In this document: one piece after another, positions 1 through 64,000 of the stretch
Layout of the letters: each line of letters begins with the position of its first letter
How positions within the stretch are numbered: position 1 is the first letter of the stretch
Source of the DNA: an uncultured Gemmatimonadaceae bacterium
GTDB taxonomy: Bacteria; Gemmatimonadota; Gemmatimonadetes; Gemmatimonadales; Gemmatimonadaceae
DNA length: 64,000 nucleotides
Reading direction: 5' to 3'
Assembly (NCBI GenBank): GCA_963781585.1
Contig: CAWAGQ010000004.1
Span: 352,001 to 416,000 of the forward strand
Program-made: the position numbers and the translations under genes
The notes under the pieces: generated by a model
The model's input: only the letters and a program-made list of their open reading frames with translations
Databases searched by the model: none
Told to the model about the DNA's origin: nothing

Positions 1-870
1 GTTGATATCGTGGGGCGGTGGACCGATGAGCTGGCGCGCAACCCGGATAGCCTCTCGTTCCTTCGGCTGGCTGACGAGCTCCGTCGCCGCCGTGCCCTTC
101 CGGAGGCGCGGACGGTGGCCCTGCGCGGACTCGAACGACATCCGTATCTCGCAGACGCCCACGATATGCTCGCGCGCGTGTATGCCGATGATGGAGAGAC
201 GCAACGCGCGCGCGACGAGTGGGAGATGGCTCTGCGCATCGATCCCGATCATCTGGAATCGCTGAAGGGGCTCGGATTCCTGGCGTTCGCGCGCGGAGAC
301 CTGGCGGGCGCGGAACGGCACCTCCGCCGCGCCCGCTCCCAGGGCGATCCCGATGCCGGACTTGCCACTGCGCATCGACGCGTCATGGAGGCGATGCGCC
401 GGGCGTCGCGCGGGCACCCCGAGGAGTCCGTCCCCCACAACGGGACTGGCACGGCGGCCCGCAACGGTAACGGGTCGCGACCCCGTGCGGCCGCACCACC
501 GAACCGGGCACGCGAACTCTTCGCCCCCCTGCTCGGCGAAGAAGACGGCACGGCGCTGCTCATCGACGCGGACGGCCTCGTCATCGCTGGTGCGTACGTG
601 GACGAAACGGGCCGTGAGATCGGCGACGAAATCGGCGCTGAACTCTCCGGCGTGAGTGACGAGGCGGCGCGAGCCCTGATCCACTTGCGGCTCGGGACCT
701 GGGAATCGCTGCTGATCGAGGCGCAGCATGCCACAGTGGGACTGGCGCCGGCCAGAGACGGCGCCGTGGTACTCGTGGCGGCGGCGCGCGATGCACACGT
801 CGGCCTGGTGCGCCGGCTGCTGATGCAGGCGCGTACTCGTGCGCGGACCTGGATGGCGGGTGCATCGTGA
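1..870 (+). CDS. TPR-repeat protein with C-terminal roadblock/LC7 (MglB-like) domain, 5' partial
   Basis: Frame is open from base 1. TPR-like helices (AHDMLARVYADDG..., EMALRIDPDHLESLKGLG), a low-complexity linker, then a roadblock pattern (ALLIDADGLVIAG...LLIEAQHATVGL...VGLVRRLL). Confidence 0.8.
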   Translation, partial: VDIVGRWTDELARNPDSLSFLRLADELRRRRALPEARTVALRGLERHPYLADAHDMLARVYADDGETQRARDEWEMALRIDPDHLESLKGLGFLAFARGDLAGAERHLRRARSQGDPDAGLATAHRRVMEAMRRASRGHPEESVPHNGTGTAARNGNGSRPRAAAPPNRARELFAPLLGEEDGTALLIDADGLVIAGAYVDETGREIGDEIGAELSGVSDEAARALIHLRLGTWESLLIEAQHATVGLAPARDGAVVLVAAARDAHVGLVRRLLMQARTRARTWMAGAS

Positions 871-1214
871 GCGGACCCTTCGACGCCATGCTGTCCGAGC
901 TCGCGCGAGTGCGAGGCGTGCGCGCAGCCCTGCTGGCCACCGAGAGCGACGGGCTCGCGGCGGCAGGGATTGCGGCAACAGGGGTGCCCGAAGACGCGCT
1001 GGCCGCGTTTGGCATGGCGCTCCTGCGGCGGGCGCGGTTGGCGAACGAAGCGGCGGGATATGGCGCAACGCTGTTCGTGGCGCTGGATGCCGAGCACGGG
1101 CGGCTGCTTGTCGCCGCCCGCGGCGACCTCGCGATCGTAGTTCTGGCGGAGCGCGACGCCGGCACCGGTCTGGTGCGCATCGCCATGCTGCGTGCGATGA
1201 GCGGACTCCCGTGA
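867..1214 (+). CDS. Roadblock/LC7 domain protein
   Basis: 115 aa with GVRAALLATESDGL...LAIVVLAERDAGTGLVRIAM, typical of roadblock proteins. GTGA overlap with the upstream gene. Confidence 0.8.
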   Translation: MSGPFDAMLSELARVRGVRAALLATESDGLAAAGIAATGVPEDALAAFGMALLRRARLANEAAGYGATLFVALDAEHGRLLVAARGDLAIVVLAERDAGTGLVRIAMLRAMSGLP

Positions 1215-1666
1215 GCACGACCATGACCACCTTCACGGAACCCCTCCACGCGTTCGCCCACGATGCGCGGGTGCGGCTGGCCCTGGTGCTCGAATCCAGT
1301 GGACAGGTGCTCGCGCAGCACGGTTTCACACGGTCACTCGACGTCATGACCGCCTGTTCGCTTGCCGCAGCCATCCATGCCTCGGCTGCCGAGCTTGGTC
1401 GCGAACTCGGTGGGACAGCGTTCGGCCCGCTGCATCACGCCGGCGACGCGCGTCAGCTCTTTCTGGCGCCGGTCCTGTGCGGCGGCCGGACAATCCTGCT
1501 GCTGGCCGTGTTCGACGGGGCGAGCTCCCTCGGCATGGTCCGGCTGTTCTGGGCAGAGTTCGCACACCGCGTGGGCGATGCCATGGCGCCCCGGGCACGC
1601 GTCCAGGCCACGGAATTCGAGCGCGACCTCGAACACAACCTCGACGCGCTGTTCGGCAGGGTTTGA
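1211..1666 (+). CDS. mglB: MglB-like roadblock protein (putative GAP of MglA)
   Basis: LVLESSGQVLAQHG...LAAAIHASAAELGRELG...LLAVFDGASSLGMVRL resembles MglB and lies directly upstream of mglA. Start is GTG 1211 or ATG 1223. Confidence 0.75.
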   Translation: MSTTMTTFTEPLHAFAHDARVRLALVLESSGQVLAQHGFTRSLDVMTACSLAAAIHASAAELGRELGGTAFGPLHHAGDARQLFLAPVLCGGRTILLLAVFDGASSLGMVRLFWAEFAHRVGDAMAPRARVQATEFERDLEHNLDALFGRV

Positions 1667-1668
1667 CG

Positions 1669-2274
1669 ATGCCGGTCGTCAACTATCCGTCGCGCGAAAT
1701 TACCTGCAAGATCGTCTACTACGGGCCGGGACGTTCGGGCAAGACCACCAACCTGCAGTACATCCACACGCGGGTTCCGGAGGACCGGCGCGGCAGGATG
1801 GTCTCGGTGGCCACGCAGGGCGATCGCACGCTGTTCTTCGATTTTCTTCCGCTCGATCTGGGGAGCATCTCGGGCTTCACGACGCGATTCCAGCTATACA
1901 CCGTTCCGGGCCAGGTGTATTACCGGTCCACCCGTCGCCTGGTGCTGCGTGGCGCGGACGGCGTGGTGTTCGTCGCCGATAGCCAGCGCCGCCAACTCGA
2001 GGAGAATGTCGAGAGCCTCCGCGACCTGCACGAGTTGCTGGCCGAGCAGGACGTGGACCCGCGGAGCCTGCCTCTGGTCCTCCAGTACAACAAACAGGAC
2101 TTGCCACGGGATCTCATCCTGAACGCCGGCGAACTGGACGAGGCGCTCAATTTCCGGAGCGCGCCGAGCTTTGCGGCCGACGCCCTCGGTGGTGCCGGCG
2201 TCTTCGAAACCCTTCGCCGCATGTCCGAGCTGGTGCTGCGACGCCTCAGCGCGCCTGCAGCAGCCGGGAGATAG
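1669..2274 (+). CDS. mglA: MglA-family small Ras-like GTPase
   Basis: KIVYYGPGRSGKTTNL (G1), DRTLFFDF (G2 with intrinsic Arg), QLYTVPGQ (MglA-type G3), QYNKQD (G4). Confidence 0.93.
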   Translation: MPVVNYPSREITCKIVYYGPGRSGKTTNLQYIHTRVPEDRRGRMVSVATQGDRTLFFDFLPLDLGSISGFTTRFQLYTVPGQVYYRSTRRLVLRGADGVVFVADSQRRQLEENVESLRDLHELLAEQDVDPRSLPLVLQYNKQDLPRDLILNAGELDEALNFRSAPSFAADALGGAGVFETLRRMSELVLRRLSAPAAAGR

Positions 2275-2277
2275 CAC

Positions 2278-4068
2278 GTGATCGACGGCCGCTTTCGCTT
2301 CGACAACTTCATCGTCGGCGCGTCCAATCGCCTGGCGGTGTCGGCGGCGCGCGCGGTGGCCGAAACGCCCGGCGTGGTCTACAACCCGCTGGTCATCTAC
2401 AGCGCGTCCGGCCTGGGAAAGACGCACCTGCTGGCCGCGCTTGGCTACGCCACGCGCGAACTGCACCCCGAGCGCGACGTGGAGTACCTGACGCTCGAAC
2501 GCTTCGTGGACGAACTGCATGCCGCGGTCGCCAGCGGACGCCCCGATGCCCAGTTGCGGCGCTACCAGCACGTCCAGACGCTGCTGCTGGACGACGTGCA
2601 GTTTCTCACCGGACGGGTCGAGACGCAGACGGAACTCCTCCGCATCTTCAACGCGGTTCAGGAGAATGGCGGACAGATCGTGATGACGAGCGATCGGCCG
2701 CCGGCGGAGATCGGCGACGTCGATGCGCGGCTCCTGAGCCGGATGTCGGGCGGCCTGATCGTCGACATCGGCGAACCGGAGTACGAGACCCGGGTCGCGA
2801 TTCTCCGTCACAAGTGCGCCGAGCGAGGGCTGACCTTTGTGCCCGGTGTACTCGAGCAGCTGGCGAGCGCGCCGGCCGGGAGCGTGCGCGAACTCCAGGG
2901 GGCCCTGAATCGGGTTGCGGCACAGCAGTCCATCAGCGACGCGCCGCTCGGGATTCAGGACGTGCGCGTTGCCCTGGCAGGACGGAGCGAAGAGGGACCG
3001 GACGATGAGTACCAGAGCTTCCTGAACGAGGTCGCGGCGACAGTATCGCTGACGGTCGATCCGTGGCGCATCCGGCTGGGAGAAATGGTGTCTCGCTGGA
3101 GCGGCGAAGGGTTTCAGACCACGATGCTGGAGCGTGCGATGGCGGCCAGCGAGGCCCCCGATATCGATGCGCTCGATGCCCGGTTCGCCGCGGCCGCTGC
3201 GCGACTACGGGCGCTCGAAGCCGAAGCGGCCCGTCTCGATCCGAAGCTCATCGAGCTGGCGGCCTTTCGCGATCCCGAACGGGTGGCCGACGCCGAGACG
3301 GTCGTGCTGCGCGCGCTGGCCGCCTACGATCCGCCCCCCGGCCCCGACCGGCGCTTCGGCATCGAACAGTTCGTCGTGGGGGAGCGCAATCGCCTCGCGC
3401 TGCGCGGCGCGGCGGAAGTGATCGCCGTGCCGGGGGCGCGGTACAATCCGCTCTACATCCACGGCGCCACGAGTTCCGGCAAGACACACCTCCTGCACGC
3501 CATCGGCAACGCGCTGGCGGCGCGCGACGGCGGCGGGTGGACGGTCGCCTGTGTCACGGCCCAGCAGTTCACCGATGGACTGATCGAAGCCATCCAGGAG
3601 GCCGAGCTCGAGCGCTGGCGCATGCGGTACCGGGCGGTCGACGCGCTGCTGATCGATGACGCCCAGGCGCTCAGCGGCAAGGAGCGGTCGCAGGACGAGC
3701 TCTTCCATCTCTTCAACGCCTTTCATGACAGCGGCAAGCAGATCGTGCTCGCCGCGGACGTGGCGCCGTCCCAGCTGGTGGAGCTTGCGGCCCGGCTGCG
3801 CTCCCGCTTCGAGGGGGGGCTGGTGGTCGAGCTGGGTCGCGTGTCGCGGGCCGAGCGGGTGGCGCGCTACACGCCCGTCCCTATCGGTGCGGAGGCGGCC
3901 GCCCCCACCATCGACGCCTGGTTCGAAGAGGCGGTCGAGTCACCGCCCGATGCACTGGCCAGCCAGCTCGAGTCGTTAGGCGGCGTCGACTTCTTCTTCC
4001 TCGATCCCGAGAAGTGCATCACCGAATGGCCGGGTGTGGACGGACGCATCATCGAGGAGCTTCGCTGA
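2278..4068 (+). CDS. DnaA/Hda-family protein with two tandem DnaA-like AAA+ modules and no DnaA domain IV
   Basis: Two copies of the DnaA domain III pattern: FDNFIVGASNRLA...YNPLVIYSASGLGKTHLL...LLLDDVQFL...RLLSRMSGGL and FVVGERNRLA...YNPLYIHGATSSGKTHLL...LLIDDAQAL...RLRSRFEGGL. Confidence 0.88.
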   Translation: MIDGRFRFDNFIVGASNRLAVSAARAVAETPGVVYNPLVIYSASGLGKTHLLAALGYATRELHPERDVEYLTLERFVDELHAAVASGRPDAQLRRYQHVQTLLLDDVQFLTGRVETQTELLRIFNAVQENGGQIVMTSDRPPAEIGDVDARLLSRMSGGLIVDIGEPEYETRVAILRHKCAERGLTFVPGVLEQLASAPAGSVRELQGALNRVAAQQSISDAPLGIQDVRVALAGRSEEGPDDEYQSFLNEVAATVSLTVDPWRIRLGEMVSRWSGEGFQTTMLERAMAASEAPDIDALDARFAAAAARLRALEAEAARLDPKLIELAAFRDPERVADAETVVLRALAAYDPPPGPDRRFGIEQFVVGERNRLALRGAAEVIAVPGARYNPLYIHGATSSGKTHLLHAIGNALAARDGGGWTVACVTAQQFTDGLIEAIQEAELERWRMRYRAVDALLIDDAQALSGKERSQDELFHLFNAFHDSGKQIVLAADVAPSQLVELAARLRSRFEGGLVVELGRVSRAERVARYTPVPIGAEAAAPTIDAWFEEAVESPPDALASQLESLGGVDFFFLDPEKCITEWPGVDGRIIEELR

Positions 4069-5684
4069 TGGCCATCCGCGGCAGTCTCCGGGAAGCGAGC
4101 CTCCCCGATGTCCTCCAGCTGCTCGCCATGGGGAAGAAGACCGGCTGCCTCTCGGTCACCCACCGTCAGAGCTTCGGGACGATCTTCTTCGACAGTGGAC
4201 GCATCTGCTACGCCTCGATCGTCAACCGGCGTGACCGGCTCGGCGATCTGCTCCTGAAGCACGGCCTGATCACCCGTCCGCAGCTCGACGCCGCCGTCGC
4301 CGAACAAGTCGACCGACCCGACCGGCGTCTCGGTGAGATCCTCATCGCCGACGGCCTCCTGCAACCCGAGCAGTTGCGGGAGTACATCACCCATCAGATC
4401 CAGGAAGCAGTCTACTTCCTGTTCACCTGGACGCAGGGGACGTTCAGCTTCGAGCCCGATGTGCGCCCCGACACCCGGGACCTCCTGGTGTCGATCGGCC
4501 CCGAGTCCCTGCTGCTCGAGGGAGCGAGACGGGTGGACGAATGGAGTCTGATCGAAAAGAAGATTACCAGCTTCGATCTCATCTTCGCCCTCGATCGCGA
4601 GCACCTGACCGAAAGCCACGTCGACCTGACGCCCGAACAGGAGATTCTCGTTCCGCTCCTCGACGGACAGCGCGATGTCAGCGCGCTCACGGAAGAAACC
4701 GGGATGGACGACTTCGAGGTGGGCAAGGCGCTGTTCGGACTCCTCTCTGCCGGTTTCCTGCATCGCGCGGGACGCAGCACCGGCCCCGAGACCGTTGCCG
4801 GCGAGTCCCGCATCCTCGAGCACCGCAACCTCGGAGTCGCGTTCTACAGGACAGGCATGTACGACGAGGCGCTCCGCGAGTTCCGGCGGGTCGTCGAGCT
4901 GCAGCCGGGGGACCAGGTCGCAGAATTCCACATCGGTCTGGTGGCGCTGCGCCAGGACCGCCTGGATGACGCGATCCGCACATTTCGCGCGATTGGCGCT
5001 CGTGAGGCGGCACCGGCCTCGGTGTTCGTCAATCTCGCCCACGCCCTCGAGCGGTCGGGTCGATACGACGAGGCCCGCGCCGCGCTGGACGACGCGGAGC
5101 GGTTGCAGCCGCAGGAGCCGATGAGCGAGCTCGCACACGGCGTGCTGTCGTTGCGCCGGGGCGATGTGGAGGGCGCAGATCGACACCTGCAGTGTGCCGC
5201 CGAACGGTGGGGCGGGAAGGCGCGACCGGCAGCATGGTTTCACTACGCCGGTCTGGTGGCGGCGCTGCGCGGCGAGCTCGATCGAGCCACGGAGGTTCTG
5301 GAGCACGGGGTGGTGGCGTATCCACACGTCGCCGCACTGTACAACAACCTGTCCGTTGCCCTGGAGCGTCGCGGGCGCTACGCGGAAGCGTTGGCGGCGG
5401 CAGAGCGGGGGAGCGTGGAAGATCCGGCGCTGCCGCAGCTCCACAAGAACCTCGGCGATCTGCAGTACCGCGCCGGGCACTACGACGAGGCGCTCGACGC
5501 CTATCAGCGTGCGGTCCGGTACGACCCGGAGCTGGGCGGCGACGTCCATCTGAAGATGGGGAACGTGCGGTATCGACGCGGCGAGCGCGACGATGCGATG
5601 CGCTGCTGGGAGCGTTCGCTCTCGCTTGCGCCGGACAATCCCATGGCGAGGAACAACCTCGAGACCGCGCGACGGCTGACGTGA
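4068..5684 (+). CDS. DUF4388 (PatA-N-like) + MshEN + TPR-repeat protein
   Basis: N-terminal MAIRGSLREASLPDVLQLLAMGKKTGCL...WTQGTFSF (DUF4388), two RLGxxLLxxGL motifs, and multiple C-terminal TPRs. TGATG coupling to the upstream gene. Confidence 0.85.
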   Translation: MAIRGSLREASLPDVLQLLAMGKKTGCLSVTHRQSFGTIFFDSGRICYASIVNRRDRLGDLLLKHGLITRPQLDAAVAEQVDRPDRRLGEILIADGLLQPEQLREYITHQIQEAVYFLFTWTQGTFSFEPDVRPDTRDLLVSIGPESLLLEGARRVDEWSLIEKKITSFDLIFALDREHLTESHVDLTPEQEILVPLLDGQRDVSALTEETGMDDFEVGKALFGLLSAGFLHRAGRSTGPETVAGESRILEHRNLGVAFYRTGMYDEALREFRRVVELQPGDQVAEFHIGLVALRQDRLDDAIRTFRAIGAREAAPASVFVNLAHALERSGRYDEARAALDDAERLQPQEPMSELAHGVLSLRRGDVEGADRHLQCAAERWGGKARPAAWFHYAGLVAALRGELDRATEVLEHGVVAYPHVAALYNNLSVALERRGRYAEALAAAERGSVEDPALPQLHKNLGDLQYRAGHYDEALDAYQRAVRYDPELGGDVHLKMGNVRYRRGERDDAMRCWERSLSLAPDNPMARNNLETARRLT

Positions 5685-6196
5685 CGACCCGGACCGCCAC
5701 TCCTGCCGACGCCGCAGCGGGCGCCGAGATCGTGGTCAACGTCGCCGACTTCGGCGTGGCGCGCGAGCACGGCGTGCTCGCGACGTCAGGACTGGGATCG
5801 TGCGTGGCGATCATCATCTGCGATCGCATCGCACGGGTCGCGGCCATGGCGCACATTCTGCTTCCGGAACCGGACTTCCGTCGAGGGTCGCCCAATCCGG
5901 CAAAGTACCCGCAGACGGCCGTGCCGATGCTGCTCGACGAAATGCACCGGCTGGGCGCGATGGGGCCCTTCGAAGCGAAGCTGGCCGGAGGCGCAAGCAT
6001 GTTCGGCGCCCTGCTCGCAAGCGGCGTGAACATGGGTGAGCGCAACGTCGAGGCGTCGCGCCGGGCATTGGCGGATGCGCGCATCGCGCTGGTGGCCGAA
6101 GACGTGGGCGGAGGTCATGGACGGAGCGTGTTCGTGGACGTCGCGTCGGGGCGCGTGCGGGTGAGTTCTCTCCAGCGGGGCGACCGTGTCCTCTGA
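5681..6196 (+). CDS. cheD: Chemoreceptor glutamine deamidase CheD
   Basis: GLGSCVA (catalytic Cys), MAHILLP (His), AKLAGGASMF, GERNVEA, EDVGGGHGR. Confidence 0.92.
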   Translation: MTTRTATPADAAAGAEIVVNVADFGVAREHGVLATSGLGSCVAIIICDRIARVAAMAHILLPEPDFRRGSPNPAKYPQTAVPMLLDEMHRLGAMGPFEAKLAGGASMFGALLASGVNMGERNVEASRRALADARIALVAEDVGGGHGRSVFVDVASGRVRVSSLQRGDRVL

Positions 6197-7286
6197 ACGC
6201 CGCACGGTGCTGGTCGTCGACGACAGCGCGCTCGTCTGCCGCGTGGTCGCCGACCTGATCGAGGCCAGTGCCGACTTCCGCGTGGCCGGCATCGCCCGTG
6301 ACGGCTTGGACGCCATTCGCAAGCTGCACAGCCTCGAGCCCGACCTCGTCACGCTCGACGTGCAGATGCCGGATCTCGACGGCCTGCAGACACTCGGCTA
6401 CATCATGAGCGAGGCGCCGCGACCCGTGATCATGCTCAGCGCGCTGGATTCGCTGGGCGGTGCGGATCTGACCATCAGGGCGCTCGAGCTGGGTGCGGTG
6501 GATTTCGTGCGCAAGACCGGGCCTGACGACGCGCTCGATCCGAGAACGCTCCGCGATCGTCTGCTTCGGGCGCTCCGGGGGGCGCGAAACGTGAACCTCC
6601 GCGCCGCATCGGTGCTGGCCCGGCCGCTCGCCGCCCGCAAGTCCGCGCGCCCGGGTGAGAAGCCCGCCACTCATGTCGTGGCGATCGCCGCGTCCACCGG
6701 AGGGCCGCGGGCGCTCGCCGAAATACTGCCGGCGCTTCCCGGAGACCTCGGTGCGGCGGTTCTGGTGGTGCAGCACATGCCGGCCGGGTTCACTGAGAGC
6801 CTGGCGCGCCGCCTCGACCGTCTCGCATCACTTGCCGTGGGCGAGGCGGTAGACGGGGAGGTCCCGCTTGCCGGCCATGCCTACATCGCGCCGGGGGGCC
6901 GCCATCTGACGCTCAGTCGTGACGGTGGGGCCACGCGCCTGGCGGTCGGCGCCGGTGCCGCTGTTCGCGGAGCGCGACCGTCGGCCGACCTGCTGTTCGA
7001 CTCGGTCGCCGAACATCTCAGGGCGGCGGCGGTGGGTGTGGTACTCACCGGGATGGGGCACGACGGCGCCGCGGGCCTGAAGCGCATGCGTGGCGCGGGC
7101 GCCTACGCCCTCGTTCAGGATCGCGGGACCTCCACCGTATACGGCATGCCGATGACGGCGCTCGCACACGCCGGTGCAGATCGGGTGGTGCCGCTGTCGG
7201 AGATGGCGCCCGCGATCCTGGCCGCCCTGGAGGCGCGGGGAATGACGCGCCGCGATGTGACCACCGAAGATCCGATTCTGTCCTGA
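6186..7286 (+). CDS. cheB: Chemotaxis response regulator/methylesterase CheB
   Basis: Receiver domain (VVDDS, TLDVQMP, FVRK) plus esterase triad motifs ASTGG, VQHMP, LTGMGHDG. Confidence 0.95.
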   Translation: MSSERRTVLVVDDSALVCRVVADLIEASADFRVAGIARDGLDAIRKLHSLEPDLVTLDVQMPDLDGLQTLGYIMSEAPRPVIMLSALDSLGGADLTIRALELGAVDFVRKTGPDDALDPRTLRDRLLRALRGARNVNLRAASVLARPLAARKSARPGEKPATHVVAIAASTGGPRALAEILPALPGDLGAAVLVVQHMPAGFTESLARRLDRLASLAVGEAVDGEVPLAGHAYIAPGGRHLTLSRDGGATRLAVGAGAAVRGARPSADLLFDSVAEHLRAAAVGVVLTGMGHDGAAGLKRMRGAGAYALVQDRGTSTVYGMPMTALAHAGADRVVPLSEMAPAILAALEARGMTRRDVTTEDPILS

Positions 7287-7355
7287 GTAGGGAGCGGGGG
7301 TGGGTCCGGATCTCCGGTTCACCACCCCGCGCCTTCGTATCCGATCCACCTGTCG

Positions 7356-7886
7356 ATGCCCGAATCCGACGTGCTCCAGAACGTTGCTCCGCCAGCCCCG
7401 CCGCATGACGCATCGCCGCTGCGTTTTCGCGAGCGCGTGCGGCAGCGCATCGGCACGGCCGACCTTCTGCTCTTCCGGGTGGGACGGGAGGGGTTCGGAA
7501 TCGAGATTCGCGCGGTGGACGAAGTAGTGGAGTCGCCGCGACTGCGGGTTCTTCCCGATGCCCCGGCGACGCTGCTCGGCGTATTCACGCTGCGCGAGCA
7601 GCTGCTCCCGCTGTACGCGGCATCGCTGGTGCTCGGTCAGGAAGCCGAGGCGCCGGACCTGGCACTCGTCATGCGCAGCGGATTGCGGCGGGTGGGGCTG
7701 GCGGTGGACGACGTGGAAGAAGTTGTGGCCGTTTCCATGACCGACCTGCGGGATCCGCCTCCGGGAATTGGCGACGACGATGTTGTGGCCGGACTGGTCT
7801 GGCGCGATGGCCGGATCATCACCGTGCTCGATGCCCGCGCCCTGGTTGCGGCATGCGCCTCGGTGGCGCATCCGGCGGTTCCATGA
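7356..7886 (+). CDS. cheW: CheW-like coupling protein
   Basis: LLFRVGREGFGIEIRAVDEV, LLGVFTLREQLLP, VGLAVDDVEEV, ITVLD. Confidence 0.85.
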   Translation: MPESDVLQNVAPPAPPHDASPLRFRERVRQRIGTADLLLFRVGREGFGIEIRAVDEVVESPRLRVLPDAPATLLGVFTLREQLLPLYAASLVLGQEAEAPDLALVMRSGLRRVGLAVDDVEEVVAVSMTDLRDPPPGIGDDDVVAGLVWRDGRIITVLDARALVAACASVAHPAVP

Positions 7887-8359
7887 CCACCATGACCGGC
7901 AGCTCGCGCATCATCACGTTCCGTCTCGGCGACGATCTGTTCGCGGCCGACATCTTCGCCGTGGAGCGGGTGCTGCGATACGACGCGCCCCGGGCAATCC
8001 CGAACGTACCCGACTGGATCCGCGGCGTGATCGAGTACCAGGGGCGCGTCGTGCCGGTCGTGGACCTCCGGCGTCGCTTCGGCCTTCCCGAGGCCGACGT
8101 TGGTCCGCAGGCCCGGATGCTGGTCCTCTCGTCAGGCGGGGAGTGGGTGGCGGTCATCGTCGACCTGGTTCTCGACGTGCGGCCACTCGAGGAGGCGGCA
8201 CTGTCGCCGCCGCCCGCGCTGTTCCGCGGGCTGGCCGGCGAATACCTGCGGGGTCTGACGCGTCGGGGAGAGTCGCTGGTGGTTGTGCTGGACGTGGACC
8301 GCCTGCTCTCCAGTCAGGACCGGCTGGTGCTGGCGCCCGCCCGGGGGGCGGATGCCTGA
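7883..8359 (+). CDS. cheW: CheW-like coupling protein
   Basis: IITFRLGDDLFAADI, IPNVPDWIRGVIEYQGRVVPVVDLRRRFG, VVVLDVDRLL. Confidence 0.92.
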   Translation: MTTMTGSSRIITFRLGDDLFAADIFAVERVLRYDAPRAIPNVPDWIRGVIEYQGRVVPVVDLRRRFGLPEADVGPQARMLVLSSGGEWVAVIVDLVLDVRPLEEAALSPPPALFRGLAGEYLRGLTRRGESLVVVLDVDRLLSSQDRLVLAPARGADA

Positions 8360-9233
8360 TCCGGCGCGAGCGTCCCTTCGTCTCCGGTTCGAGGGCATCG
8401 GGCAGGCCCTCGACGCACCCGGTGCATCCGGCCACAAGGCCGAGCTCAAGGCCGAGATCATCGCCCTCTTCAAGGCGGTGGATCGCGAGGTGGCCGACCT
8501 CGCGGTCCTGCGCGACGAAGTAAAGGGTCTGGTTACGCGGTGGAAGGCGCTGGACGGGGATGAGGCCGAAGCCAGTCGGGGCGCGGAACCCGCCCCGCCG
8601 CCGGCGGCGCCGACCGTGTCGGGACCCACCCGGGCCGATCACCTGAACGCGTCGAGCCACATCGAGAAGGGGTGGAGCCTCATTTCGCTGGGCGACTGCG
8701 CATCGGCCGAACAGGCGCTGCACAAGGCGCTGTCGCTGGTGCCTAACGACTTGCAGGCCGAGTCGTTGCTGGGATGGGCGCAGATGCTGCAGGGCAAGTA
8801 CGACGACGCGCTGCTCAACTTCCAGCAGGTCCTGTGTCAGGAGCCGGCCAATGCCCTGGCTCGAGTGAACGTGGGGTACATCTGCCTGAAGAAGGGCATC
8901 TTCGGCGAAGCAATCGAGCACCTGTCGCGCACCATCCGCCTCGACAACGATCGGAAAGCGACGCTCTACGCCCACTACTACCTGGGCCTGCTGTACCTGG
9001 AACGTGAGATGTTCGACGATGCCGAGAGCTTCCTGCGCAAGGCCATCTCGCTTGGACCCAACCTGGTGGAAGCGTACTACGAGCTCGGGCGCGTGCTCTG
9101 GTTCGCGGGCAGCGCCGAGGCCGCGTCGCAGGCGTGGCGCGACGGCGTGTCGGCGAACAAGTTCAGTCCATGGGGGAAGCGCTGCGCCGAGATGCTGCGG
9201 GAAGTCGAAGCCGGCGGCGTGCTCACGCGCTGA
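8352..9233 (+). CDS. Tetratricopeptide repeat protein
   Basis: N-terminal coiled segment, Pro/Ala linker, then about 5 TPR units (e.g. AHYYLGLLYLEREMFDDAESFLRKAISLGPNLVEAYYELG). Confidence 0.85.
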   Translation: MPDPARASLRLRFEGIGQALDAPGASGHKAELKAEIIALFKAVDREVADLAVLRDEVKGLVTRWKALDGDEAEASRGAEPAPPPAAPTVSGPTRADHLNASSHIEKGWSLISLGDCASAEQALHKALSLVPNDLQAESLLGWAQMLQGKYDDALLNFQQVLCQEPANALARVNVGYICLKKGIFGEAIEHLSRTIRLDNDRKATLYAHYYLGLLYLEREMFDDAESFLRKAISLGPNLVEAYYELGRVLWFAGSAEAASQAWRDGVSANKFSPWGKRCAEMLREVEAGGVLTR

Positions 9234-10192
9234 TCCTCGCCGGTGCGGTCGCCCTCGCGGCCGCGCCGCCCGGAGCCGCCCAGCTCCCGTTAGGCATGCA
9301 GCAGGTGACGGCCGGCCGGTTTACCGTCGCGGCCGAGCCGGGAGACATGCAGCTGGCGCGGGCGCTGCTCGGACGGGCCACCGCCAGGGATACGTTCCCG
9401 TGGCTGCCGCGCCCGCACGAGCCGGTCCTGATCATCGTCGCCCCCGACCGCCGCACCTTCCGGGCACTGGTCGGGCCGGCGGCTCCCGAATACGGCGCCG
9501 CCATCGCCATCCCGGCCGAGCGGCGCATCGTCATGCAGGGCCACAACGCGGCGTCGGATGCCGGTGATCCGCTCGAGGTGCTCCGTCACGAGCTCGCACA
9601 CCTGGCGCTCCACGAGCGGCTGGACAACATCCCGCCTCGATGGTTCGACGAGGGGTACGCGTCGGTGGCGGCCGGTGAGTGGGGTCGCGACGAGGTACTG
9701 GCCACGAATGTTGCGCTTGCCTTGCGCGGCATGCCCTCGCTCGATGCGCTCGACGCACAGTTCGCGGGAGGCGCCGGACAGGCGACCGCCGCCTATGCGC
9801 TGGCACACCGTGCGGTCGTGGAACTCGCGGCGCTCGATCCCGAGCGTGGCCTGTCGCTGTTCTTCGACTATTGGCGCCAATCGGGAGACTTCGACGCCGC
9901 CATTCGTCAGGCATTCGGCATTACCGAATCGGACTTCGTGCAACGCTGGCGCGACCACACGCGCCGTCGCTATGGCGGCCTGGCGCTGTTCGCGGATCTC
10001 ACGATCGGTGCGCTCGTGCTGCTCTTCGTCATCACACCGTTGTACCTCGTGCGGCGCGCCCGAGACCGCGCGCGTCTGGAACGCATGGCGGACACGGAAG
10101 CGCGGGTGGAGCAGCAGGCCCGCGATACTGCCATCGAGGAGCTTCTGCGGAGCGTTACCCCGCCGTCCAGCGACCGTCGCCCCGACACGTGA
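9170..10192 (+). CDS. Zinc metallopeptidase (peptidase MA/gluzincin-like), exported with C-terminal membrane anchor
   Basis: HELAH motif followed by PRWFDEG, a signal-like segment (LILAGAVALAAAP) and a C-terminal TM (LTIGALVLLFVITPLYLV). Start uncertain (9134, 9170 or later). Confidence 0.75.
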   Translation: MGEALRRDAAGSRSRRRAHALILAGAVALAAAPPGAAQLPLGMQQVTAGRFTVAAEPGDMQLARALLGRATARDTFPWLPRPHEPVLIIVAPDRRTFRALVGPAAPEYGAAIAIPAERRIVMQGHNAASDAGDPLEVLRHELAHLALHERLDNIPPRWFDEGYASVAAGEWGRDEVLATNVALALRGMPSLDALDAQFAGGAGQATAAYALAHRAVVELAALDPERGLSLFFDYWRQSGDFDAAIRQAFGITESDFVQRWRDHTRRRYGGLALFADLTIGALVLLFVITPLYLVRRARDRARLERMADTEARVEQQARDTAIEELLRSVTPPSSDRRPDT

Positions 10193-10227
10193 CGCCGCGG
10201 TGACGTAACAGCAAGCAAGGCTGGAGC

Positions 10228-10256
10228 TTGACACATTTTTCCATCCACCCCATACT
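10228..10256 (+). promoter_or_regulatory. Sigma70-type promoter
   Basis: TTGACA (10228-10233), 17 nt, CATACT (10251-10256), upstream of the small ORF and tRNA. Confidence 0.7.
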
Positions 10257-10265
10257 TCGGCGCTT

Positions 10266-10436
10266 ATGGCGTCCGACACCCAGCCGCCGAAACAGCGGCC
10301 GCTTTTGTTTTGGGGGCTCGCGCTGGTCACGATCGTGGCCGGATTCATCGATCTCGCGCGCGGCGGGGAAACCATCGCACCGATCTTGCTGGTAATCGGG
10401 TACTGCATTCTGGTACCGATCGCGATACTCAGGTGA
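10266..10436 (+). CDS. Small two-helix membrane protein (56 aa), DUF3098-like
   Basis: Own translation: MASDTQPPKQRPLLFWGLALVTIVAGFIDLARGGETIAPILLVIGYCILVPIAILR*. Below the ORF track size cutoff. Confidence 0.7.
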   Translation: MASDTQPPKQRPLLFWGLALVTIVAGFIDLARGGETIAPILLVIGYCILVPIAILR

Positions 10437-10531
10437 TGTGGGCTCAGGCGGGCATTCCGGCCGGACCAAAACCGCGTAGTGGGGTGAACATCGGTGAGAG
10501 CGGGTAGGCGTTCGCACGTTACGGCGTTGAC

Positions 10532-10605
10532 GGGCGAATAGCTCAGTTGGTTAGAGCGCCTGCCTTACACGCAGGAAGTCGGGGGTTCGAGTCCCTCTTC
10601 GCCCA
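10532..10605 (+). tRNA. tRNA-Val (anticodon TAC)
   Basis: Acceptor stem GGGCGAA/TTCGCCC plus A, D arm TAGCTCAGTTGGTTAGAGC, anticodon arm CCTGC-CTTACAC-GCAGG, T loop GGTTCGAGTCC. CCA is not encoded. Confidence 0.96.
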
Positions 10606-10693
10606 TGAGTGTTATGTGCTGCAATCACGACACTTACGGACCCTGATTGACGCAATGGGTGTACGCATCGTTAACGCCTTGGAGGTTGATACC

Positions 10694-12412
10694 GTGAAGG
10701 CACGACAGCGCTACACGCGCGTCATGTGCGCACTTCTGCTCGGGCTGTCGGCGTCGACGGCCGGCGCACAGCGGCAGCGGCAGACCCTGCGGCCGGGGCA
10801 GACCCCCGGGCCGCGCTTTCTTGTCCCGATCTTTCATACCGCAAACGGGACCGACAAGACAGTCGGCACGCAGGTTAGCGACGTCATTCGCGAACGGATG
10901 ATGGACGATTTTGCGGCCACCGAGCTGGTCATCGTCCCAAAGGTCGACATCGAGACGAGCCTCGAGCAGTCCGGTTACTCGAAGTCGGAAGCTCTGACCT
11001 TCAACGACCTGAAGCAGCTCGCGCCCACCGTGCATGCCGAGGAATACCTGGACGGCGTGGTCGAGTCGGGCGGAAACGGCACCTACGTCGTCCACGCCAC
11101 CCTGTATCTGGTCCGACCGGAAGGCATGGCACAGCCGTTGCCCGACGTGACGGGCGCAAAACCGGGCGATGTGGCCAAGCAGCTTTCCTCCGAAGTGGAG
11201 AAGGCACGTAAGCAGATCGCGCCAACCCAGGCCTGCCTCATCGACGCGCGGCAAGGGAAGGCCGATGAGGCCCGCGTTCAGGCCGAAAAGGGAATCACCG
11301 CCTATCCAAACGCGGTGCTGGCACGGGTCTGCCTCCTGGAACTAGCTAATCAGACCAAATCCGGCCCGGACTCCATCATCAGGTATTCCGAGGAAATCCT
11401 GAAGATCGCGCCGGAAAACCAGCGCGCGCTGAAGCTCGTGGCGGATGCGTACAACGAAAAGCACGAAGACGACAAGTACGTGAGCGCCATGATGCAGTTG
11501 CTCAAGGCCGATCCCGGCAACGCATCACTGCAGGACCAGGTGGTCCAGACGCTCGTGCGGCTGAACAAGCCCGAGATCGCGAAGCCCATCGTTGAAGAGG
11601 CGGTGAAGCAGAATCCGGGCGACCCCCAGCTGATCCGGGATGAGTGGCTCGTCTATCGCCAGCTGAAGGACTGGAAGCGCGCCGCCGCGGTTGGCGAAGA
11701 GATGATCAAGAGCGACACCGCGATGGGTGATACGCTGTTCTACACCCAGCTGATCGGTGCCTACGTCGCGGACAGCCAACTCCAGAAGGCCGCCGAAGCA
11801 GCGGCGCGTGGCGCGAACAAGCACTCGAAGAATGCGACCCTGTGGCTTCAGTATGCCGAGCTCAGTCGGCAGATCGGGCAGCTTCCGCAGTCACTGCAGG
11901 CGATCAACAAGGTGTTGGAGATAAACCCGAAGTACCCCCAGGCAACCATGGTGAAGGCTCAGATCTTCAGCGAGATGGACCAGGTGGACAGCATGTTTGC
12001 CACGCTCAGGTCGGCGGTGGCGCAGGGCGATGACAAGCAGGTGGCCGGAGGAATGGCGCTCACCAAGGCGAACGCGATCTTCAGAGAGTGGAGCGCCGAC
12101 ACAGCCAAGACGATCGACCGGGGCCACTACGTGATGGGTTTGCTCGCCGCGGCGGACAGCATGAATTCGACGGACGGGTCTTCCTTCCTTCTCGGCGCCA
12201 CAAAGCTGATCGTTGGACAGCTGCTGCTCACGCGGGCAGGGAAGGAACGGAACTGCGACGATGCAAAGCAGGGCAATGACCTGGTTGTGGATGCGGGACT
12301 CCTGATCGCCAAGAGCGGACGCGCCTATCCCCAGCAGGCGCAACAGATGATGGGGAACCAGATGCAGCTCTCGACCTACGGTGCGCAGCTCGTGAAGGCG
12401 GTCTGCAAGTAG
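10694..12412 (+). CDS. Exported TPR-repeat protein
   Basis: GGAGG at 10681 then GTG 10694, signal peptide (MCALLLGLSASTAGA-Q), helical TPR repeats (e.g. INKVLEINPKYPQATMVKAQIF). Confidence 0.8.
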   Translation: MKARQRYTRVMCALLLGLSASTAGAQRQRQTLRPGQTPGPRFLVPIFHTANGTDKTVGTQVSDVIRERMMDDFAATELVIVPKVDIETSLEQSGYSKSEALTFNDLKQLAPTVHAEEYLDGVVESGGNGTYVVHATLYLVRPEGMAQPLPDVTGAKPGDVAKQLSSEVEKARKQIAPTQACLIDARQGKADEARVQAEKGITAYPNAVLARVCLLELANQTKSGPDSIIRYSEEILKIAPENQRALKLVADAYNEKHEDDKYVSAMMQLLKADPGNASLQDQVVQTLVRLNKPEIAKPIVEEAVKQNPGDPQLIRDEWLVYRQLKDWKRAAAVGEEMIKSDTAMGDTLFYTQLIGAYVADSQLQKAAEAAARGANKHSKNATLWLQYAELSRQIGQLPQSLQAINKVLEINPKYPQATMVKAQIFSEMDQVDSMFATLRSAVAQGDDKQVAGGMALTKANAIFREWSADTAKTIDRGHYVMGLLAAADSMNSTDGSSFLLGATKLIVGQLLLTRAGKERNCDDAKQGNDLVVDAGLLIAKSGRAYPQQAQQMMGNQMQLSTYGAQLVKAVCK

Positions 12413-12435
12413 CGACTCTGGCCGAACACTCCCTG

Positions 12436-12469
12436 GCCCGCTGCCCCTCAGGGCGGCGGGCTTTTTTTT
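12436..12469 (+). terminator. Rho-independent terminator
   Basis: GCCCGCTGCCC-CTCA-GGGCGGCGGGC hairpin followed by T8. Confidence 0.9.
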
Positions 12470-12593
12470 GTCCGCCAGCCGCGCGACCTGCTTGCAAGGC
12501 GTGGGAGGGCATTTCCGCCTCGCTGGCGAAATGTCTTACTGACCTTGCGACGCAGCTTGAGATGCCGCGCACAAGTCCCACGTTATCAAGCGC

Positions 12594-12623
12594 TTGACGA
12601 ATTGCCGTCTGGGTCGCTAGGTT
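12594..12623 (+). promoter_or_regulatory. Putative dcw operon promoter
   Basis: TTGACG, 18 nt, TAGGTT just upstream of rsmH. Confidence 0.45.
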
Positions 12624-12633
12624 GTCGCGGGCA

Positions 12634-13572
12634 GTGACCCACTCTGATACCTACGCGAGCGCATTCCACACTCCGGTCCTCGTACACGAGGTCGTTGAGC
12701 TGCTCGGCAACGCTGATCATGTCCTGGACTGCACACTCGGCGGCGGCGGGCACGCGCTCGCGCTGCTCGAGCGGGGCGCCCGGGTAACCGGGCTCGATCG
12801 CGATCCCGAGGCGGTGCGCGCCGCGTCCGCACGGCTCGCGTCGTACGCCGGGACAGGACAGTTCCGCGCTGCGCAAGGCAGCTTTGGCGATCTGAACGCC
12901 ACGGCGATTGCCGATGATGAGCGATTTGCCGGCATCCTGCTCGACCTGGGCGTGTCGTCGCATCAGATGGATTCACCGGCGCGTGGTTTTACGTTCCGAA
13001 CGGACGCGCCGCTCGACATGCGGATGACTGTCGATACGCCGGACGACGCCGCTCGTCTCGTCAACGAGAGCAGCGAACGAGAACTGGCGGCGATCTTCAG
13101 AGACTATGGCGACGTGACGAAGGCCGGACGGCTGGCCCGAGAGATCGTCAGGCGTCGAGGGCGACGACCGTTTCGCATCAGCGACGATCTGGTGGACGCG
13201 ATACGGGCCGTGCTCGGTCCACGCAGCGGACCCGCCGAGTTCGCCCCCGTCTTCCAGGCGCTGCGAGTCGCGGTGAACGATGAGCTGGGCGCGCTCGAAC
13301 GCGCGCTGCCAGTGCTCCGCGACCGGCTTTCCGCGGGCGGCACCATGGCGGCGATCACGTATCACTCGGGCGAGGATCGCCTGGTGAAGCGGGCGTTTCG
13401 CGACTGGAGCGCGGCGTGTGTGTGCCCGCCACGGCAACCAGTCTGCACCTGCCGCGGCCGGCCGCTGGGGCGATCGCTGACGCGTCGTCCGATGCTCCCC
13501 AGCGACGCTGAGAGCGCCTCGAATCCGCGCGCGCGCAGCGCGCACCTGCGGGCATGGCAAAGCGCCGCGTAA
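12634..13572 (+). CDS. rsmH: 16S rRNA m4C1402 methyltransferase
   Basis: HTPVL, DCTLGGGGH, DLGVSSHQ, PLDMRM, FQALRVAVNDEL, YHSGEDR, NPRARSA. Confidence 0.96.
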   Translation: MTHSDTYASAFHTPVLVHEVVELLGNADHVLDCTLGGGGHALALLERGARVTGLDRDPEAVRAASARLASYAGTGQFRAAQGSFGDLNATAIADDERFAGILLDLGVSSHQMDSPARGFTFRTDAPLDMRMTVDTPDDAARLVNESSERELAAIFRDYGDVTKAGRLAREIVRRRGRRPFRISDDLVDAIRAVLGPRSGPAEFAPVFQALRVAVNDELGALERALPVLRDRLSAGGTMAAITYHSGEDRLVKRAFRDWSAACVCPPRQPVCTCRGRPLGRSLTRRPMLPSDAESASNPRARSAHLRAWQSAA

Positions 13573-13856
13573 AGCTGCGCGGGCGTACCGTGGTCGCGCT
13601 GGTGTTGGGCGCGTTTCTGGCGGTAGCCACCAGCATCGTGTGGCGGCGCTCGCTGGGCAGCGTGCAGGCGCGGCATCTGCACGATCTCCGGACCCAACTG
13701 GCCGATCTGCAGACGCAGCGCGCTCAGCTTCAGGCCGACGTCCATCGCGCGACGAGCCGACCCTATCTGGCGCCGGTGGTGGCGCGCCTCGGGCTGGTGG
13801 TGCCGAACGACAGTCAGGTCATTGTGCTGCCGATGCCGCGGCAACCGGAGCGTTAG
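13554..13856 (+). CDS. ftsL: Cell division protein FtsL-like
   Basis: Basic N-terminus, single TM and leucine-zipper coiled coil, located between rsmH and ftsI. Confidence 0.75.
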   Translation: MAKRRVKLRGRTVVALVLGAFLAVATSIVWRRSLGSVQARHLHDLRTQLADLQTQRAQLQADVHRATSRPYLAPVVARLGLVVPNDSQVIVLPMPRQPER

Positions 13857-13860
13857 GCGC

Positions 13861-15924
13861 ATGGTGCGGGAGCGACGACTTTCGGTGGTCCATGGGGTGC
13901 TGCTGCTGCTCGCGCTCGCGCTCGTGGCACGCAGCGGCTACGTGCAGCTGTGGCAGGGCGCGAAGTGGGACGCCCGGGCCGAGCGTCAGCAGGTCTCGCG
14001 GGATACGCTGGCCGCGCCACGGGGTGAGATCCTCGACCTGGCTGGCGTGCCGCTGGCCGAAAGCCAGGTGCACGTTCAACTCGCGATCGTGCCGGGCGAG
14101 GTCAAGGAGCCGCGGCGGCTGGCGCGCTCGCTGCAGCACCTCGGCGTGGACGCCGCCACGTTGCGCCGGGTCGCCGACCAGAAGCGGAAGTGGGTTCCGG
14201 TGGGCGGGACCTTCGCGCCGTCCGACGTGAACGGGCTGCGGGTGATGCCGGGCGTGCACGCGACCGACGTCGGGCAGCGCTCCTACCTGCCCTCCGACGG
14301 ATTGCGGAAGATCGTCGGACGCACCGGTCCCGGCGGCGTTGCCATCGACGGGATCGAGCTGGCACTGGATTCACTCCTGCGTGGCGAGCGCGGTACCGCG
14401 GCGGCACTGCTCGATGCGCGTGGGACGCGGTACGAATCGCCCGAGATGCTCACCGCGCCGCCGCTGGGGGGACACAGCATCACCCTCACCGTGAGCTACG
14501 TGGTACAGGATATTTGCGACCGGGCGCTGGCCGATGCCACCGAAAGACTGAACGCGACCGGCGGCGACATCGTGGTCCTCGATCCACGCGACGGCGAGAT
14601 CCGCTGTCTGGCCAGTCGGCGATCGGGCCAGATCGCGACGGCCAGTACCGCGCTCACGGAACCGTTCGAGCCGGGGTCCACGCTCAAGCCGCTCTACGCC
14701 GGCCGGCTGATCGAGTCGGGCAAGGCCAGGGTCTCCGACGTCATCGAGACGTTCAACGGAGTGTACCGGACTCACGGCCGGACGATCAACGACGTGCACA
14801 AGGCGGAACGGCTCTCGCTGGCCGACGTCATCCGCTTCTCCAGCAACGTGGGCATCGTGCGCTTCACCGAACGACTCTCGGCCCGCGAGATGTACGAGAC
14901 GCTGCGCGACTTCGGGTTTGGTACGCCGACCGGCGTGACCTATCCGAGCGAGGCGCCGGGGATCCTGCACGAACCCGCGACCTGGTCGGCGCAGTCGCAG
15001 GCGTCGCTCGCCATCGGGTACGAGTTGGCGGTGACGCCGCTGCAGCTGGCGACCGCGTACGCTGCGCTTGCCAATGGCGGGAGGTTGCTGGAACCGGCGC
15101 TGATTCGCGAAATCCATGATCCCGACGGGGCGCTGGTGTACACGCACCGGCCGTCACTCGTCAGGCAGGTGCTGGCCCCCGAAACGACGCGGACCCTGCG
15201 ACAGATCCTTGCCACCGTGGTGGACAGTGGCACGGCGACCGAGGCCGGGCTCTCGTCATTCGAGTTCGGCGGCAAGAGCGGCACGGCGCGTCGTGCTGCG
15301 GGCGGGACCTATGGTCGCGGCAGCTACACATCGTTGTTCGTGGGGCTGTTTCCGGCCGAGGCACCGCAGTACGTGGTGCTGGTGAAGCTCGACAACCCGC
15401 AGGGGAGCTATTATGGCGGGAAGGCAGCGGCGCCAGTGGCGAGGGCCGTGGTGGAGGCTGCCATCGCTGCGCGTGATGCAGCGCTCGACCAATCGAGCCT
15501 GGCACTGCAGAAGGCCCCCTACGTTCCCCCCGACGTCGATCGAGCGCCCACCGGCCAGGTCGCCTCCTCCGGGCGCAGCGCACCGGGGATGGTGGAGTCG
15601 CCGTCGGCGGACGATTCAGGCAACCGGTCGCACGGCGAGGGCGACAGCCCGCAGATACCAGGCGATGCGTCGACCGGCGTTGCTGCGGACGGGATCTGCT
15701 GTCCGCCGGCGCGATTCGACATCGGCAAGTTGGCGCCGGACACCGCGTCCTCCATGGATCACGTCGTTGTCCCGGATGTTCGCGACGTTCCGCTTCGCAC
15801 GGCGGTGCGCGAACTCCATCGCGCCGGCCTCCGCGTCGTCCTGGTCGCGGGCGGGCCGCCCATGACTCCCTCTCCGGGGACCGCGGTGGCACGCGGATCG
15901 CTGGTGCGGCTCGGCCGGCCATGA
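13861..15924 (+). CDS. ftsI: Class B penicillin-binding protein (FtsI) with C-terminal PASTA-like domain
   Basis: RGEILD, EPGSTLK (SxxK), SSN, GKSGT. A low-complexity linker precedes the VVPDVR PASTA-like tail. Confidence 0.9.
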   Translation: MVRERRLSVVHGVLLLLALALVARSGYVQLWQGAKWDARAERQQVSRDTLAAPRGEILDLAGVPLAESQVHVQLAIVPGEVKEPRRLARSLQHLGVDAATLRRVADQKRKWVPVGGTFAPSDVNGLRVMPGVHATDVGQRSYLPSDGLRKIVGRTGPGGVAIDGIELALDSLLRGERGTAAALLDARGTRYESPEMLTAPPLGGHSITLTVSYVVQDICDRALADATERLNATGGDIVVLDPRDGEIRCLASRRSGQIATASTALTEPFEPGSTLKPLYAGRLIESGKARVSDVIETFNGVYRTHGRTINDVHKAERLSLADVIRFSSNVGIVRFTERLSAREMYETLRDFGFGTPTGVTYPSEAPGILHEPATWSAQSQASLAIGYELAVTPLQLATAYAALANGGRLLEPALIREIHDPDGALVYTHRPSLVRQVLAPETTRTLRQILATVVDSGTATEAGLSSFEFGGKSGTARRAAGGTYGRGSYTSLFVGLFPAEAPQYVVLVKLDNPQGSYYGGKAAAPVARAVVEAAIAARDAALDQSSLALQKAPYVPPDVDRAPTGQVASSGRSAPGMVESPSADDSGNRSHGEGDSPQIPGDASTGVAADGICCPPARFDIGKLAPDTASSMDHVVVPDVRDVPLRTAVRELHRAGLRVVLVAGGPPMTPSPGTAVARGSLVRLGRP

Positions 15925-17441
15925 ACCGGGAGATCTCGTCCGCCGCCATCGTGCGGGCGCTGGAGGAGGCGGGAGAGCTCGTTGGCGTGCGCGGGGACCT
16001 GCCGGCGTCCTTCACGGCACTCTCCGACGACAGCCGGACCGCAACGCCGGGATCGCTCTTTGTCGCCGTGCGCGGTCAGGCGCGCGACGGACACGACTAT
16101 CTGGACGCCGCGCGGCGGGGCGGAGCGGTGGCGGCGGTTGTAGAGGACGCGTCGCGCACCGAACTGCCCACGGTCGCAATCCGGGACAGCCGGCGGGCGG
16201 CGGCGGTGGTCGCGGCCGCGGCCTACGACTGGCCGGCGCGACAACTCGTGGCAGTCGGCGTCACGGGCACGAGCGGCAAGACGACCACCGTCACGATGCT
16301 CCGCCACCTGCTGGATGAACCCGATGCCGCCAGCGCGTCGATCGGAACGTTAGGCGTCCTGACGGGCCGCGTGGGCCGACCCCTGCCGGGCGGCAGCGGG
16401 CTCACCACCCCCGGTCCGGTGGAACTGCAGCGCGTGCTCCGGATGCTGGTGGATGCCGGCGTCCGGCGTGTGGCAATCGAGGTTTCGTCGCACAGTCTCG
16501 ATCAGCGTCGCGTCGAGGGCGTGGCGTTCGCGGTCGCGGTGTTCACGAACCTTTCGCACGAGCATCTGGACTATCACGGCGACATGGCGTCGTACCTGAA
16601 CACCAAAGCGAGGCTCCTTCAACTGCTCGCGCCTGACGGTACGGCGGTGATCAACGCGGACGATCGGGCGTGGGATGCGCTCCCGCCGACCCGGCGGCGG
16701 CTGCGGTTCGGGGTGGGCACGACCGGCGGCGTCGATGTCACGGCGCGGGACGTCCGCTTCACGGCCGCCGGGAGCACGTGGCGGCTGGTGGCTGGCGCGG
16801 AATCCGCGGCGGTGCAGCTCCCCCTGCTGGGCGATTTCAACGTGATGAACGCGCTGGCGGCCGCGACGGCGGCGCGCGCTCTCGGACTCGCGGTGAGCGA
16901 CATCGCCCTCAGGTTGTCGTCGCTGTCGCAGGTGCCGGGACGGCTCGAACGGCTGCTGGATCGGCCGGCGGTGCTCCGCGACTACGCGCACAAGCCCGAC
17001 GCGCTGCGGGCGGTGTTGCGGGCGGTGCGGCCGTTCGTGCGGGGCCGCCTGATCGTGCTGTTCGGATGCGGCGGCGACCGCGACCGGAGCAAGCGTCCGG
17101 TGATGGGGGCGATCGCCGAACAGGAGGCGGATGTGGTGATTCTGACCAGCGACAATCCGCGCACCGAGGATCCGGAGCGGATTCTCGACGAGATCGAGGT
17201 GGGAATGTCCCGGCCGCACGAACGCATCGAGGACCGTCGGACGGCGATCGCCCGGGCGGTGCAGATCGCACGCGCCGATGACGTGGTGCTGCTGGCGGGG
17301 AAGGGGCACGAGACGTACCAGATCCGGGGGACGGAGGCGCTGCCGTTCGACGAGCGGGAGGTGGTGGGGGCGGTGGTGGCCGCGGCAGCAGACCCGGGCG
17401 GCGTGGTGCAGCGAATTGGGCGCGGAGGGGCGGCGGCGTGA
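15921..17441 (+). CDS. murE: UDP-MurNAc-tripeptide synthetase
   Basis: GVTGTSGKTT, EVSSH, HLDYH, DYAH, GCGGDRD, DNPR (meso-DAP type), LAGKGHE. Confidence 0.95.
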   Translation: MNREISSAAIVRALEEAGELVGVRGDLPASFTALSDDSRTATPGSLFVAVRGQARDGHDYLDAARRGGAVAAVVEDASRTELPTVAIRDSRRAAAVVAAAAYDWPARQLVAVGVTGTSGKTTTVTMLRHLLDEPDAASASIGTLGVLTGRVGRPLPGGSGLTTPGPVELQRVLRMLVDAGVRRVAIEVSSHSLDQRRVEGVAFAVAVFTNLSHEHLDYHGDMASYLNTKARLLQLLAPDGTAVINADDRAWDALPPTRRRLRFGVGTTGGVDVTARDVRFTAAGSTWRLVAGAESAAVQLPLLGDFNVMNALAAATAARALGLAVSDIALRLSSLSQVPGRLERLLDRPAVLRDYAHKPDALRAVLRAVRPFVRGRLIVLFGCGGDRDRSKRPVMGAIAEQEADVVILTSDNPRTEDPERILDEIEVGMSRPHERIEDRRTAIARAVQIARADDVVLLAGKGHETYQIRGTEALPFDEREVVGAVVAAAADPGGVVQRIGRGGAAA

Positions 17442-18802
17442 GCTTCTGGACGCTCGATCGCGTCGGGCACGCGCTGCGGGGGCTGGCGCAGGGCGCGATT
17501 CCCGCTGGGCGGGAGCCGTTAGGCGCGGTGTCCACCGATACGCGGACTATCGGTGCGCGTGACGTCTTCGTGGCGCTCCGCGGCGAGCAGTTCGACGCGC
17601 ACCGGTTCCTCGCCGACGCCGCGGCACGGGGGGCGGCGGCACTGGTGGTGGACGATCCGGCACACGCGGTGGGACTGGCCCGCCCGGTGTTCACCGTGCC
17701 CGACACCACCGCCGCGCTCGGCGCGTTAGGCAGCTACCGCCGCCAGGCCTGGGGCGGACCGGTGGTGGCGATCGCGGGCTCCAACGGCAAGACCACCACC
17801 AAGGAGCTGGTGCGGAGCGCGCTGGCCAGCGTACTGGAGGTCCACGCGACCCAGGGCAACCTCAACAACCAGGTGGGTGTCCCGCTCACGCTGCTCGCGC
17901 TGCCCGACGCCGCCGAGGTGGCAGTGGTCGAGATCGGGACCAACGCCCCGGGCGAAGTGGAGACCCTGCGGCGGATCGCGGCCCCCGACATCGCGCTGGT
18001 GACGTCGATAGGTGAGGAACACCTCGAAGGGCTGCACGATCTGGCCGGCGTGTTGCGCGAGGAAACCGCGGTGTACCGGGGCGTCGAGCTGGCGGTGTGC
18101 CCAGCCGGTCAGCCCGCGGTGGGCGCGGCGGCGCGGACGCTGGCGCGCCAGACGGTCGAGGCGGGGCTGGATACGGGCGACCTGCACCCCGAGCGGTGGG
18201 GGATCGATGATGACGGGAAGGGCTGGGTGGAGTTCGGCGAGCTCCGGGTCTCCCTGTCACTGCGCGGGGAGCACAATCTGCGCAATGCGATGCTGGCGGC
18301 CGCGGTTGCCCGGGCCTGCGGCGTGCCAATGGAGGCGGCCGCGCGCGGCATGGCCGCAGTGGCCCCGCTGGCCATGCGAGGCGGCTGGCACCAGTATGCG
18401 ACACTGACCGTGATCAACGATGCGTACAACGCCAACCCGGCGTCGATGCGCGAAGCCATCGCCCTCGTGAATGGGCTGCCGCCCAGGCGCCAGCGCGTAC
18501 TGGTGCTGGGCAGCATGCGCGAGCTCGGAATCCAGAGCGGAGCACTGCACGCCGAGATCGCACGACTGGCCGTCGGGTCGCGGGCCGATGTCATCGCCGG
18601 CATCGGAGATTTCGCGGGGACACTGGTCGCACACGACGGAGACGGCCGCGTGATCACGGCCCCCGACGTCGCGGAGCTGTGGGCGGAGCTGCGGCCGCTG
18701 CTGGCCCGCGACGCAATCGTCCTGCTGAAGGCCTCGCGTGGCGTGCGCCTGGAGCGACTGGAGCCGATGCTGCAGGCGTGGGCCGATTCCCCCCAACCCT
18801 GA
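17438..18802 (+). CDS. murF: UDP-MurNAc-pentapeptide synthetase
   Basis: GSNGKTTTKE, NLNNQVGVPLTL, NDAYNANP, LLKASRG. Confidence 0.95.
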   Translation: MSFWTLDRVGHALRGLAQGAIPAGREPLGAVSTDTRTIGARDVFVALRGEQFDAHRFLADAAARGAAALVVDDPAHAVGLARPVFTVPDTTAALGALGSYRRQAWGGPVVAIAGSNGKTTTKELVRSALASVLEVHATQGNLNNQVGVPLTLLALPDAAEVAVVEIGTNAPGEVETLRRIAAPDIALVTSIGEEHLEGLHDLAGVLREETAVYRGVELAVCPAGQPAVGAAARTLARQTVEAGLDTGDLHPERWGIDDDGKGWVEFGELRVSLSLRGEHNLRNAMLAAAVARACGVPMEAAARGMAAVAPLAMRGGWHQYATLTVINDAYNANPASMREAIALVNGLPPRRQRVLVLGSMRELGIQSGALHAEIARLAVGSRADVIAGIGDFAGTLVAHDGDGRVITAPDVAELWAELRPLLARDAIVLLKASRGVRLERLEPMLQAWADSPQP

Positions 18803-18806
18803 AGGC

Positions 18807-19949
18807 ATGCTGCACTTTCTTCTGACGCCGCTCATTCCGCACTTCTCGGTGCTGCGCCTGATCAACTACATCTCGTTCCGGGCGGCGGCGGCAGCCATGA
18901 CCGCGCTCCTGCTCGCGTTCTTCATCGGACCCTCCATCATTCGGCGGTTGCACACATTGCGGGTGCGGCAGGGCGTTCGTGAAGGGACTCCCGACTCGCA
19001 CCTGTCCAAGGCGGCGACGCCGACCATGGGGGGGCTGATCATCCTGGCGTCGGCGATGCTTGCGGCGCTGCTCTGGACTAGGCTCGACAACCGGTACGTG
19101 CTGGTCGCCGTTCTGGTGACGATCTGGATGGGGGGGATCGGCTTCCTGGACGACTACCTGAAGCTGCGGCAGAAGCGCGAAGGGAAGGAAAACGTCGGGC
19201 TGGTGGAGCGGTACAAGCTGGCGGGCCAGATCACCATCGGCATCATCGTCGGCGTGCTGCTGTGGCTGTGGCCGGTCACCAACCTGCCGGGGGCATCGTC
19301 CACGGTGCCGTTCTTCAAGTACGTTCTGGTCGTGCCGGCGTCGGCGGCCCTGGCCTGGCTGTACGTGCCGTGGGTGACGTTCATCCTGACCGGCACGAGC
19401 AATTCCGTGAACCTCACCGACGGTCTGGACGGACTGGCGGCGGGCCTTGCCGCGATTGCCCTCTCCACGTTCGCGCTGTTCGCCTACGTGATGGGGCGCT
19501 TCGACGCGAGCGCCTATCTCCAGCTCTTCTACCTGCGCGATGCCGGCGAGCTCACCGTATACTGCATGGCCCTGGTGGGGGCGTGTATCGGGTTCCTGTG
19601 GTTCAACGCACACCCGGCGCAGGTCTTCATGGGCGACACCGGAGCGTTGGCGTTAGGCGGTGCGATCGGCGCGGTGGCCCTGCTGCTCAAGAGCGAGTTT
19701 CTGCTGCTGTTCGTCGGGGGCGTGTTCGTGGCCGAAACGGTCTCGGTGATCCTGCAGCGGCTGGTGTTCAAGGTCCGGCGCGCCCGGCGCGGGCTGGAAT
19801 ACGCGCGGGCGAATCGGCTGTTTCGACGGGCCCCGCTCCATCATCATTTCGAGCTTGCCGGTTGGAAGGAGGCGCAGGTGGTCGTACGATTCTGGATCCT
19901 CGGCATTCTCTGCGCGTTCCTGGCGCTGTCCACCCTGAAACTGCGATGA
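18807..19949 (+). CDS. mraY: Phospho-N-acetylmuramoyl-pentapeptide transferase
   Basis: TPTMGG, GFLDD, NSVNLTDGLDGL, FMGDTG, APLHHHFE. Confidence 0.97.
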   Translation: MLHFLLTPLIPHFSVLRLINYISFRAAAAAMTALLLAFFIGPSIIRRLHTLRVRQGVREGTPDSHLSKAATPTMGGLIILASAMLAALLWTRLDNRYVLVAVLVTIWMGGIGFLDDYLKLRQKREGKENVGLVERYKLAGQITIGIIVGVLLWLWPVTNLPGASSTVPFFKYVLVVPASAALAWLYVPWVTFILTGTSNSVNLTDGLDGLAAGLAAIALSTFALFAYVMGRFDASAYLQLFYLRDAGELTVYCMALVGACIGFLWFNAHPAQVFMGDTGALALGGAIGAVALLLKSEFLLLFVGGVFVAETVSVILQRLVFKVRRARRGLEYARANRLFRRAPLHHHFELAGWKEAQVVVRFWILGILCAFLALSTLKLR

Positions 19950-21334
19950 ATCTCGAGGCCTGGAGAAAAGGCGAGGTGGCGGTGGTCGGCCTGGGCCGGA
20001 GCGGCGACGCCGCGGCCCGGCTGCTTCGCGCCTACCACGCGCGCGTGTACGCCTCCGATGTGGCGGCGACGACCGCCACCACCGGCGTGGCGCAGGAGCT
20101 GCGCGGCGTCGGCGTCGACGCGGTCGCGGGCGAGCACGACCTGAACCGGATCCGCCGTGCGTCGCTGGTCGTGGCGAGCCCCGGTATCGCCCCGGATGCG
20201 CCGCCGCTGGCGCTGGCACGCCAGGCCGGGGTCCCGATCGTGAGCGAGATGGAGATCGCCCTGACGGCAATGCCCGACGCCCATTACATCGCGGTCACGG
20301 GCACCAACGGGAAGTCGACGGTGACCGCCCTCATCGGGCACCTCCTGACCGGACTCGGACATGACGCTGCGGTAGCCGGCAACATCGGACGGCCGCTGGC
20401 CGACGTGGCGCTCCGGTCGCAACGCCCGGCGTGGATCGCCGTCGAGGTGTCGTCCTATCAGCTGCACGATACGCCGAGCCTCGCGCCGGCCGTTGGCGTG
20501 CTCACGAACCTTGCTCCCGACCACCTCGACCGCTACGCCAGCACCGACGCCTACTACGCCGACAAACGTCTGCTCTTCCGCAACGCCACTGCGGCGTCGA
20601 GCTGGGTCGTGAACGTGGACGACGATGAGGCGATGCGGCTGGCCACAACGGCCAGCGGCATGGTCTACCGCTTCAGCGCCGAGGGCCAGCTGGCGGACGC
20701 GTTCTACGACCGCGCCCACGACCGTCTGATCCTGCAGGACGAGCCGCTGCTGAAGCGCTCCGAGTTTCCCCTGCTGGGACTGCATAACGTGGGGAACGCC
20801 CTGGCGGCCGCGCTCGCGGTGGCCCTGGCGCATCCGTCGCATACGTCGCTCGAGGCACGCGGCCGGATGGCCGACGCCCTCCGCTCCGCGCCCGCGTTGC
20901 CGCACCGTCTCGAGATGGTGGGCGAATTCGACGGGGTCCTGTGGATCGATGATTCGAAGGCGACCAACGTCGCGTCGGCGCGGGTAGGCATCGATGCGAT
21001 GACACGGCCCACGATTCTGCTGCTGGGCGGGCGCCACAAGGGGGAACCGTATTCGGCGCTGGTGGAGCCGATCCGGCGGCACTGCCGCAGTGTGCTCGCG
21101 TACGGCGAGGCGGCGGAGCTCATTCAGCGCGATCTCTCGGCGGCGGTGCCGGTGCAGCGCGTCCAGGGGAGCTTCGCGGAGGTGGTGGCACGCGCGCGGG
21201 CGCTGGCGCACGCCGGCGACTGCGTCCTGCTGTCGCCGGCGTGCGCCAGCTTCGACATGTTCGCCGACTACGAGGAGCGGGGTGAGCTGTTTACGCGCCT
21301 GGCGCGCGCTGACGACCCGCGGAGCGACGGGTGA
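19946..21334 (+). CDS. murD: UDP-MurNAc-L-Ala:D-Glu ligase
   Basis: GLGRSG, TGTNGKST, EVSSYQL, DHLDRY, DDSKATN, LLSPACASFDMF. Confidence 0.96.
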   Translation: MNLEAWRKGEVAVVGLGRSGDAAARLLRAYHARVYASDVAATTATTGVAQELRGVGVDAVAGEHDLNRIRRASLVVASPGIAPDAPPLALARQAGVPIVSEMEIALTAMPDAHYIAVTGTNGKSTVTALIGHLLTGLGHDAAVAGNIGRPLADVALRSQRPAWIAVEVSSYQLHDTPSLAPAVGVLTNLAPDHLDRYASTDAYYADKRLLFRNATAASSWVVNVDDDEAMRLATTASGMVYRFSAEGQLADAFYDRAHDRLILQDEPLLKRSEFPLLGLHNVGNALAAALAVALAHPSHTSLEARGRMADALRSAPALPHRLEMVGEFDGVLWIDDSKATNVASARVGIDAMTRPTILLLGGRHKGEPYSALVEPIRRHCRSVLAYGEAAELIQRDLSAAVPVQRVQGSFAEVVARARALAHAGDCVLLSPACASFDMFADYEERGELFTRLARADDPRSDG

Positions 21335-22509
21335 CGGCGGCGCCGGCATCCGCCGCAACGCGCGAGCGATGGGCGATGAGCGCCGAAGCGCGCGCGCTGG
21401 TGTTGTGCATGAGCGCGCTGGTGGCGTTCGGGCTGGCGACGCTGTACAGCGCGAGTGCGCTCGTCGCCACCCAGCAGGGGCATGCGAGCTGGTATTACGC
21501 CTGGCGTCAGGCGGCCGGGGTGCTGGTGGGGCTGGTCCTGTTCGCGGTGGCCGCCAAGGTGGACGCCGCGAAGCTGCAGCGGCTGGCGTGGCCGCTGATG
21601 CTGGTGACGATCGTGCTGATGCTGGCCACGGTGCTGCCGTTCACCGAACGGATCGCGCCACGGATTCACGGGTCGCGCCGCTTCATCCTCGGGACGTCGC
21701 TGCAGCCGTCGGAGCTCGGGAAGCTGGCGGTGGTGGTCTGGACGGCGATGCTGATGGTGAAGAAGGGTGAGCAGATGCGCCGCCTGACGAAGGGCCTGCT
21801 GCCCATCCTGCTGGTGGTGGGGCTGCTCGACGTGTTCGCGGTCCTCGAGCCGGACCTGTCGGTGGCGATGATGTACACGCTCCTGATGGCGATCGTGCTG
21901 TTCTCGGGCGGCGTGCGGATCGGACATTTCGTGGCGCTCGGCGTGCTCAGCGTCCCGGTGCTGTGGCAGCAGCTCCTGAAGCTGCAGTACGCGCTGCTGC
22001 GGGTGCTGACGTTCCTGGATCCGGGAGGCGCCCCGCAGCCGCGGAGCTGGCAGTTGACGCAGTCCCTGATCGCCGTGGGGTCGGGTGGTGCCGTAGGGCG
22101 GGGCTTCGGGAACGGGCGCCAGCAGTACGGCTTCGTCCCGTTAGGCTACAACGACTTCATCGCCAGCACGATCGGTGAGGAGTGGGGGTTCCTGGGGATG
22201 GCGCTGGTGGTGGCGGCGTTTGCGGCCTACGCCTATCTCGGGATGCGGATCGCGCGCAAGGCGCGGACGCCGTTTCTGCAGCTGGTGGCGGTGGGTCTGA
22301 CGCTGACCACCGTGATCACGGCGTATCTGCATATCGGGGTGGTCATCGGGCTGCTGCCGACCACCGGCCTCACGCTGCCGTTCGTCTCGTACGGCCGCAC
22401 GAACCTGCTGCTCACGTTCGTGATGACCGGCATCCTGGTCAACATCGGCAGCGAACGCGAGCGGGTGTTTGGCGCCGCGGCCACGAATCCACTCACCGTT
22501 CCGGCGTAG
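21331..22509 (+). CDS. ftsW: SEDS peptidoglycan polymerase FtsW
   Basis: Multi-TM protein with LQPSELGK, EPDL, GEEWGF, TGLTLPFVSYG. Confidence 0.93.
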   Translation: MTAAPASAATRERWAMSAEARALVLCMSALVAFGLATLYSASALVATQQGHASWYYAWRQAAGVLVGLVLFAVAAKVDAAKLQRLAWPLMLVTIVLMLATVLPFTERIAPRIHGSRRFILGTSLQPSELGKLAVVVWTAMLMVKKGEQMRRLTKGLLPILLVVGLLDVFAVLEPDLSVAMMYTLLMAIVLFSGGVRIGHFVALGVLSVPVLWQQLLKLQYALLRVLTFLDPGGAPQPRSWQLTQSLIAVGSGGAVGRGFGNGRQQYGFVPLGYNDFIASTIGEEWGFLGMALVVAAFAAYAYLGMRIARKARTPFLQLVAVGLTLTTVITAYLHIGVVIGLLPTTGLTLPFVSYGRTNLLLTFVMTGILVNIGSERERVFGAAATNPLTVPA

Positions 22510-23612
22510 TGCTGGTCGTCTTCACGGGCGGCGGAACGGGCGGCCACCTCTATCCGGCGCTGGCGATCGCGCGCGCCCTGCGCGCGGTGCGGCCGGGTGT
22601 CGACGTGATGTTCGTGGGAGCGCGGCGCGGCATCGAGCAGCACATCCTGCCGGCCACCGAGTTTCCACACGTCCTGCTCGATCTTCACCCGTATTACCGC
22701 AGCGCCCCGTGGCGCAACTGGCGCACGCTCCGCGGACTGGCGGGATCGTGGCGCACGTTAGGCACGCTGTTCGCCGAACGACCCCCGGCGCTGGTGGTGG
22801 GGACAGGGGGGTATGCCTCATCGGCGACGCTGGCGTGGTGCGCCGCCCACCGCCGACCGTACGTGCTGCAGGAACAGAACAGTTTTCCCGGGCGAACCAT
22901 CCGGTTGTTCAGTCGCGGGGCCCGCGAGATCTACCTGGGCTTTCCCGAGTGCGTCCCGCGGCTGCCGGCGACCGCGCGAGCCAGGGCGGTTGCAACCGGA
23001 AACCCGGTACAGCCACCGCCCGATCCGCGACCGCCCGGCGGCGACGCCCGCCGACACTGGGGGTTTCCCGGGACGAGCGGGCGCGTGCTGCTGGTGTTCG
23101 GCGGAAGTCAGGGGTCGGCGGCGATCAATGCGCGCGTGGACGCGTGGCTGGCGCGGGGTCTCCCCGCGGATGTGTACGTGATCTGGGCGACCGGCATCAG
23201 TCATTTTGCGCAGTACGCCCAACGGGCGTCTCCGCAGGTCGTCGTGCGCGAGTACCTGTCGCCGATTGCCGAGGCGTACGCCGCGTGCGACCTGGCGCTG
23301 ACGCGCGCCGGTGCCATGACCACCGCGGAACTGTGCGCCTGGGCGATTCCCGCGCTGCTGATTCCCCTTCCGACGGCGGCCGCCGACCATCAGACGGCGA
23401 ACGCGCGCTCGCTGGCAGCGGCCGGCGCGGCGCGGTGGCTGGCCGAACGCGACGCGACGCCCGAGCGTCTCGGGGACGAGTTGCAGGCGCTGCTGGGCGA
23501 CCCCGCGGCCCTGGAGTCGCTCGCCGCGGGCGCGCGTGCGCGTGCGCGCCCCGATGCGGCGCATCAGATCGCGACGCGGATCGCCGCGCTGCTCGACCAG
23601 GTGGCCGCCTGA
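22509..23612 (+). CDS. murG: Undecaprenyl-PP-MurNAc-pentapeptide GlcNAc transferase
   Basis: GGGTGGHLYP, GTGGY, QEQN, GNPV, GGSQGS, RAGA, HQTANA. Confidence 0.96.
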   Translation: MLVVFTGGGTGGHLYPALAIARALRAVRPGVDVMFVGARRGIEQHILPATEFPHVLLDLHPYYRSAPWRNWRTLRGLAGSWRTLGTLFAERPPALVVGTGGYASSATLAWCAAHRRPYVLQEQNSFPGRTIRLFSRGAREIYLGFPECVPRLPATARARAVATGNPVQPPPDPRPPGGDARRHWGFPGTSGRVLLVFGGSQGSAAINARVDAWLARGLPADVYVIWATGISHFAQYAQRASPQVVVREYLSPIAEAYAACDLALTRAGAMTTAELCAWAIPALLIPLPTAAADHQTANARSLAAAGAARWLAERDATPERLGDELQALLGDPAALESLAAGARARARPDAAHQIATRIAALLDQVAA

Positions 23613-25006
23613 TGCGGGTGGATGGCTCGGACCCGCGACCCGTGCACTTCATGGGGATCGGCGGCGCCGGCATGAGCGCGCTGGCCGAACTGTTCGTCCG
23701 GCGCGGCGCAACCGTCACGGGATGCGACGTCGCCGCGATCGAGCTGGAGGACCTGCGACGTCTGGGCATCCCGGTGGCCGCGGGTCATGATCCCGCGCAC
23801 GTGGAATCCGCTTCGGCGGGAGCGCGGCCGCGCGCGCTGGTGGTGACGTCGGCGATTCCGCACGATCACCCCGAAGTGACGCGCGCGCGGGAACTCGGCG
23901 TCGAAGTCGTCAGGCGCGCGGAAGCGCTGGGCGCCGCGGTGCAGAACGGGACCGTGGTGGCCGTGGCGGGCACGCACGGCAAGACCACCACCACGGTCAT
24001 GGCGACCGAAGCGCTGGCGGCCGCGGGGCGCGACCCGACCGGTGTGGCGGGCGGCCGGGTAGCTGCCTGGCGCGGAAACCTGCGCCTGGGTGGCGAGAGC
24101 CTGTTCGTGGTAGAAGCGGACGAGTACGACCGCTCATTTCTCGCGCTCACGCCGACGGTGGCCGTGGTCACCAATGTCGAAGCCGATCATCTCGACATCT
24201 ATGCCGACCTCGAAGAAATCGGTCGCGCGTTCGAGCGCTTCGTGGCACCCGCGCGCACGGTGATTCTGTGCGCCGATGATCCGGGCGCCGCCGGATTGCG
24301 GGTCGGCAGCACCGCCGAGGTCCTTCGCTACGGCATCACGTCGGCCGACGCGCGGTTGACCGCCGGCGAGATCATGAGCGTCGAGGGCCGACTGAGGGTG
24401 CTGGTGGAACTCGATGGTGAGGCGGTGGGCGAACTGGCGCTGCAGGTGCCGGGGGTGCACAACGTGCGGAACGCGCTCGCCGCGCTCGCGAGCGGACTGG
24501 CGCTGGGCGCCTCGTTCGAGGAGATGCGGCCGGGGCTCGAGCGATTCGAGGGGGTCGAGCGGCGATTTCAGCGCCTGGGGTCGGTGCGGGGAGTGGAAGT
24601 GGTGGACGACTACGCGCACCATCCGACCGAGATCCTGGCGACGCTCGACGCGGCACGGGCGACATTCCCGGGCCGACGCCTGGTGGTCGCATTTCAGCCG
24701 CACCTGTTCTCGCGCACCCGCGACTTCGCGGCGCAGTTCGGCGATGCGCTGGCGCGCGCTGATGTCGTGTTTCTGACGGAGATCTACCGCGCGCGGGAGC
24801 AGCCGCTGCCCGGCGTGACGTCGGCACTGGTCGACCGCGCGGTGCGCACGGCCGGCGGCACGGTCGCCTGGCGTGGCGAGCGCGCCGGGCTGGCCGACGC
24901 GCTGGCCGCCGCGGCGCGGGACGGAGACGTGATCCTGACGTTAGGCGCGGGCGACATCACGCGCACCGGGGCGGAAGTGCTCCGCCGGCTGGCCGAGGCG
25001 CAGTGA
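23612..25006 (+). CDS. murC: UDP-MurNAc:L-Ala ligase
   Basis: HFMGIGGAGMS, AGTHGKTTT, EADEYD, DDYAHHPTE, FQPH. Confidence 0.96.
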   Translation: MRVDGSDPRPVHFMGIGGAGMSALAELFVRRGATVTGCDVAAIELEDLRRLGIPVAAGHDPAHVESASAGARPRALVVTSAIPHDHPEVTRARELGVEVVRRAEALGAAVQNGTVVAVAGTHGKTTTTVMATEALAAAGRDPTGVAGGRVAAWRGNLRLGGESLFVVEADEYDRSFLALTPTVAVVTNVEADHLDIYADLEEIGRAFERFVAPARTVILCADDPGAAGLRVGSTAEVLRYGITSADARLTAGEIMSVEGRLRVLVELDGEAVGELALQVPGVHNVRNALAALASGLALGASFEEMRPGLERFEGVERRFQRLGSVRGVEVVDDYAHHPTEILATLDAARATFPGRRLVVAFQPHLFSRTRDFAAQFGDALARADVVFLTEIYRAREQPLPGVTSALVDRAVRTAGGTVAWRGERAGLADALAAAARDGDVILTLGAGDITRTGAEVLRRLAEAQ

Positions 25007-25710
25007 GCGGCGACCAGGCGGCAACCGGCAGGCGGCCCCACTGGCGGCGACGGCTGATCGCCGCGGCGGTGATGATCGCACTGCTCGCACCCTGGTGGGC
25101 GCCGCCGGCCCTGCGGCCGCTGACCTTCTTCCGCGTCCGCCACGTGGAGGTGCGCGGGTGGCACTATTCCTCGCCCGAACAGGTGATGACCCGCCTCGGG
25201 CTCGATTCGACGTTCTCGATCTGGAACGACCTTGGGCCGCTCGCGGCTCGCGTGCTGGCCGATTCGGAGATTCGCGACGTGCACATCACCCGCCGGCTTC
25301 CGTCCACCCTGGTGCTGACGGTGGTGGAGCGCGATCCGGTCGCACTGGTGCCGTCGACCGCGGGCTTCCGCGTGTACGACGCGTCCGGCGACCGGTTGCC
25401 GATCGATCCAACGCGTGCCGCAGTGGATCTTCCCATCCTCGCGCAGCGCGACACGGCGCTCCTGCGCCTGCTCGGCGAACTCAAGGCAGGTGATCCGCGT
25501 TTCTACGCCCGCATCAGCGAAGTACGCCGCGTGGGCGAGGAGGGTCTGGTTCTGAGACTGTCCCACCTCACCGTGCGCACCGCCGCCGACGTCAGCGTGG
25601 AGCGGCTCGCGCAGATATCTTCTGTGGAGCAGGACCTGGCGCGACGACACGCGCGCGTGTCCGAGCTCGACCTCCGCTTCAAAGACCAGATCATCGCCCG
25701 ACTGCAATGA
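25003..25710 (+). CDS. ftsQ: Cell division protein FtsQ/DivIB
   Basis: TM, POTRA-like region (RRLPSTLVLTVVER) and C-terminal LDLRFKDQII. Located before ftsA. Confidence 0.85.
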   Translation: MSGDQAATGRRPHWRRRLIAAAVMIALLAPWWAPPALRPLTFFRVRHVEVRGWHYSSPEQVMTRLGLDSTFSIWNDLGPLAARVLADSEIRDVHITRRLPSTLVLTVVERDPVALVPSTAGFRVYDASGDRLPIDPTRAAVDLPILAQRDTALLRLLGELKAGDPRFYARISEVRRVGEEGLVLRLSHLTVRTAADVSVERLAQISSVEQDLARRHARVSELDLRFKDQIIARLQ

Positions 25711-26966
25711 ACGTCGAACGTCTCGTGGCCGGACTCGATATCGGCTCGGCCAAGACTACCGCCATCATCGCCGAGGTCGTGGGCGAGCTGCCCCGTCACC
25801 CCGGCATCAAGGTGCTCGGCGTTGGACAGGCGCGCACCACCGGGCTGCGGCGCGGGGTGGTGGCGGACATCGAGGAAGCGACCGGCTCCATTCGCAAGGC
25901 GCTCACCGACGCCGAGCGCATGTCGGGGGCCAAGGTCGATCACCTCTACACCGGCATCGCGGGCGAACACATGGAAGCGATGATCTCGAAGGGGATCGTC
26001 GTGGTGAGCGGGAGCGAGATCACGCGCGCCGATGTGGACCGCGTGAACGCGGTGGCGCGAACCCAGGATGTGCCTCAGGACCGGGAGCTGCTGCACGCCA
26101 TTCCGCAGGAGTACACGGTCGACCGGCAGGAAGGGATCCGCGATCCGGTGGGCATGGTGGGGACCCGGCTGGAGACCGAGATGTATCTGGTCACGATCGG
26201 GAGTTCGCCTTCGGTGAACCTGCGCCGCGCGGTGGAGCGCGCCGGCTACAAGGTGCAGGAACTGGTGCTGGAGCCGCTGGCGAGTGCCCTCGCCGTGCTG
26301 ACCGAAGAAGAGAAGGAGCTGGGTGTCGCACTGATCGAGATGGGCGCGGGCACCACCGACGTGGCGGTGTTTCACGAAGGGAAGATCCGCCACCTCGGGT
26401 CGATCACCTTTGGCGGGAGCAACGTCACCAACGATATCGTGCACGGCCTCGGACTCACACAGGCGGACGCCGAGCGGCTGAAAGAACGATATGGCTGCGC
26501 ATACGAGCCGATGGTGGACCGGGCCGACTCGCTGACGCTCCCCGGCACGATGGCACAAGGGGAGCGGCACATCTCGCGTGATCTGCTGGCGCACATCATT
26601 CACCAGCGCATGGACGAGATCTTCGATCTCGTGCTCCGCGACGTGCAGTCGTCGGGGTACCTGAACAAGCTGGCCGCCGGTGTGGTGCTCACCGGCGGCG
26701 CGGCGGCGCTGCCCGGCATGACCGAACTGGCCGCGGACATTTTCGGGTCCGGTGTGCGCACCGGGGCCCCCAAGGAGAACCTCAGCGGGTTGAACGACGC
26801 CGTCGAGGCTCCCCGATTCGCGACGGCAGTCGGGCTCGCGCTCTACGCCGCTAACCGCTACGCCATCGGCGCAGGCGCGCCCGCGTCACGCAAGCTGCAG
26901 CTGAATGCGCCGGGCATGGACAAGCTGGCGCAGCGCGTGAAGACCTGGCTGCAGGATTTCTTCTGA
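25707..26966 (+). CDS. ftsA: Cell division protein FtsA
   Basis: GLDIGSAK, EMGAGTT, GGSNVTNDI, VLTGGAA, C-terminal amphipathic helix KTWLQDFF. Confidence 0.97.
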   Translation: MNVERLVAGLDIGSAKTTAIIAEVVGELPRHPGIKVLGVGQARTTGLRRGVVADIEEATGSIRKALTDAERMSGAKVDHLYTGIAGEHMEAMISKGIVVVSGSEITRADVDRVNAVARTQDVPQDRELLHAIPQEYTVDRQEGIRDPVGMVGTRLETEMYLVTIGSSPSVNLRRAVERAGYKVQELVLEPLASALAVLTEEEKELGVALIEMGAGTTDVAVFHEGKIRHLGSITFGGSNVTNDIVHGLGLTQADAERLKERYGCAYEPMVDRADSLTLPGTMAQGERHISRDLLAHIIHQRMDEIFDLVLRDVQSSGYLNKLAAGVVLTGGAAALPGMTELAADIFGSGVRTGAPKENLSGLNDAVEAPRFATAVGLALYAANRYAIGAGAPASRKLQLNAPGMDKLAQRVKTWLQDFF

Positions 26967-27080
26967 TCGGTCAGGAAGAGCGTTCGCGCCACTGCCGACG
27001 TCCGGGACCCGCGAGAACGGCGCGGGAGGAGCGCCTTCCGGGGGGTCTTCAACATCACACATCTGCGATGTGCAGAGGAA

Positions 27081-27156
27081 TGTGGAAAAGTGGAATGTGG
27101 ATAAGCGATTGCGCGCGCGGTCGTTAAGTCGTCTGTTCCCTGTAGCCTGTTGAAAA
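27081..27156. promoter_or_regulatory. DnaA-box-like sites upstream of ftsZ
   Basis: TGTGGAAAA (27081-27089), TGTGGATAA (27096-27104, exact reverse complement of TTATCCACA) and TGTTGAAAA (27148-27156), all in the same orientation. Confidence 0.55.
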
Positions 27157-27301
27157 AAACGGTATATATTGGTCGCGGTTTTTCGCCGTGGAGGGCGGGC
27201 GCGACGGAGCCTGGGGCTCCATGTCGCACGGCAGCGCGCCCGCTCTCCATCGCAAGCGGTTCCCCTCCGACCTTCTTCCGAGCACTGGAGTCGCGCGCGC
27301 A

Positions 27302-28513
27302 ATGATCTTCGAGTTCGAAGAGTCCCCGTCTCAGAACGCCCGGATGAAGGTGACGGGCGTGGGTGGAGGCGGCGGCAACGCCGTCAACCGCATGATCGAT
27401 GAACACCTCGAGGGTGTGGAGTTCATCTCGATCAACACCGATGCCCAGGCATTGCTCGCGTCCAAGTCGGACGTGAAGATTCAGATCGGCAAGAAACTGA
27501 CGCGGGGGCTGGGGGCCGGGGCGCGACCCGAGATCGGCCGGCAGGCGATCGAGGAGAATCGCGACGAGGTGTCCCGGGCCCTGGCTGGGGCGGATCTCGT
27601 CTTCGTGACCTGCGGGATGGGTGGCGGGACCGGGACCGGTGCGGCGCCGACGATTGCCCAGCTGGCGAAGGAGGTGGGCGCGCTGACCGTCGGAATTGTG
27701 ACGAAGCCCTTCCTTTTCGAGGGGCGGAAGCGGATGCGGCAGGCTGATCAGGGGATTATGGAGCTGCGGCAACATGTGGACACCATGATCGTCGTACCAA
27801 ATGAGCGGTTGCTGGCGGTTGTGGGAAAGGGTATTCCATTCCAGGATGCGTTGAAGAAAGCGGATGAAGTCCTGTTGCATGCCACCCAGGGCATCTCGAC
27901 CCTCATTTCGAAGACCGGTCTGGTGAACGTCGATTTCGCGGACGTGCGGACAGTGATGCAGGACGGAGGGTCGGCCCTGATGGGAACGGGGATCGGCCGC
28001 GGGGAGAACCGTGCCATGGAGGCGGCGCAGCAGGCGATTTCGAGTCCGCTGCTCGACAACATCTCGGTGGCCGGCTCCACCGGCGTGCTCCTCAACATCA
28101 CCGGCGGGCAGGATCTCACGTTAGGCGAGGTGACGCAGATCAGCGAAATCGTGCACGATGCAGTGGGTGACGATGCCGAGATCATTTTCGGAGCGGTGAA
28201 CGAACCGGCGATGCAGGGCGAGGTGCGGGTGACCGTGATCGCGACCGGATTCGACCGGGAAATCGAGGGAACGCTTGGCCGGGCCGCCCACGGGCGGGTC
28301 ACGGCGACGATCGGCATGGCGGCACAGACGCGCAATGTCATTCCGATCACCCAGCGCGCGCCGCAGCGCGCACCGGCCGTGCCGCGCGTGGCCGGTGCGA
28401 CGACGGCCGAAGGCGGGTCGCGTCGTGTGGTGCCGCCCGCCCAGCCCGCCCGCGCCGAGGCCGAGCTCACGGACATGGACATCCCCACCTTCATTCGGAG
28501 ACAGATGGATTGA
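27302..28513 (+). CDS. ftsZ: Cell division protein FtsZ
   Basis: [18 protein letters not shown] tubulin signature, NVDFAD, C-terminal [13 protein letters not shown] lies upstream of ATG 27302. Confidence 0.98.
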
Positions 28514-29757
28514 AGACGTGGGCCGCCCGTGTCCTGACTTATGGGGTTGTGGGCGGCCTGGCGGCCGCTGCGATCGCGTACACCAAGCCGCTCCCTGAAC
28601 GGACGCCAGCGACGCTGCTCACGGTCGCGCCCGATCCCGACTGGCAGGAGCGGGTGGATTCGGTCGGGCAGGGTGAAACGCTGGGCGAGGTGTTCCAGCG
28701 CGCGGGGCTTTCGATTCCCGCCGGAGACGTGCTGCACGCCGCATCGTCACTCGATCCGCGTCGCATTCGCGCCGGCATGCGGGTCACGTTCGGCGGCCCG
28801 TCGACCGATTCCATGCCGCGTCTGATCACGCTGCGGTTGGCGGTGGATCGCCTGCTGCGCCTGACGAGGACCGACTCGGGGTGGGTGGCCCGGGAGGACA
28901 CCCTGCCATGGCGCACGGACACGCTGGTGGTGCGCGGCGACATCGCGAGCACCCTCTATGACGCGCTCGACTCGGCCGCCAGGGTGCTTCCAGCGGGCGC
29001 GCGGGTCGGTCTGGCGTGGGACGTGGCCGACATTTTCGAGTGGCGGATCGATATGAGCCGCGATCTGCAGGTGGGGGACAGGTTCACGGTGCTGTTCGAG
29101 CGCCAGCAGGGCCCTGATGGCACGGTGCGCACCGGCCGCGTGCTGGCGGCGACGTTCACGAACGGCGGGTCCACCCTCGAGGCGATCCGTCACGAGGAGC
29201 CGGGTGAGCGTCCGCGGTACTACGATCGCGAGGGGAAGTCGCTGGAGGCGAACTTCCTGCGCGCCCCGCTCGAGTTCCGTCGCATTTCCAGCGTGTTCGG
29301 GATGCGCAAGCACCCCATTCTCGGCGTGTGGCGCCAGCATGCGGGGACGGACTACGCGGCCGCTGCCGGCACGCCGGTGCGTGCGATCGGAGACGGTGTC
29401 GTGATCGCCGCCGGAAGGCACGGCGGGTACGGCAACGTGATCGACCTTCGTCACCCCAACGGTTTCGTCACCCGCTATGGTCATCTCCGCGGATTCGCGT
29501 CGGGAATCCACGCCGGAACGCGCGTGGCGATGGGGCAGACCATCGGCTATGTGGGGATGACCGGCCTGGCCACGGCGCCGCATCTGCACTTCGAGGTGCT
29601 GGTGGGAGGCGTGCAGCGCAATCCGCGAACGGCTTTGCTGGGGCGCAGCGGCGCGCCGATTCCGGCGTCCGAGCGAACGGCGTTCGAGCACGACCGGGCG
29701 ATCTACCTGGCGTTGCTCGACGCCGGCACCACGACCCGGCTCGCCGACAACAACTGA
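28510..29757 (+). CDS. M23 family peptidoglycan DD-endopeptidase (MepM/Csd-like)
   Basis: HAGTDY (HxxxD), GGYGN, YGHL, PHLHFE, with an N-terminal anchor. Confidence 0.9.
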
Positions 29758-29815
29758 TCGATCGCGTCGCGCGCGCGACCGCGGGGTGCTCCGGATCGCC
29801 CGCTAGATTGCGCGC

Positions 29816-31612
29816 ATGGTGATCTGGCTCTGCGCGCTGGCGGCGGGAGCAGCGGCCGCGCTCTGGATGTACGGCGGGCGGCCGTCACGACGGGCCGCCG
29901 GGGTGGCGCTGGCGCTGCGTGCGATCGCGGTGACCGGCGCGATTGCGCTGCTGCTGAATGCCGTGGTCGGTGCACGTCGCGCGGCGCGGCCGCTGGTGGC
30001 GCTCGACGTGTCGGCGAGTTGGCTTCGCGGCCACGACACCTCGGCCTTCGCGTCGGCGGTAGACCGCGCCCGAGGCGACGGAAACGGCGGCCTGTTGGTC
30101 TTCGGCGATTCGACGCGGACGTTGTCGGGCGCGGCGGCGGCCGGCGATGTGGCGTCGCGCGTGCGCCCCGCGGTCGAGCGCGCGCTGGCCGGGGGTCGCC
30201 CCCTGGAGATCGTGACCGATGGCGAGATCGACGACCCCGACGCGCTGGCGGCGCTCCCCGGGGGATCGCGGGTCATTATCCTGGGGACCCGCCCGTCGCG
30301 CGACGTCGCGGTCAGCGAGGTCCGCATCCCGCGCGCGGCCGTGGCCGGCGATACCGTCGAAGCGGACATCGGTCTGGTCGCCGCAAACGCCGGGGCTCCG
30401 GCTGGGCAGCTCACGATCACGCTGGGCGACCGCCGGGTGGAGACCATCGTGGTGGACTCGTTAGGTCCGTTCGGCGAACGACTCGTGCACGCGCGGATCG
30501 CCGTCCCCGCCGTCAGCGGCGCCCTGCTGCTCCGCGCGGCGGTCGAGGCACGCGGCGACGAGGAGCCACGCAATGACACCCTGGCGGTGACGCTCGACAT
30601 CTCGCCGGGCGCGGCCGCGGTCCTGGTCGCGACGTCACCCGACTACGACGTCCGCGAGCTGGCGGCGGTACTGCGCGGGACGGTGTCGCTTCCCACGCGC
30701 GGATTCTACCGGGTCGCGCCCGAGGTGTGGCGGGAGGATGGGTCGCTTGCGCCAGCAACGATCGATGCCGTACGCCGCGCGGCGCGCGATGCCCCTCTGC
30801 TGATTGTCGATGGGGACACCGCCCTGTTCGGCGACCCGCGCGCCTTCGCCCGGGGCTCCCTGCTGCTGATCGCGCCGCCCACGTCGGCGTCGGGCGAATG
30901 GTTCGCCACCGGTACCCCCGTCTCGCCAATGGCCGCAACCCTTGGCGGGTCGCCGTGGGACAGCCTGCCCCCGCTGGACGTGGCGGCACAGATCCCCGAG
31001 GGCGATTTCGAGATCCTGGAAACGAGGAGGGCACGCCGGCTGGACCGGCGCGTGGCGGCGGTGGGCTGGGAGCATCCCCGACGCGTGGTGCTCGTGGCGG
31101 CGTCGGGATTCTGGCGCTGGCGATTCCACGGGGGGGTGGGAACCGGCGTGCACGCGGCCTTCTGGGGAAGCGTGATCGACTGGCTTTCGGCGGAGCGGAG
31201 CGACGTGCGGGCTGCCGTTCCGGTTGATGGAGCGGTGCGGGCCGGACAGCAGGTGCGGTGGCGACGTGGATCGGCTGCCGACACCGTGGTCACGGTGACA
31301 CTTGCGAGGCGCTCCCCGCCGGCCACCGACACGCTGACGCTCCGGTTCCCCGGCGGAACGCTTTTCGCCGAGACGCCGCCGCTCCAGGTTGGCACGTACG
31401 ACCTGACGATGCGCGGTGGACGCGCGATGCTGGTGGTGAATCCATCGGCGGAGTATCTGCCGCGGCGTCCAAGCGTTCGGGCCGGCGAAGTTGGCGCTGC
31501 GGTGGCCTTGTCCGACGCGCCGCGGCTGCGCTCGTTCGGCTGGATCTTCGCGCTCGTGATCGCGGCGCTCTGCGCGGAGTGGATCATGAGGCGACGGCTG
31601 GGCCTTCGCTGA
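29816..31612 (+). CDS. Membrane protein with vWA-like domain
   Basis: N-terminal TMs, LDVSAS (DxSxS) and VTDGE MIDAS-like motifs, GFWRW, C-terminal TM ending EWIMRRRLGL. Confidence 0.7.
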   Translation: MVIWLCALAAGAAAALWMYGGRPSRRAAGVALALRAIAVTGAIALLLNAVVGARRAARPLVALDVSASWLRGHDTSAFASAVDRARGDGNGGLLVFGDSTRTLSGAAAAGDVASRVRPAVERALAGGRPLEIVTDGEIDDPDALAALPGGSRVIILGTRPSRDVAVSEVRIPRAAVAGDTVEADIGLVAANAGAPAGQLTITLGDRRVETIVVDSLGPFGERLVHARIAVPAVSGALLLRAAVEARGDEEPRNDTLAVTLDISPGAAAVLVATSPDYDVRELAAVLRGTVSLPTRGFYRVAPEVWREDGSLAPATIDAVRRAARDAPLLIVDGDTALFGDPRAFARGSLLLIAPPTSASGEWFATGTPVSPMAATLGGSPWDSLPPLDVAAQIPEGDFEILETRRARRLDRRVAAVGWEHPRRVVLVAASGFWRWRFHGGVGTGVHAAFWGSVIDWLSAERSDVRAAVPVDGAVRAGQQVRWRRGSAADTVVTVTLARRSPPATDTLTLRFPGGTLFAETPPLQVGTYDLTMRGGRAMLVVNPSAEYLPRRPSVRAGEVGAAVALSDAPRLRSFGWIFALVIAALCAEWIMRRRLGLR

Positions 31613-31750
31613 CGTCGCCGGGCACGCCAAAGCGGCCGCCGGCTTGCGCCGGGTTCGGGAAGAGTGTCGCGCGGATCAGGCGCGGCCCGGTGGCGCTCGC
31701 GCGGCCGCCGGCCGCTGCACGAGGGTGTCGCGCCGGTCTACCTTTCGGCG

Positions 31751-32683
31751 ATGAGCCGACTCGTCCGTCGCGCCGGCGACCTGCCCCGGAAGTCCCTCTG
31801 GCAGCGGATCCGCGATCTGGCCCTTGCCGACGTGAATGTTCTGGCGCGCGGGGGGGTGAAATCGGGGTCGTTGGAGCGGCTCGAGGAGCTGCTGCTGGAA
31901 TCCGACTTCGGGGTGCCGACCACACTCCGCCTGGTCGCCGAGGTCGAGGCGCGGGCGCGCCAGGGCGAGGTGAAGACGGCGGAGGAGTTTCTCGGGGCGC
32001 TGCACGAGGGTATCGTCGCCGCGCTCCAGAGTGGCAATGCCGCGACGGCGCTCACCTTCGCCGGCGGAAAACCGACCGTGATCGCGGTGATCGGCGTCAA
32101 CGGTGCGGGGAAGACCACCTTCATCGGCAAGCTCGCGGCCCGGTTGCGGGCGGAGGGCAGATCGGTCATCGTGGGCGCCGCCGACACGTTTCGCGCGGGG
32201 GCGATTGATCAGTTGCGCCTCTGGGCGGAGCGGAGCGGCGCGGCGTTCATCGGCGGCAAGCCCGGGGGCGATCCGGCTGCGGTGGCCTACGATGCGGTTG
32301 ACGCCGGCGTGACGCGGGGTGCGGATGTTGTCCTGATCGATACGGCGGGAAGGCTCCACACCAGCGGAAACCTGATGGAGGAGTTGAAGAAGGTAGTGCG
32401 GGTTGTGGGACGGAGGTTGCCCGAGGCGCCACACGAAACGCTGCTGGTGCTGGATGGCACCGTGGGGCAGAATGCCGTCGCGCAGGCGAGGACGTTCGCC
32501 GAGGCGGTACCAGTCACCGGCCTGGTGGTCACGAAGATCGACGGAACAGCCCGTGGCGGGATCGTGGTGGCGGTGCACGAGGCGATTGACGTCCCGGTCA
32601 AATTCATCGGTGTCGGCGAGAAGTTGGAGGACCTCATCCCGTTCGAGGCCGGCGAGTTCGCGCGCAGCGTGCTGGAGGAGTGA
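31751..32683 (+). CDS. ftsY: SRP receptor FtsY
   Basis: GVNGAGKTT, DTFRAGA, DTAGR, TKIDGTARGG, GVGEKLEDL. Confidence 0.97.
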   Translation: MSRLVRRAGDLPRKSLWQRIRDLALADVNVLARGGVKSGSLERLEELLLESDFGVPTTLRLVAEVEARARQGEVKTAEEFLGALHEGIVAALQSGNAATALTFAGGKPTVIAVIGVNGAGKTTFIGKLAARLRAEGRSVIVGAADTFRAGAIDQLRLWAERSGAAFIGGKPGGDPAAVAYDAVDAGVTRGADVVLIDTAGRLHTSGNLMEELKKVVRVVGRRLPEAPHETLLVLDGTVGQNAVAQARTFAEAVPVTGLVVTKIDGTARGGIVVAVHEAIDVPVKFIGVGEKLEDLIPFEAGEFARSVLEE

Positions 32684-32719
32684 GCGCGGCGCCGGTCGTG
32701 CGGCTCACGAGAATCCACG

Positions 32720-34861
32720 GTGCCTGACGACTCCAAGCGCGCCACGCAGCCGGCACGGGATCTCCGCCGCGAGCATCCGGCGGCCGGTACCCGGCCCCGG
32801 GTGCGACTCGACATGCCGGTGCAGTTTCTCAAGGGGGTGGGCGAGCGACGCGCCGAGGCGCTGGCGCGGATCGGGATCCACACCGCCGGCGACCTGCTGT
32901 ATCACGTCCCGCACCGCTACGAGGATGCCAGCACCATTACGCCGATCGCCGCGGTGCGCGTCGGCACGGACGCGACGATCCTCGGACGGGTGGTCTCCAA
33001 GGGGATTCTGCCGACCCGAAAGGGCCTGCGCATCTTCCAGGTGGTGCTCCGCGACCGGAGCGGGATGATCGAAGCGTCGTGGCCGGGCCAGCCCTTCCTC
33101 GACCGCACGATCGAGAAGGGAGATGTGTTGCTGCTCACCGGACCGTGCCGCTTCTATCATGGGCGTCAGTTGCAACCCCGGGAGTTCGTCAATCTCGGCG
33201 CCGATGACAGCGGCAACGCCGCGGGGCGCGTGCTGGCGGTGTATCCGGCCACCGAAGGGCTCAGCGTCAGGCAGATCCGCGGGATCATCGAGCAGCATCT
33301 CGACGGGTTGCTGGCGCTGGTGGTGGAGCACCTGCCTGACGAGATCAGGGTGGAGGCCGGTCAGCCGCCGCTGCGCGACGCGCTCGAACGGGTGCATCGC
33401 CCGGGCACCGTCGCCGACGCCGAGCGTGGTCGCGCGCGGCTGGCATTTGATGAGCTGCTGTTCGTGCAGATCCTGCACCGTCGGGCCAACATGGTGGCCC
33501 GCGAGCCGCGCGCGGGCATTGTGTTCGCCCGCCGGAGGACGCTCACCACCCGTCTCAAGGACGCTCTGCCGTTCACCCTCACTGGCGCCCAGACGCGAGC
33601 CATTCGCGAAATCGTGGGCGATATGTGTTCGGCGCGGCGGATGCACCGGTTGCTGCAGGGAGACGTGGGCAGCGGCAAGACCGTGGTGGCGGTGTTCGCC
33701 GCGCTGCTGGCGCTGGAGAACGAGTACCAGAGTGCGATCATGGCTCCCACCGAGCTGCTCGCCGAGCAGCACGCCCGCTCGATCGGCCGGTTGCTCGAGC
33801 CGTCAGGGATCGCGCCGCTGCTGGTGATCGGCAGTCTCGGGGCGCGGGAGCGCCGCGCGGCGGAGGCGCGGCTGGCCACGGACGAGCCGCTCCTCGCCGT
33901 CGGGACGCACGCACTGGTGCAGGGGGCTACGCGCTTCGGCCGGCTCGGGCTGGCGGTGGTGGACGAGCAGCACCGGTTCGGCGTGGAGCAACGCGCCGCG
34001 CTGGGCGCCAAGGGCGAGGCGCCGGACGTTCTGCTGATGAGCGCCACGCCAATCCCGCGATCGCTGGCGCTCACGCTGTACGGCGATCTCGACGTGAGCA
34101 TTCTCGACGAACGGCCACCGGGTCGGCGTCCGGTGGAGACCGTGCTCCGGCCGACGTCCGGACGGGGCCGCGTCCTCGAGTTTCTCAACCGGGAGATCGA
34201 GAAGGGCCACCAGGGCTACATCGTCTATCCGATCATCGAGGAATCCGAAAAGGTGGCGCTGAAAGCGGCGACTACCATGTACGAGCAGCTCTCCGACGGG
34301 GTGCTGCGACACCGACGGTTGGCGCTGGTGCACGGACGCGTGCCCGCCGACGAGCGCGATCTGCTCATGCGACGCTTTCGCGATGGTGCAATCGACCTTC
34401 TCGTGGCCACCACGGTCATCGAGGTCGGCATCGACGTACCCAATGCCACGGTCATGGTGATCGAGCATCCCGAGCGGTTCGGCCTCTCGCAGCTTCATCA
34501 GCTCCGCGGCCGTGTGGGTCGCGGGGGCGAGGAATCGTACTGCATCCTGCTGGCTGATACCGGAAACGACGCCGCGGCGCGTCTCCGGCTATTTGCGTCG
34601 ACCGACGACGGCTTCGAGATCGCGCGGGCGGACCTGCGCATGCGCGGCATGGGCGACCTGTTCGGGGAGCGTCAGAGCGGACGTCCCGTGTTCCGGGTAG
34701 CCGATCCGTTCCGGGATGAGGCGCTGAACGTGCAGGCACGCGCGACCGCCGAGCGTTTGATTGGGGCCGATCCCGACCTCACACGGCCGGAGCATTCCGG
34801 ACTGCGTCGCGTGCTGGGTGAGCGCTACGCACGCGCCATGGAGCTCTTCCGCGTCGGATAA
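32720..34861 (+). CDS. recG: ATP-dependent DNA helicase RecG
   Basis: LQGDVGSGKT, DEQHRFG, MSATPIPR, QLHQLRGRVGRG. Confidence 0.96.
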   Translation: MPDDSKRATQPARDLRREHPAAGTRPRVRLDMPVQFLKGVGERRAEALARIGIHTAGDLLYHVPHRYEDASTITPIAAVRVGTDATILGRVVSKGILPTRKGLRIFQVVLRDRSGMIEASWPGQPFLDRTIEKGDVLLLTGPCRFYHGRQLQPREFVNLGADDSGNAAGRVLAVYPATEGLSVRQIRGIIEQHLDGLLALVVEHLPDEIRVEAGQPPLRDALERVHRPGTVADAERGRARLAFDELLFVQILHRRANMVAREPRAGIVFARRRTLTTRLKDALPFTLTGAQTRAIREIVGDMCSARRMHRLLQGDVGSGKTVVAVFAALLALENEYQSAIMAPTELLAEQHARSIGRLLEPSGIAPLLVIGSLGARERRAAEARLATDEPLLAVGTHALVQGATRFGRLGLAVVDEQHRFGVEQRAALGAKGEAPDVLLMSATPIPRSLALTLYGDLDVSILDERPPGRRPVETVLRPTSGRGRVLEFLNREIEKGHQGYIVYPIIEESEKVALKAATTMYEQLSDGVLRHRRLALVHGRVPADERDLLMRRFRDGAIDLLVATTVIEVGIDVPNATVMVIEHPERFGLSQLHQLRGRVGRGGEESYCILLADTGNDAAARLRLFASTDDGFEIARADLRMRGMGDLFGERQSGRPVFRVADPFRDEALNVQARATAERLIGADPDLTRPEHSGLRRVLGERYARAMELFRVG

Positions 34862-34880
34862 CCCCCCGGTCCGGTGGCGG

Positions 34881-35444
34881 CTAGAGCGGGGGCTTCTTCG
34901 TTTCCGGCTTGGGCATGAGACGGCGCTTGATGCGCTCCAGTTCGCTCAGCGCCTTCTCGAGTTCGTCGGACAGGCGCTTCACTTCATCCTGCTTGGCCTG
35001 GTCGCGAGCGTCGGCGGCAGCGCGCACCGCCACCACCGTCGCACGCGTTGAATCGATGACCTCCACCATCCGACGGAGGATCTCCGCCTCGCCGTAACGG
35101 GGCATGGTGGGACCGCCATTCAGATAGGTATCGAACGCGGCGAGCTGGTCGCGTACGTTCACTTCCTTGTTGAGTGGGTCGGCCCGGAACAACGCGCGCC
35201 AGAAATCCGCGTCGGCGCCTTCTGCGGTTCCGGCGTTTTGCACCGCGAATTCGGCGAGAATGCGATCGGCGTCGGCGAATCGGCCTGACGCGGCGGCACG
35301 GCGGGCATTGGCCAGCACCGCGGGCCAGGGGGAAACCACAGTCGGCGGATCGAGCACGACCACGGGGACCGGCGGAGGAGGCGGCAGCGGCCGACTGCAG
35401 GCGACCGCGACCGTCGCCACGAGGAGCGTGAGGCGCCGCATCAC
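34881..35444 (-). CDS. Lipoprotein with helical domain and C-terminal coiled coil
   Basis: Lipobox VAVA-C, Pro-rich linker, C-terminal RLSDELEKALSELERIKRRL. 4-nt overlap with the upstream kinase. Confidence 0.75.
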   Translation of the reverse strand: MMRRLTLLVATVAVACSRPLPPPPPVPVVVLDPPTVVSPWPAVLANARRAAASGRFADADRILAEFAVQNAGTAEGADADFWRALFRADPLNKEVNVRDQLAAFDTYLNGGPTMPRYGEAEILRRMVEVIDSTRATVVAVRAAADARDQAKQDEVKRLSDELEKALSELERIKRRLMPKPETKKPPL

Positions 35445-36982
35445 GCAGCCGCTCCGGCGCCGGTGGTGTCGCCTGCGTGAGCCGGGCCGCCAGGGCTCAG
35501 GGACGGGTCGGATCTGGCCGCGCTGATGACGCGCCGTACCACACGGATGGGAAGTCGAATGATGAACGTGGTACCAACTCCGACGCTGCTCTCGACGGCG
35601 ATGCTGCCGCCGTGCTCTGTGACGATACTCTTGGCGATGGCGAGGCCAAGCCCGGTGCCGCGCAATGCGGTGGGCGTGTTGGTGTCCGCCTGATAGAACT
35701 TCTCGAAGATGTGCGGCAGCTGCTCGGCCGGAATGCCAGCGCCAGTGTCACGCACTCGCATGCTGACCTCGTCGCCGACGCGCGAAACGCTGAGTGCCAC
35801 GCGCCCACCCCGCGCCGTGAACTTGAACGCGTTCGAGAGGAGGTTGCCGAGGACCTCGTTGATGCGTTCGGCATCCCAGGACACCTCGTGCGGGAGGTCG
35901 AGCTCCCGGCGTACCTCGAAGGCGACGTCGCGCTGGAGGGCGAGCACGCGGAACGCACGCTCCAGATCGGAGAGGAAATCCTCGAGCACGAACGGCCGGA
36001 CGTCGAGCTTGCCCCCGCCCGCGTCGAACCGGCTGACATCGAGCAGTTGGCGTACGAGTCGCGACAGCAACTGCGTCTGCGACGTGAGGGTGTCGCAGAT
36101 CTCGCGCTGTTTGGGCGTCAACTCGCCGTACACGTTTTCCTGTAGCAGCTGCAGGTACCCCAGCATGACGTTTACCGGCGTCTTGAGCTCGTGCGATGCT
36201 ACCGACACAAACTCGGCCTTCAGCCGGTCGAGCTCCTGAAGCTGTTGTGCCATGGATCGGAAGCTCTCGGCCAGCCTTCCGAATTCGTCGCTCCGGTCGC
36301 CGGTGATTGCAAGGGGGCGGCTGAAATGGCCTTCCGCCACCGCGCGCATACCAGCCTCGAGCTCCCGCATCGGCGTGTTGATCGACCGACTCAGCCAGAG
36401 GGCGATCCCGAAGGCAAGGAGGATGGCCATCGCCAGCGCAGCGATGGCTACCAATCGCGCCTGTATCGTCTCGTCGGCAAACTCCTGCACGCGATCGGAC
36501 GTTCGCTGCTGCAGAGCGAGCTCGGTGTTCTCGATCATGCGCGCGATGTCCCGCAGGGCAGGCGCCATGACCAGGTCCACGATGGAGTCGGCGGCCGAAA
36601 CGCGTCCGCCGCGCCACAGGGAATAGGCATGCGGCGCCTGCTCCTGGAGCCGCGACACCGCCGGGTGCAGGCGCGACAGGGGAGAACCTTCGGTGAGCCG
36701 CTGGAGGGAATCGGACTGCACCAGGAGCGTCGAGAGTCCGTCGATGAAGAGCCGGAGCTCGGTGTCGCTCGGGACGACCGTCAGCAACTTGTTGTTCTGG
36801 ACCAGCTCATCGTCCACCTGGCGCATCCGCCCCACCAGCAGCGTGGCCGCATACTCATGGTCGCGGAGCTCGATGGTCTGGCCCTGGAGCCGCTGGAGCG
36901 ACTGGAGCGACAGCACAAGCGGCGCCACGAGGACGACCGCAATTGCGATGATGCCGGCGTGGAGTCGGGTCTGGAGATTCAA
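35441..36982 (-). CDS. Membrane sensor histidine kinase (HAMP-HisKA-HATPase)
   Basis: Two TMs, HAMP (DEFGRLAESF), H-box SHELKTP, NLLSNAFKF, DTGAGI, GTGLGL. Start is TTG 36982 or GTG 37027. Confidence 0.92.
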   Translation of the reverse strand: MNLQTRLHAGIIAIAVVLVAPLVLSLQSLQRLQGQTIELRDHEYAATLLVGRMRQVDDELVQNNKLLTVVPSDTELRLFIDGLSTLLVQSDSLQRLTEGSPLSRLHPAVSRLQEQAPHAYSLWRGGRVSAADSIVDLVMAPALRDIARMIENTELALQQRTSDRVQEFADETIQARLVAIAALAMAILLAFGIALWLSRSINTPMRELEAGMRAVAEGHFSRPLAITGDRSDEFGRLAESFRSMAQQLQELDRLKAEFVSVASHELKTPVNVMLGYLQLLQENVYGELTPKQREICDTLTSQTQLLSRLVRQLLDVSRFDAGGGKLDVRPFVLEDFLSDLERAFRVLALQRDVAFEVRRELDLPHEVSWDAERINEVLGNLLSNAFKFTARGGRVALSVSRVGDEVSMRVRDTGAGIPAEQLPHIFEKFYQADTNTPTALRGTGLGLAIAKSIVTEHGGSIAVESSVGVGTTFIIRLPIRVVRRVISAARSDPSLSPGGPAHAGDTTGAGAAA

Positions 36983-37080
36983 ATCGTGTTGCCGTTGGAA
37001 TGGATTCGCGACGATTCGTCGACCCACCTGGAGCTATCAGAATGTGTGGCGCCGGGTCGAAGCGGTACTAGTCGTTGAAG

Positions 37081-37109
37081 TTGCAGCACATAGAGGGCTC
37101 TCATAGCTT
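37081..37109 (+). promoter_or_regulatory. Putative sigma70 promoter of asnS
   Basis: TTGCAG, 17 nt, TAGCTT. Confidence 0.5.
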
Positions 37110-37146
37110 ACGGCCCTTCACTCCCTTTTTCGCCTGGCCACGACCC

Positions 37147-38448
37147 GTGTCGCAGCCGTTTTCCCACGTATCTGACTTGCCGGCCCATGTCGGCGCCACG
37201 ATCACCGTGCGCGGATGGGTAACGCACGTGCGCTCCTCGGGAAAGGTAGCGTTTCTGGTGCTGCGCGATGGCACCGGCCTGCTGCAGGGTGTGCTGATGA
37301 AGAATGACGCGTCCCCTGAGGCCTGGGCACGATTTTCGGCGCTGACACAGGAGACCTGCGTCGCGGTCACGGGACTGGTCCGGGCCGACGCGCGAGCGCC
37401 CGGCGGATTTGAGATGGGGATCACCAACCTCGAGGTCCTGGGTGCGAGTCCGGTGGACTACCCGATCCAGCCGAAGGAACACGGGATCGACTTCCTGCTG
37501 GACAATCGCCACCTCTGGATCCGATCGCCCCGCCAGGTGGCGATCCTCCGCGTGCGCCATGAGATCGAGCAGGCGATCCACGACTTCTTCTACCAGCGTG
37601 GTTTCGTCCATGTGGATACTCCGATCCTTACCGCCGCAATCGGTGAGCGAAGCGGGCTGTTTCAGACCGAGTACTTCGACGAGGGCTTTGCCTACCTCGC
37701 GCAGACCGGCCAGCTCTATGGCGAGGCAGCGGCTGCGGCGCTGGGGTGCATCTACACCTTCGGGCCGACCTTCCGTGCCGAGAAGTCGAAGACCCGCCGC
37801 CACCTGACCGAGTTCTGGATGATCGAGCCGGAGATGGCGTTTTACGACACGAATGACAATATGCGCCTTCAGGAAGATCTGCTCGCCTACATCGTGGAGC
37901 GGGCTCTCGCCCGACGACGCGAAGAACTCCGGGTGCTGGAGCGAGACACGGAGAAGCTGGAGCGTGTACGACCGCCGTTCCCGCGGGTGGAGTACACCGA
38001 GGCGGTGAAGATCCTGAAGCGGAAGGGGAGCGCCATCGAGTGGGGACAGGACCTGGGCGCGGAAGACGAATCGCTGCTGGTGGAGGATCACGAGACACCG
38101 GTGTTCGTCTGCAACTATCCCCGGGAAGCGAAGGCGTTCTACATGAAGGTGAACCCCGCGGATCCCCGAACCGTGCTCTGTGATGATTGCCTGGCCCCCG
38201 AAGGATACGGCGAGATCATCGGAGGTTCGCAACGCGAGGACGACTATGACACCCTCGTGGCCCGAATTCGTGAGGAAGGGCTCCCGTTCGACGCATACGG
38301 ATGGTATCTGGACCTGCGCCGCTACGGCACGTTCGTCCATTCGGGGTTCGGGCTCGGTCTGGAGCGCACCGTCGCCTGGGTCTGCGGCACGCCGCATATT
38401 CGCGAATGCGTGGCATTCCCGCGCATGATGAACCGGTTGAGGCCGTAG
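37147..38448 (+). CDS. asnS: Asparagine--tRNA ligase
   Basis: GWV...LRDGTG OB fold, FRAEKSKTRRHLTEFWMIEPE, GEIIGGSQRE, GFGLGLER. Confidence 0.95.
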   Translation: MSQPFSHVSDLPAHVGATITVRGWVTHVRSSGKVAFLVLRDGTGLLQGVLMKNDASPEAWARFSALTQETCVAVTGLVRADARAPGGFEMGITNLEVLGASPVDYPIQPKEHGIDFLLDNRHLWIRSPRQVAILRVRHEIEQAIHDFFYQRGFVHVDTPILTAAIGERSGLFQTEYFDEGFAYLAQTGQLYGEAAAAALGCIYTFGPTFRAEKSKTRRHLTEFWMIEPEMAFYDTNDNMRLQEDLLAYIVERALARRREELRVLERDTEKLERVRPPFPRVEYTEAVKILKRKGSAIEWGQDLGAEDESLLVEDHETPVFVCNYPREAKAFYMKVNPADPRTVLCDDCLAPEGYGEIIGGSQREDDYDTLVARIREEGLPFDAYGWYLDLRRYGTFVHSGFGLGLERTVAWVCGTPHIRECVAFPRMMNRLRP

Positions 38449-38465
38449 AGATGCAAGGGTCTGCC

Positions 38466-38526
38466 GTCAGCGATCAGCCATCAGCGCTCGACTGACCGCT
38501 GACCGCTGACCGCTGACTGCTGATGA
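38466..38526. repeat. Inverted array of 7-bp tandem repeats
   Basis: GTCAGCG-ATCAGCC-ATCAGCG, 5-nt spacer, then CTGACCG x3, CTGACTG, CTGATGA. Confidence 0.8.
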
Positions 38527-38555
38527 CAGATACCTGAAACCTGCCTTTCCCTTCC

Positions 38556-39113
38556 ATGTCCATCGCCGGTTCGTTTCTCCAGCGTACGCGCTACTACCTG
38601 GTGACGGAGTATCCCGCCAAGATCCGCTCGGCCGTGGAGGCGCTGCCCGCCGACCGCTTGTGGTGGAGGCCTAACGAGCAAAGCAACAGCGCGGGGAATC
38701 TGCTGCTCCACCTGTCCGGCAACGTGCGACAGTGGATTGTCAGTGGTGTGGGTGGCGTACCGGACGTCCGGAAACGCGACATGGAATTTGCGGCGAGGGG
38801 CGGGGCCGGGGCCCCCGAGATGCTCACGATGCTCGACGCGACGATGCGCGAAGCGGATGCCGTCATTCGCGGGCTCATGCCGAGCGAGCTGGTGGAGCGA
38901 CGAACGATCCAGGGACGTGACACCACCGTATTCGAAGCGCTGTACCACGTCGTGGAGCATTTCTCCGGACACGCGGCGCAGATCATTCTGTTGACGAAGA
39001 TGATGGCTCCGGGATCGATCCGTTTCTACGACGATGCCGACGGACTGGCCCGCCCCAATTTCCTGGGTCCGGGGAAGTTCGAGATGGGAGACCGCCGAAG
39101 CCCCGGCGCCTAG
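38556..39113 (+). CDS. DinB/DUF1572-family four-helix protein
   Basis: WWRPNEQSNSAGNLLLHLSGN, RDMEF, HVVEHFSGHAAQI. Confidence 0.85.
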   Translation: MSIAGSFLQRTRYYLVTEYPAKIRSAVEALPADRLWWRPNEQSNSAGNLLLHLSGNVRQWIVSGVGGVPDVRKRDMEFAARGGAGAPEMLTMLDATMREADAVIRGLMPSELVERRTIQGRDTTVFEALYHVVEHFSGHAAQIILLTKMMAPGSIRFYDDADGLARPNFLGPGKFEMGDRRSPGA

Positions 39114-39241
39114 TCGCTCACATCGCGCGACCTCGAGGCTCGAGATACGGAAACAACGCTCCCGCCCGAGTCAGGTGTTGCCGCCTCGGCCCGGCAACGG
39201 CCGGTCATGGGCCAGCAGCGTCGATGGAACCGACCGCTGCT

Positions 39242-40033
39242 TCAACCGCCTTGACGTTCGAGGGCCTTCACCTCATCCCAGAGCGCGTCCAGGACGCTGA
39301 GCCCCCCGGCCGACACGTCGATCCCGCGCTCGGCAGCGAGCCGCTCCACCGCGCCGAAGCGGCGAGCGAATTTCGCGTTCGCGCGATCGAGAGCGATCGC
39401 AGCGTGCACGCCGGCCTTTCGGCACAGATTCACTACCGCGAATAGCAGGTCGCCCAGCTCGGCCTCGAGTTCTCCTCGCGGCTCGGCCTGTGTGGATGCG
39501 TACGCCGGTGCCTCCGGTGGAGTCGCCGGCAAGTGTGCGCGTACTTCCCGGAGTTCCTCTTCCACCTTGTCCGCGGGTCCACTCACGTCGCTCCAATCGA
39601 ATCCCACGCCGGCGGCGCGATCCTGCAGGCGATGCGCCCGATGCAACGATGGCAGGCCCGCCGGCAGGCCCGCCTCGATCGACGTGCGCGTACTCGCCTT
39701 CATGCGTTCCCAGGGCTCGCGCACCGAGCCGCTGTAGAGGTGGGGGTGCCGCCGACGCATCTTGGCGATCAGGCCGCCGGCCACCTGGCCGATGTCGAAC
39801 GCGCCGCGTTCTTCGGCGACCACGGAATGGAAGAGTACCTGGAGCAGTACGTCGCCGAGCTCTTCACGCATGGCGCCGTCGTCGGCGTCCCGGATGGCCT
39901 CATCGAGTTCGTTTGCCTCCTCGATGAGATAGGGCCGCAGCGAGTCGTGCGTTTGCGCGGCATCCCACTCGCAGCGGCTGCGAAGATCGCGCATGAGCGC
40001 GAGCGTATCTTCAAGTGTGGCCTTAGCTTGCAT
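39242..40033 (-). CDS. mazG: Nucleoside triphosphate pyrophosphohydrolase MazG
   Basis: CEWDAAQT, EEANE, EELGDVLLQ, RRHPH, GFDW, ELGDLLF. Confidence 0.95.
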   Translation of the reverse strand: MQAKATLEDTLALMRDLRSRCEWDAAQTHDSLRPYLIEEANELDEAIRDADDGAMREELGDVLLQVLFHSVVAEERGAFDIGQVAGGLIAKMRRRHPHLYSGSVREPWERMKASTRTSIEAGLPAGLPSLHRAHRLQDRAAGVGFDWSDVSGPADKVEEELREVRAHLPATPPEAPAYASTQAEPRGELEAELGDLLFAVVNLCRKAGVHAAIALDRANAKFARRFGAVERLAAERGIDVSAGGLSVLDALWDEVKALERQGG

Positions 40034-40056
40034 AGGCTCCTCGGGTCGGGTATACT
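40028..40056 (+). promoter_or_regulatory. Sigma70 promoter for the alr operon, overlapping the mazG start
   Basis: TTGCAT (40028-40033), 17 nt, TATACT (40051-40056). Confidence 0.65.
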
Positions 40057-40080
40057 ATGCCCCTCGCAATTCCCACGTCA

Positions 40081-41151
40081 ATGCAGCCTGAAAAGCGGCG
40101 CGCCTGGATCGAGGTCGATCTTGGCGCGCTGAAGCAGAATGCGGCCATGCTCGCCGCGCGCGGTGGCAGGCCCCTCCTTCCCATGGTCAAGGCGGACGCC
40201 TATGGCCTGGGTGTGCTGCCAGTCATTCGGGAACTGGAAGGGCTCGATCCGTGGGGATACGGCGTGGCCACGCTGGCGGAGGGAGCGGAGATTCGGCGGG
40301 CGGGAATGGAGCGACCGATACTCGTTGTTTCCCCGCTGCTGCCGTGGGACTTCGACACGGCCATGTCTCTGCGCCTCACACCAACGCTGGGCTTTCCCGA
40401 TTCGATCGGGGCATGGACGCGCGCCGGTGGCGCGGCCTGGCACTTGTCGATCGACACCGGAATGAACCGTTCGGGGATTCCGTGGGATCGCATCGGGGAA
40501 GTGGCGGATCTCGTGCGGGCGCATCCTCCCGAGGGCGCCATGACGCACCTGCATTCACCGGACGCGGGCGACGGTTCGATGGAACGGCAGCAGAATCGCT
40601 TCAGAGAGGCACTGGCCAGGCTGCCGGCCCGGCCCCGATACCTGCATGTCGAAGGTAGCGCCGCCATCGAGCGGCAGACGCCCTCACCCTGGGACCTGGT
40701 GCGTCCAGGCGTCTTTCTCTATGGCGTGGGAGGTGGACGCGGATCGGGTTTGGTTCCGCGACCGGTCGCGCATTTCCGGGCTCGGGTGCTCGAGGTACGC
40801 GGCGTGCCGGAGGGAGAGACGGTCAGCTATTCGGGGACGTATCGTACCACGGGACGTCGTCGCGTTGCGACCATCGCAGCGGGATACGCCGACGGTTTCC
40901 GTCGGGCATTCAGCAATCGAGGCGTCGTGCTGGTGCGTGGCGCGCGTGTCCCCGTTGTGGGCCTCGTCAACATGGACATGACGATGGTGGACGTCACCGA
41001 TGTCGCGTGCGAAGCTGGCGACATCGCTACCTTGCTGGGCAGCGATGGCGACCAGCAACTCGACATCAATGAAGTGGCGCGGCACGTCGAGCTGTCTCCG
41101 TACGAGTTGCTGGTGGGGCTGCGCCTGCGTGTGCCGCGCATCTATCTGTGA
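40081..41151 (+). CDS. alr: Alanine racemase
   Basis: MVKADAYG (PLP Lys), DTGMNR, VRPG, VSY, GYADG, NMDM. ATG 40081 preferred because ATG 40057 abuts the -10 box. Confidence 0.95.
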   Translation: MQPEKRRAWIEVDLGALKQNAAMLAARGGRPLLPMVKADAYGLGVLPVIRELEGLDPWGYGVATLAEGAEIRRAGMERPILVVSPLLPWDFDTAMSLRLTPTLGFPDSIGAWTRAGGAAWHLSIDTGMNRSGIPWDRIGEVADLVRAHPPEGAMTHLHSPDAGDGSMERQQNRFREALARLPARPRYLHVEGSAAIERQTPSPWDLVRPGVFLYGVGGGRGSGLVPRPVAHFRARVLEVRGVPEGETVSYSGTYRTTGRRRVATIAAGYADGFRRAFSNRGVVLVRGARVPVVGLVNMDMTMVDVTDVACEAGDIATLLGSDGDQQLDINEVARHVELSPYELLVGLRLRVPRIYL

Positions 41152-42371
41152 AGGAGGCCACCGGCCAGAGGCCACGGGCCAGAGGCCAGAAACCCGGTGA
41201 AGGAAGTTCCCGGCGTGCAGCACTCATCGTGCTGGATGGCGTTGGGGCGGGCGCCGCCGATGACGCGCGTGCGTACGGAGATGAGGACAGCAACACGCTC
41301 GGCCACTTGGCGGAGGCGGTTGGAGGCGCCGAACTGCCCAATCTGGAGCGGCTCGGACTCGGCCGTATCGCGTCGCTGCGCGGAGTGCGCGACGATGTGA
41401 CGCCTCAGGCTGCCTGGGGTACTCTTCAGCCGGCGTCGGCGGGGAAAGACAGTACCACGGGACACTGGGAACTGATGGGGCTCCACCTGGATCGGCCGTT
41501 CCCGACCTATCCAGACGGTTTCCCGGCCGAGCTGGTCGAGGAGTTCAGCCGACGAACCGGGCGTGGGATACTCGGAAACGTCGCGGCAAGCGGTACCGAC
41601 ATCATTGATCGTTATGCGGAGGCGCAGGCGCGGACCGGGTCGTGGATCGTGTACACGTCAGCCGATTCGGTCTTTCAGGTCGCGGCGCACGAGGCCGTCA
41701 TTCCGCTCGGGGAGCTATACGCAGCCTGCGCCGTCGCCCGAGAGATGCTGGTGCCTCCGCATAACGTCTCGCGGGTGATCGCGCGGCCGTTCGTGGGCTC
41801 GGTCGGCCAGTATCGACGGACGGCGGGGCGGCGGGACTTCTCGATTGCGCCGCCCGGGGAGACGCTGCTCGACATGCTGGCGGCCGAGGGAATCGCGCGA
41901 AGTGGGGTGGGAAAGGTCGACGATCTGTTTGCCGGGCGGGGCCTCTCGTCTCGTCACACCGTGGACAACGCCGAGGGAATCGCCGCCATCGGATCGTGGC
42001 TCTCCAGCGGCGAGAGTGGGTTCCTCCTCGCGAACCTTGTAGATTTCGACCAGCAATTCGGGCACAGAAACGACATCCCGGGGTTCTATGGGGCGCTGCG
42101 GCAATTCGATGCGTCGTTGCCGACGCTTCTTCGAGAACTTCGCGAGGGCGATCTGTTTGCCATCACTGCCGATCACGGCAACGATCCGACAACCCGTTCC
42201 ACGGATCATGCGCGCGAGCGCGTGCCCGTGCTGGTAACCGGGGCGTTGTTGAGGTCGTGCGGGATTGGCGAGCGTCCGACATTCTCCGATCTTGGCGCGA
42301 CCATCGCCGAATGGTTCGGGATCGGGTTCCGCGGGCGGGGCACGTCATTTCTCTCGGAGATTCTCGCGTGA
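41148..42371 (+). CDS. deoB: Phosphopentomutase
   Basis: IVLDGVG, GKDSTTGHWE, YTSADSVFQ, RVIARPF, NLVDFD, TADHGNDP. Confidence 0.95.
   Translation: MKEATGQRPRARGQKPGEGSSRRAALIVLDGVGAGAADDARAYGDEDSNTLGHLAEAVGGAELPNLERLGLGRIASLRGVRDDVTPQAAWGTLQPASAGKDSTTGHWELMGLHLDRPFPTYPDGFPAELVEEFSRRTGRGILGNVAASGTDIIDRYAEAQARTGSWIVYTSADSVFQVAAHEAVIPLGELYAACAVAREMLVPPHNVSRVIARPFVGSVGQYRRTAGRRDFSIAPPGETLLDMLAAEGIARSGVGKVDDLFAGRGLSSRHTVDNAEGIAAIGSWLSSGESGFLLANLVDFDQQFGHRNDIPGFYGALRQFDASLPTLLRELREGDLFAITADHGNDPTTRSTDHARERVPVLVTGALLRSCGIGERPTFSDLGATIAEWFGIGFRGRGTSFLSEILA
41156..41190 (+). repeat. Five 7-bp GGCCANN tandem units in the 5' end of deoB
   Basis: GGCCACC-GGCCAGA-GGCCACG-GGCCAGA-GGCCAGA. Confidence 0.75.
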
Positions 42372-42778
42372 CGGAAGGGGGCGACGCCGGGGTGGTATCC
42401 GCCGCGGCGTTTGGGGCAATGGTTCGCGCGTACGCGCCGTATTCGGGGTTCCGCGTCGGGGCAGCGTTGCAGAGCGCCGACGGGGCAATTTCGGTCGGGT
42501 GCAACGTGGAGAACTCGGCGTTTCCGGCCGGCATCTGTGCCGAGCGCTCGGCGCTGGCTGCGGCGGTGGCGGCGGGACACCGCGAGTTCCAGCTGCTGGT
42601 GGTCGCGTCCGAGGCGACAGAGCCCACGCCACCGTGTGGTCTGTGCCGTCAGGCGCTGGTCGAATTCGCGCCGGGCCTCACGGTACTCAGCGTGACGGCA
42701 GGGGGGAAGCGCGCCCGCTGGTCGCTGCGCGAGCTGCTCGCGCAGCCGTTCACGCCAGCGTCGCTGGTGCACCCATGA
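42368..42778 (+). CDS. cdd: Cytidine deaminase
   Basis: AYAPYSGFRVGAA, GCNVEN, CAE, PPCGLCRQ. Confidence 0.95.
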   Translation: MTEGGDAGVVSAAAFGAMVRAYAPYSGFRVGAALQSADGAISVGCNVENSAFPAGICAERSALAAAVAAGHREFQLLVVASEATEPTPPCGLCRQALVEFAPGLTVLSVTAGGKRARWSLRELLAQPFTPASLVHP

Positions 42779-43062
42779 GGCTGGGACGGGTGGTGGGGAC
42801 GGTGGTCTCGACGCGCAAGGATGCGTCACTCGAATCGCTGAAGTTGCTGGTGGTCGAGAACCTGGCGACTACGCTGGAACGCGAGGGTGGGTACGTGGTC
42901 GCGGTGGATGCTGTGGGGGCCGGAACCGGGGAGGTGGTCCTGTACGCGAGCGGCAGTTCCGCGCGTCTTACGCCGATTACCAGGGATCGGCCAGTCGATG
43001 CCGTCATCATGGCGATCGTGGACAGCTTCGACGTGGACGGCACGGTGACCCGCCTTGCGTAG
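42775..43062 (+). CDS. EutN/CcmL-family microcompartment vertex (BMC-P) protein
   Basis: MRLGRVVGTVVSTRK, VAVDAVGAGTGEVVL, GSSAR, PVDAVIMAIVD. Confidence 0.92.
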   Translation: MRLGRVVGTVVSTRKDASLESLKLLVVENLATTLEREGGYVVAVDAVGAGTGEVVLYASGSSARLTPITRDRPVDAVIMAIVDSFDVDGTVTRLA

Positions 43063-44308
43063 GCGTGGCTGGTTCGTGCTTGCGGCGCTGGGCGTGAGCG
43101 CGGCGCTCGGCGCGTGCAACGAGGATGTGGAGGGGGGCGCAGCCTGCCCGATCCTCTGTCCGGAGCAGAACGTGTCGGTGTTCGACACCGTCTTCGACGC
43201 GGTGGACATGGACACGTCGTTGAACGGCTATCCGCCGTTCGGGAGCGAGCCCTCACTTGTCCTGGGCGCCCGCGGTGACACGCTCGACACGCGCGCCGTG
43301 CTCCGGTTCGACTCGCTGTTCGCGTTCTTCACGACCGACTTCGGCGATTCGGCGGTCGAAGCGATCGACAGCGCGTATCTGGTGCTGCACATCGACAAGG
43401 CGAACTCGCTTCTTTCGGCGCCGGTCACCATAGACGTGTTCAACGTCGACACGATCGAACCCGATACGCTGACGTCGCTGGAACTGCCGCTGTTTCGTCC
43501 CGACCGACTGATCACCAGCGTCACCTTCGACACGAGCCAGATCGGAGATTCGATTACCATTCGACTCGACAGCGCCTTCGTCATGGGTGGAGTCGTCGAT
43601 CGGAACCGCGTGCGTCTCGGACTGCGCGCGAGCAGCCCCGATCCGCTGATGCTGCAGATTGTGTCGAGCGAAGGCGGCACGCCGCCGACGATCAAGTACG
43701 ACGGGAGCGCGGATACCGCCGTCGGGGTGGTCACCAATACGCCGGTGTCCCTGGCACCGGGGAACAAGACGATCGCGCTGGACTACGCCGACTACCTGCT
43801 GGTGGTGAAAGCGCCGCCGCCGCCGGCCGGCCCGTACCTGCCGATCGGAGGCATTCCCGGACGTCGTGCGTACCTCAGCTTCGTCATCCCCAAGCACATT
43901 CAGGACTCGTCCACCGTTCTGCGGGCGACGCTCGAGCTGACGCAGTATCCCAACCGGGATTTTCCGGACAACCCACTGATCACGCTGTATCCGCAACTGG
44001 TGACTGCCGGGACGGATGTCATCGATCTCCAGAAATCCGCCCTGTTGCTTGCCCCGGCCACCGTACTCTTCGACACCGTCCAGGTGGCGCCGGCCGACAG
44101 CGGCGCCGTCAACCTCGAGGTGGTCAATGCCCTGCGGACATGGGCGCTGCCGATCGCCGTCCAATCACAGCGGGCCGTCGTACTGCGCACGCCCGGCGAA
44201 GGGCTCGCGCCGCGATTCGTCGTCTTCTATTCCACGGCGGCTCCCCCGGGGCTGCGCCCGCGCCTGCGGGTGAGCTACTCACCGCAGGTCATCTTCGGGG
44301 TACCCTGA
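43055..44308 (+). CDS. Lipoprotein of unknown function (beta-rich)
   Basis: Lipobox ALGA-C followed by CPILCP. Asp/Ser/Thr-rich, beta-like sequence. Confidence 0.7.
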   Translation: MRRRGWFVLAALGVSAALGACNEDVEGGAACPILCPEQNVSVFDTVFDAVDMDTSLNGYPPFGSEPSLVLGARGDTLDTRAVLRFDSLFAFFTTDFGDSAVEAIDSAYLVLHIDKANSLLSAPVTIDVFNVDTIEPDTLTSLELPLFRPDRLITSVTFDTSQIGDSITIRLDSAFVMGGVVDRNRVRLGLRASSPDPLMLQIVSSEGGTPPTIKYDGSADTAVGVVTNTPVSLAPGNKTIALDYADYLLVVKAPPPPAGPYLPIGGIPGRRAYLSFVIPKHIQDSSTVLRATLELTQYPNRDFPDNPLITLYPQLVTAGTDVIDLQKSALLLAPATVLFDTVQVAPADSGAVNLEVVNALRTWALPIAVQSQRAVVLRTPGEGLAPRFVVFYSTAAPPGLRPRLRVSYSPQVIFGVP

Positions 44309-45438
44309 TGCGCATCGGGATTCTCTCGTTAGGTTCTCTCGTGCTCGCGGTCGCGACCGTTCAGGGGCAGGGAGCGATCAGCACACAGGGGTTCGGCTAT
44401 CCGGCCGGCGGCGCGAGCACCAGAGCGGCCGCAGGCGGCGCCGCGTTCGCCGAATTCGACTTTGCGTCGCCGCGTAATCCCTCGAGCCTGCTGGCGTGGG
44501 GACGCGGTGGGCTGTACATCCAGTACGATCCGGAGCTGCGGTCGGTCGCGAGCGGAGGCAGTTCCGACAAGACCACCACCATCCGGTTTCCGATGATCGC
44601 TGCGGCCGCGCAGATCGGTCCCAGGACGGTCGTCTCGTTGTCGTCGTCCACGTTCCTGGACCGAACATGGGCCACGCGCGTGCGTGGCGGAGAGATACTG
44701 GGATCCGATTCGGTGGGCTTCTCCGAGTTCGTGCAATCGAACGGCGCCATCAACGACATCCGGTTGGCGGCATCAGTGTCTGTCTCGACCTGGTTCGCCG
44801 TTGGTCTTGGCCTCCACGCCTATGCCGGAGAGAATCGACTCCAGCTGCAGCGGACGTTCGACGACAGTCTCCGGTACGGCTCGATCGATCGCCTCCTCAC
44901 CCTGGGATACCAGGGCACCGGTGTCTCGCTCGGCGCTACCTGGAGACCGAGCCGGAACCTGGCGGTGGCGGGGTCGGCGCGCTCGGGAGGCACGTTTGAG
45001 ATGCGGCTGGCCGATTCCGTCATTGCGTCGGCCAAGGTGCCGAACCGGGTTGGATTCGGCCTGCGTTTCGACGGCCTGCCCGGCGCGAGTATCGCCGTCG
45101 GCGCGGAGCGAACCACCTGGTCCCGGATGTCGGCGCTGTCCTCGTCGTCGCTCGTGACCCGCGACACCTGGGAATACGACGTCGGGACGGAGCTCACCAG
45201 TCCGCACAGCGGCGCCGTCCCGGCGACGTTCTACCTCGGTTTTCGCTCGCGCCAGCTACCGTTCTCCTCCACAGGCGTCAACGTGTCGGAGCACATCTAC
45301 TCGGGGGGCGTGAGCCTCCCGTTGTCCGGCCCGCGAGCGGTCGCGGACCTTGCGCTGGAGCGCGCCACGCGTGGCACCGTGAGTGACGTCAGCGAACACG
45401 CGTGGATCGTGAGCGTGGCTCTCACCATCCGACCGTGA
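44308..45438 (+). CDS. Putative outer-membrane beta-barrel protein (FadL/OmpP1-like N-terminus)
   Basis: Signal peptide, STRAAAGG...RNP hatch-like N-terminus, amphipathic strands ending WIVSVALTIRP. Confidence 0.6.
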   Translation: MRIGILSLGSLVLAVATVQGQGAISTQGFGYPAGGASTRAAAGGAAFAEFDFASPRNPSSLLAWGRGGLYIQYDPELRSVASGGSSDKTTTIRFPMIAAAAQIGPRTVVSLSSSTFLDRTWATRVRGGEILGSDSVGFSEFVQSNGAINDIRLAASVSVSTWFAVGLGLHAYAGENRLQLQRTFDDSLRYGSIDRLLTLGYQGTGVSLGATWRPSRNLAVAGSARSGGTFEMRLADSVIASAKVPNRVGFGLRFDGLPGASIAVGAERTTWSRMSALSSSSLVTRDTWEYDVGTELTSPHSGAVPATFYLGFRSRQLPFSSTGVNVSEHIYSGGVSLPLSGPRAVADLALERATRGTVSDVSEHAWIVSVALTIRP

Positions 45439-45444
45439 CCTCAC

Positions 45445-46641
45445 ATGACGGCGGCGCGTCCTGAACGGCTGACGCCGGCGCGCTCTGATCGGCCGCTCGT
45501 ACTCGTCGTCGCGCCGGCGACGCTCGCCGCCTCGCGAATCGCCGCCGAACTCGATGCCCTGCGATGTCGCGCGCTGACCACCGTCGATGCGAGCCGGGTG
45601 GTCGACACCGCCGCATCGCAACGCCCGGATCTGTGCATCGTCGAGGAGGAGGGTGCTCCGGACAGCACGGGCACCCCGGTGTCTGGGCTCGACATCTGTC
45701 GCCAGCTGAAGGACGATCCCCGTACGGCGCGGCTCCCCGTGCTGATCCTGACCGCGCGGCCCGACGCGGCCGGGCACGCGCGTGCCGTGGAGGCCGGGGC
45801 GGATGACGCGCTCGACATGCAACACGACCGAGCGCTGCTGGGGACGCGGGTTCGGGCCCTGCTGCGGCTCAAGCTCTCCACCGATGCCCTCGACGAGAGC
45901 GCCCGACGGCTGCGCGAACTCAAGAAGGTACGCGACGATCTGATGAAGATGATCGTGCACGACCTCAAGACGCCGCTCACCAGCGTGCTGGCGACTCTGG
46001 AGATGCTGGGTGATGGCGACCTGGGCAGGTTGGGAGACGTTCAGAAGCGAGCCGTCGAGGACATGCGCGCGATGGGAGATCAGCTGCTCGAACTCATCGA
46101 CGACCTGCTGCAGGTCTGGCGCATCGAGTCCACCACGTTGGCCCTGAGCCCCGAAGTGATTGTCCCGGCCAATTTCCTCCAGGAGATGGTCCGCGATTTC
46201 GCCTATCGCTTCCGTCAGGAGCAGGTCGACGTACGTGTGGACGTCGTCCCCGAAGCGCGGGCCTTCCACGGCGACCGGGCGCTCCTCCGTCGCGTCTTCG
46301 CGAATCTCTTCGAGAATGCCATCCGGCATTGTCCCGCGCCGGTTCGGCTGCGACTGAAGGCGCGCGACGACCGTCGCGGCGTGCTGTTCACCGTGGCGGA
46401 CAATGGCGAAGGGATCGCGCCCGAGTACCACGAAGTCATTTTTCGGACCTTCCATCGGTTGCCGAGGCCGAACGAGGCGCCGGTGCGAGGGTCCGGACTC
46501 GGGCTTGCGTTCTGCCGCCTGGCTGTCGAAGCGCACGGCGGACGAATCTGGGTACAGTCCGAGGAGGGTCGCGGAAGCGCATTCCACGTGCTGATGCCCT
46601 TCGAACCCGGACCTCCCGGGCGCGTCGGAGAGCCGGCGTGA
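45445..46641 (+). CDS. Cytoplasmic hybrid kinase: degenerate receiver domain + histidine kinase
   Basis: Receiver-like SGLDICRQLKDDPRTARLPVLILTA, H-box HDLKTP, NLFENAIRH, DNGEGI, GSGLGL. Confidence 0.88.
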   Translation: MTAARPERLTPARSDRPLVLVVAPATLAASRIAAELDALRCRALTTVDASRVVDTAASQRPDLCIVEEEGAPDSTGTPVSGLDICRQLKDDPRTARLPVLILTARPDAAGHARAVEAGADDALDMQHDRALLGTRVRALLRLKLSTDALDESARRLRELKKVRDDLMKMIVHDLKTPLTSVLATLEMLGDGDLGRLGDVQKRAVEDMRAMGDQLLELIDDLLQVWRIESTTLALSPEVIVPANFLQEMVRDFAYRFRQEQVDVRVDVVPEARAFHGDRALLRRVFANLFENAIRHCPAPVRLRLKARDDRRGVLFTVADNGEGIAPEYHEVIFRTFHRLPRPNEAPVRGSGLGLAFCRLAVEAHGGRIWVQSEEGRGSAFHVLMPFEPGPPGRVGEPA

Positions 46642-47879
46642 AGATCTACCTCGAGACATTCGGGTGCCGCGCGAATCAGTACGACACAGAGCGGTTGCGC
46701 GCGATCGTGGAGCACGGTGGCGCGATCGTCGTCGGCGATCCCGCGGCGGCCGATGTTGCGGTCTTCAACAGTTGTGCGGTAACGGCGGAAGCGGAAGCGG
46801 ATCTGCGCAAGAGCGTGCGTCGCGCGGCGAGACACAATCCGAATCTGCGCACCGTGGTCATGGGTTGCGCGGCGGCGCTCGACAACGGGGCACTGAGCGC
46901 GCTGCCGTCCGTGGAGCACGTCGTTCCCGGCGACGACCTCGACGGGGTCGCGCGGGCGGTCGGAGTCGCGGTTCCGGGGTCGCCCTTGCTTGGAGGGCAA
47001 ACGGGAACACGGGCGCTTCTCCGGGTGCAAACCGGCTGCGACGAACATTGTACCTTCTGCGCCACGACCATCGCGCGGGGGGCCAATCGATCGCGGCCGC
47101 CAGAAGAGCTGGTGCGGGAAGCCGGCGCGCTCGCCGAGCGCCATTGCGAGATCGTGCTCACCGGCGTGCACATCGGCACCTACGGGCACGACATCGGTAC
47201 CACGCTCGGCGCGCTGGTGGGGCGACTGGTGTCCTCGGTGCGCGGCGCGCGCTTCCGCCTGTCATCCGTCGAAGCCACCGAGGTGGACGACGAACTCGCC
47301 GTGCTCTTCGATAGCCCGGAGAACCTGACGCCGCATCTTCACGCGCCCCTGCAATCCGGCGCCGACCGCATTCTCAAACGGATGGGTCGGCACTGGTACT
47401 CCGCAAGCAGCTACGCGCGCGCCGTGGAGCGCCTGGTGTCCCGGAAGACTGTGTTTGCACTCGGCGCCGACGTGATCGCGGGATTTCCAGGGGAAACCGA
47501 TGGCGATCATCAGGCGACGCTCGATCTCATTCGCGCGCTTCCCTTCACGTACCTGCATGTCTTCCCGTTCTCGGCCCGTCCCGGCACGGCCGCAACGCGA
47601 CTCCAGGATCAGGTGCGTCCTGAAGTGGCGCACCAGCGGGCCCGGGAGCTGCGGCAACTCGGAGCGAACCTCGGGGTCCGCTATCGTCAGGGTCGGATTG
47701 GCGGGAGCGCGGACGTGATTGTAGTGCGGGGCGAACGACGCGAGGGCCTCACGGGCGACTACCTCACGGTCACCATGGCAGACCGGCGTTTTCCCCGGGG
47801 GGCTCGAGTCCGAACGCGGCTGGCCGGCACGCCCGGGCAATTGCTGGCCGTCTCTACGCCGGCGAGCTTTGGGCCATGA
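46638..47879 (+). CDS. mtaB: tRNA methylthiotransferase MtaB-like (radical SAM)
   Basis: ETFGCRANQYD, NSCAVT, CDEHCTFC, LTGVHIG, HVFPFSARPGT. Confidence 0.85.
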   Translation: MKIYLETFGCRANQYDTERLRAIVEHGGAIVVGDPAAADVAVFNSCAVTAEAEADLRKSVRRAARHNPNLRTVVMGCAAALDNGALSALPSVEHVVPGDDLDGVARAVGVAVPGSPLLGGQTGTRALLRVQTGCDEHCTFCATTIARGANRSRPPEELVREAGALAERHCEIVLTGVHIGTYGHDIGTTLGALVGRLVSSVRGARFRLSSVEATEVDDELAVLFDSPENLTPHLHAPLQSGADRILKRMGRHWYSASSYARAVERLVSRKTVFALGADVIAGFPGETDGDHQATLDLIRALPFTYLHVFPFSARPGTAATRLQDQVRPEVAHQRARELRQLGANLGVRYRQGRIGGSADVIVVRGERREGLTGDYLTVTMADRRFPRGARVRTRLAGTPGQLLAVSTPASFGP

Positions 47880-49213
47880 GCGGTCCCCGCGGAAGCGTTT
47901 TTGTCGAGACGTATGGTTGCCAGATGAACGTGAGCGACTCCGAGTTGATTCTCGGAAAGCTCTTGGCCGAAGGCTACGTCGCGGCCGAGGCGGCCGCTGA
48001 TGCGGACGTCATCCTGCTCAATACCTGCGCCATTCGCGATCACGCCGAGCAACGCGTGCTGGGCCGCCTGGGCGAGCTGAAGGGACAGATGCGGCCCCAC
48101 GCCGTGGTCGGCGTTCTGGGGTGCATGGCGCAGCGGCTTGGCCAGTCGCTCCTCGACCGCGCCCGGTTCGTGAGTCTCGTGATCGGTCCCGACGGATATC
48201 GCGCCCTCCCGGAGTTGCTGGAGCGGGCGCGCGCGGGTGAGCGCGCTCTGGAGACCGCGTTCGACCTGGAGGAGCACTACGAGGACTTTATCCCCCGCCG
48301 GTTCGACCGGGTGAAGGCCTGGATCCCGGTGCAACGCGGATGCGACTATCGGTGCACCTACTGCATCGTTCCCACCACGCGAGGTCCGGAACGGAGCCGC
48401 CGCCTCGCCGATGTGGTGCGGGAAGTAGAGGCGGTCGCGGCCGACGCGATGACCGAGGTGGTGCTGCTGGGCCAGACCGTCAACTCCTATCACGACGGGG
48501 CGTACGACTTTGCCGATCTGCTGCGGGCGGTCGGCTCGGTGCCAGGCATCCGGCGGGTGAGGTTCACGAGTCCGCACCCCTGCGATTTCACCGAGCGGGT
48601 GGTGGAGTCGATGGCCACGGTCGCGGCGGTCTGCGAACACGTGCATCTGCCCATGCAGTCCGGGTCGAGTCGGGTTCTGAAGCGGATGCTTCGACGCTAT
48701 ACGCGAGACGGATACATGGACGTGGTTCGACGGTTGCGAGCCGCGATTCCCGGCTTGAGTCTCACCACCGACGTGATCGCAGGATTTCCGGGTGAGACCG
48801 AGGAGGACTTCGATGAGACCCTGGATGCGGTTCGTGAGGTGGGGTTCGACGACGCCTTCACGTTCAGGTTTTCGCCTCGCGAGGGCACGCCCGCGACCCG
48901 CATGCCGGCCGCAGAGACCGTTCCCGACGACCAGGCGTCGGACCGACTGCAGCGGCTGATCGCGCTGGTACGGAGCATCTCGCGTGAGCACAACCTGCGG
49001 TTGTTAGGCGAGCGGCGCGAGGTGCTGGTGGAGCGGGCGGCGCGGCGCGGCGAGCTGCTCCAGGCTCGGACGCGCGACTTCAGGACAGTGCTTGTCCCAG
49101 GCGACGAGTCGATGGTAGGGGCGTACCTGCGGGTCGAGCTGAGCGGCACCACCGGGTCCACCTTTACCGGTGTCCCTGTAACCGAACGGTTTTCCCTTCC
49201 TCTCGCGGGCTAG
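47876..49213 (+). CDS. miaB: tRNA-i6A37 methylthiotransferase MiaB
   Basis: ETYGCQMNVSDSE, NTCAIR, CDYRCTYC, LLGQTVNSY, C-terminal TRAM-like region. Confidence 0.95.
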   Translation: MSGPRGSVFVETYGCQMNVSDSELILGKLLAEGYVAAEAAADADVILLNTCAIRDHAEQRVLGRLGELKGQMRPHAVVGVLGCMAQRLGQSLLDRARFVSLVIGPDGYRALPELLERARAGERALETAFDLEEHYEDFIPRRFDRVKAWIPVQRGCDYRCTYCIVPTTRGPERSRRLADVVREVEAVAADAMTEVVLLGQTVNSYHDGAYDFADLLRAVGSVPGIRRVRFTSPHPCDFTERVVESMATVAAVCEHVHLPMQSGSSRVLKRMLRRYTRDGYMDVVRRLRAAIPGLSLTTDVIAGFPGETEEDFDETLDAVREVGFDDAFTFRFSPREGTPATRMPAAETVPDDQASDRLQRLIALVRSISREHNLRLLGERREVLVERAARRGELLQARTRDFRTVLVPGDESMVGAYLRVELSGTTGSTFTGVPVTERFSLPLAG

Positions 49214-49346
49214 CCAGGGCGTCCCTTTCGAGTAGGTGTGACCCGCCGGGCACGGGCGCGTGAGAGGGTGCTTACTTGGAGCGCCATCCGACCGTCTGTA
49301 GTGTGTCAGCAACCCTACCGGTCTGCCCAACTCCTATGGAATTCCG

Positions 49347-49646
49347 ATGAAGAACGCCCTCGAAGAGGCGGTAGCCGACGTCTTCGAGCAGTTGCGCCAT
49401 ATGGAGGCGGGTTTTTGCTCCTGTGAGCAATGTCACGATGACGTCGTGACGCATGCGCTGAACAAAGCTCGGCCCAGATACATCTCGGGTAGCGGGGTTG
49501 GGCCGGCGGTCACGCGGGTGTCGTTGTCGCAGGAACAGGCCCGAGCCGAGATCGCGGTGCTGGTCCTCGAGGCCATGCGCCGAGTTCAACGGAATCCTCG
49601 CCACGGTCCGGAGGGCTTCATCGCGATCGGAGGTGGCGTGGGCTAG
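49347..49646 (+). CDS. ComFB-family (late competence development) protein
   Basis: MKNALEEAV...CSCEQCHDDVVTHALNKARPRY...VQRNPRH. Confidence 0.85.
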   Translation: MKNALEEAVADVFEQLRHMEAGFCSCEQCHDDVVTHALNKARPRYISGSGVGPAVTRVSLSQEQARAEIAVLVLEAMRRVQRNPRHGPEGFIAIGGGVG

Positions 49647-49654
49647 GAGAGGCC

Positions 49655-51871
49655 GTGCCACTCGTCACACTGGCGTACCTTGCCGTCGCCGCCGGGCTCC
49701 TGATGGGGTTCGGCGGCGCGGTGCTGCTGGGGGCCGGGTGCGCCATCGCGCTCTTTGCCGCGGGCGTGCAGCGCCGTCAGGCGACGCCGTCGGTGTTGGG
49801 GGTGCTGGTGGTGGCCGCGGTAGCGCTGGCCCACTTCTCGGGGCGCGCGGACGAGCGATGTGCGCGTGCCATCGCGGCAAGCGGGGCGGCGCGCGTTCGC
49901 CTCGGTGAGGACGTGCGGCCGCGCCGCAACGCGCGGGGCGTGGCGCTGGGAGCGGGATGCCGCGTGCCGGTGCGGGTGGGTGTCGATTCAGGACACGCGG
50001 TCGCGGGTGCGTTGGTGGACGTGCACGGCGAGAGCCGACGCGATGGCGGCATGGTCACGTTCACCGGTGCCCGGATTGCCGTTCGCGCCCAGCCCGGGGT
50101 GCTGGCGAAATGGCGGGCGCGCACCGGACGGACCATCGACGAGATCTACGGAGCTCAGGCGCCACTGGCGCGGGCGCTCCTGATCGCCGACGAACACGAC
50201 ATCGCGCCTGAGGTACGTCGCCAGTTCGCCGACGCCGGGATTATCCACATGCTCTCGGTCTCGGGTCTGCACGTCGGGATTCTGGCGGAAGCGGTGGCCC
50301 TTGCGGCGCTGCTGCTGGGCGCGGGTGTCCGGCGGGCCGAGGTGGCGGCGGTGGTGGTCACCGCGTGCTTCGTGCTGTTCGTGGGGGCGCCGGCGCCCGC
50401 GGTGCGGGCCGGCGCGATGTATGCGGCCGTGGTCGCGGCCCGGCGGCTGCAGCGTCCCACCTCACCGTGGGCGCTGCTCGCGTTAGGCGCGGCGGTTCCG
50501 CTGCTCGATCCGAGGGCGGTGCGCGAAGTGGGGTACCAGCTCAGCAGCGTGGGCATGGCGGGACTGATCGCCAGTGGTGCGCTGTTCCGGCGCCTGTCCT
50601 TCCCCAAAGCACCCGCCTGGACGCTGCGCGCGATGCGCGAGATGCTCGCGACCGTCGTGGCCAGCGCGGTCACGGCGCCGATCGTCGCCTGGCACTTCGG
50701 ACGGGTGAGCCTGGCCGCGCCGATCACCAACCTGGCGGCGGCCCCGCTGTTCGGCCTCGCGCAGCCCGCGCTGTTCGTGTCGCTGCTCTGCTTCCCGGTG
50801 CGCCCGGTGGCGCGGTTCGTGGCCGGCGGCACGGGCGTGCTGCTGGCTGCCATCTCGCGCGTGGCCGCCTGGGGTGCGTCCGTCCCGGGAGCGGCGCTGG
50901 ACGTGATGCCAAGCGCCTTCACCGCGGCACTGATGGCGGTTGCGGCCGGCGCCCTGATCACGACCTGCGCAGCCCGGCGGTGGGCGAGACCGGCGCTTGC
51001 GGGCATTGGCGCAGTGGCTACGGCGCTATGGTGGCCCTTGCTGGCCCCGTCAGGGACGCGGCTCGAGGTGCACATGATCGACGTCGGACAGGGGGACGCC
51101 ATCGCGCTGCGAACACCCGCCGGGCGATGGATCGTGGTGGACGCGGGGGACGCATGGCGGAACGGCGACGCGGGCGCGCGGATTGTCGCCCCCTACCTCC
51201 GGCGGCGCGGCGGAGACGTGGCGGCGCTGGTGCTCACGCATCCGCACAGCGATCACATCGGCGGGGCGGCGAGTCTGCTGCGCCTGACGTCGGTAGCGGC
51301 AGTCTACGATGGCGGTGTGGTGTACCCGAGCGACGTCTATGACTCGCTGCTGACGCGCACCCGGGCCGCGCATGTCGCCTGGCGCCTTGCCCGGACCGGC
51401 GACAGCCTCACGGTCGACGGCGTGCGCCTGCGGATTCTGGGTCCGGATTCGATCACCGCCGCACGGGCTCGGGATCCCAACGAAGCCAGCGTGGTGGTCA
51501 TGGCCGAGTACCGAGGCGCCCGTGTGCTCCTCACCGGCGATGCCGAGCGTGCCGAGGAGTCCCGGATACTCGATCGCTTCGGCGACGAAATACACGCGGA
51601 CGTGCTGAAGGTGGGTCACCACGGCAGCATCACCAGCAGCACGGCACCGTTTCTCGATGCTGTTCACCCGCGCGTGGCGCTGGTGAGCGTCGGCGCCGAC
51701 AACAGCTACGGCCATCCCAGCGCGCAGGTGATGCACGATCTGCAACGGCGGCAGGTGGAACTGCTGCGCACGGACCAGGACGGGACCGTTGTGGTGAGCA
51801 CCGATGGGAAAACGCTCCGCATTCGCACCGACGAGGCGTCGTGGGAGTTGCGAATCCGATCGGTGCGGTAG
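49655..51871 (+). CDS. comEC: DNA internalization competence protein ComEC/Rec2
   Basis: HMLSVSGLH, multi-TM core, metallo-beta-lactamase domain (DVGQGD, THPHSDHIGG, TGD, KVGHHGS, YGHP). Confidence 0.93.
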   Translation: MPLVTLAYLAVAAGLLMGFGGAVLLGAGCAIALFAAGVQRRQATPSVLGVLVVAAVALAHFSGRADERCARAIAASGAARVRLGEDVRPRRNARGVALGAGCRVPVRVGVDSGHAVAGALVDVHGESRRDGGMVTFTGARIAVRAQPGVLAKWRARTGRTIDEIYGAQAPLARALLIADEHDIAPEVRRQFADAGIIHMLSVSGLHVGILAEAVALAALLLGAGVRRAEVAAVVVTACFVLFVGAPAPAVRAGAMYAAVVAARRLQRPTSPWALLALGAAVPLLDPRAVREVGYQLSSVGMAGLIASGALFRRLSFPKAPAWTLRAMREMLATVVASAVTAPIVAWHFGRVSLAAPITNLAAAPLFGLAQPALFVSLLCFPVRPVARFVAGGTGVLLAAISRVAAWGASVPGAALDVMPSAFTAALMAVAAGALITTCAARRWARPALAGIGAVATALWWPLLAPSGTRLEVHMIDVGQGDAIALRTPAGRWIVVDAGDAWRNGDAGARIVAPYLRRRGGDVAALVLTHPHSDHIGGAASLLRLTSVAAVYDGGVVYPSDVYDSLLTRTRAAHVAWRLARTGDSLTVDGVRLRILGPDSITAARARDPNEASVVVMAEYRGARVLLTGDAERAEESRILDRFGDEIHADVLKVGHHGSITSSTAPFLDAVHPRVALVSVGADNSYGHPSAQVMHDLQRRQVELLRTDQDGTVVVSTDGKTLRIRTDEASWELRIRSVR

Positions 51872-52125
51872 ACACGCCGGGTGCGTACCCCGGCGACCGG
51901 CGCGGCACGCCGGTGCGGCCCACGCCGCGCGTGTCAGCGGAATTGCCCTTGCACGAGTTTTGCTACCTACCGCAGTTTGAGACCGGCCGCGCACTCCCGG
52001 ATCGTTCCTCGCCCGGGAGCGCCAGATCGCGCGGCGCGAGAATCTGGTCTCGAAGTCGATCCATGGCAGGTCGCCGCGTGATGGTGCGCATCAAACGCCG
52101 ATCCCCCAATCGAGGACGTCCATCC

Positions 52126-53151
52126 GTGGTCAAGCACACCGACACATCGGTCGTCACCATCGAGCGCTTCATCATCGAAATGGAGCGGCAGTTCCCCGAG
52201 GCGACCGGCGAGCTCTCGGGGATTCTGTACGACGTCGCACTCGCCGCCAAGATGATCGCGAACAAGGTCCGGCGGGCCGGTCTGGTCGATATCCTCGGCG
52301 CGCTCGAGACGGAGAACGTGCAGGGCGAGATTCAGCAGAAACTCGATGTGTTTGCGAACGAGACCATCATCAAGGCCATGGACCACGGTGGCCGGCTGGC
52401 CGCGATGGCGTCGGAGGAAGATCCGGACATCATTCCAATCCCGGCCGAGTTCAAGTGCGGGAAGTACGTGCTGCTCTTCGACCCGCTCGACGGCTCGTCG
52501 AACATCGATGTAAACGTACCCGTGGGCACGATCTTTTCCGTACTCAAGAAAATCACCCGTGGGGTTCGCGGCGACATGGAAGACATGCTGCAGCCGGGAC
52601 GCCGTCAGGTCGTTGCGGGCTACGTGATCTACGGTTCGAGCACGATGCTGGTGTACACCGCGGGACAGGGTGTACATGGATTCACCCTCGACCCCACGCT
52701 TGGCGAGTTCCTGCTCACCAATGCCGACATCAAGATCCCCACCCGCGGGCGCTATCTCTCGGTGAACAACGCCTACGAGCAGATCTGGGATGATCCGGTC
52801 AAGACCCTGATGCGGCGCTACCGCGGTCTCGACGGCGTGCAGAAGCCGATGAGCGAGCGCTACGTGGGTTCGCTGGTGGCCGATTTCCACCGCAACCTGC
52901 TCGGGGGCGGGCTGTTCGCGTACCCGGCGAATCGGCAGAGCCACCATGGGAAGCTCCGCCTGCTCTACGAAGCGAACCCGCTGGCGTTCGTCGTCACCGA
53001 GGCGGGCGGCGCGGCCATCGACGGCACCACCGACATCCTCGATATTCACCCCACCGCGCTGCACCAGCGCACGCCGCTGTACATTGGCAGCAAGGGGGAT
53101 GTGGAGACGGCCCGGGAGATTCTCGCCGCCAGGCTGGTGGAATCGGCCTGA
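52126..53151 (+). CDS. fbp: Class 1 fructose-1,6-bisphosphatase
   Basis: QQKLD, ASEE, FDPLDGSSN, YVGSLVADFHR, KLRLLYE. GAGGA lies upstream of GTG 52126. Confidence 0.96.
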   Translation: MVKHTDTSVVTIERFIIEMERQFPEATGELSGILYDVALAAKMIANKVRRAGLVDILGALETENVQGEIQQKLDVFANETIIKAMDHGGRLAAMASEEDPDIIPIPAEFKCGKYVLLFDPLDGSSNIDVNVPVGTIFSVLKKITRGVRGDMEDMLQPGRRQVVAGYVIYGSSTMLVYTAGQGVHGFTLDPTLGEFLLTNADIKIPTRGRYLSVNNAYEQIWDDPVKTLMRRYRGLDGVQKPMSERYVGSLVADFHRNLLGGGLFAYPANRQSHHGKLRLLYEANPLAFVVTEAGGAAIDGTTDILDIHPTALHQRTPLYIGSKGDVETAREILAARLVESA

Positions 53152-53214
53152 TCGAGCCCGGAGTACAGAAGCCGGAGTCGCTCTTCGCGTGGCCGGGGGT
53201 TTGATTTCTCGGGC

Positions 53215-54831
53215 ATGACCGACGACACAGACGCGCGTGCCACGCCGTCGGGGATCCCGGTCGAGAGAGTCTACGGTCCGGACGACCTGGCCCCCGACTA
53301 TCGCCAATCGTTAGGCGATCCGGGACGCTTCCCGTTCACCCGCGGCATCCAGGCCACCATGTACCGCGGCCGGCTCTGGACCATGCGCCAGTACGCGGGC
53401 TTCGGAACTGCCGCCGAGACCAACGCCCGGTTCCGGCACCTCCTCGACGCCGGGCAGACCGGCCTGTCGGTGGCCTTCGATCTGCCGACGCAGATGGGAC
53501 TCGACTCCGACGCTCCGCTGTCGCGTGGCGAAGTCGGGCGGGTGGGGGTGGCGATCGATTCGGTCGAGGACATGCACGTCCTCCTGGCCGATCTCCCACT
53601 CGAAGCGGTGACCACCTCCATGACCATCAACGCCACGGCGGCCACGCTGCTGGCGATGTACATCGTGGTCGCCGAAGAGCGCGGCATCGACCGTGCCCGC
53701 CTCGGCGGCACCGTGCAGAACGACATCCTCAAGGAGTACATCGCTCGCGGAACCTACATCTATCCCCCCGGCCCCAGCCTGCGACTCACCACCGAGGTGT
53801 TCCGCTTCTGCGCCGCCGAGGTGCCGAGCTGGAATCCGATCTCCATTTCCGGCTATCACATCCGCGAGGCGGGCGCGACCGCCGTGCAGGAGCTCGCGTT
53901 CACCTTCGCCAACATGCTCGAGTACGCGCGTGGCGCGGTGGAGGCGGGCCTGCCGGTCGACACGTTTGCACCGCGGTTTTCGTTCTTCTTCGCGTCACAT
54001 AACGACTTGTTCGAGGAAGTAGCGAAGTTCCGCGCCGCCCGACGGCTGTACGCCCGCCTGATGCGCGAGCAATTCGGAGCGTCGGATGCCACCTGCCGCC
54101 TGCGCTTCCATACTCAGACCGGCGGCGTAACGCTGACCGCGCAGCAGCCCTTGAACAACGTGGTTCGAGTCACCGTCCAGGCGCTGGCGGCGACGCTCGG
54201 AGGCACCCAATCGCTCCATACCAACGGCTACGACGAAGCGCTGGCCCTGCCTGGCGAGCAGGCGGCGACCCTCGCGTTGCGAACGCAGCAGCTCATCGCG
54301 CATGAGTCCGGGATCGCGAATACGGTCGATCCGATGGCCGGCAGCTTTTACGTCGAACATCTGACCGACGAACTGGAGCGCCGCGCCTGCGAACTGCTGT
54401 CGCGGATCGACGCGCTCGGCGGGGCCGCGCGCGCCATCGCGGCCGGTTTCGTTCAGGAGGAGATCGCACGGAGCGCCTGGGAGGCGCAGCAGCGCGTGGA
54501 GTCGGGAGCCGCCACCGTGGTAGGCGTGAACCGCTACCTGGACGACCAGCCGGCTCCCATTCTGCCCCAGCCCGATTTCTCGCAGCTCGAGCGCGAGCAG
54601 ATCGAACGCGTGCGCGCGCTCCGGGATCGGCGCGACGCGGCAGGCGTTCGATCGGCGCTGTCCGCGCTGCGCGGCATCGCCCGGTCCTATCGCGATGACT
54701 CGTCTTCCGCGGTTCTGTCGAGGCCTCCGGTCGTTCCTGCCATCCTCGGGGCCGTGCGGGCGCGGGCGACGGTTGGCGAAATCTCGCAGGCGCTGGCCGA
54801 GGAGTGGGGTGCCCACGACCACGCGGGCTAG
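53215..54831 (+). CDS. Methylmalonyl-CoA mutase, substrate-binding large subunit (split type)
   Basis: [15 protein letters not shown] (Tyr), [12 protein letters not shown] (Arg), SLHTNGYDE. No DxHxxG cobalamin domain. Confidence 0.9.
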
Positions 54832-54926
54832 ATGCAGGGAGAGCCATGCGACCTGGTTGCGGTCCGACATGGCGCGGTGTGTCCGAGTTCCACGACACGC
54901 GAGATGCATCGTCGTAAGTTCTTCGC

Positions 54927-54955
54927 TTGAAGGAGTTTTCGCGTCCCAGTAGCTT
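54927..54955 (+). promoter_or_regulatory. Putative sigma70 promoter of the fmdB-like/argS operon
   Basis: TTGAAG, 17 nt, TAGCTT. Confidence 0.5.
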
Positions 54956-54989
54956 TAGACCCATTCACCCCGCTGACGCGACGGTCGCT

Positions 54990-55343
54990 TTGCCTACCTA
55001 CGAGTATCGGTGCCCCGAGGGGCATGAGTTCGAGCACTTCTACCGCACCATGGCGGGCGCGGAAGCCGAACTGCCATGTCCGGTGTGCGGGAAGACGGCC
55101 CAGCGCAAGGTATCCGGCGGCGCCGGGCTGGTCTTCAAGGGCTCCGGGTTCTACATCACGGACTATGGCAAGGACGGCAAGAAGGATCTGCGGCGGGGCG
55201 GGACTGGTCGCTCGTCAGGCGGCGCGGACGGTGGAGGCTCCACCGGAAGCGAGAAGTCCTCGGCGGGGAGCGGCGACAGCAACTCCTCCAGCCCGGGAAG
55301 CGAGAAGGAGAAGAAGAACGAAGCGAAGAAACCTGACGAATGA
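54990..55343 (+). CDS. FmdB-family zinc-ribbon protein
   Basis: PTYEYRCPEGHEFE...CPVCG...FKGSGFYITDY with an S/G/K-rich tail. TTG start. Confidence 0.88.
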   Translation: MPTYEYRCPEGHEFEHFYRTMAGAEAELPCPVCGKTAQRKVSGGAGLVFKGSGFYITDYGKDGKKDLRRGGTGRSSGGADGGGSTGSEKSSAGSGDSNSSSPGSEKEKKNEAKKPDE

Positions 55344-56983
55344 CGCGCGAGGCGATTCTGCGCGATGAACTGATCGCGTCCGCGCGAGCATTGGGTGCGC
55401 CCGATTCCGTGGATCCGGTTATCGAACGACCCCGCGATCCGTCCTTCGGCGACCTCTCGACAAACCTCGCGATGACCCTGGCGCGGCACCTTCGTCGCAA
55501 GCCGCACGACATCGCGCGCGAACTCATCGCGCACCTGAACCTCGGGCGCGCGGGCGTGCGCGAGGCCACCGTCGCGGGCGCCGGCTTCATCAACTTCCGT
55601 CTCGACGCCGCAGCGGCGACCCGCGGTCTCGCCGACGCCATTGCCGCCGACGCGCGGTACGGGCGCAGCGACGAAGGGCAGGGGCGCACGTTCAACGTGG
55701 AATTCGTGTCGGCCAATCCCACCGGACCCCTGCATGTGGGGCACGGACGACAGGCTGCGCTGGGTGATGCGATTGCGTCGCTGCTGGACTGGACGGGCTG
55801 GAACGTGACCCGCGAGTTCTACTACAACGATGCGGGTGCGCAGATCGAGAATCTCGCAGGCAGCGTGCAGGCGCGACTGCGGGAGGTCCGTTCCGGGGTG
55901 CTGGAGCTTCCGGAAGGCGGCTACCACGGCGAGTACATCAGGGACATTGCCGCCGCGTACGTGCTCGAGCATCCGGACGATCCGCTCGGCGACCTCCTCG
56001 ACCAGGTCCGATCGTTCGCGGTGCGGGCGCTGCGCCTTGAGCAGGATCGCGATCTCCAGGCATTCGGCGTCCGGTTCGACAAGTACTTTCTCGAATCATC
56101 GCTGTACTCCGACGGGCGCGTCGACGAGACGGTGCAGATGCTGGAGCAGGGCGGCCACGTCTACGACAAGGAGGGCGCTCTCTGGTTGCGCACCACGGAC
56201 TACGGCGACGACAAGGACCGGGTGATGCGGAAGTCGGACGGGACCTACACGTACTTCGTGCCGGACGTGGCCTACCACGTCACCAAGTGGCGCCGCGGGT
56301 TCCGCCACGCGGTGAACGTGCAGGGGAGTGATCACCACGGCACCATCGTGCGCGTCCGCGCCGGCCTGCAAGCCCTCAATCTGGGGATTCCGGACGGTTA
56401 TCCCGAATATCAGCTCCACCAGATGGTGACGGTCACGCGCGGCGGAGACGAGGTGAAGATCTCGAAGCGCGCCGGTAGTTACGTGACGGTGCGCGATCTG
56501 GTGGACGAGGTTGGGCGTGACGCGGTGCGCTATTTCTTCCTGATGCGCAAAGCGGACAGTCAGCTCGTGTTCGACGTCGACCTCGCGCGGTCGCAGTCCG
56601 AGGAGAATCCGGTTTACTACATTCAGATGGCGCATGCGCGGATGTGCGGCATCTTCCGCGTGGGCAACCTGGATGTCGCATCGACCAGCGCCGAGGGAGT
56701 CGACTTTTCGTTGCTGTCCGAAGACGTGGAACGCAACCTTGCCGCGTCACTCTGCGACTTTCCCCGCACCGTGGCCAGCGCGGCGGCCGCACGCGAGCCG
56801 CAGCGACTGGCGGTGTTCCTGCACGACACTGCTCAACTCGTGCACAACTGGTATCATCGGTACCGCGTACTGGAGGCGCCGCCCGGCGTGAGGGAAGCGA
56901 GGCTCGTCCTGGCGCGCGCCTCCCAGATCGTGGTGCGCAACGGCCTCGCCATCCTCGGAATTTCCGCACCGGAGCGAATGTGA
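55340..56983 (+). CDS. argS: Arginine--tRNA ligase
   Basis: FVSANPTGPLHVGH, KISKRAG, YYIQMAHAR, C-terminal APERM. Confidence 0.96.
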   Translation: MTREAILRDELIASARALGAPDSVDPVIERPRDPSFGDLSTNLAMTLARHLRRKPHDIARELIAHLNLGRAGVREATVAGAGFINFRLDAAAATRGLADAIAADARYGRSDEGQGRTFNVEFVSANPTGPLHVGHGRQAALGDAIASLLDWTGWNVTREFYYNDAGAQIENLAGSVQARLREVRSGVLELPEGGYHGEYIRDIAAAYVLEHPDDPLGDLLDQVRSFAVRALRLEQDRDLQAFGVRFDKYFLESSLYSDGRVDETVQMLEQGGHVYDKEGALWLRTTDYGDDKDRVMRKSDGTYTYFVPDVAYHVTKWRRGFRHAVNVQGSDHHGTIVRVRAGLQALNLGIPDGYPEYQLHQMVTVTRGGDEVKISKRAGSYVTVRDLVDEVGRDAVRYFFLMRKADSQLVFDVDLARSQSEENPVYYIQMAHARMCGIFRVGNLDVASTSAEGVDFSLLSEDVERNLAASLCDFPRTVASAAAAREPQRLAVFLHDTAQLVHNWYHRYRVLEAPPGVREARLVLARASQIVVRNGLAILGISAPERM

Positions 56984-57065
56984 CGTCGCCAGGTTCCGCC
57001 GGTGACGCTCGGAGAGATTCCCGCGCCGCGCTCGCGGTTAGGCGCCGTCCCCGTTTCCCTGTCGC

Positions 57066-57986
57066 ATGTCTACGGTTCTGGTAGTCGGCTCGGTCGCGCT
57101 CGATTCGGTGGAAACGCCGTTCGGGCGGATAGAGGACGCGATTGGCGGATCGGGAACGTTCTTCGCCGCGTCGGCCGCCCACTTCACGCCCGTCCAGCTG
57201 GTGGGCGTTGTGGGCAGCGACTACCCGGTGGCCAGGCTCGAGTCGCTGCGCGCGCGCGGCGTGTCGCTCGACGGTCTCGAACAGATCGAGGGTGAGTCGT
57301 TTCGCTGGCGGGGCCGCTATCGGCACGACCTCAATGCCGCCGAGACGCTCGAGACGCGCCTGGGAGTGTTCTCGAACTTTCGTCCCAAGATCCCGGAGGC
57401 GTTTCGGAGCGCGCCCTACGTCTTCCTGGCGAACATCGACCCGCGGCTGCAGCTCGACGTCTTGCGCCAGGTGGATCGTCCCCAGCTGGTGGCGTGCGAT
57501 ACGATGAACTTCTGGATCGAGAGCCGGCGCAACGAGCTGCTCGAGTTGCTCGCCCGGGTCGACATTCTCCTGGTGAACGACGGCGAGGCGCGCCAGCTCA
57601 CCGAGGAGTACAACCTGGTCCGTGCGGCCCGCTGGATTCTGGAGCGCGGGCCGAAGCACGTGGTGATCAAGAAGGGTGAACACGGCGCGTACATGTTCTC
57701 GGCCCACTCGGTCTTCTTCGCGCCGGCGTATCCGCTCGAGAACGTGTTCGACCCCACCGGCGCCGGCGATTCCTTCGCGGGCGGGTTCATCGGATATCTG
57801 GCGCGCACCGGACGGTCGGACGAACAGGCCATGCGACGTGCGGTCGTGTACGGATCCACCATGGGCTCGTTCGCCGTCGAGGCGTTTTCGATCGAGCGCC
57901 TGCTCGAGGTGCATCGGGTGGACATCGCCCGGCGGCTGGAGGAATTCCGGACGCTGGTGGCCTTCGAGGAGGAGATCGAGGGGTGA
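57066..57986 (+). CDS. PfkB-family carbohydrate/nucleoside kinase
   Basis: GGSG, DTMNFWI, KKGEHG, DPTGAGDSFAGG. Confidence 0.92.
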   Translation: MSTVLVVGSVALDSVETPFGRIEDAIGGSGTFFAASAAHFTPVQLVGVVGSDYPVARLESLRARGVSLDGLEQIEGESFRWRGRYRHDLNAAETLETRLGVFSNFRPKIPEAFRSAPYVFLANIDPRLQLDVLRQVDRPQLVACDTMNFWIESRRNELLELLARVDILLVNDGEARQLTEEYNLVRAARWILERGPKHVVIKKGEHGAYMFSAHSVFFAPAYPLENVFDPTGAGDSFAGGFIGYLARTGRSDEQAMRRAVVYGSTMGSFAVEAFSIERLLEVHRVDIARRLEEFRTLVAFEEEIEG

Positions 57987-59014
57987 GCACGCCGCTCGAC
58001 TACCGCACGGCGGGGGTGGACATCGCGCTGGCCGACGACGCGAAACGCCGGATGCGCGCGCTGGTGGAGTCGACGCGTACCGCCGACACCCTCGGTGCGT
58101 TCGGTGCCTTCGGCGGGCTCCACCGCGCCCCGGGCGGCCGGCACCCGGTGCTGGTCGCCAGCGCCGACGGCGTGGGAACGAAGATCAGGGTCGCGATCGA
58201 CGCCGGACGCCACGACAGCGTCGGACACGATCTCGTGAACCACTGCGTCAACGACATCCTCGCCCAGGGCGCCACCCCGCTCTTCTTTCTGGACTACATC
58301 GCGTTCGGGGCGCTCGATCCGGCCGTCGCCGAATCCGTGGTGGCGGGCGTGGCCGCTGGATGCCGCGAGAACGGGTGCGCGCTGCTGGGCGGCGAGACCG
58401 CCGAGATGCCGGGCCTCTACACGCCTCCCGACTACGATCTGGCGGGTTTCATGGTCGGGGCGGTGGAGGAGGAGGCGCTGCTCGGAGCGGACCGGGTGCG
58501 GGCCGGCGACGCGGTGATCGCTCTGGAGAGCCGCGGTCTGCATACCAACGGGTACTCACTGGCGCGGCGCATTCTGGCGGACCGGCTTCGGCTCGGTGCC
58601 GATGACCCTTTCCCGGGCGAGGACGGAGCCACGGTGGCCGATGTGCTGTTGCGCGTGCACCGATCGTACCTGGGCGTGCTCCGGCCGTTTCTGCCCGAGC
58701 TGCACGCGCTGGCGCACATCACCGGGGGCGGCATCCCCGGAAATCTCGGCCGCGTTCTGCCGGCCGCGCTGGACGCGGTGGTGCACCTGGCCTCGTGGCC
58801 GGTGCCTAACGTTTTCCGGGTGCTGGCCGGGGCAGGCGAGGTGAAGGCGGAGGAGATGTACCGTGCGTTCAACATGGGGGCCGGCATGCTGGCGGTCGCG
58901 GCGCCGGCGGTGGGCCTGCGACTCATGGCCGCGGCCACCGCCGCCGGCACCCGCGCCTGGCAGGCCGGTGAAATCACAGCCGGATCCGGCCGCGTCGTGC
59001 TGCGCGGGGAGTAG
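57983..59014 (+). CDS. purM: Phosphoribosylformylglycinamidine cyclo-ligase
   Basis: DGVGTK, CVND, FFLDY, GGETAEMPG, GLHTNGYSL, HITGGG, FNMG. Confidence 0.96.
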   Translation: MSTPLDYRTAGVDIALADDAKRRMRALVESTRTADTLGAFGAFGGLHRAPGGRHPVLVASADGVGTKIRVAIDAGRHDSVGHDLVNHCVNDILAQGATPLFFLDYIAFGALDPAVAESVVAGVAAGCRENGCALLGGETAEMPGLYTPPDYDLAGFMVGAVEEEALLGADRVRAGDAVIALESRGLHTNGYSLARRILADRLRLGADDPFPGEDGATVADVLLRVHRSYLGVLRPFLPELHALAHITGGGIPGNLGRVLPAALDAVVHLASWPVPNVFRVLAGAGEVKAEEMYRAFNMGAGMLAVAAPAVGLRLMAAATAAGTRAWQAGEITAGSGRVVLRGE

Positions 59015-59021
59015 AGTCCAC

Positions 59022-59249
59022 ATGCGTGGCCCTCCCGATGCGGCGTTAGGCGGCAACCTGGCAGCGTCAGCGGCCGCCGCGCGCGTCCCGCGGGCATTTG
59101 CCGACCCGGCCCTCAACCTGACGCAGGTGCGGGTCGCCCCCGGGGTCGGACGCTCCTTGGGCGAGGTCCGGACGCTCAACTCGTTTGGTCCGGACCGCGC
59201 CGACGACGCCGTGGTGTTCGCCGCACTCGGGGCGCGTGCGCATTGGTAG
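59022..59249 (+). other. Possible 75-aa ORF or gene remnant between purM and ribD
   Basis: ATG 59022 with upstream GGGAG. The stop overlaps the ribD start, and the ORF ends VFAALGARAHW. Confidence 0.4.
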
Positions 59250-60352
59250 ACGCGCGAGCACCGGACGAGCAGGGCGCCGACGCCGACGCGGCATTCATGC
59301 GTCGCGCGCTCGAGCTCGCGCGGGCGGGTTGGGGGCAGACCTCCCCCAATCCGATGGTCGGCGCGGTCGTGGTACGCGATGGCGCGATTGTCGGGGAAGG
59401 CGCCCATCGGCAGTTCGGGGGCCCCCACGCCGAGGTCGAGGCGCTGAGCGCGGCCGGAAGCAGGGCGCGCGGGGCCACGCTGTACGTCACCCTCGAGCCC
59501 TGCGTGCACCAGGGCAAGACGCCGCCCTGCGTGACGGCAATCGTGGCCGCCGGCATCCGGCGCGTGGTCGTCGCCATGCGGGATCGCAACCCCGAGGCGG
59601 CCGGCGGACTGGAGCGGCTCCGCACGGCCGGGCTGTCGGTCGACGCCGGTCCCGGCGCGGAGGCCGCGCTCGAGCTGAACGCGGCGTACTTCCATTCGTA
59701 TGCAGCCCAACGTCCGTGGACGACCCTCAAGCTCGCCGTGTCGCTCGACGGAGCCATTGCCGACTACACCCGGGAACCCGGATGGATGACCGGAGAGGCG
59801 GCGCGTCAGGCGGTGCACCGCCTGCGGGCGGGCCACGACGTCATCGCGGTGGGAATGGGCACCGTACTCACCGATGATCCGCAACTCACCGTGCGTGACG
59901 CGCCGCTGCCGAGGGTCCCGCCGCTTCGCGCGGTGTTCTCGCGCACCGGCCGCCTGCCGTTGACCTCGCGGCTGGCGCAATCGGTGCACGAGGCTCCGGT
60001 CCTCGTGTTCGCCCAGTCGATCGATCCGGCGTACGAGCAGCTGCTCCGGCAGCTGGGTGTGGAGGTGGTGCTCGTGCCGTTGCTCGACGACGCGATGCGG
60101 CTGCTCGTCTCGCGGGGCCACCGCGCACTCCTCGTGGAAGGAGGCGCGCGGCTGGGTGCATCACTGATGGAGGCGAAGCTCGTTGACCGGCTGGTTGTTT
60201 TTCAGGCGCCGCTCATCCTCGGGGCGGGCGCGGTCAACGCCTTCGCCGCGATTCCATCCCGCCGAGTGGGCGAAGCCCCCCGACTGCGGATCGTGACCCG
60301 CGAACCGCTGGGGGACGATCTGATGACGGTCTTCGCACTGGATCGGTCCTGA
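59243..60352 (+). CDS. ribD: Riboflavin biosynthesis deaminase/reductase
   Basis: PNPMVG, HAE, TLEPC...TPPC, SLDG, DDPQL, VEGG. Confidence 0.96.
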   Translation: MVDARAPDEQGADADAAFMRRALELARAGWGQTSPNPMVGAVVVRDGAIVGEGAHRQFGGPHAEVEALSAAGSRARGATLYVTLEPCVHQGKTPPCVTAIVAAGIRRVVVAMRDRNPEAAGGLERLRTAGLSVDAGPGAEAALELNAAYFHSYAAQRPWTTLKLAVSLDGAIADYTREPGWMTGEAARQAVHRLRAGHDVIAVGMGTVLTDDPQLTVRDAPLPRVPPLRAVFSRTGRLPLTSRLAQSVHEAPVLVFAQSIDPAYEQLLRQLGVEVVLVPLLDDAMRLLVSRGHRALLVEGGARLGASLMEAKLVDRLVVFQAPLILGAGAVNAFAAIPSRRVGEAPRLRIVTREPLGDDLMTVFALDRS

Positions 60353-60963
60353 TGTTCACCGGAATCGTCGACGACGTGGGCAGCATCGAGCGCGCGGAGT
60401 TGGGCAAGGCGGGGCGCGAATTCCGGGTGCGGTGTCGCTACCAGGACCTGCAGCCGGGAGAGAGTATCGCCCTCAACGGGGCGTGCCTCACGGTGCGTGA
60501 GGCAGGCCCCGGGTGGTTCACGGTGGCGGCGGTGGACACCACGCTGGCTCGCACCACGATGGGTGGCTGGGACGTCGGCACGCGCGTCAATCTGGAGCGG
60601 GCCACCCGGGCGGGTGACCGGATGGGAGGCCACCTGGTTCTGGGACACGTTGACGGAGTGGGGGTGATCCGCCGGGTGGCCCGGGAGGGGACGGCGCTCC
60701 TGATCGATATCGGCGTGGAGGCCGACATCGCGGCGTTGCTTGTGCCGCACGGCTCCGTCACCGTGGATGGGGTCAGTCTCACCGTCAATGCCCTGCCCGC
60801 GCCCCGCGTCCTGCAGGTGGCGATCGTGGACTACACGGAGCGGAATACTACGTTAGGCGCCCGGGCTGCGGGCGATCGGGTCCATGTCGAGGGAGACGTG
60901 ATCGGCAAGTATGTCCGGCAGCTGATGGCCCCCTACGGTCGGATCTCGGGCGGATCCGATTGA
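60352..60963 (+). CDS. ribE: Riboflavin synthase (alpha chain)
   Basis: MFTGIV N-terminus, NGACLT, VNLER, GGHLVLGHVD, DGVSLT. Confidence 0.96.
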   Translation: MFTGIVDDVGSIERAELGKAGREFRVRCRYQDLQPGESIALNGACLTVREAGPGWFTVAAVDTTLARTTMGGWDVGTRVNLERATRAGDRMGGHLVLGHVDGVGVIRRVAREGTALLIDIGVEADIAALLVPHGSVTVDGVSLTVNALPAPRVLQVAIVDYTERNTTLGARAAGDRVHVEGDVIGKYVRQLMAPYGRISGGSD

Positions 60964-61009
60964 AGGCCGGTGCTGGCCCTTTCCCCCGGCGTCGCGCTAG
61001 GATTCAACC

Positions 61010-62218
61010 ATGCCATTTGGAACTGTCGAACAAGCCATCCGGGACGTCCGCTCCGGCAAGTTCGTTGTGGTGGCCGACGACGAAGACCGTGAGAACGAGG
61101 GCGATCTGATCTGTGCGGCCGAGCTGGTGACGGCCGAGATGGTCAACTTCATGCTGCGGGCGAAGGGCATGATCTGCCTGCCGCTCCTCCCGGAACGCGT
61201 GGCGCAGCTCGGGCTCGCCATGCAGTCCGACGAGAACACGGAGGCGATGCGCACGGCCTTCACCGTCAGCATCGACGCAGCCGGGAAGTATGGGGTGACG
61301 ACGGGGATCAGCGCCGCCGACCGGGCGATGACCATCCGCGTCGCCGCCGATCCCGCGAAGGGGCCGGGTGATCTCCGGAAGCCCGGACACATCCATCCGT
61401 TGAAGGCACGCAGCGGCGGCGTGCTGCAGCGGGTCGGGCACACCGAGGCCGCCGTTGACCTCTGCCAGCTGGCCGGCCTGCAGCCGGCCGCCGTGTTGTG
61501 CGAGATCCTCTCGGAGGACGGACAGACGATGAAACGCGACGAGCTCGATCGGTTTGCGCAGGAACACGAGCTCACCTTCATCACCGTGGCCGATCTGGTG
61601 GCGCACCGGCTCAAGACCGAGCGCCTCGTGCACCGCGTGGCTGAAGCGCGCCTCCCCTGCGATATCGGCGATCAGGAATGGCGCATCGTGGGGTATCGCA
61701 ACGACGTCGATCAGCAGGAGCACGTGGCGCTCGTGTACGGCCCGCAGGATCGCAGCGAAAACGTGCTGGTCCGCATGCACTCCCGGTGCCTCACGGGAGA
61801 CGTGTTCCACTCACGACGCTGCGATTGTGGCTGGCAACTGCACACCGCTATGGAAATGATCGCCCGCGAGGGCAGGGGTGTCGTAGTGTACCTCGATCAG
61901 GAAGGGCGCGGCATCGGGCTGCTCAACAAGCTCAAAGCGTACGAATTGCAGGACGTCGGCCACGACACCGTGGAGGCCAACGAGAAGCTCGGATTCAAGG
62001 CGGACCTGCGGAATTACGGCATCGGGGCGCAGATTCTGCTCGACCTCGGTGTCCGGTCCATCCGGGTACTCACGAACAACCCCAAGAAGATGGTTGGCTT
62101 GAAGGGCTACGGGCTCACCATCGTGGATCGCGTGCGCATCGCCGCTCCGTCCACCGACGACAACGCCGGCTACCTGGAGACCAAGCGCACCAAGCTCGGT
62201 CACCTCCTCTCGACCTGA
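61010..62218 (+). CDS. ribBA: DHBP synthase / GTP cyclohydrolase II
   Basis: DEDRENEGD, GHTEA, RMHSRCLTGD...RCDCG, QEGRGIG, TNNP. Confidence 0.97.
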   Translation: MPFGTVEQAIRDVRSGKFVVVADDEDRENEGDLICAAELVTAEMVNFMLRAKGMICLPLLPERVAQLGLAMQSDENTEAMRTAFTVSIDAAGKYGVTTGISAADRAMTIRVAADPAKGPGDLRKPGHIHPLKARSGGVLQRVGHTEAAVDLCQLAGLQPAAVLCEILSEDGQTMKRDELDRFAQEHELTFITVADLVAHRLKTERLVHRVAEARLPCDIGDQEWRIVGYRNDVDQQEHVALVYGPQDRSENVLVRMHSRCLTGDVFHSRRCDCGWQLHTAMEMIAREGRGVVVYLDQEGRGIGLLNKLKAYELQDVGHDTVEANEKLGFKADLRNYGIGAQILLDLGVRSIRVLTNNPKKMVGLKGYGLTIVDRVRIAAPSTDDNAGYLETKRTKLGHLLST

Positions 62219-62698
62219 ATGGCGGAATTCGCCGGGACCCCCCTGGGGGAGCGCCGGAGAATTGCCGTGGCGGCAAGCCGATTCAACGAGGCGGTGACGC
62301 AGAAGCTCGTCGACGGGGCACTGGATGCACTGACGCGGCACGGCGTGCAACTCGATGATATCGACGTGGTGTGGGTGCCCGGCGCCTGGGAGCTTCCGGT
62401 AGCAGCCCGGCGGCTGCTGGCGATGGATCGCTACGACGCGGTGGTGGCCCTGGGCGCCGTAGTGCGTGGAGAGACTCCGCACTTCGAATACGTGGCCGGA
62501 GAAGCCGCGCGCGGACTCCAGCAGGCGGCAACCGAATACGAGACGCCGCTCGGGTTCGGTGTCCTCACCTGTGATACGATGGACCAGGCCATGGCGCGCG
62601 CCGGTGGCTCGCACGGCAACAAGGGCTGGGACGCGGCCCTGGCAGTGCTGCAGATGGCCGACCTGCTCGACCGCCTCGATGCCGCTGACCCGGGTTGA
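62219..62698 (+). CDS. ribH: 6,7-dimethyl-8-ribityllumazine synthase
   Basis: SRFN, VPGAWELP, VRGETPHFEYV, FGVLT, GNKG. Confidence 0.96.
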   Translation: MAEFAGTPLGERRRIAVAASRFNEAVTQKLVDGALDALTRHGVQLDDIDVVWVPGAWELPVAARRLLAMDRYDAVVALGAVVRGETPHFEYVAGEAARGLQQAATEYETPLGFGVLTCDTMDQAMARAGGSHGNKGWDAALAVLQMADLLDRLDAADPG

Positions 62699-63110
62699 TC
62701 AGCGCGTACGTCGGCGGTCGCGAGCCCGCGCTCTGCAGGCCGTCTATGCCTGGGACGTTCTCCCGCGAGGTGATCTGCGGCAGATCGCCGAACGCTTGTG
62801 GAGCGATCTCGCCGTGGGGCGGGAGGAGCGTGCGATCGCGGCCCCGCTTGTGGAGGCGGTCGCGTCCCGGTGCACGGAAATCGATTCGTTGCTGGCGCAT
62901 GTTACTACCAACTGGCGTCTCGATCGTCTCGGCGTCGTGGAGCGATCGTTGTTGCGCCTCGGCACGGCGGAGTTGCTCCGCGCCGACGTTCCGGCACGGG
63001 TGGTGATCCAGGAGGCTGTCCGCCTGGCGGAACGGTTCGGCAGCGACGAGAGCGCGCGGTTCGTCAACGGCGTCCTCGACGCCGTCGCCCGCAGGCTCGG
63101 GAGGATCTGA
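62679..63110 (+). CDS. nusB: Transcription antitermination factor NusB
   Basis: RRRSRARALQAVY, NWRLDRL, EAVRLAERFG, FVNGVLD. Confidence 0.94.
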   Translation: MPLTRVDQRVRRRSRARALQAVYAWDVLPRGDLRQIAERLWSDLAVGREERAIAAPLVEAVASRCTEIDSLLAHVTTNWRLDRLGVVERSLLRLGTAELLRADVPARVVIQEAVRLAERFGSDESARFVNGVLDAVARRLGRI

Positions 63111-64000
63111 TTGCGGATCCTGGTCGTCAACTGGCAGGATCGCGAGAATCCGCAGGCGGGGGGCGCCGAGACGCATCTGCACGAGATCTTCGGTCGTCTG
63201 GCGCGCGCGGGTCATGAGGTGCGCCTGCTGTGCGGTGGATGGCCCGGTTGCCCGCCGCGGGCCAACCTCGACGGCATTGAGGTTTTTCGCGTGGGGACCC
63301 GGTCGTCCTTCCCGATGCTGGCGCGCCGGGCCTATCGCGACCGATTCGCGCCGGAGCTGGGTAGCGTACTCGTGGAGGACATCAACAAGATGCCGCTCCT
63401 GACGCCCAGGTGGGGAGCGCCGCGCGTGGTCGGCCTCGTCCCGCACCTCTTTGGTGCCACCGCGTTTCAGGAGCTGTCCGCGCCCCTCGCAGCCATGGTC
63501 TGGCTCTCGGAACGGAGCATTCCGCTGGTCTACGCCAGCGTGCCGTTCCAGGCGATCAGCGAGAGCACGGCCGAGGACCTGACGCGTCGCGGTATTCCGC
63601 GCGATCGCATTCGCGTGATCTACTGCGGCGTCGACTCGCTTCGGTTGACGCCCGATGCAGCGGAGCGGGAGCCGCGGCCTCTTTTCGTATATCTTGGTCG
63701 CTTGAAGAAGTACAAGCGCGTTGACCTCGTTCTTCGCGCCTTCGCGCGCATGGCCGTGCCGGAGGCGCGGCTGGAAATTGCCGGAGAAGGGGATGCCCGC
63801 GGCGACCTGGAGCGCCTCGCTGCTTCGCTTGACCTCGGCGATCGCGCAACGTTTCTTGGGCGCATCAGTGAGGAGGGGAAGCTCCATCTGTTGCGGCGCG
63901 CCTGGGCGCTGGTGTTCACGTCGCCGAAAGAGGGGTGGGGAATCACGAATCTCGAAGCGGCCGCCTGCGGGACCCCTGCGCTGGCCTCCAACTCGCCCGG
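63111..64000 (+). CDS. Glycosyltransferase family 4, 3' partial
   Basis: Own translation from TTG 63111: MRILVVNWQDRENPQAGGAETHLHE...YLGRLKKYK...KEGWGITNLEAAACGTP. Runs off the window. Confidence 0.9.
   Translation, partial: MRILVVNWQDRENPQAGGAETHLHEIFGRLARAGHEVRLLCGGWPGCPPRANLDGIEVFRVGTRSSFPMLARRAYRDRFAPELGSVLVEDINKMPLLTPRWGAPRVVGLVPHLFGATAFQELSAPLAAMVWLSERSIPLVYASVPFQAISESTAEDLTRRGIPRDRIRVIYCGVDSLRLTPDAAEREPRPLFVYLGRLKKYKRVDLVLRAFARMAVPEARLEIAGEGDARGDLERLAASLDLGDRATFLGRISEEGKLHLLRRAWALVFTSPKEGWGITNLEAAACGTPALASNSP

Follow-up and report, generated by a model that had tools for sequence, protein, structure and literature searches.

Organization and conservation of the operon

The window, a stretch of 64,000 nucleotides from an uncultured Gemmatimonadaceae bacterium (source genome G000, 93.5% complete), opened inside an 18-gene string that started 7.5 kb before it (Table 1; domain calls from Pfam and NCBIfam profiles). 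The earlier note had described 12 co-oriented ORFs here, and their order and every junction quoted were correct on recheck; these genes are real but represent only the last two-thirds of the string. It had also proposed a search for Che genes farther upstream, where we found cheA, cheY, cheC, and a cheW in the order cheW-cheY-cheA-cheC-TPR (899 aa)-DUF4388a. No methyl-accepting chemotaxis protein (MCP) lay within the operon and no cheR was found in the genome, although three MCPs were encoded elsewhere. The spacing between cheB and cheW1 was the single larger gap, and the peptidase frame overlapped the preceding TPR gene (Peptidase_MA_2, 29.7 bits, under the cut-off of 32.4).

Table 1. Features of the 18-gene string, with positions counted from the first nucleotide of the window and spacing to the preceding gene (negative values, overlap).
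Feature	Position	Strand	Spacing (nt)	Remarks
cheW0	-7503..-7066	+		upstream of window
cheY	-7027..-6665	+		upstream of window
cheA	ends -4569	+		upstream of window; Hpt-P2-dimer-HATPase-CheW
cheC	-4497..-3877	+		upstream of window
TPR899	-3840..-1141	+		upstream of window
DUF4388a, 381 aa	-1140..5	+		PATAN-MshEN-like-TPR; last of six upstream genes; window 1..5 is its 3' end
TPR-Roadblock protein, 290 aa	1..870 (starts at -2)	+		Pfam TPR+Robl_LC7; first gene of window
Roadblock/LC7 protein RB2	867..1214	+	-4	PF03259, 24.2 bits
Roadblock protein RB3, MglB-like	1211..1666	+	-4	Robl_LC7
MglA paralog (mglA2)	1669..2274	+	+2	Arf/Ras GTPase; G1, intrinsic Arg finger, TVPGQ
dnaA2 module 1	2278..2982	+	+3	complete DnaA-type AAA+; Walker A/B, Arg finger, sensor II
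dnaA2 linker, 114 aa	3004..3345	+		all-helical domain; no Pfam family
dnaA2 module 2	3349..3834	+		core of a DnaA-type AAA+; this lineage has lost the lid and sensor II
dnaA2 C-terminal motif	3997..4068	+		conserved EK..W.WP....R.IEE; stands where DnaA has domain IV
DUF4388b	4068..5684	+	-1	PATAN, inserted MshEN double motif (about 4236-4397), C-terminal TPRs
cheD	5681..6196	+	-4	profile match
cheB	6186..7286	+	-11	receiver and methylesterase; REC-CheB profile match
cheW1	7356..7886	+	69	CheW profile match
cheW2	7883..8359	+	-4	CheW profile match
TPR293, 293 aa	8352..9233	+	-8	TPR profile match
HExxH peptidase MA-like protein	9134..10192 (start uncertain)	+		hydrophobic N- and C-terminal stretches

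The reported distance of about 2.4 kb to the dcw cluster was accurate, with a putative mraW (read by eye rather than by profile scan) starting at 12622, 2430 nt downstream. The interval contains a sigma70-like promoter match (10228-10256; one found against 0.9 expected by chance), a tRNA-Val gene (10532-10605), and a gene for a 585-aa TPR protein. In many relatives, the operon is flanked by divIVA-ileS-lspA-rluD on one side and dcw on the other, and a link to the cell cycle through this nearness is conceivable from position.

All 20 relatives fetched had the same gene order apart from single-gene losses; these loci had been picked for carrying the ATPase and are not independent by kinship. The order was also kept in families f4, f5, and f8 of other orders, and the dnaA2 linker domain occurred in 202 of 301 genomes of the phylum. 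These results bear out the description of the locus as uncharacterized and conserved, combining a chemosensory system with MglA and a probable c-di-GMP reader. A literature search, with subscription journals mostly outside its coverage, returned no paper describing the operon or its tandem ATPase.

Chemosensory genes

The operon CheA, which has no fused receiver, represents the sole CheA system detected in the source genome, with one each of cheA, cheB, cheC, and cheD. The arms of the three MCPs each reached 156 residues or more beyond the tip, corresponding to the 44H length, and in one of them the membrane helices were close together, leaving almost no periplasmic part. CheR was also missing in G001, G016, and G037, and cheR preceded cheD in 14 of the 19 relatives' loci that reached that far. 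The best NCBIfam matches for CheY, CheA, CheC, and CheD were haloarchaeal and Thermotogales models, all under cut-off. The CheA dimer domain was present in 37 of 41 genomes, and G004 and G017 lacked both CheA and MCPs.

Dif-like clusters, which we take to be class F1, resemble this gene set. The system might therefore be Dif-like in function as well, a CheC-type, CheR-optional pathway that would read surface or pilus state and set exopolysaccharide production and adhesion, taking input from MglA2 and c-di-GMP instead of directing movement. The CheW-CheY-CheA-CheC set with CheD and 44H-length MCPs, matching the Dif components in the available text of PMC4671073, speaks for this, as do the MCP with its near-absent periplasmic part, a trait described for Dif-like clusters in PMC2577667, and the missing CheR, given that Dif is described there as CheR-independent. 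Nevertheless, no EpsW exceeded the cut-off in G000 (NF041866, best 80.5 bits against 200), the operon holds no MCP, and MglA, Roadblock, PATAN, and DnaA-type genes do not figure in the accessible parts of the Dif papers. We consider this account rather unlikely.

MglA and Roadblock proteins

The operon MglA and the canonical MglA of the same genome, which is linked to recR (C4:84254), shared 48% identity, and RB3 was 33% identical to the genome's canonical MglB, scoring 27.9 bits against the MglB profile NF052242 (cut-off 200). The G1 loop, intrinsic Arg finger, and TVPGQ G3 motif were present in all 29 aligned sequences shown, with residue roles taken partly from PMC4316618 and partly from general background. 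Together with the adjoining MglB-type Roadblock gene, next to mglA in 19 of 20 relatives' loci, these motifs point to a Group 1 GTPase. We infer a polarity role for the operon by analogy with Myxococcus; the separate recR-mglB-mglA pair could be the real polarity switch.

The double DnaA-type ATPase

The dnaA2 product carries two AAA+ modules in one chain, seen as two Bac_DnaA stretches. Its fold and catalytic residues are those of DnaA domain III (TM 0.95 of 8bv3, 42% identity), including Walker A/B, the Arg finger, and sensor II. In module 1, the Walker A lysine and the Walker B DD were conserved in 35 of 35 sequences each, and the Arg finger and sensor II in 34 each; in module 2 (n = 35), the Walker A lysine was kept in 30, the Arg finger in 33, and sensor II in 18, being absent from G000. 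The protein scored 441.5 bits against the DnaA profile TIGR00362, as the sum of two stretches, and 161.7 bits against the Hda profile TIGR03420, below the cut-off of 194.8; Hda, which acts on DnaA, has a single module with a clamp-binding motif, whereas dnaA2 has two modules. The whole-protein model (pTM 0.42) did not fix the packing of the modules, and the C-terminal motif had low confidence in the monomer model.

Alignment with the genome's own DnaA gave no segment of dnaA2 for domain IV, the helix-turn-helix that binds DnaA boxes, and this domain had no Pfam match at E 0.01. Domain I is missing as well, the first residues of dnaA2 already belonging to the AAA+ domain (corresponding to B. 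subtilis residue 110). The DnaA-trio is read by Asn187, Ile190, Arg202, Lys222, and Glu228 (PMC10721633). The Asn187 equivalent was D or E in 32 of 35 first modules and 26 of 35 second modules, compared with N in 91 of 128 canonical DnaAs, and the Ile190 equivalent was H in 21 of 35 first modules; Arg202, Lys222, and Glu228 equivalents were mostly kept. The trio-reading set as a whole is not conserved in dnaA2. Phylogenetically, both modules formed old clades apart from the genome's full-length DnaA.

The earlier note had suggested possible coupling to replication or the cell cycle. The ATPase could, for example, co-polymerize with DnaA or inactivate it as Hda does, thereby tying signalling to replication or division. 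The DnaA-like fold and catalytic residues, the Arg finger kept in both modules, and the location between the divIVA and dcw genes agree with such a role. It appears unlikely, since dnaA2 lacks domains I and IV and most first modules carry an acidic residue in place of the adenine-reading Asn; the altered trio residues and the separate clades also speak against the suggestion. In addition, dnaA2 was missing from near-complete genomes (e.g., G012, G017, and G018), and its constant neighbour was the PATAN-MshEN-TPR gene. We give the replication account a slim chance. dnaA2 looks like a DnaA motor reused for signalling; as it passes the DnaA profile cut-off, annotation will wrongly label it a second initiator.

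The linker between the modules (six helices, pLDDT 88) had no usable match in the Atlas but matched a repeat that occurs in tandem in giant proteins, some of which terminate with a DnaA ATPase. These were at least partly Thermoplasmata, and Thermoplasmata wherever named. This homology is new here and ties the ATPase to undescribed archaeal-type DnaA fusions. The N-terminal domain of the repeat-DnaA proteins had no Pfam match; compared with PATAN, it gave hhalign E values of 0.013-0.17 (probability at most 3%; controls 0.32-0.85), its Atlas leads were DUF2226 (0.88) and PatA_N (0.85), and a further search with it returned three fragments. The repeat was found in none of the 80 + 49 loci scanned for the context of repeat-DnaA proteins. 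Monophyly of the archaeal and Gemmatimonadota AAA+ modules was not rejected (AU p 0.108), and the free tree separated them. Tentatively, the DnaA AAA+ motor may have been repurposed in Gemmatimonadota and Thermoplasmata as one family of regulators combining helical repeats with a DnaA ATPase, which would cooperate with PATAN-type domains to switch type IV pilus machines. In Gemmatimonadota, two DnaA motors would be joined covalently as a dimer that connects chemosensing with MglA and c-di-GMP; in archaea, one chain would hold a PATAN-like domain, repeats, and the ATPase.

The PATAN-MshEN-TPR protein

DUF4388b contained an MshE-type c-di-GMP motif inserted inside DUF4388 (NF053729, 53.4 bits, cut-off 38), with two RxG motifs in 20 of 28 sequences; DUF4388a scored 36.9 bits, under cut-off, with two RxG motifs in 7 of 30. 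The two 24-residue RLGxxL motifs with a short linker that mark MshEN (PMC12943098) were recognizable in DUF4388b, suggesting a probable c-di-GMP reader, and 14 GGDEF matches were found in G000. According to the available text of the sources, PATAN, equivalent to DUF4388, binds PilB1 and PilC (10.1101/2021.06.11.447907), and binding of MglA-GTP to the TPRs of SgmX activates pili (PMC7668184). DUF4388b was ruled out as an SgmX homologue, SgmX being TPR-only. Substitution for a dead c-di-GMP site on PilB fails as a general explanation, with two RxG motifs in 17 of 27 PilBs (29 rows, 2 without anchor left out); only G000, G001, G015, and G016 had a PilB without any RxG motif.

The f7 loci kept only dnaA2-DUF4388b-pepMA and had lost the Che genes, and G012 and G072 kept Che-MglA2 without dnaA2 and pepMA. 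That each half survives alone would fit two uncoupled modules, Che-MglA2 and dnaA2-DUF4388b-peptidase, sharing a transcription unit. This seems quite improbable, as the genes are interleaved, with Che genes on both sides and junctions that overlap, and either half has kept DUF4388b: none of the reduced loci examined had lost it, all 4 f7 loci having it with dnaA2 alone and all 4 dnaA2-less loci having it with mglA. MshEN was lost from DUF4388b in three of these four dnaA2-less loci (two of three genera); in G018, the ATPase was lost and MshEN kept.

Pili, flagella, and proposed function

The flagellar-switch target FliM had no match in G000 and was found in 7 of 41 genomes. Full-length PilM was present in 36 of 41 genomes and PilB above cut-off in 30 of 31, and pilB-pilT-pilC and pilMNOQ were read in G000; none of the operon genes was recognized as a pil gene. 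Pilus co-occurrence does not single out CheA or the ATPase, because G004, G017, and G018, all without CheA and the ATPase, also have pilus genes.

Another polar machine, for gliding, secretion, or flagella where present, could be the output instead. MglA is reported to drive gliding as well in Myxococcus, and a second traffic ATPase, bearing a receiver domain at its C terminus, was encoded at C13:100946-103189. In the flagellated G013, G016, and G035, the operon holds the only CheA found, and therefore it may serve flagella there. FliM was not found in 34 of 41 genomes, and we regard such an output as very doubtful overall.

The best reading, to which we give about an even chance, is that a chemosensory pathway of Dif/F1-like type is connected to MglA and pili. 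The CheW, CheA, CheY, CheC, CheD, and CheB proteins would form a Dif/F1-type array with the three long-armed MCPs, and phosphorylated CheY would act on the co-encoded TPR/Roadblock/MglA module instead of FliM, which was not found. MglA-GTP may bind the TPRs of DUF4388b by analogy with SgmX, and the PATAN domain, gated by c-di-GMP at MshEN, may act on PilB/PilC as cyanobacterial PATAN proteins do. Given its retained nucleotide and oligomerization residues, dnaA2 would oligomerize with ATP as DnaA does and serve as scaffold or timer for DUF4388b, probably via the linker domain or the C-terminal motif. In sum, the string contains the only detected chemosensory pathway and a second MglA switch, and it likely controls the place or timing of type IV pilus activity. 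The PATAN-MshEN-TPR protein is the likely hub, and the double DnaA-type ATPase likely acts as partner to that protein, driven by ATP and not binding DNA; in our judgement, the odds of this proposal are evenly balanced.

Gemmatimonadota are abundant in soils, and to our knowledge their signalling is almost unstudied. The operon probably governs the surface behaviour of most relatives searched, because its CheA system was the only one detected in them.

Comparison with known systems

An MglA-PATAN gene neighbourhood is already known, including Gemmatimonas aurantiaca GAU_1409, a candidate orthologue of the operon MglA (PMC4316618); DnaA, CheA, and CheW are absent from supplementary file 3 of that paper, unlike the operon here. 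Module 1 of dnaA2 shares the AAA+ fold, Walker A/B, Arg finger, and sensor II with DnaA domain III (8bv3, 8btg, 2z4r, and 2hcb) and Hda (3bos and 5x06), whereas dnaA2 differs in its two modules, new helical linker, missing domains I and IV, altered trio residues, and own C-terminal motif.

As far as described in the accessible parts of PMC2577667 and PMC4671073, Dif and Geobacter's Dif-like clusters have CheW, CheY, CheA, CheC, CheD, 44H-length receptors, and a dispensable CheR in common with this system; here, the cluster has no MCP and no EpsW over cut-off, and a MglA-PATAN-ATPase block is inserted. The Frz-MglA/MglB-SgmX system of Myxococcus xanthus, in the available text of PMC7668184 and PMC4546325, shares a chemosensory kinase, Group 1-type MglA, Roadblock and TPR proteins, and type IVa pili. 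In contrast to Frz, the CheA here has P2 and is not a hybrid CheA-receiver kinase, CheC and CheD are present, and the MCPs lie outside the cluster; three Roadblock domains, two PATAN-MshEN-TPR proteins, and a tandem DnaA-type ATPase are added, the operon MglA is a second paralog, and SgmX of Myxococcus is TPR-only. One string joins here what Myxococcus scatters, providing a parts list for how a chemosensory kinase talks to MglA.

Gene content and conservation of the string

The 12 genes, their order, and all junctions reported in the earlier note proved correct on re-examination, and its domain labels held in profile searches. The window spans positions 352001-416000 of contig C4 in the source genome (G000). 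The complete string contains 18 genes, starting 7.5 kb upstream of the window, and the overlaps between genes suggest that they may be co-transcribed. The encoded CheA has the domain order Hpt-P2-dimer-HATPase-CheW. Of the genes that the note had proposed looking for upstream, cheY, cheA, and cheC were found there. CheR had no match in G000, likewise in G001, G016, and G037, and three MCPs are encoded outside the string, their arms extending 156, 156, and 181 residues beyond the tip. The string is bordered on the left by divIVA-ileS-dksA-lspA-rluD and on the right by tRNA-Val, a TPR gene, and dcw (ileS, lspA, rluD, and mraW identified by eye).

Further features of the source genome, with positions
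Feature	Position	Remark
cheW, cheY, cheA, cheC, 899-aa TPR protein, second DUF4388-TPR protein		six genes upstream of the window
yggS-divIVA-pnp-ileS-dksA-lspA-rluD	L001:2967-10510 (G000:C4:336967-344510)	upstream of operon
ileS, two overlapping frames	L001:5030-6580 and 6390-8570	apparently split in this assembly
sigma70-like promoter match, tRNA-Val(TAC)	window 10228-10605	
hydrophobic ORF, 56 codons	window 10266-10436	without Pfam match
full-length dnaA, two near-identical copies	G000:C8:335145-335849 and C5:330287-330988 (L047, L048)	
MCP, GAF domain and about six membrane helices	L002:1351-3423 (G000:C4:705089-707164)	among trp and folate genes
substrate-binding/OmpA-like fusion, PspA-like coiled coil, vWA protein	G000:C14:69568-73273	near second MCP; by eye
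PilB/GspE-like ATPase	G000:C13:100946-103189	MshEN-type N-terminus, C-terminal receiver domain
joint losses (cheR, module 2 lid, PilB RLG motifs)	C14:144445-146451 (L220); window 3835-3996; window 5681	also lost in G001 and G016

The tandem ATPase (dnaA2) has its closest named relatives in Gemmatimonadaceae. The earlier note had proposed surveying the synteny of mglA, the DnaA-like gene, and DUF4388, and we fetched loci from 20 of 40 relatives, picked for a tandem-type match on long contigs. The order cheW-Y-A-C-TPR-DUF4388a-TPR/RB-RB2 ... dnaA2-DUF4388b was kept in all 20, with RB3-mglA (RB2 and RB3 being Roadblock genes) between RB2 and dnaA2 in 19; cheR lies downstream of DUF4388b in 14 of the 19 loci extending that far. 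A profile of the 114-aa linker joining the two dnaA2 modules, built from this order with 15 candidates scored per genome, matched 202 of 301 phylum genomes, including 180/199 other genomes of the order and 21/60 in families f4, f5, f7, and f8, with 0/41 in f6 and f9-f12. Ten further loci comprised four full strings (f4, f5, f8), a degraded full string (G301), a short contig covering just the middle of the string, and four f7 loci retaining, at locus level, only dnaA2-DUF4388b-peptidase (the HExxH Peptidase_MA-like gene at the 3' end), one of them with a weak Roadblock match and a split dnaA2. One row in the tallies comes from an unpublished genome, G008, on which no claim depends by itself.

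MglA and the PATAN-MshEN-TPR proteins

The operon MglA, a paralog of the canonical recR-mglB-mglA pair, retains the G1, Arg-finger, and TVPGQ motifs. According to the available parts of the sources, DUF4388 corresponds to PATAN, a domain that in Synechocystis interacts with PilB1 and PilC (10.1101/2021.06.11.447907); pili are activated when MglA-GTP binds to the SgmX TPRs (PMC7668184); and MglA adjoining PATAN genes had already been recorded (PMC4316618, including supplementary file 3). DUF4388b carries an MshEN double motif inserted within PATAN (NF053729, 53.4 against a cut-off of 38), with two RxG motifs in 20/28 proteins; the MshEN of DUF4388a is weaker (36.9; two RxG in 7/30), the motif definition being that of one figure legend (PMC12943098, seen in part).

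DUF4388b is the sole gene retained in all reduced loci. It stays with mglA in the four ATPase-less loci (G012, G072, G017, and G018; a fifth, ending inside dnaA2, was left out), and MshEN was lost from it in three of these four, spanning two of three genera. These few independent losses, together with its universal retention, point to DUF4388b as a hub and to its MshEN-bearing form as the putative partner of the ATPase. Four loci unrelated to one another (L129, L131, L136, and L084) also have DUF4388-like genes close to canonical dnaA.

The tandem DnaA-type ATPase

In the dnaA2 protein, the helical linker joins AAA+ module 1 to AAA+ module 2, which is followed by a tail with the conserved motif EK..W.WP....R.IEE; DnaA domains I and IV were absent in a profile search and in an alignment with the genome's own DnaA. 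Its predicted structure (pLDDT 82.7, pTM 0.42) matches DnaA domain III (8bv3, TM 0.95 of target). Walker A and Walker B are retained in 35/35 modules 1, and the Arg finger and sensor II each in 34/35; module 2 keeps the Arg finger in 33/35 and sensor II in only 18/35, the latter missing in G000. Among the DnaA-trio residues Asn187, Ile190, Arg202, Lys222, and Glu228 (PMC10721633, available part), the last three are largely retained. The Asn187 position is acidic in 32/35 modules 1 and 26/35 modules 2 (Asn in 91/128 canonical DnaAs), and that of Ile190 is His in 21/35 modules 1. A tree built from 56 AAA+ rows recovered each module as a single clade (100/99), neither grouping with G000's own DnaA. 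The gene is also missing from near-complete genomes (e.g., G012, G017, and G018).

On sequence grounds, dnaA2 is not a replication initiator, because it lacks these domains, has altered trio residues, forms separate clades, and is dispensed with in such genomes. The same absences and the Asn187 and Ile190 changes make a tie of the operon to replication, which the earlier note had proposed from the DnaA-like ATPase, very improbable. Instead, dnaA2 would oligomerise ATP-dependently without origin binding. Separately, G000 contains two full-length dnaA copies, and contigs C5 and C8 share other duplicated matches; given these and the 7.2% contamination of G000, the copies look like strain copies of one region, not two initiators.

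The linker domain matched no Pfam family. A search against 1.84 billion representatives matched 402 proteins, and among the best 150, 20 contain it 4-22 times; four of these have Bac_DnaA after the repeats (E about 1e-70), three with zinc ribbons, and two have DUF835. A further search added seven relatives (6/7 with Bac_DnaA). Named members of the match clusters belong to Thermoplasmata, Bathyarchaeia/Thermoproteota, and Ca. Wallbacteria; only one partial member of the repeat-DnaA form is named (Thermoplasmata), which leaves the label "archaeal" with a thin basis. In the reverse direction, a profile built on 54 such repeats singled out the linker alone among 53,752 G000 ORFs (E 3.2e-5, next 3.1) and hhalign agreed (98.2%, E 3.5e-14), the proteins behind both having originally been found with the linker profile. 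The AAA+ domains of repeat-DnaA proteins retain Asn187 and Ile190 (10/10). The unconstrained tree sets them apart from both dnaA2 modules, though a single clade is not rejected (p 0.108). That their N-terminal domain is PATAN-like is only a lead. This link, by sequence similarity, between the linker and repeat proteins, some with a DnaA ATPase, is new. P0136 (626 aa) combines a linker domain with a C-terminal W.W...R.IEE motif without an AAA+ module, suggesting that the two may act together.

Chemosensory and pilus context

G000 has one each of cheA, cheB, cheC, and cheD, and 14 GGDEF matches. CheA is present in 37/41 genomes, usually singly, versus FliM in 7/41 (not found in G000), while full-length PilM occurs in 36/41 and PilB above cut-off in 30/31; the pathway therefore appears mostly non-flagellar. 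G000 itself carries pilB-pilT-pilC and pilMNOQ. Two findings speak against a close tie to pili: pilus genes occur in G004, G017, and G018, where CheA is lacking, and the operon's CheA is the only one found in three flagellated genomes (G013, G016, and G035).

The PilB/GspE-like ATPase on C13 is a candidate phosphorylation-controlled pilus motor, and a second ATPase of similar length was found in many relatives. The joint losses in G000, G001, and G016 probably reflect a simplified version from one lineage event.

Taken together, we give an even chance to the proposed mechanism, in which the string exerts chemosensory control over MglA and pili. No description of the operon or tandem ATPase was found in the literature searched, and the available parts of PMC3984812 and PMC4546325 do not mention them. 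The component set resembles that of Dif-like clusters, as described in parts of PMC2577667 and PMC4671073; unlike these, the string includes no MCP, and no EpsW scored above cut-off. If the proposed mechanism holds, the string is a new form of chemosensory control over MglA and pili; it includes one undescribed protein family, and its chemosensory proteins would form an array of the Dif type (class F1).

Follow-up and report, generated by a model that had tools for sequence, protein, structure and literature searches.

To our knowledge, the DnaA fold, found in DnaA, Hda and helicase loaders, has been regarded as devoted to replication alone. Hda consists of one such module, about 230 aa long, carries an N-terminal clamp-binding motif and inactivates DnaA-ATP. 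MglA-type polarity modules have, as far as we know, so far been described as systems of a GTPase, a GAP and effectors. For the PATAN domain, PMC4316618 cites a paper by Makarova et al. (2006). Passages of PMC4316618 state that group 1 MglA occurs in Gemmatimonadetes and that PATAN genes are sometimes located near mglA or mglB. For the cyanobacterium Synechocystis, parts of 10.1101/2021.06.11.447907 describe PATAN as the output domain which derives from chemosensory systems and binds the pilus motor PilB1/PilC.

The present locus belongs to a phylum-wide family whose members possess two copies of the DnaA fold, stripped of origin recognition, inside a small-GTPase polarity and chemosensory operon. 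The features of the locus are listed in Table 1, with positions counted in the window, i.e. the whole 64-kb stretch of DNA that was analyzed. According to our main reading, to which we give about an even chance of being right, the tandem protein (dDnaA) is a DnaA-derived tandem AAA+ ATPase without initiator function and a fixed subunit of an MglA/Roadblock/PATAN-TPR polarity module in a Che cluster. The fold that opens replication origins seems to have been reused for signalling in Gemmatimonadota.

Table 1. Features of the dDnaA locus, in order of position in the window.
Feature	Position (nt)	Strand	Remarks
TPR + Roadblock/LC7 protein	1..870	+	ORF runs past the 5' end of the window
Roadblock/LC7 (MglB-like) protein	867..1214	+	family match
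137-aa ORF	1252..1666	+	Roadblock-like by eye only
mglA orthologue, Ras-like GTPase	1669..2274	+	M. xanthus MglA 5ymx, E 6e-68, full length
dDnaA, tandem DnaA-domain-III protein	2278..4068	+	596 aa, GTG start
dDnaA module 1, complete DnaA domain III (core + lid)	2278..2952	+	aa 1-225
dDnaA family-specific helical domain between the modules	3004..3333	+	aa about 243-352
dDnaA module 2, alpha/beta core only of DnaA domain III	3334..3840	+	aa 353-521
dDnaA segment YTPVPxGAEAAAPTIDxxF in place of a second lid	3868..3924	+	lineage-specific
dDnaA C-terminal docking motif (predicted)	3982..4065	+	aa 569-596; [SDN]xE[KR]xxxxW[P]....RxxE[ED]xx-COOH
PATAN (DUF4388)-TPR protein	4068..5684	+	538 aa
CheD	about 5690-6196	+	start uncertain
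CheB	6186-7286	+	
CheW, first copy	7356-7886	+	
CheW, second copy	7853-8359	+	

At the level of domain organization, a Pfam scan detects two stretches of Bac_DnaA (PF00308; E 5e-102) in dDnaA, and neither DnaA_N (PF11638) nor Bac_DnaA_C (PF08299) at E<=0.01. This is the pattern that a preliminary description of the locus had expected, and the motifs which it quoted for both modules and the tail are all present in the translation where it had placed them. dDnaA and its homologues begin at the first residues of domain III and have no N-terminal extension. The NCBIfam model of DnaA (TIGR00362) likewise matches two stretches, each confined to the AAA+ part of the profile; the best one covers positions 105-336 of 437, and all matches of dDnaA end at 336. 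Its score of 441.5 bits, against an equivalog cut-off of 343.9, is the sum of these two partial matches; passing this threshold is an annotation trap and no evidence of initiator function. Because dDnaA passes the cut-off and its homologues are named accordingly (in many cases 'chromosomal replication initiator protein DnaA' by JGI), automated origin and dnaA calls in Gemmatimonadota can be misled.

Module 1 contains Walker A (SASGLGKT, aa 42-49), Walker B (LLLDD, 102-106), sensor I (TSDRPP, 137-142), the box VII arginines R151 and R155 (RLLSRMSGG, 151-159) and the sensor II arginine R204 (SVRELQGALNR, 202-212). In an alignment to solved structures, its residues 1-223 match residues 110-332 of Bacillus subtilis DnaA (E 7e-52). 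Module 2 keeps the Walker A lysine K402 (GATSSGKT, 396-403), the Walker B pair D460/D461 (LLIDD, 457-461) and the box VII arginines R506 and R510 (RLRSRFEGG, 506-514); the lid is lost, sensor II is absent, and residues 353-521 align only to the alpha/beta core of the solved Thermotoga and Aquifex DnaA structures. The segment which takes the place of the second lid is conserved in the forms of about 600 aa only and is predicted with low to moderate pLDDT. Relatives of about 640-670 aa retain a second lid with a sensor-II-like motif S-[VI]-R; the earlier statement that module 2 lacks lid and sensor II is thus right for the present lineage, but does not extend to these longer relatives. Judged from the residues, the AAA+ set of Walker A lysine, Walker B acidic pair and arginine finger is present in both modules. 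What had been taken for a helical linker is a conserved domain of about 110 aa rather than a mere spacer: it contains conserved DEFxxF and FRDP motifs as well as W263, W274 and G278, is all helical in the predicted structure (pLDDT 85.9), and has neither a fold match in the PDB (best E 8.4) nor a look-alike in the Atlas. The AF2 model of the whole protein (mean pLDDT 88.5) has domain III of B. subtilis DnaA as its top PDB match (TM 0.94 on the target); as the pTM is only 0.52, the monomer model does not fix the mutual placement of the two modules.

The family comprises at least 120 full-length homologues with 52-95% identity. A genome scan, whose query was a three-sequence alignment of linker, module 2 and tail, confirmed 104 relatives; 80 loci were kept, 77 of them titled Gemmatimonadota. 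Since the scan patterns derive from close relatives, any family members outside this phylum would escape the scan; those members that carry names (names from the homologue search, taxa from the Atlas) all belong to Gemmatimonadota or Gemmatimonadales. For the motif census we used 66 complete ORFs from the genomes of other species plus the window sequence (n=67), which omits L032 and L080, whose ORFs end out of frame, and 12 loci with ORFs cut by contig ends. With this many complete ORFs and full-length homologues, the concern that the fusion might be an assembly artefact is refuted. In module 1, GKT, the DD pair and R204 are invariant (67/67 each), and R151 and R155 are found in 66/67 and 64/67 sequences; module 2 possesses K402 in 65/67, D460 in 66/67, D461 in 64/67, and R506 as well as R510 in 65/67. 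One family member of 738 aa (P0214) has a receiver domain where the tail would be.

The phylogeny of the modules is based on a quick search under LG+G4 with 164 columns and 199 rows, no outgroup, and the loci rows thinned to the window and 14 out of 35 loci. Module 1 forms a clade of 74 rows, 70 of which are module 1 (SH-aLRT 97). Module 2 falls into two groups (36 rows with support 95, 39 rows with support 78) that the tree does not join into one clade, and the canonical DnaA rows are closer to module 1 than to module 2; the tree does not give the order of duplication. Two of the rows labelled canonical DnaA, P0242 and P0266, are fragments of the dDnaA family.

The gene neighbourhood links dDnaA to a polarity module. 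In the window, 3 nt separate the mglA stop from the dDnaA start, the Shine-Dalgarno-like GGGAG of dDnaA falls within the 3' end of mglA, and the dDnaA stop overlaps the ATG of the PATAN-TPR gene (TGATG). Gaps at the 58 loci with all three ORFs are mostly -4 to +8 nt between mglA and dDnaA and -1 nt between dDnaA and the PATAN-TPR gene. mglA is located directly 5' of dDnaA in 60/62 loci, the two misses (L011, L044) being adjacent by ORF coordinates, and the PATAN-TPR gene directly 3' in all of 67 loci. A TPR-Roadblock gene lies upstream in 55/56 loci, and CheD, CheB and CheW are all found in 43 out of 53 relatives with enough flanking DNA. Family scans gave no match for the ORF at 1252..1666. 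One relative (L006) possesses upstream genes for CheA, CheC/X, a TPR protein of 905 aa and another PATAN-TPR protein. The order mglA - dDnaA - PATAN-TPR and the coupling of stops and starts recur throughout the sampled Gemmatimonadota loci; in a single phylum, part of such synteny could stem from common descent rather than from function. This fixed operon in related loci, together with the absence of domains I and IV, supports the preliminary view that dDnaA is not the replication initiator. In the window and the surveyed loci, the cluster lies directly 5' of the dcw division cluster, and no pilus genes were found beside it.

The C-terminal tail, earlier described as acidic, is indeed there, but it is more than an acidic stretch: the last 28 or so residues, which include FFFLDPEKCITEWP (aa 572-585), form a nearly invariant motif. 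E578, K/R579, E593 and E/D594 are kept in 67/67 sequences, W584 in 65/67 and R590 in 64/67. A complex of MglA, the PATAN-TPR protein and dDnaA residues 520-596 was predicted with a score of 0.82 (best of three controls: 0.00). The mark passed by this score is reached by 116 out of 157 solved complexes and by 2 out of 215 mismatched pairs, rates which hold only roughly here because the prediction involved three chains and alignments that we had built ourselves. The pass may also partly reflect likeness, since many solved structures show a peptide bound to TPR repeats. Between runs, at least 61% of the contacts recur, and the pLDDT of the partner is at least 49. All confident contacts connect the tail (569-596) with residues 283-493 of the PATAN-TPR protein (nt 4914-5546), recurring at intervals of about 34 residues. 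According to this model, and to the model only, the C-terminal peptide of dDnaA would lie in the TPR groove of its neighbour. Conservation of the predicted TPR contacts did not significantly exceed that of the remaining TPR region, neither on average (0.70 vs 0.64; one-sided Mann-Whitney p 0.07) nor in the share of residues conserved to at least 90% (10/47 vs 43/242; Fisher p 0.35). No confident contact between tail and MglA was predicted, MglA having been given only dDnaA 520-596; this result does not speak against contacts of MglA with the rest of dDnaA. Hence, of the previously proposed nucleotide switch partnered with MglA, the context stands, with a true MglA orthologue next door; the partner that the model supports is instead the PATAN-TPR protein, via the tail.

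Under the main reading, the C-terminal peptide in the TPR groove would tether the ATPase to the PATAN-TPR adaptor. In the manner of DnaA, ATP and arginine fingers acting in trans may serve the two modules for closing on each other, for head-to-tail polymerisation, or for both. In this way dDnaA would act as an ATP-timed switch or scaffold which sets the state or the place of the PATAN-TPR/MglA complex; the analogy to PATAN regulators of cyanobacteria and to MglA of Myxococcus xanthus suggests that a polar machine, for instance type IV pili, would receive the output. A bolder version, which we regard as improbable, holds that the covalent pair of DnaA AAA+ modules polymerises with ATP, perhaps grips ssDNA, and plugs by its C-terminal peptide into the PATAN-TPR/MglA/Che system.

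The residues that DnaA uses on single-stranded DNA open another possibility. Parts of PMC10721633 report that K222, I190, I193, R202 and E228 of B. subtilis DnaA contact or capture ssDNA, and that none of these residues is universally conserved in DnaA. At the equivalent positions, module 2 has I/V in 64/67 sequences, I/L/V/M in 67/67, R in 64/67, K/R in 58/67 and E in 67/67; module 1 keeps them in part (R/K113 57/67, R/K93 54/67, E119 67/67), with His at the equivalent of I190 in 59/67. As far as residues can tell, these kept positions fit a DNA-linked role as well as a role purely in signalling. The modules could then have retained the ATP-dependent grip of DnaA on single-stranded or stretched DNA, and dDnaA would be a DNA-bound ATPase which, with a logic like that of ParA, uses the nucleoid as the reference for anchoring or positioning the PATAN-TPR/MglA/Che complex, or acts on DNA at a pilus or competence machine. 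Orphan DnaA modules elsewhere (P0174, P0180, P0244, P0246) occur in fusion with MshEN, which forms the N-terminal domain in pilus or secretion ATPases, and this also points in this direction; but in the domain tree these fusions group with canonical DnaA, i.e. in another clade than dDnaA. Furthermore, dDnaA is without the domain IV that would load it on duplex DNA, the histidine in module 1 replaces a reported contact residue, and the positions may be kept for structural reasons; that none of them is universal in DnaA itself also speaks against this reading. On balance we consider this explanation unlikely.

We judge slightly less probable still that dDnaA is a regulator of replication, as the preliminary description had suggested: its AAA+ faces and arginine fingers would let it enter DnaA-ATP filaments, where, like Hda, it would cap them or trigger hydrolysis, so that initiation would be coupled to polarity or chemosensory signals, or to the division genes nearby. 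No result here singles out, or excludes, an action on DnaA filaments. The full-length match of module 1 to domain III of B. subtilis DnaA, its position nearer to canonical DnaA in the tree, the box VII arginines in both modules and the dcw cluster directly downstream are what such a regulator might show. However, the Hda model (TIGR03420) gives dDnaA only 161.7 bits, below its cut-off of 194.8, and there is no N-terminal extension to carry the clamp-binding motif known from Hda. Beyond dDnaA itself, no dnaA, dnaN or origin-type genes are found in the window, and none in the surveyed loci; the coupled genes are mglA and PATAN-TPR, and for the invariant tail the prediction indicates a signalling adaptor as partner. 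As to canonical DnaA, a search seeded with the canonical representative P0252 (high G+C) returned names of the Chloroflexota/Limnocylindria type and no Gemmatimonadota; the canonical DnaAs in these searches carry PF08299.

Some distant representatives have lost the Walker A of module 2 (P0140, P0161, P0179, P0230, P0263), others the arginine fingers (P0152, P0155, P0198, P0231, P0241). The sensor I position of module 2 varies as well (five commonest residues, n=67: D 22, P 16, A 11, N 8, V 3), and the second lid is lost in this lineage. One could conclude that the DnaA folds are purely structural and that dDnaA is a catalytically dead scaffold, bridging the TPR protein and other partners. Against this speak the invariant Walker A, Walker B and sensor II residues of module 1, the Walker and arginine residues of module 2, which are kept in 64-66 of 67 sequences, and the invariance of G47, K48 and D105 across 79/79 diverse sequences, so that we hold the scaffold to be very improbable. 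Finally, that dDnaA is the replication initiator of the cell, or that an error of assembly or gene prediction joined two dnaA fragments, is suggested by the TIGR00362 pass and the JGI labels and has next to no probability, given that the score adds two partial AAA+ matches, that DnaA_N and Bac_DnaA_C are absent, and that the genomes of 66 other species contain this two-module ORF in full, flanked by the same genes.

If the main reading is true, an ATP-driven component would be added to MglA-type polarity modules, and the family would lend itself to studying how an initiator AAA+ module came to serve in signalling. The version with an ATP-polymerising, ssDNA-gripping protein would, if true, mean a direct physical link from the state of the chromosome or of replication to cell polarity, to the activity of pili or to the division machinery encoded next door.

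Compared with known systems, dDnaA shares with DnaA the DnaA-clade AAA+ fold, Walker A and B and the box VII arginines, and in module 1 only also sensor II; module 1 superposes on domain III of B. subtilis DnaA with TM 0.94. It differs from DnaA in having two modules per chain and lacking domains I and II and the HTH of domain IV, in adding the inter-module helical domain and the predicted TPR-docking tail, and in the location of its gene in an mglA/PATAN/Che operon, not at dnaA-dnaN. Like Hda/HdaA, it has domain III without the DNA-binding domain IV and keeps the arginine finger; unlike Hda, it is 596 aa long with two modules and no N-terminal extension, and scores far better with the DnaA model. 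Two AAA+ modules per polypeptide are also found in type II AAA+ proteins such as p97/Cdc48 and Rix7, but the modules of dDnaA belong to the initiator clade, not to the classic clade. A closer likeness to these proteins was rejected upon a poor structural match (TM 0.25-0.31, rmsd 15-18 A), and we found no evidence in dDnaA for stacked hexameric rings of their kind.

With the MglA/MglB systems of M. xanthus and Thermus thermophilus, together with the TPR effector SgmX, the cluster has in common an MglA orthologue and Roadblock and TPR proteins. A Che-type system adjoins it, much as Frz acts on MglA according to passages of PMC4316618 and PMC7668184. In contrast, mglA is here translationally coupled to the gene of a DnaA-like ATPase; the portions of the literature found on the M. 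xanthus and Thermus systems mention no AAA+ or DnaA-like component, and our literature search turned up no publication that links a DnaA-like ATPase to MglA or PATAN, or that describes the dDnaA family. The neighbour of dDnaA shares the PATAN/DUF4388 domain with PatA-type regulators such as Synechocystis PixE, but here PATAN is joined to TPR repeats in place of a receiver domain, and the prediction puts the tail of a DnaA-like ATPase into the groove of these repeats. The TPR clamp of Hop recognises the C-terminal EEVD peptides of Hsp70 and Hsp90. Similarly, the predicted arrangement of dDnaA would place a short acidic peptide at the extreme C-terminus (R-x-x-E-E-x-x-COOH) along the concave groove; it differs from the Hop clamp in the longer motif of about 28 residues, with invariant E-K and W-P, and in a partner that is a signalling adaptor.

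The protein under study, dDnaA, carries two DnaA-type AAA+ modules. All nine motif strings that the preliminary description had read in it recur in the translation at the reported positions, and the Pfam result which it anticipated was obtained: Bac_DnaA (PF00308) matches two stretches (E 5e-102), and neither DnaA_N nor Bac_DnaA_C is listed at E≤0.01. The observation is confirmed, far above chance. Among the NCBIfam models, the DnaA equivalog TIGR00362 also matches two stretches, both confined to the AAA+ part of the profile. Compared with solved structures, residues 1-223 align with residues 110-332 of B. subtilis DnaA (E 7e-52), and residues 353-521 with DnaA of Thermotoga and Aquifex, at its alpha/beta core. 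An AlphaFold2 model based on an alignment of 79 family sequences (mean pLDDT 88.5, pTM 0.52) is confident for the single domains, not for their relative placement; its top PDB match is domain III of B. subtilis DnaA (TM 0.94 on the target, E 2.5e-20).

Features of dDnaA and of its surroundings (nucleotide positions in the window unless residues are indicated)
Feature	Position	Strand	Remarks
dDnaA ORF	2278-4068	+	GTG start, 596 aa
Module 1	aa 1-225 of dDnaA	+	complete domain III
Inter-module domain	~110 residues between modules 1 and 2 of dDnaA		conserved, all-helical
Module 2	aa 353-521 of dDnaA	+	alpha/beta core, lid-less in the window's lineage
Tail motif	last ~28 residues of dDnaA		conservation census
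137-aa ORF	1252-1666	+	between Roadblock gene and mglA; Roadblock-like by eye
Complete division/cell-wall cluster	12622-28513	+	directly downstream of polarity/Che cluster
ComEC/Rec2 DNA-internalisation competence protein	49655-51871	+	TIGR00361, 247.6 bits versus cut-off 190

dDnaA is a real, conserved gene. At least 120 homologues of 548-646 aa share 52-95% identity with it over 92-100% of the query (100% in all but two), and those named by organism among the matches listed belong to Gemmatimonadaceae or Gemmatimonadota. A profile-free exhaustive scan of 1.84 billion cluster representatives yielded 19,218 matches at E≤0.001; 60 representatives among the best 150 of these passed the two-module filter. 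When one genome per GTDB species was scanned, 104 relatives were confirmed and 80 loci kept, whose titles name Gemmatimonadota (77), Candidatus Limnocylindria (1) and 'uncultured bacterium' (2). Gemmatimonadota is likewise the commonest taxon of the Atlas look-alike clusters. The locus titled Candidatus Limnocylindria (Chloroflexota; L043) shares its gene order with the other loci and is close to Gemmatimonadales loci, e.g. L027 and L057; its contig, 6.3 kb long, may be mis-binned. Two short database proteins, P0226 and P0227, join an unrelated N-terminus (by eye AsnC-like HTH and membrane-protein-like) to part of the module 2 region; both probably stem from a chimeric contig or gene call, and the scan alignment was built without them.

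Residue conservation was counted in 67 sequences, i.e. 66 complete ORFs of other species and the dDnaA of the window. In module 1, the Walker A G-K-T, the Walker B D-D and the sensor II R204 are present in all 67, and the box VII arginines R151 and R155 in 66 and 64, respectively; R155 aligns with R264 of B. subtilis DnaA, which is reported as the arginine finger (PMC10721633). Module 2 keeps K402 (65/67), D460 (66/67), D461 (64/67), R506 and R510 (65/67 each). Some distant representatives of the family possess a module 2 without Walker A, or both modules without the arginines. In the window's lineage, a conserved TPVPxGAEAAAPTID segment stands in for the module 2 lid; because a second lid, marked by an S-[VI]-R motif, is present in relatives of ~640-670 aa, the ancestor probably had two complete copies of domain III. 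The inter-module domain is marked by the motifs DEFxxF, W263, W274, G278 and FRDP, and has neither a fold match in the PDB (best E 8.4) nor a look-alike in the Atlas. In the tail, E578, K/R579, E593 and E/D594 occur in 67/67 sequences, W584 in 65 and R590 in 64. Its motif was found by a strict pattern in 33 of the 60 two-module representatives, and by eye in most others.

The genes upstream of dDnaA are tightly packed on the + strand and encode a TPR-Roadblock protein, a Roadblock protein, the 137-aa ORF and a GTPase, which matches M. xanthus MglA over its full length (E 6e-68) and is a true MglA orthologue. Only 3 nt separate the mglA stop from the GTG of dDnaA, with GGGAG 9 nt upstream of this GTG, and the TGA of dDnaA overlaps the ATG of a 538-aa PATAN(DUF4388)-TPR gene. 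Next come genes for CheD, CheB and two CheW; behind these lie TPR genes, peptidase-like genes and then the dcw cluster (mraW, ftsI, murE, murF, murD, ftsW, a fused murG/murC-like ORF, ftsQ, ftsA, ftsZ); mraW comes after the polarity/Che cluster in many relatives, too. The ComEC/Rec2 gene lies ~46 kb away from dDnaA. The 137-aa ORF has no match in Pfam or PDB, and its place in relatives is a gap of ~500 bp without a tblastn match at E 1e-5.

Gene order and strand are alike in the 80 related loci. PATAN-TPR directly follows the dDnaA homologue in 67/67 loci, MglA directly precedes it in 60/62 (in the two exceptions, the ORF coordinates place it next to the gene), and a TPR-Roadblock gene lies upstream in 55/56. 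Fifty-eight loci have all three ORFs, and in most of these the gap is -4 to +8 nt between mglA and dDnaA and -1 nt between dDnaA and PATAN-TPR. CheD, CheB and CheW are present in 43/53 loci and absent from 9/53; the mglA - dDnaA - PATAN-TPR core is kept throughout. In eleven loci (L019, L035, L046, L047, L049, L050, L055, L064, L069, L074, L077), none of these Che genes separates PATAN-TPR from the TPR gene that follows; the MglA match of L035, L047, L049, L050, L055 and L064 is far more divergent (38-46% versus 70-80% identity). In the related locus L006, the upstream 9 kb carry genes for CheA, CheC/X, a TPR protein of 905 aa and another PATAN-TPR protein.

In the monomer model, the tail shows little order (pLDDT 42-65). 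Because a disordered, invariant C-terminal peptide implies a partner and the neighbouring genes are translationally coupled, the last 77 residues of dDnaA were modelled together with MglA and PATAN-TPR, each with a 36-row alignment drawn from the loci. The complex scored 0.82 (runs 0.83, 0.82, 0.82; best of three controls 0.00), above a mark that is reached by 116/157 solved complexes and 2/215 mismatched pairs; these counts are only approximate here, because our own alignments and three chains were used. Contact agreement among runs was at least 61%, and partner pLDDT at least 49. All confident contacts link dDnaA 569-596 with PATAN-TPR 283-493, in blocks ~34 residues apart; this spacing equals the TPR repeat length, and the peptide is therefore predicted to follow the concave groove. 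The lowest-error pairs join E578/K579 to N426, N427, V430, Q457, K460, N461 and D464 of PATAN-TPR, which are 75-100% conserved; overall, the predicted contact residues do not significantly exceed the remaining TPR region in conservation (p 0.07). Because solved structures include many TPR-peptide complexes, likeness to these may have contributed to the pass. The prediction supports binding of the tail to PATAN-TPR.

The mechanism which we propose starts from what is established: the architecture, the operon, and catalytic and arginine-finger residues that are conserved in module 1 as well as in module 2. The tail would tether dDnaA to PATAN-TPR, as the complex model suggests; modules 1 and 2 would close up against one another or form polymers, as in DnaA, whose head-to-tail assembly is reported to be driven by ATP and a trans arginine finger (PMC10721633); and the resulting ATP-timed switch or scaffold would control the PATAN-TPR/MglA complex. 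We give this reading an even chance of being correct. Published work and a fusion protein speak for it. In Synechocystis, PATAN is described as the output domain, with the pilus motor as its binding target (10.1101/2021.06.11.447907), and M. xanthus MglA is reported to control the polarity of motility machines and to be wired to the Frz chemosensory system (PMC4316618). A two-module member of 738 aa, P0214, has a response-regulator receiver domain (aa 613-728) in place of the tail, which points to phosphorelay or chemosensory input.

A DNA-linked role, although unlikely, is suggested by the retention of DnaA ssDNA-contact positions, especially in module 2: equivalents of I190, I193, R202, K222 and E228, reported for B. 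subtilis DnaA to contact or capture ssDNA (PMC10721633), are kept there in 58-67 of the 67 sequences, but the I190 position of module 1 is a His in 59/67. That dDnaA regulates replication by capping DnaA filaments, as the preliminary description had offered, is quite improbable, given that Hda's hallmarks are missing and that no replication-gene context surrounds it; dnaA, dnaN and other initiation genes are absent from the 64-kb window. A catalytically dead scaffold is very improbable in view of the invariant Walker motifs, and the chance that dDnaA is an initiator or an artefact is close to nil.

In a tree built quickly from 199 domain rows, module 1 forms its own clade (SH-aLRT 97), and the more divergent module 2 falls into two groups. 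Canonical DnaA groups with several unusual architectures (P0129-type two-module, MshEN-fused and CHC2-zinc-finger/TPR-fused proteins), and orphan DnaA modules have therefore been co-opted at least twice. The P0129 type (P0129, P0151, P0164, P0172) is a second kind of tandem protein, with both modules near-canonical in look and placed with canonical DnaA in a 17-row clade (SH-aLRT 98); P0172 ends in a tail resembling the W-P motif of the dDnaA tail. In P0174 and P0180 (1876 and 1990 aa), P0244 and P0246, an N-terminal MshEN domain, of the kind seen in ATPases for pili or secretion, is fused to a single DnaA-type AAA+ module or to a pair of them; in the tree, these proteins sit with canonical DnaA, apart from the dDnaA family. 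P0228 (2150 aa) and P0238 (1754 aa) are giant proteins in which a CHC2 zinc finger of the DnaG type and greatly extended TPR arrays are combined with a DnaA AAA+ module at the C-terminus.

In databases, members of the family appear as 'DnaA/Hda family protein' or, erroneously, as 'chromosomal replication initiator protein DnaA', a name that JGI gives to many homologues. dDnaA also passes TIGR00362 (441.5 versus cut-off 343.9) by the sum of two partial matches; score and names together are a pitfall of annotation when dnaA or oriC is to be called in Gemmatimonadota. A full-text literature search, whose scope did not extend to the 2006 PATAN paper, found no paper on the family; dDnaA, an ATPase of the DnaA clade, is novel in its architecture and its functional neighbourhood. 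Compared with known systems, dDnaA stays below the threshold of the NCBIfam Hda model (161.7 versus cut-off 194.8), and it lacks domains I and IV, two of the features that define the DnaA initiator, but its modules share with the initiator the AAA+ fold of the DnaA clade.

Follow-up and report, generated by a model that had tools for sequence, protein, structure and literature searches.

Uptake sequences, called DUS in the Neisseriaceae and USS in the Pasteurellaceae, are non-palindromic words of 8–10 bp that occur roughly once per kb, on both strands, mainly within genes and in the frames that the encoded proteins tolerate. They are confined to one clade and common to its species, and lineages of the Neisseriaceae reportedly have DUS dialects. 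Chi (GCTGGTGG in E. coli) and the KOPS and SRS octamers are polar words, over-represented in core genes, whose raw counts lean to the G-rich strand; E. coli Chi is built from common codons. HIP1 (GCGATCGC) of cyanobacteria is a palindromic octamer, hyperabundant within and between genes, with sites that are reported to be periodically spaced. The available text of two papers gives HIP1 as 15–300-fold over-represented, with a proposed role in nucleoid structure (PMC5861425), and ties the palindrome to orphan methyltransferases (PMC4390886). For uptake sequences, the available parts of two others describe graded over-representation of mismatched forms (Bakkali, PMC1939737) and one orientation that is commoner in reading frames (van Passel, PMC2346458).

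Here, we describe an asymmetric octamer in a 64-kb stretch of DNA (the window) and in the dcw neighbourhoods of its four nearest relatives; these five carriers are all uncultured soil Gemmatimonadaceae of one clade. The consensus across carriers is 5′-(T)CGTYAGGC(R)-3′. It comprises a T-form (CGTTAGGC) and a C-form (CGTCAGGC), the latter preferred with a 5′ T (TCGTCAGGC). Together they give 37 CGTYAGGC sites in the window, ~1 per 1.6 kb (table 1), and the density across the clade is ~0.4–1.4 copies per kb. The word is a clade-specific signal at the DNA level. It differs from DUS and USS in belonging to the Gemmatimonadota rather than the Proteobacteria, with an unrelated sequence, in having a degenerate Y position, for which a 5′ T compensates in the C-form, in its lower, tens-fold enrichment and, from the Neisseriaceae, in that no dialects were found in the sister lineages. 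The likeness to them is one of sequence anatomy: length and density, occurrence on both strands and within genes in tolerated frames, restriction to one clade whose species share it, graded enrichment of near-cognate forms (as in the available part of PMC1939737) and a commoner orientation in reading frames (likewise PMC2346458).

Enrichment in the window

The original prediction listed 18 exact copies of CGTTAGGC, 15 on the + strand and three on the − strand, and all were recovered. So were its variants: CGTTAGGT and TGTTAGGC through the list of TTA codons, and GGTTAGGC between genes. Dinucleotide shuffles of the window (n = 100) gave a mean of 0.85 copies and a maximum of 3. The prediction had also proposed counting 8-mers against an amino-acid-preserving null; in the window, CGTTAGGC is the strongest outlier of all 8-mers under shuffles that preserve amino acids and codon usage (n = 1000; mean 1.5, maximum 5, none reaching 18), the ftsL-stop copy sitting in a gene end left unshuffled. 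The C-form, absent from the prediction, occurs 19 times in the window, 11 of them on the + strand and eight on the − strand, where 8.0 copies are expected, and CGTYAGGC has 37 against 9.5 from codon shuffles; none of 1000 shuffles reached either observed count. The C-form is enriched in all five carriers. Relative to non-carriers, the T-form is raised 78-fold, TCGTCAGGC 17.5-fold and VCGTCAGGC 2.5-fold. Some one-mismatch forms are also raised in carriers, an enrichment of near-cognate forms that suggests graded recognition.

Table 1. Sites of the word and its one-mismatch variants in the window. T-form, CGTTAGGC; C-form, CGTCAGGC; L001, L002, L003 and L005 are other genomes.
Form	Positions	Strand	Context
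T-form	3974..3981	+	sense TCG-TTA-GGC (S-L-G), double DnaA-like AAA+ gene 2278-4068
T-form	8741..8748	−	antisense CCT-AAC (P-N) in + gene 8352-9233
T-form	9288..9295	+	sense CCG-TTA-GGC (P-L-G), gene 9134-10192; word at same site in L001
T-form	13851..13858	+	ftsL stop (CGT-TAG); ftsI start 5 nt further on
T-form	16348..16355	+	sense T-L-G, murE; CTC in L001 and L003 orthologues
T-form	17517..17524	+	sense P-L-G, murF; also in L001
T-form	17724..17731	+	sense A-L-G, murF; also in L002 and L003
T-form	19651..19658	+	sense A-L-G, mraY; CGTTAGGT in L005, CTT or CTC in others
T-form	22139..22146	+	sense P-L-G, ftsW
T-form	22756..22763	+	sense T-L-G, murG
T-form	24939..24946	+	sense T-L-G, murC
T-form	28119..28126	+	sense T-L-G, ftsZ
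T-form	38669..38676	−	antisense P-N, gene 38556-39113
T-form	50481..50488	+	sense A-L-G, comEC
T-form	53309..53316	+	sense S-L-G, methylmalonyl-CoA mutase gene
T-form	58804..58811	−	antisense P-N, purM
T-form	59044..59051	+	sense A-L-G, small ORF 59022-59249
T-form	60851..60858	+	sense T-L-G, ribE
Variant CGTTAGGT	30459..30466	+	TCG-TTA-GGT
Variant CGTTAGGT	44327..44334	+	TCG-TTA-GGT
Variant TGTTAGGC	49002..49009	+	TTG-TTA-GGC, miaB
Variant GGTTAGGC	57036..57043	+	intergenic, argS / pfkB-family kinase gene
C-form	6521..6528	−	
C-form	8130..8137	+	
C-form	9905..9912	+	
C-form	13146..13153	+	rsmH
C-form	15159..15166	+	ftsI
C-form	16631..16638	−	murE
C-form	21505..21512	+	ftsW
C-form	21782..21789	−	ftsW, CGC-CTG-ACG; same codons in L005 are T-form CGC-CTA-ACG
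C-form	23908..23915	+	murC
C-form	28859..28866	−	M23 peptidase gene
C-form	32722..32729	−	start of recG
C-form	33265..33272	+	recG
C-form	33334..33341	−	recG
C-form	35283..35290	−	− strand gene 34881-35444
C-form	42647..42654	+	outside gene calls
C-form	49775..49782	+	comEC
C-form	51282..51289	−	comEC
C-form	55213..55220	+	gene 54990-55343
C-form	59804..59811	+	ribD

Codon choice and reading frames

The word enters conserved genes via synonymous codon choice and takes on the rare codons TTA, CTA, AGG and CCT. In-frame TTA codons number 18 among the ~20,500 codons of the window (one gene call corrected): 14 lie in xCG-TTA-GGC, three in one-mismatch variants and one elsewhere. The claim that every + strand TTA sits in the motif holds, with variants included, for 17 of the 18; the exception is CAC-TTA-CGG at 10634, seven codons inside a gene call with an uncertain start.

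In the window and the relatives, the T- and C-forms together use all stop-free frames on both strands, and occupancy is raised in each class of frame. Occupancy, the ratio of occupied to codable sites, in the window, the four relatives and the non-carriers was 14/63, 10/61 and 2/606 for L-G; 4/9, 9/13 and 14/96 for R-Q-A; 3/34, 4/25 and 2/227 for S-G; 4/43, 4/49 and 2/352 for V-R via GTC-AGG; 3/32, 2/19 and 3/218 for P-D; 3/7, 3/11 and 0/69 for P-N; and 0/27, 3/36 and 0/251 for L-T via CTA. The use of both strands and of every stop-free frame upholds the prediction of selection on DNA rather than on translation, and the ftsL stop and three antisense CCT-AAC copies that it named were all found. 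Its mention of copies outside genes is right for the variant at 57036. The copy at 9288 lies within a gene, in sense, and the product of that gene shares 67% identity with the L001 orthologue.

Strand and orientation

The raw 15:3 strand bias of the T-form is a coding artefact: scored per codable site, sense and antisense positions are occupied alike, at 25/149 and 9/66, respectively, in the window and at 28/148 and 11/66 in the four relatives. This bears out the caveat that the bias may just come from a greater frequency of Leu-Gly than of Pro-Asn. In L005, where the genes all lie on the + strand and GC skew is positive, the core GTTAGG has 8 copies on + and 10 on −. The + strand of the window is G-rich in each 4-kb bin and is therefore probably the leading strand; the word that is strongly polar here is GCTGGTGG, at 37:2.

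Distribution and turnover in the clade

In 125 kb, the five carriers have 38 T-form copies; the same dcw genes at 35 other Gemmatimonadales loci yield 2 in 512 kb, and the T-form was not found in the sister lineages L004 and L008. The carriers form a single clade in the MraY tree (SH-aLRT 99), on which the word has a single origin; the lineage-specific signal that had been predicted is thus confined to one five-genome clade. A search for dialects in sister lineages found none, the sole candidate being local tandem heptamer arrays.

T-form density varies among carrier lineages from 0.09 to 0.91 copies per kb, and L001, the nearest of the relatives, is poor in copies, with 2 in 21 kb. Protein identity between these genomes is 63–71%. 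At orthologous sites Leu is kept while its codon alternates between TTA and CTC, CTG, CTT or TTG, and at shared codable sites the presence of the word is without association between species (OR 1.3, p = 0.56). Single sites turn over between species, and overall density is maintained. Site spacing in the window is random-like (CV 0.92 versus 0.96). At Leu-Gly sites, the T-form occupies 8/18 in the dcw cluster and 5/46 elsewhere (p = 0.005, post hoc).

Alternative explanations

Any orientation-blind DNA-binding function or biased repair process would yield the same anatomy as an uptake signal. An abundant chromosomal protein might bind (T)CGTYAGGC in either orientation, with no role for DNA uptake, and selection might hold density high for chromosome organisation, compaction or segregation. 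We consider this unlikely: the word is non-palindromic and shows no regular spacing within 64 kb, and to our knowledge no nucleoid protein has an exact asymmetric 8–9 bp site at such density. Orientation independence and the mildly raised density in the dcw cluster would suit such a role, as would hyperabundance within and between genes at ~1 per kb, as for HIP1, and an enrichment within the HIP1 range (available text of PMC5861425). Sites are not conserved between species, unlike those of HIP1 in that text (PMC5861425), but the genomes compared are just 63–71% identical in protein. Decidedly unlikely is a neutral by-product of repair, in which a VSP-like or other sequence-specific repair or gene conversion activity, gained once by the clade ancestor, would resolve mismatches toward a word that builds up where the protein permits and is otherwise unread. 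The single origin, the differing lineage densities and the turnover without site-level conservation fit such an activity, and common-codon Leu-Gly words are somewhat rarer in carriers (CGCTGGGC, 0.09–0.33 per kb against 0.24 in non-carriers; CGCTCGGC, 0.15–0.52 against 0.51). However, reaching the T-form from CTG or CTC takes two synonymous steps at most sites, and the one-step precursor CGTTGGGC is just mildly depleted (6/125 kb against 41/512 kb). At 78-fold, the excess of an 8-mer that imposes TTA, CTA and AGG on essential genes is far beyond the modest effect of E. coli Vsr, and origin of the T-form by deamination of the C-form is ruled out by the orthologues, which have Leu rather than Ser at T-form sites.

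A self-marker for defence or repair is very doubtful; an orphan enzyme might methylate or nick such a site to tell the strands apart, or the site might give non-polar protection from a nuclease. In its favour, the word is asymmetric, clade-specific, dense and orientation-independent, and has potentially methylatable adenines on both strands; yet genomes generally avoid restriction-modification targets instead of enriching them, a contiguous asymmetric site of 8–9 bp is long for the known methyltransferase classes, and neither a methyltransferase nor a nuclease gene was found in the window. The original prediction also offered a Chi-like or chromosome-architecture site. A Chi- or KOPS-like polar signal would be co-oriented with replication and recognized on a single strand by RecBCD, AddAB or FtsK. 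The raw lean toward the probable leading strand and a spacing of 3.5 kb, similar to that of E. coli Chi, point that way, but the fit is poor because the orientation bias vanishes at codable sites in both the window and the relatives; the L005 copies are likewise unpolarized, the word needs rare codons as Chi does not, and GCTGGTGG could itself fill the role. We regard this as highly improbable. Barely credible is a signal that acts in translation or on RNA, such as a TTA pause of the bldA type or an mRNA-binding site, or a nucleoid-occlusion site particular to the dcw genes. Nearly all TTA codons do lie within the word, and the dcw cluster is rich in copies, but the word also runs antisense, supplies a stop codon and falls in V-R and L-T frames, and the C-form has no TTA. 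Nucleoid occlusion, another option of the original prediction, fits poorly because this is a non-palindromic 8–9-mer spread over all 64 kb, beyond the dcw cluster, at a density far above that of Noc and SlmA sites, which number tens per genome.

A possible tag for DNA uptake

In our analysis, an uptake-sequence-type tag of 'self' is the best-fitting reading of the word, and a tentative one that we would call possible rather than probable. The window encodes a full-length ComEC (score 247.6 against a curated cut-off of 190), and a ComFB-like gene adjoins comEC. The hint of uptake that had been drawn from comEC is weak evidence, because the gene is widespread, including in non-competent bacteria. 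Counted against the uptake reading are the few T-form copies in L001, the failure to find dialects in sister lineages or to identify a receptor candidate, and the dcw excess of the T-form, which simple uniform drive does not predict; the literature searched gave no report of competence in Gemmatimonadota. The raw 15:3 bias is no counter-argument, because known uptake sequences favour one orientation in reading frames, according to the available part of van Passel (PMC2346458).

Under the uptake reading, a protein would read the word as duplex DNA, indifferent to the direction of replication or transcription. A putative receptor at the cell surface, part of the competence machinery, would favour word-bearing fragments, which would enter through ComEC and be built in by homologous recombination. 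Word-bearing alleles would then spread through molecular drive, chiefly where a conserved tripeptide can be encoded by the word, as (A/P/S/T)-Leu-Gly can.

Abundance and codon context of the octamer

The octamer CGTTAGGC (the T-form) occurs 18 times in the window, 15 times on the forward strand and three times on the reverse, and an exact-word search recovers every copy that the original prediction had placed. Dinucleotide-preserving shuffles give 0.85 expected copies and a maximum of three (n = 100). When synonymous codons are shuffled within each gene, holding protein sequence and codon usage fixed, 1.5 copies are expected, the maximum is five and none of 1000 shuffles reaches 18, so that the predicted excess holds against a codon-aware null in the 64-kb window. 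Under this null the word is the strongest outlier among all 65,536 octamers. The evidence for enrichment comes from 64 kb in the source genome together with dcw neighbourhoods in four relatives.

Fourteen of the 18 copies are read in sense as xCG-TTA-GGC, encoding (A/P/S/T)-Leu-Gly; as was also predicted, three lie antisense as CCT-AAC (Pro-Asn) and one supplies the ftsL stop codon (CGT-TAG). In-frame TTA is found only 18 times among approximately 20,500 codons in the window, compared with 1162 occurrences of CTG. Confinement of TTA to the motif had been proposed, and this stands for 17 of the 18 codons (14 in the exact word and three in one-mismatch variants recorded with it) and fails for one, at 10634, which is codon seven of a gene call with an uncertain start.

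Distribution among Gemmatimonadales

A protein search with MraY returned 80 loci, among which there is neither the source genome nor any cultured member of the clade; the best 41 of the 80 belong to Gemmatimonadota MAGs, with a top identity of 82%. Exact copies are present in the dcw loci of the four nearest relatives, namely L001 (on the 4.2-Mb contig CAVXFN010000004.1; two in 21 kb), L002 (two in 6.5 kb), L003 (five in 21 kb) and L005 (11 in 12 kb), which together with the window make five carriers. The T-form is found 38 times in 125 kb of carrier sequence versus twice in 512 kb from 35 other Gemmatimonadales dcw loci, a 78-fold rate ratio; the latter pool omits L009 (GC 0.59, no T-form) and L028 (GC 0.56, one T-form) for low G+C. 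This comparison is the cleanest control, as both groups are represented by the same genes at similar G+C. In the MraY tree the carriers group as a single clade of five (SH-aLRT 99), and their sister loci L004 and L008 have zero copies, which bears out the lineage specificity originally suggested. One locus in the set, L033 (JBLMWC010000113.1), carries the record name 'Bacillota bacterium', yet its MraY falls within Gemmatimonadales in the tree and its sequence has a G+C of 0.70, which suggests a mistaken label or bin assignment.

A second form and the extended consensus

A second form overlooked by the original prediction, CGTCAGGC (the C-form), is raised in all five carriers (42 in 125 kb versus 36 in 512 kb of non-carriers), and the window has 19 copies where codon shuffles predict 8.0, with none of 1000 reaching 19. 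The combined core CGTYAGGC occurs at 37 sites in the window (9.5 expected from codon shuffles; 0/1000 reach 37) with a mean spacing of 1.58 kb, and at 0.4–1.4 per kb in the relatives. Enrichment of the C-form is concentrated where the 5′ base is T: TCGTCAGGC is found 23 times in carriers and five times in non-carriers (17.5-fold), while VCGTCAGGC is found 19 and 31 times, respectively (2.5-fold). Downstream, position +1 is a purine at 64/80 sites and position +2 is C at 42/80; these preferences, together with the 5′ T, give a signal of about (T)CGTYAGGC(R). The specificity profile is graded. A few one-mismatch forms, TGTTAGGC, CGTTAGGT, CGTTATGC and CGACAGGC, are raised as well, and most others are not. 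The two forms are interchangeable at one site, ftsW codon 150, which reads CTG-ACG in the window and CTA-ACG in L005. The idea that the T-form arose from the C-form through C-to-T deamination was rejected, since orthologues encode Leu (CTN or TTG) at these positions and never Ser.

Occupancy across frames and strands

Occupancy, defined as the fraction of codable peptide contexts that encode the word, was counted per strand and frame in the window, the four relatives and the 35 non-carrier loci.

Occupancy of codable contexts by coding class (word-encoding/codable)
Class	Window	Relatives	Non-carriers
xCG-TTA-GGC (L-G)	14/63	10/61	2/606
CGT-CAG-GCN (R-Q-A)	4/9	9/13	14/96
xCG-TCA-GGC (S-G)	3/34	4/25	2/227
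GTC-AGG (V-R)	4/43	4/49	2/352
antisense CCT-GAC (P-D)	3/32	2/19	3/218
antisense CCT-AAC (P-N)	3/7	3/11	0/69
antisense CTA-ACG (L-T)	0/27	3/36	0/251
antisense CTG-ACG (L-T)	3/27	3/36	12/251

Compared with the non-carriers, the window and relatives have raised occupancy in all stop-free classes, in agreement with the suggestion that selection is at the level of DNA rather than translation. Summed occupancy is 25/149 in sense and 9/66 in antisense in the window, and 28/148 and 11/66 in the relatives; the raw 15:3 strand bias arises because Leu-Gly contexts greatly outnumber Pro-Asn contexts, the possibility raised in the original caveat. In L005, the densest locus, where all genes are on the forward strand and GC skew is positive, GTTAGG cores number eight on the forward strand and 10 on the reverse, and the word is encoded through TTA, CTA and AGG. 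Use of all frames and both strands, together with the counts in L005, rules out a codon- or mRNA-level signal. The same data weaken a polar role of the Chi or KOPS type, which had been among the proposals: such words are co-oriented with replication, whereas here there is no bias beyond codability, with replichore position deduced from GC skew alone. The word acts at the DNA level, is orientation-blind and clade-specific, and is imposed via synonymous change, contrary to codon preference.

Turnover and spacing of sites

Orthologous positions keep their amino acids, but where one species carries the word another has CTC, CTG, CTT or TTG. The few shared sites are murF codon 26 (window and L001), murF codon 95 (window, L002 and L003), one in gene 9134 (window and L001, whose products are 67% identical) and ftsZ codon 202 (L003 and L005). 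Occupancy at shared codable sites shows no association between species, either over all pairs and classes (84, 28, 34, 15; OR 1.3; p = 0.56) or in the Leu-Gly class alone (OR 1.25, p = 0.73), and the tests have little power against weak conservation because the genomes are distant (63–71% protein identity). Density is therefore maintained while single sites turn over, which points to a genome-wide process (drive or density selection) rather than site-specific regulation. Occupancy is higher at sites that are codable in the window and also in a relative (for instance, 7/12 Leu-Gly sites shared with L001 bear the word in the window), which fits accumulation at long-lived conserved tripeptides.

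Among the 37 sites in 64 kb there is no regular spacing (CV 0.92 versus 0.96 for a uniform distribution, P = 0.56) and the largest gap is unremarkable (P = 0.41); successive 8-kb intervals hold 2, 7, 10, 3, 5, 1, 5 and 4 sites. Leu-Gly occupancy by the T-form is 8/18 in the dcw cluster versus 5/46 elsewhere (p = 0.005, for a region picked post hoc). Terminator-type inverted pairs were rejected, the nearest opposite-strand copies being 240 and 547 bp apart, and no hairpin context was seen around the copy at 9288.

Gene content and other sequence elements

The window has a G+C content of 68% and positive GC skew in all 4-kb bins. A codon-usage model, also used for the relatives' loci, called 58 genes in the window, named from NCBIfam; all but three final calls are on the forward strand. 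Besides the dcw cluster these include a che cluster, recG, asnS, comFB-like and comEC genes, argS, purM and the rib operon. The word occurs three times in comEC and likewise three times in recG.

Coordinates of features in the window and in related dcw loci
Feature	Locus	Position	Strand
Protein with two DnaA-like AAA+ modules, 596 aa	window	2278-4068	+
Gene 9134	window	9134-10192	+
tRNA-Val(TAC)	window	10532-10605	
TPR gene	window	10616	
Gap from TPR gene to rsmH, 210 bp	window	12412-12622	
dcw cluster, rsmH-ftsL-ftsI-murE-murF-mraY-murD-ftsW-murG-murC-ftsQ-ftsA-ftsZ	window	12.6-28.5 kb	
ComFB-like small gene together with full-length comEC directly 3′ of it	window	49347-51871	
GCTGGTGG, example copies	window	3774, 16445, 21417, 57953	+
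GCTGGTGG	window	13627, 36832	-
GATGACTA	L004	3269, 4852, 10343, 10425, 15943	3 +, 2 -
Heptamer arrays	L027	8537-8631, 13662-13764	
Heptamer array	L025	12193-12304	
Heptamer array	L020	13609-13720	
Heptamer array	L015	10073-10168	
Heptamer array	L029	8526-8627	

In the protein with DnaA-like modules, TIGR00362 matches two stretches. Its gene directly adjoins MglB-like and small-GTPase genes upstream and is followed by a gene for a TPR/c-di-GMP-binding-domain protein and by cheD-cheB-cheW-cheW. For a DnaA-family ATPase these surroundings are unusual. The tRNA-Val gene lies shortly 5′ of the TPR gene at 10616, which is itself separated from rsmH by only a short gap; the dcw cluster opens with rsmH, and no mraZ stands ahead of it.

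The E. coli Chi word GCTGGTGG is strongly polar in the window (37 copies on the forward strand, two on the reverse). Its 39 copies are about twice the codon-aware expectation of 18.7, a total reached in 0/1000 shuffles, and its density is 0.61 per kb in the window, 0.14–0.25 in the relatives and 0.28 in other Gemmatimonadales. The source genome may use it as a polar word of the Chi or KOPS type.

Several words in sister lineages were considered as dialects. ATTGCGGA and AATGCGGA (L015, L020, L025, L027 and L029) were rejected as local, undispersed tandem heptamer arrays in inverted pairs; GAACGGCA (L020, L015 and L023) appears from its flanks to derive from a conserved protein motif, and CATAGGCG (L041) does not recur in the near relative L014. 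The arrays, (ATTGCGG)n or (AATGCGG)n, are intergenic and recur at comparable positions around the dcw genes of several Gemmatimonadales; they resemble a conserved repeat element that forms hairpins. In the sister locus L004, GATGACTA is dispersed five times in 21 kb, compared with nine copies in the remaining 650 kb from Gemmatimonadales; it may be a further lineage-specific word or a chance product of a post hoc scan.

Comparison with known systems

To our knowledge, hyperabundant DNA words specific to one lineage are few (the uptake sequences DUS of Neisseriaceae and USS of Pasteurellaceae, and the cyanobacterial octamer HIP1), and among known phenomena we know of comparable in-gene enrichment only for these. 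The Neisseria uptake receptor is a minor pilin. Sites of the nucleoid-occlusion proteins Noc and SlmA are palindromic, 14–16 bp long and present in tens of copies per genome, unlike this asymmetric 8–9-mer with 37 sites across the entire 64 kb, which speaks against the nucleoid-occlusion-type site once proposed. The bldA system acts on TTA as a codon irrespective of its sequence context and in regulated non-core genes, whereas here TTA is tied to one 8-mer in essential dcw genes, and the word also occurs on the antisense strand, at a stop codon and in further frames.

An uptake-type role tentatively fits best, its likelihood falling somewhat short of even. Like DUS and USS, the word is hyperabundant over composition- and codon-aware expectation (in 64 kb and four dcw loci), lies in both orientations with no replication polarity as judged by GC skew, is common to the member species of a single clade and lacking in others, and is asymmetric, about 9 bp long and present at approximately one copy per kb on both strands. 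Its near-cognate forms are raised in a graded manner, and PMC1939737 describes graded near-cognates for known uptake sequences; PMC2346458 describes one orientation as commoner within reading frames. The comEC and ComFB-like genes weakly support uptake; the ComEC score is above the NCBIfam cut-off and that of the ComFB-like protein is below its own, and no pilin, ComEA or DprA gene was found within the 64-kb window. A HIP1-type role appears to fit less well. HIP1 is described in PMC5861425 as palindromic, methyltransferase-linked, conserved between genomes and periodic, whereas CGTTAGGC differs from its reverse complement GCCTAACG and its sites lack between-genome conservation, as far as distant genomes and low power allow. 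The HIP1 period of 10–90 kb compares with a window of 64 kb, in which the short-range spacing of the word is random-like; no methyltransferase gene lies within the window. Biased repair, a site for a nucleoid protein, or a self-marker for defence or repair would each be expected to have an anatomy similar to that of an uptake signal.

Taken as a whole, the uptake account would make this the first uptake signal outside Proteobacteria, a composite that is possible but less likely than not. The uncultured soil Gemmatimonadaceae clade would be naturally competent, (T)CGTYAGGC-tagged DNA would be preferentially imported by a receptor unrelated to ComP, and the tag would have spread by recombination strongly enough to force TTA, CTA and AGG into essential cell-division genes.

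Implications

Literature matches listed for CGTTAGGC concern primers or unrelated topics, and the search found no paper with an uptake sequence or competence in Gemmatimonadota in its title or abstract; a term search of PMC4390886 gave no mention of Gemmatimonadetes or non-palindromic words. The octamer is a further lineage-specific hyperabundant DNA word, in a new phylum and with a putative function. Should uptake not be its function, the word is a clean, clade-dated case of a constraint on DNA that prevails over codon usage in essential genes, and bears on codon-usage models, detection of gene transfer and binning of Gemmatimonadaceae MAGs. If it is an uptake tag, it would mean sequence-biased natural transformation in a major and barely cultivated soil phylum, would provide an independent case for weighing molecular drive against selection as the origin of such words, and its addition to donor DNA should aid genetic manipulation.
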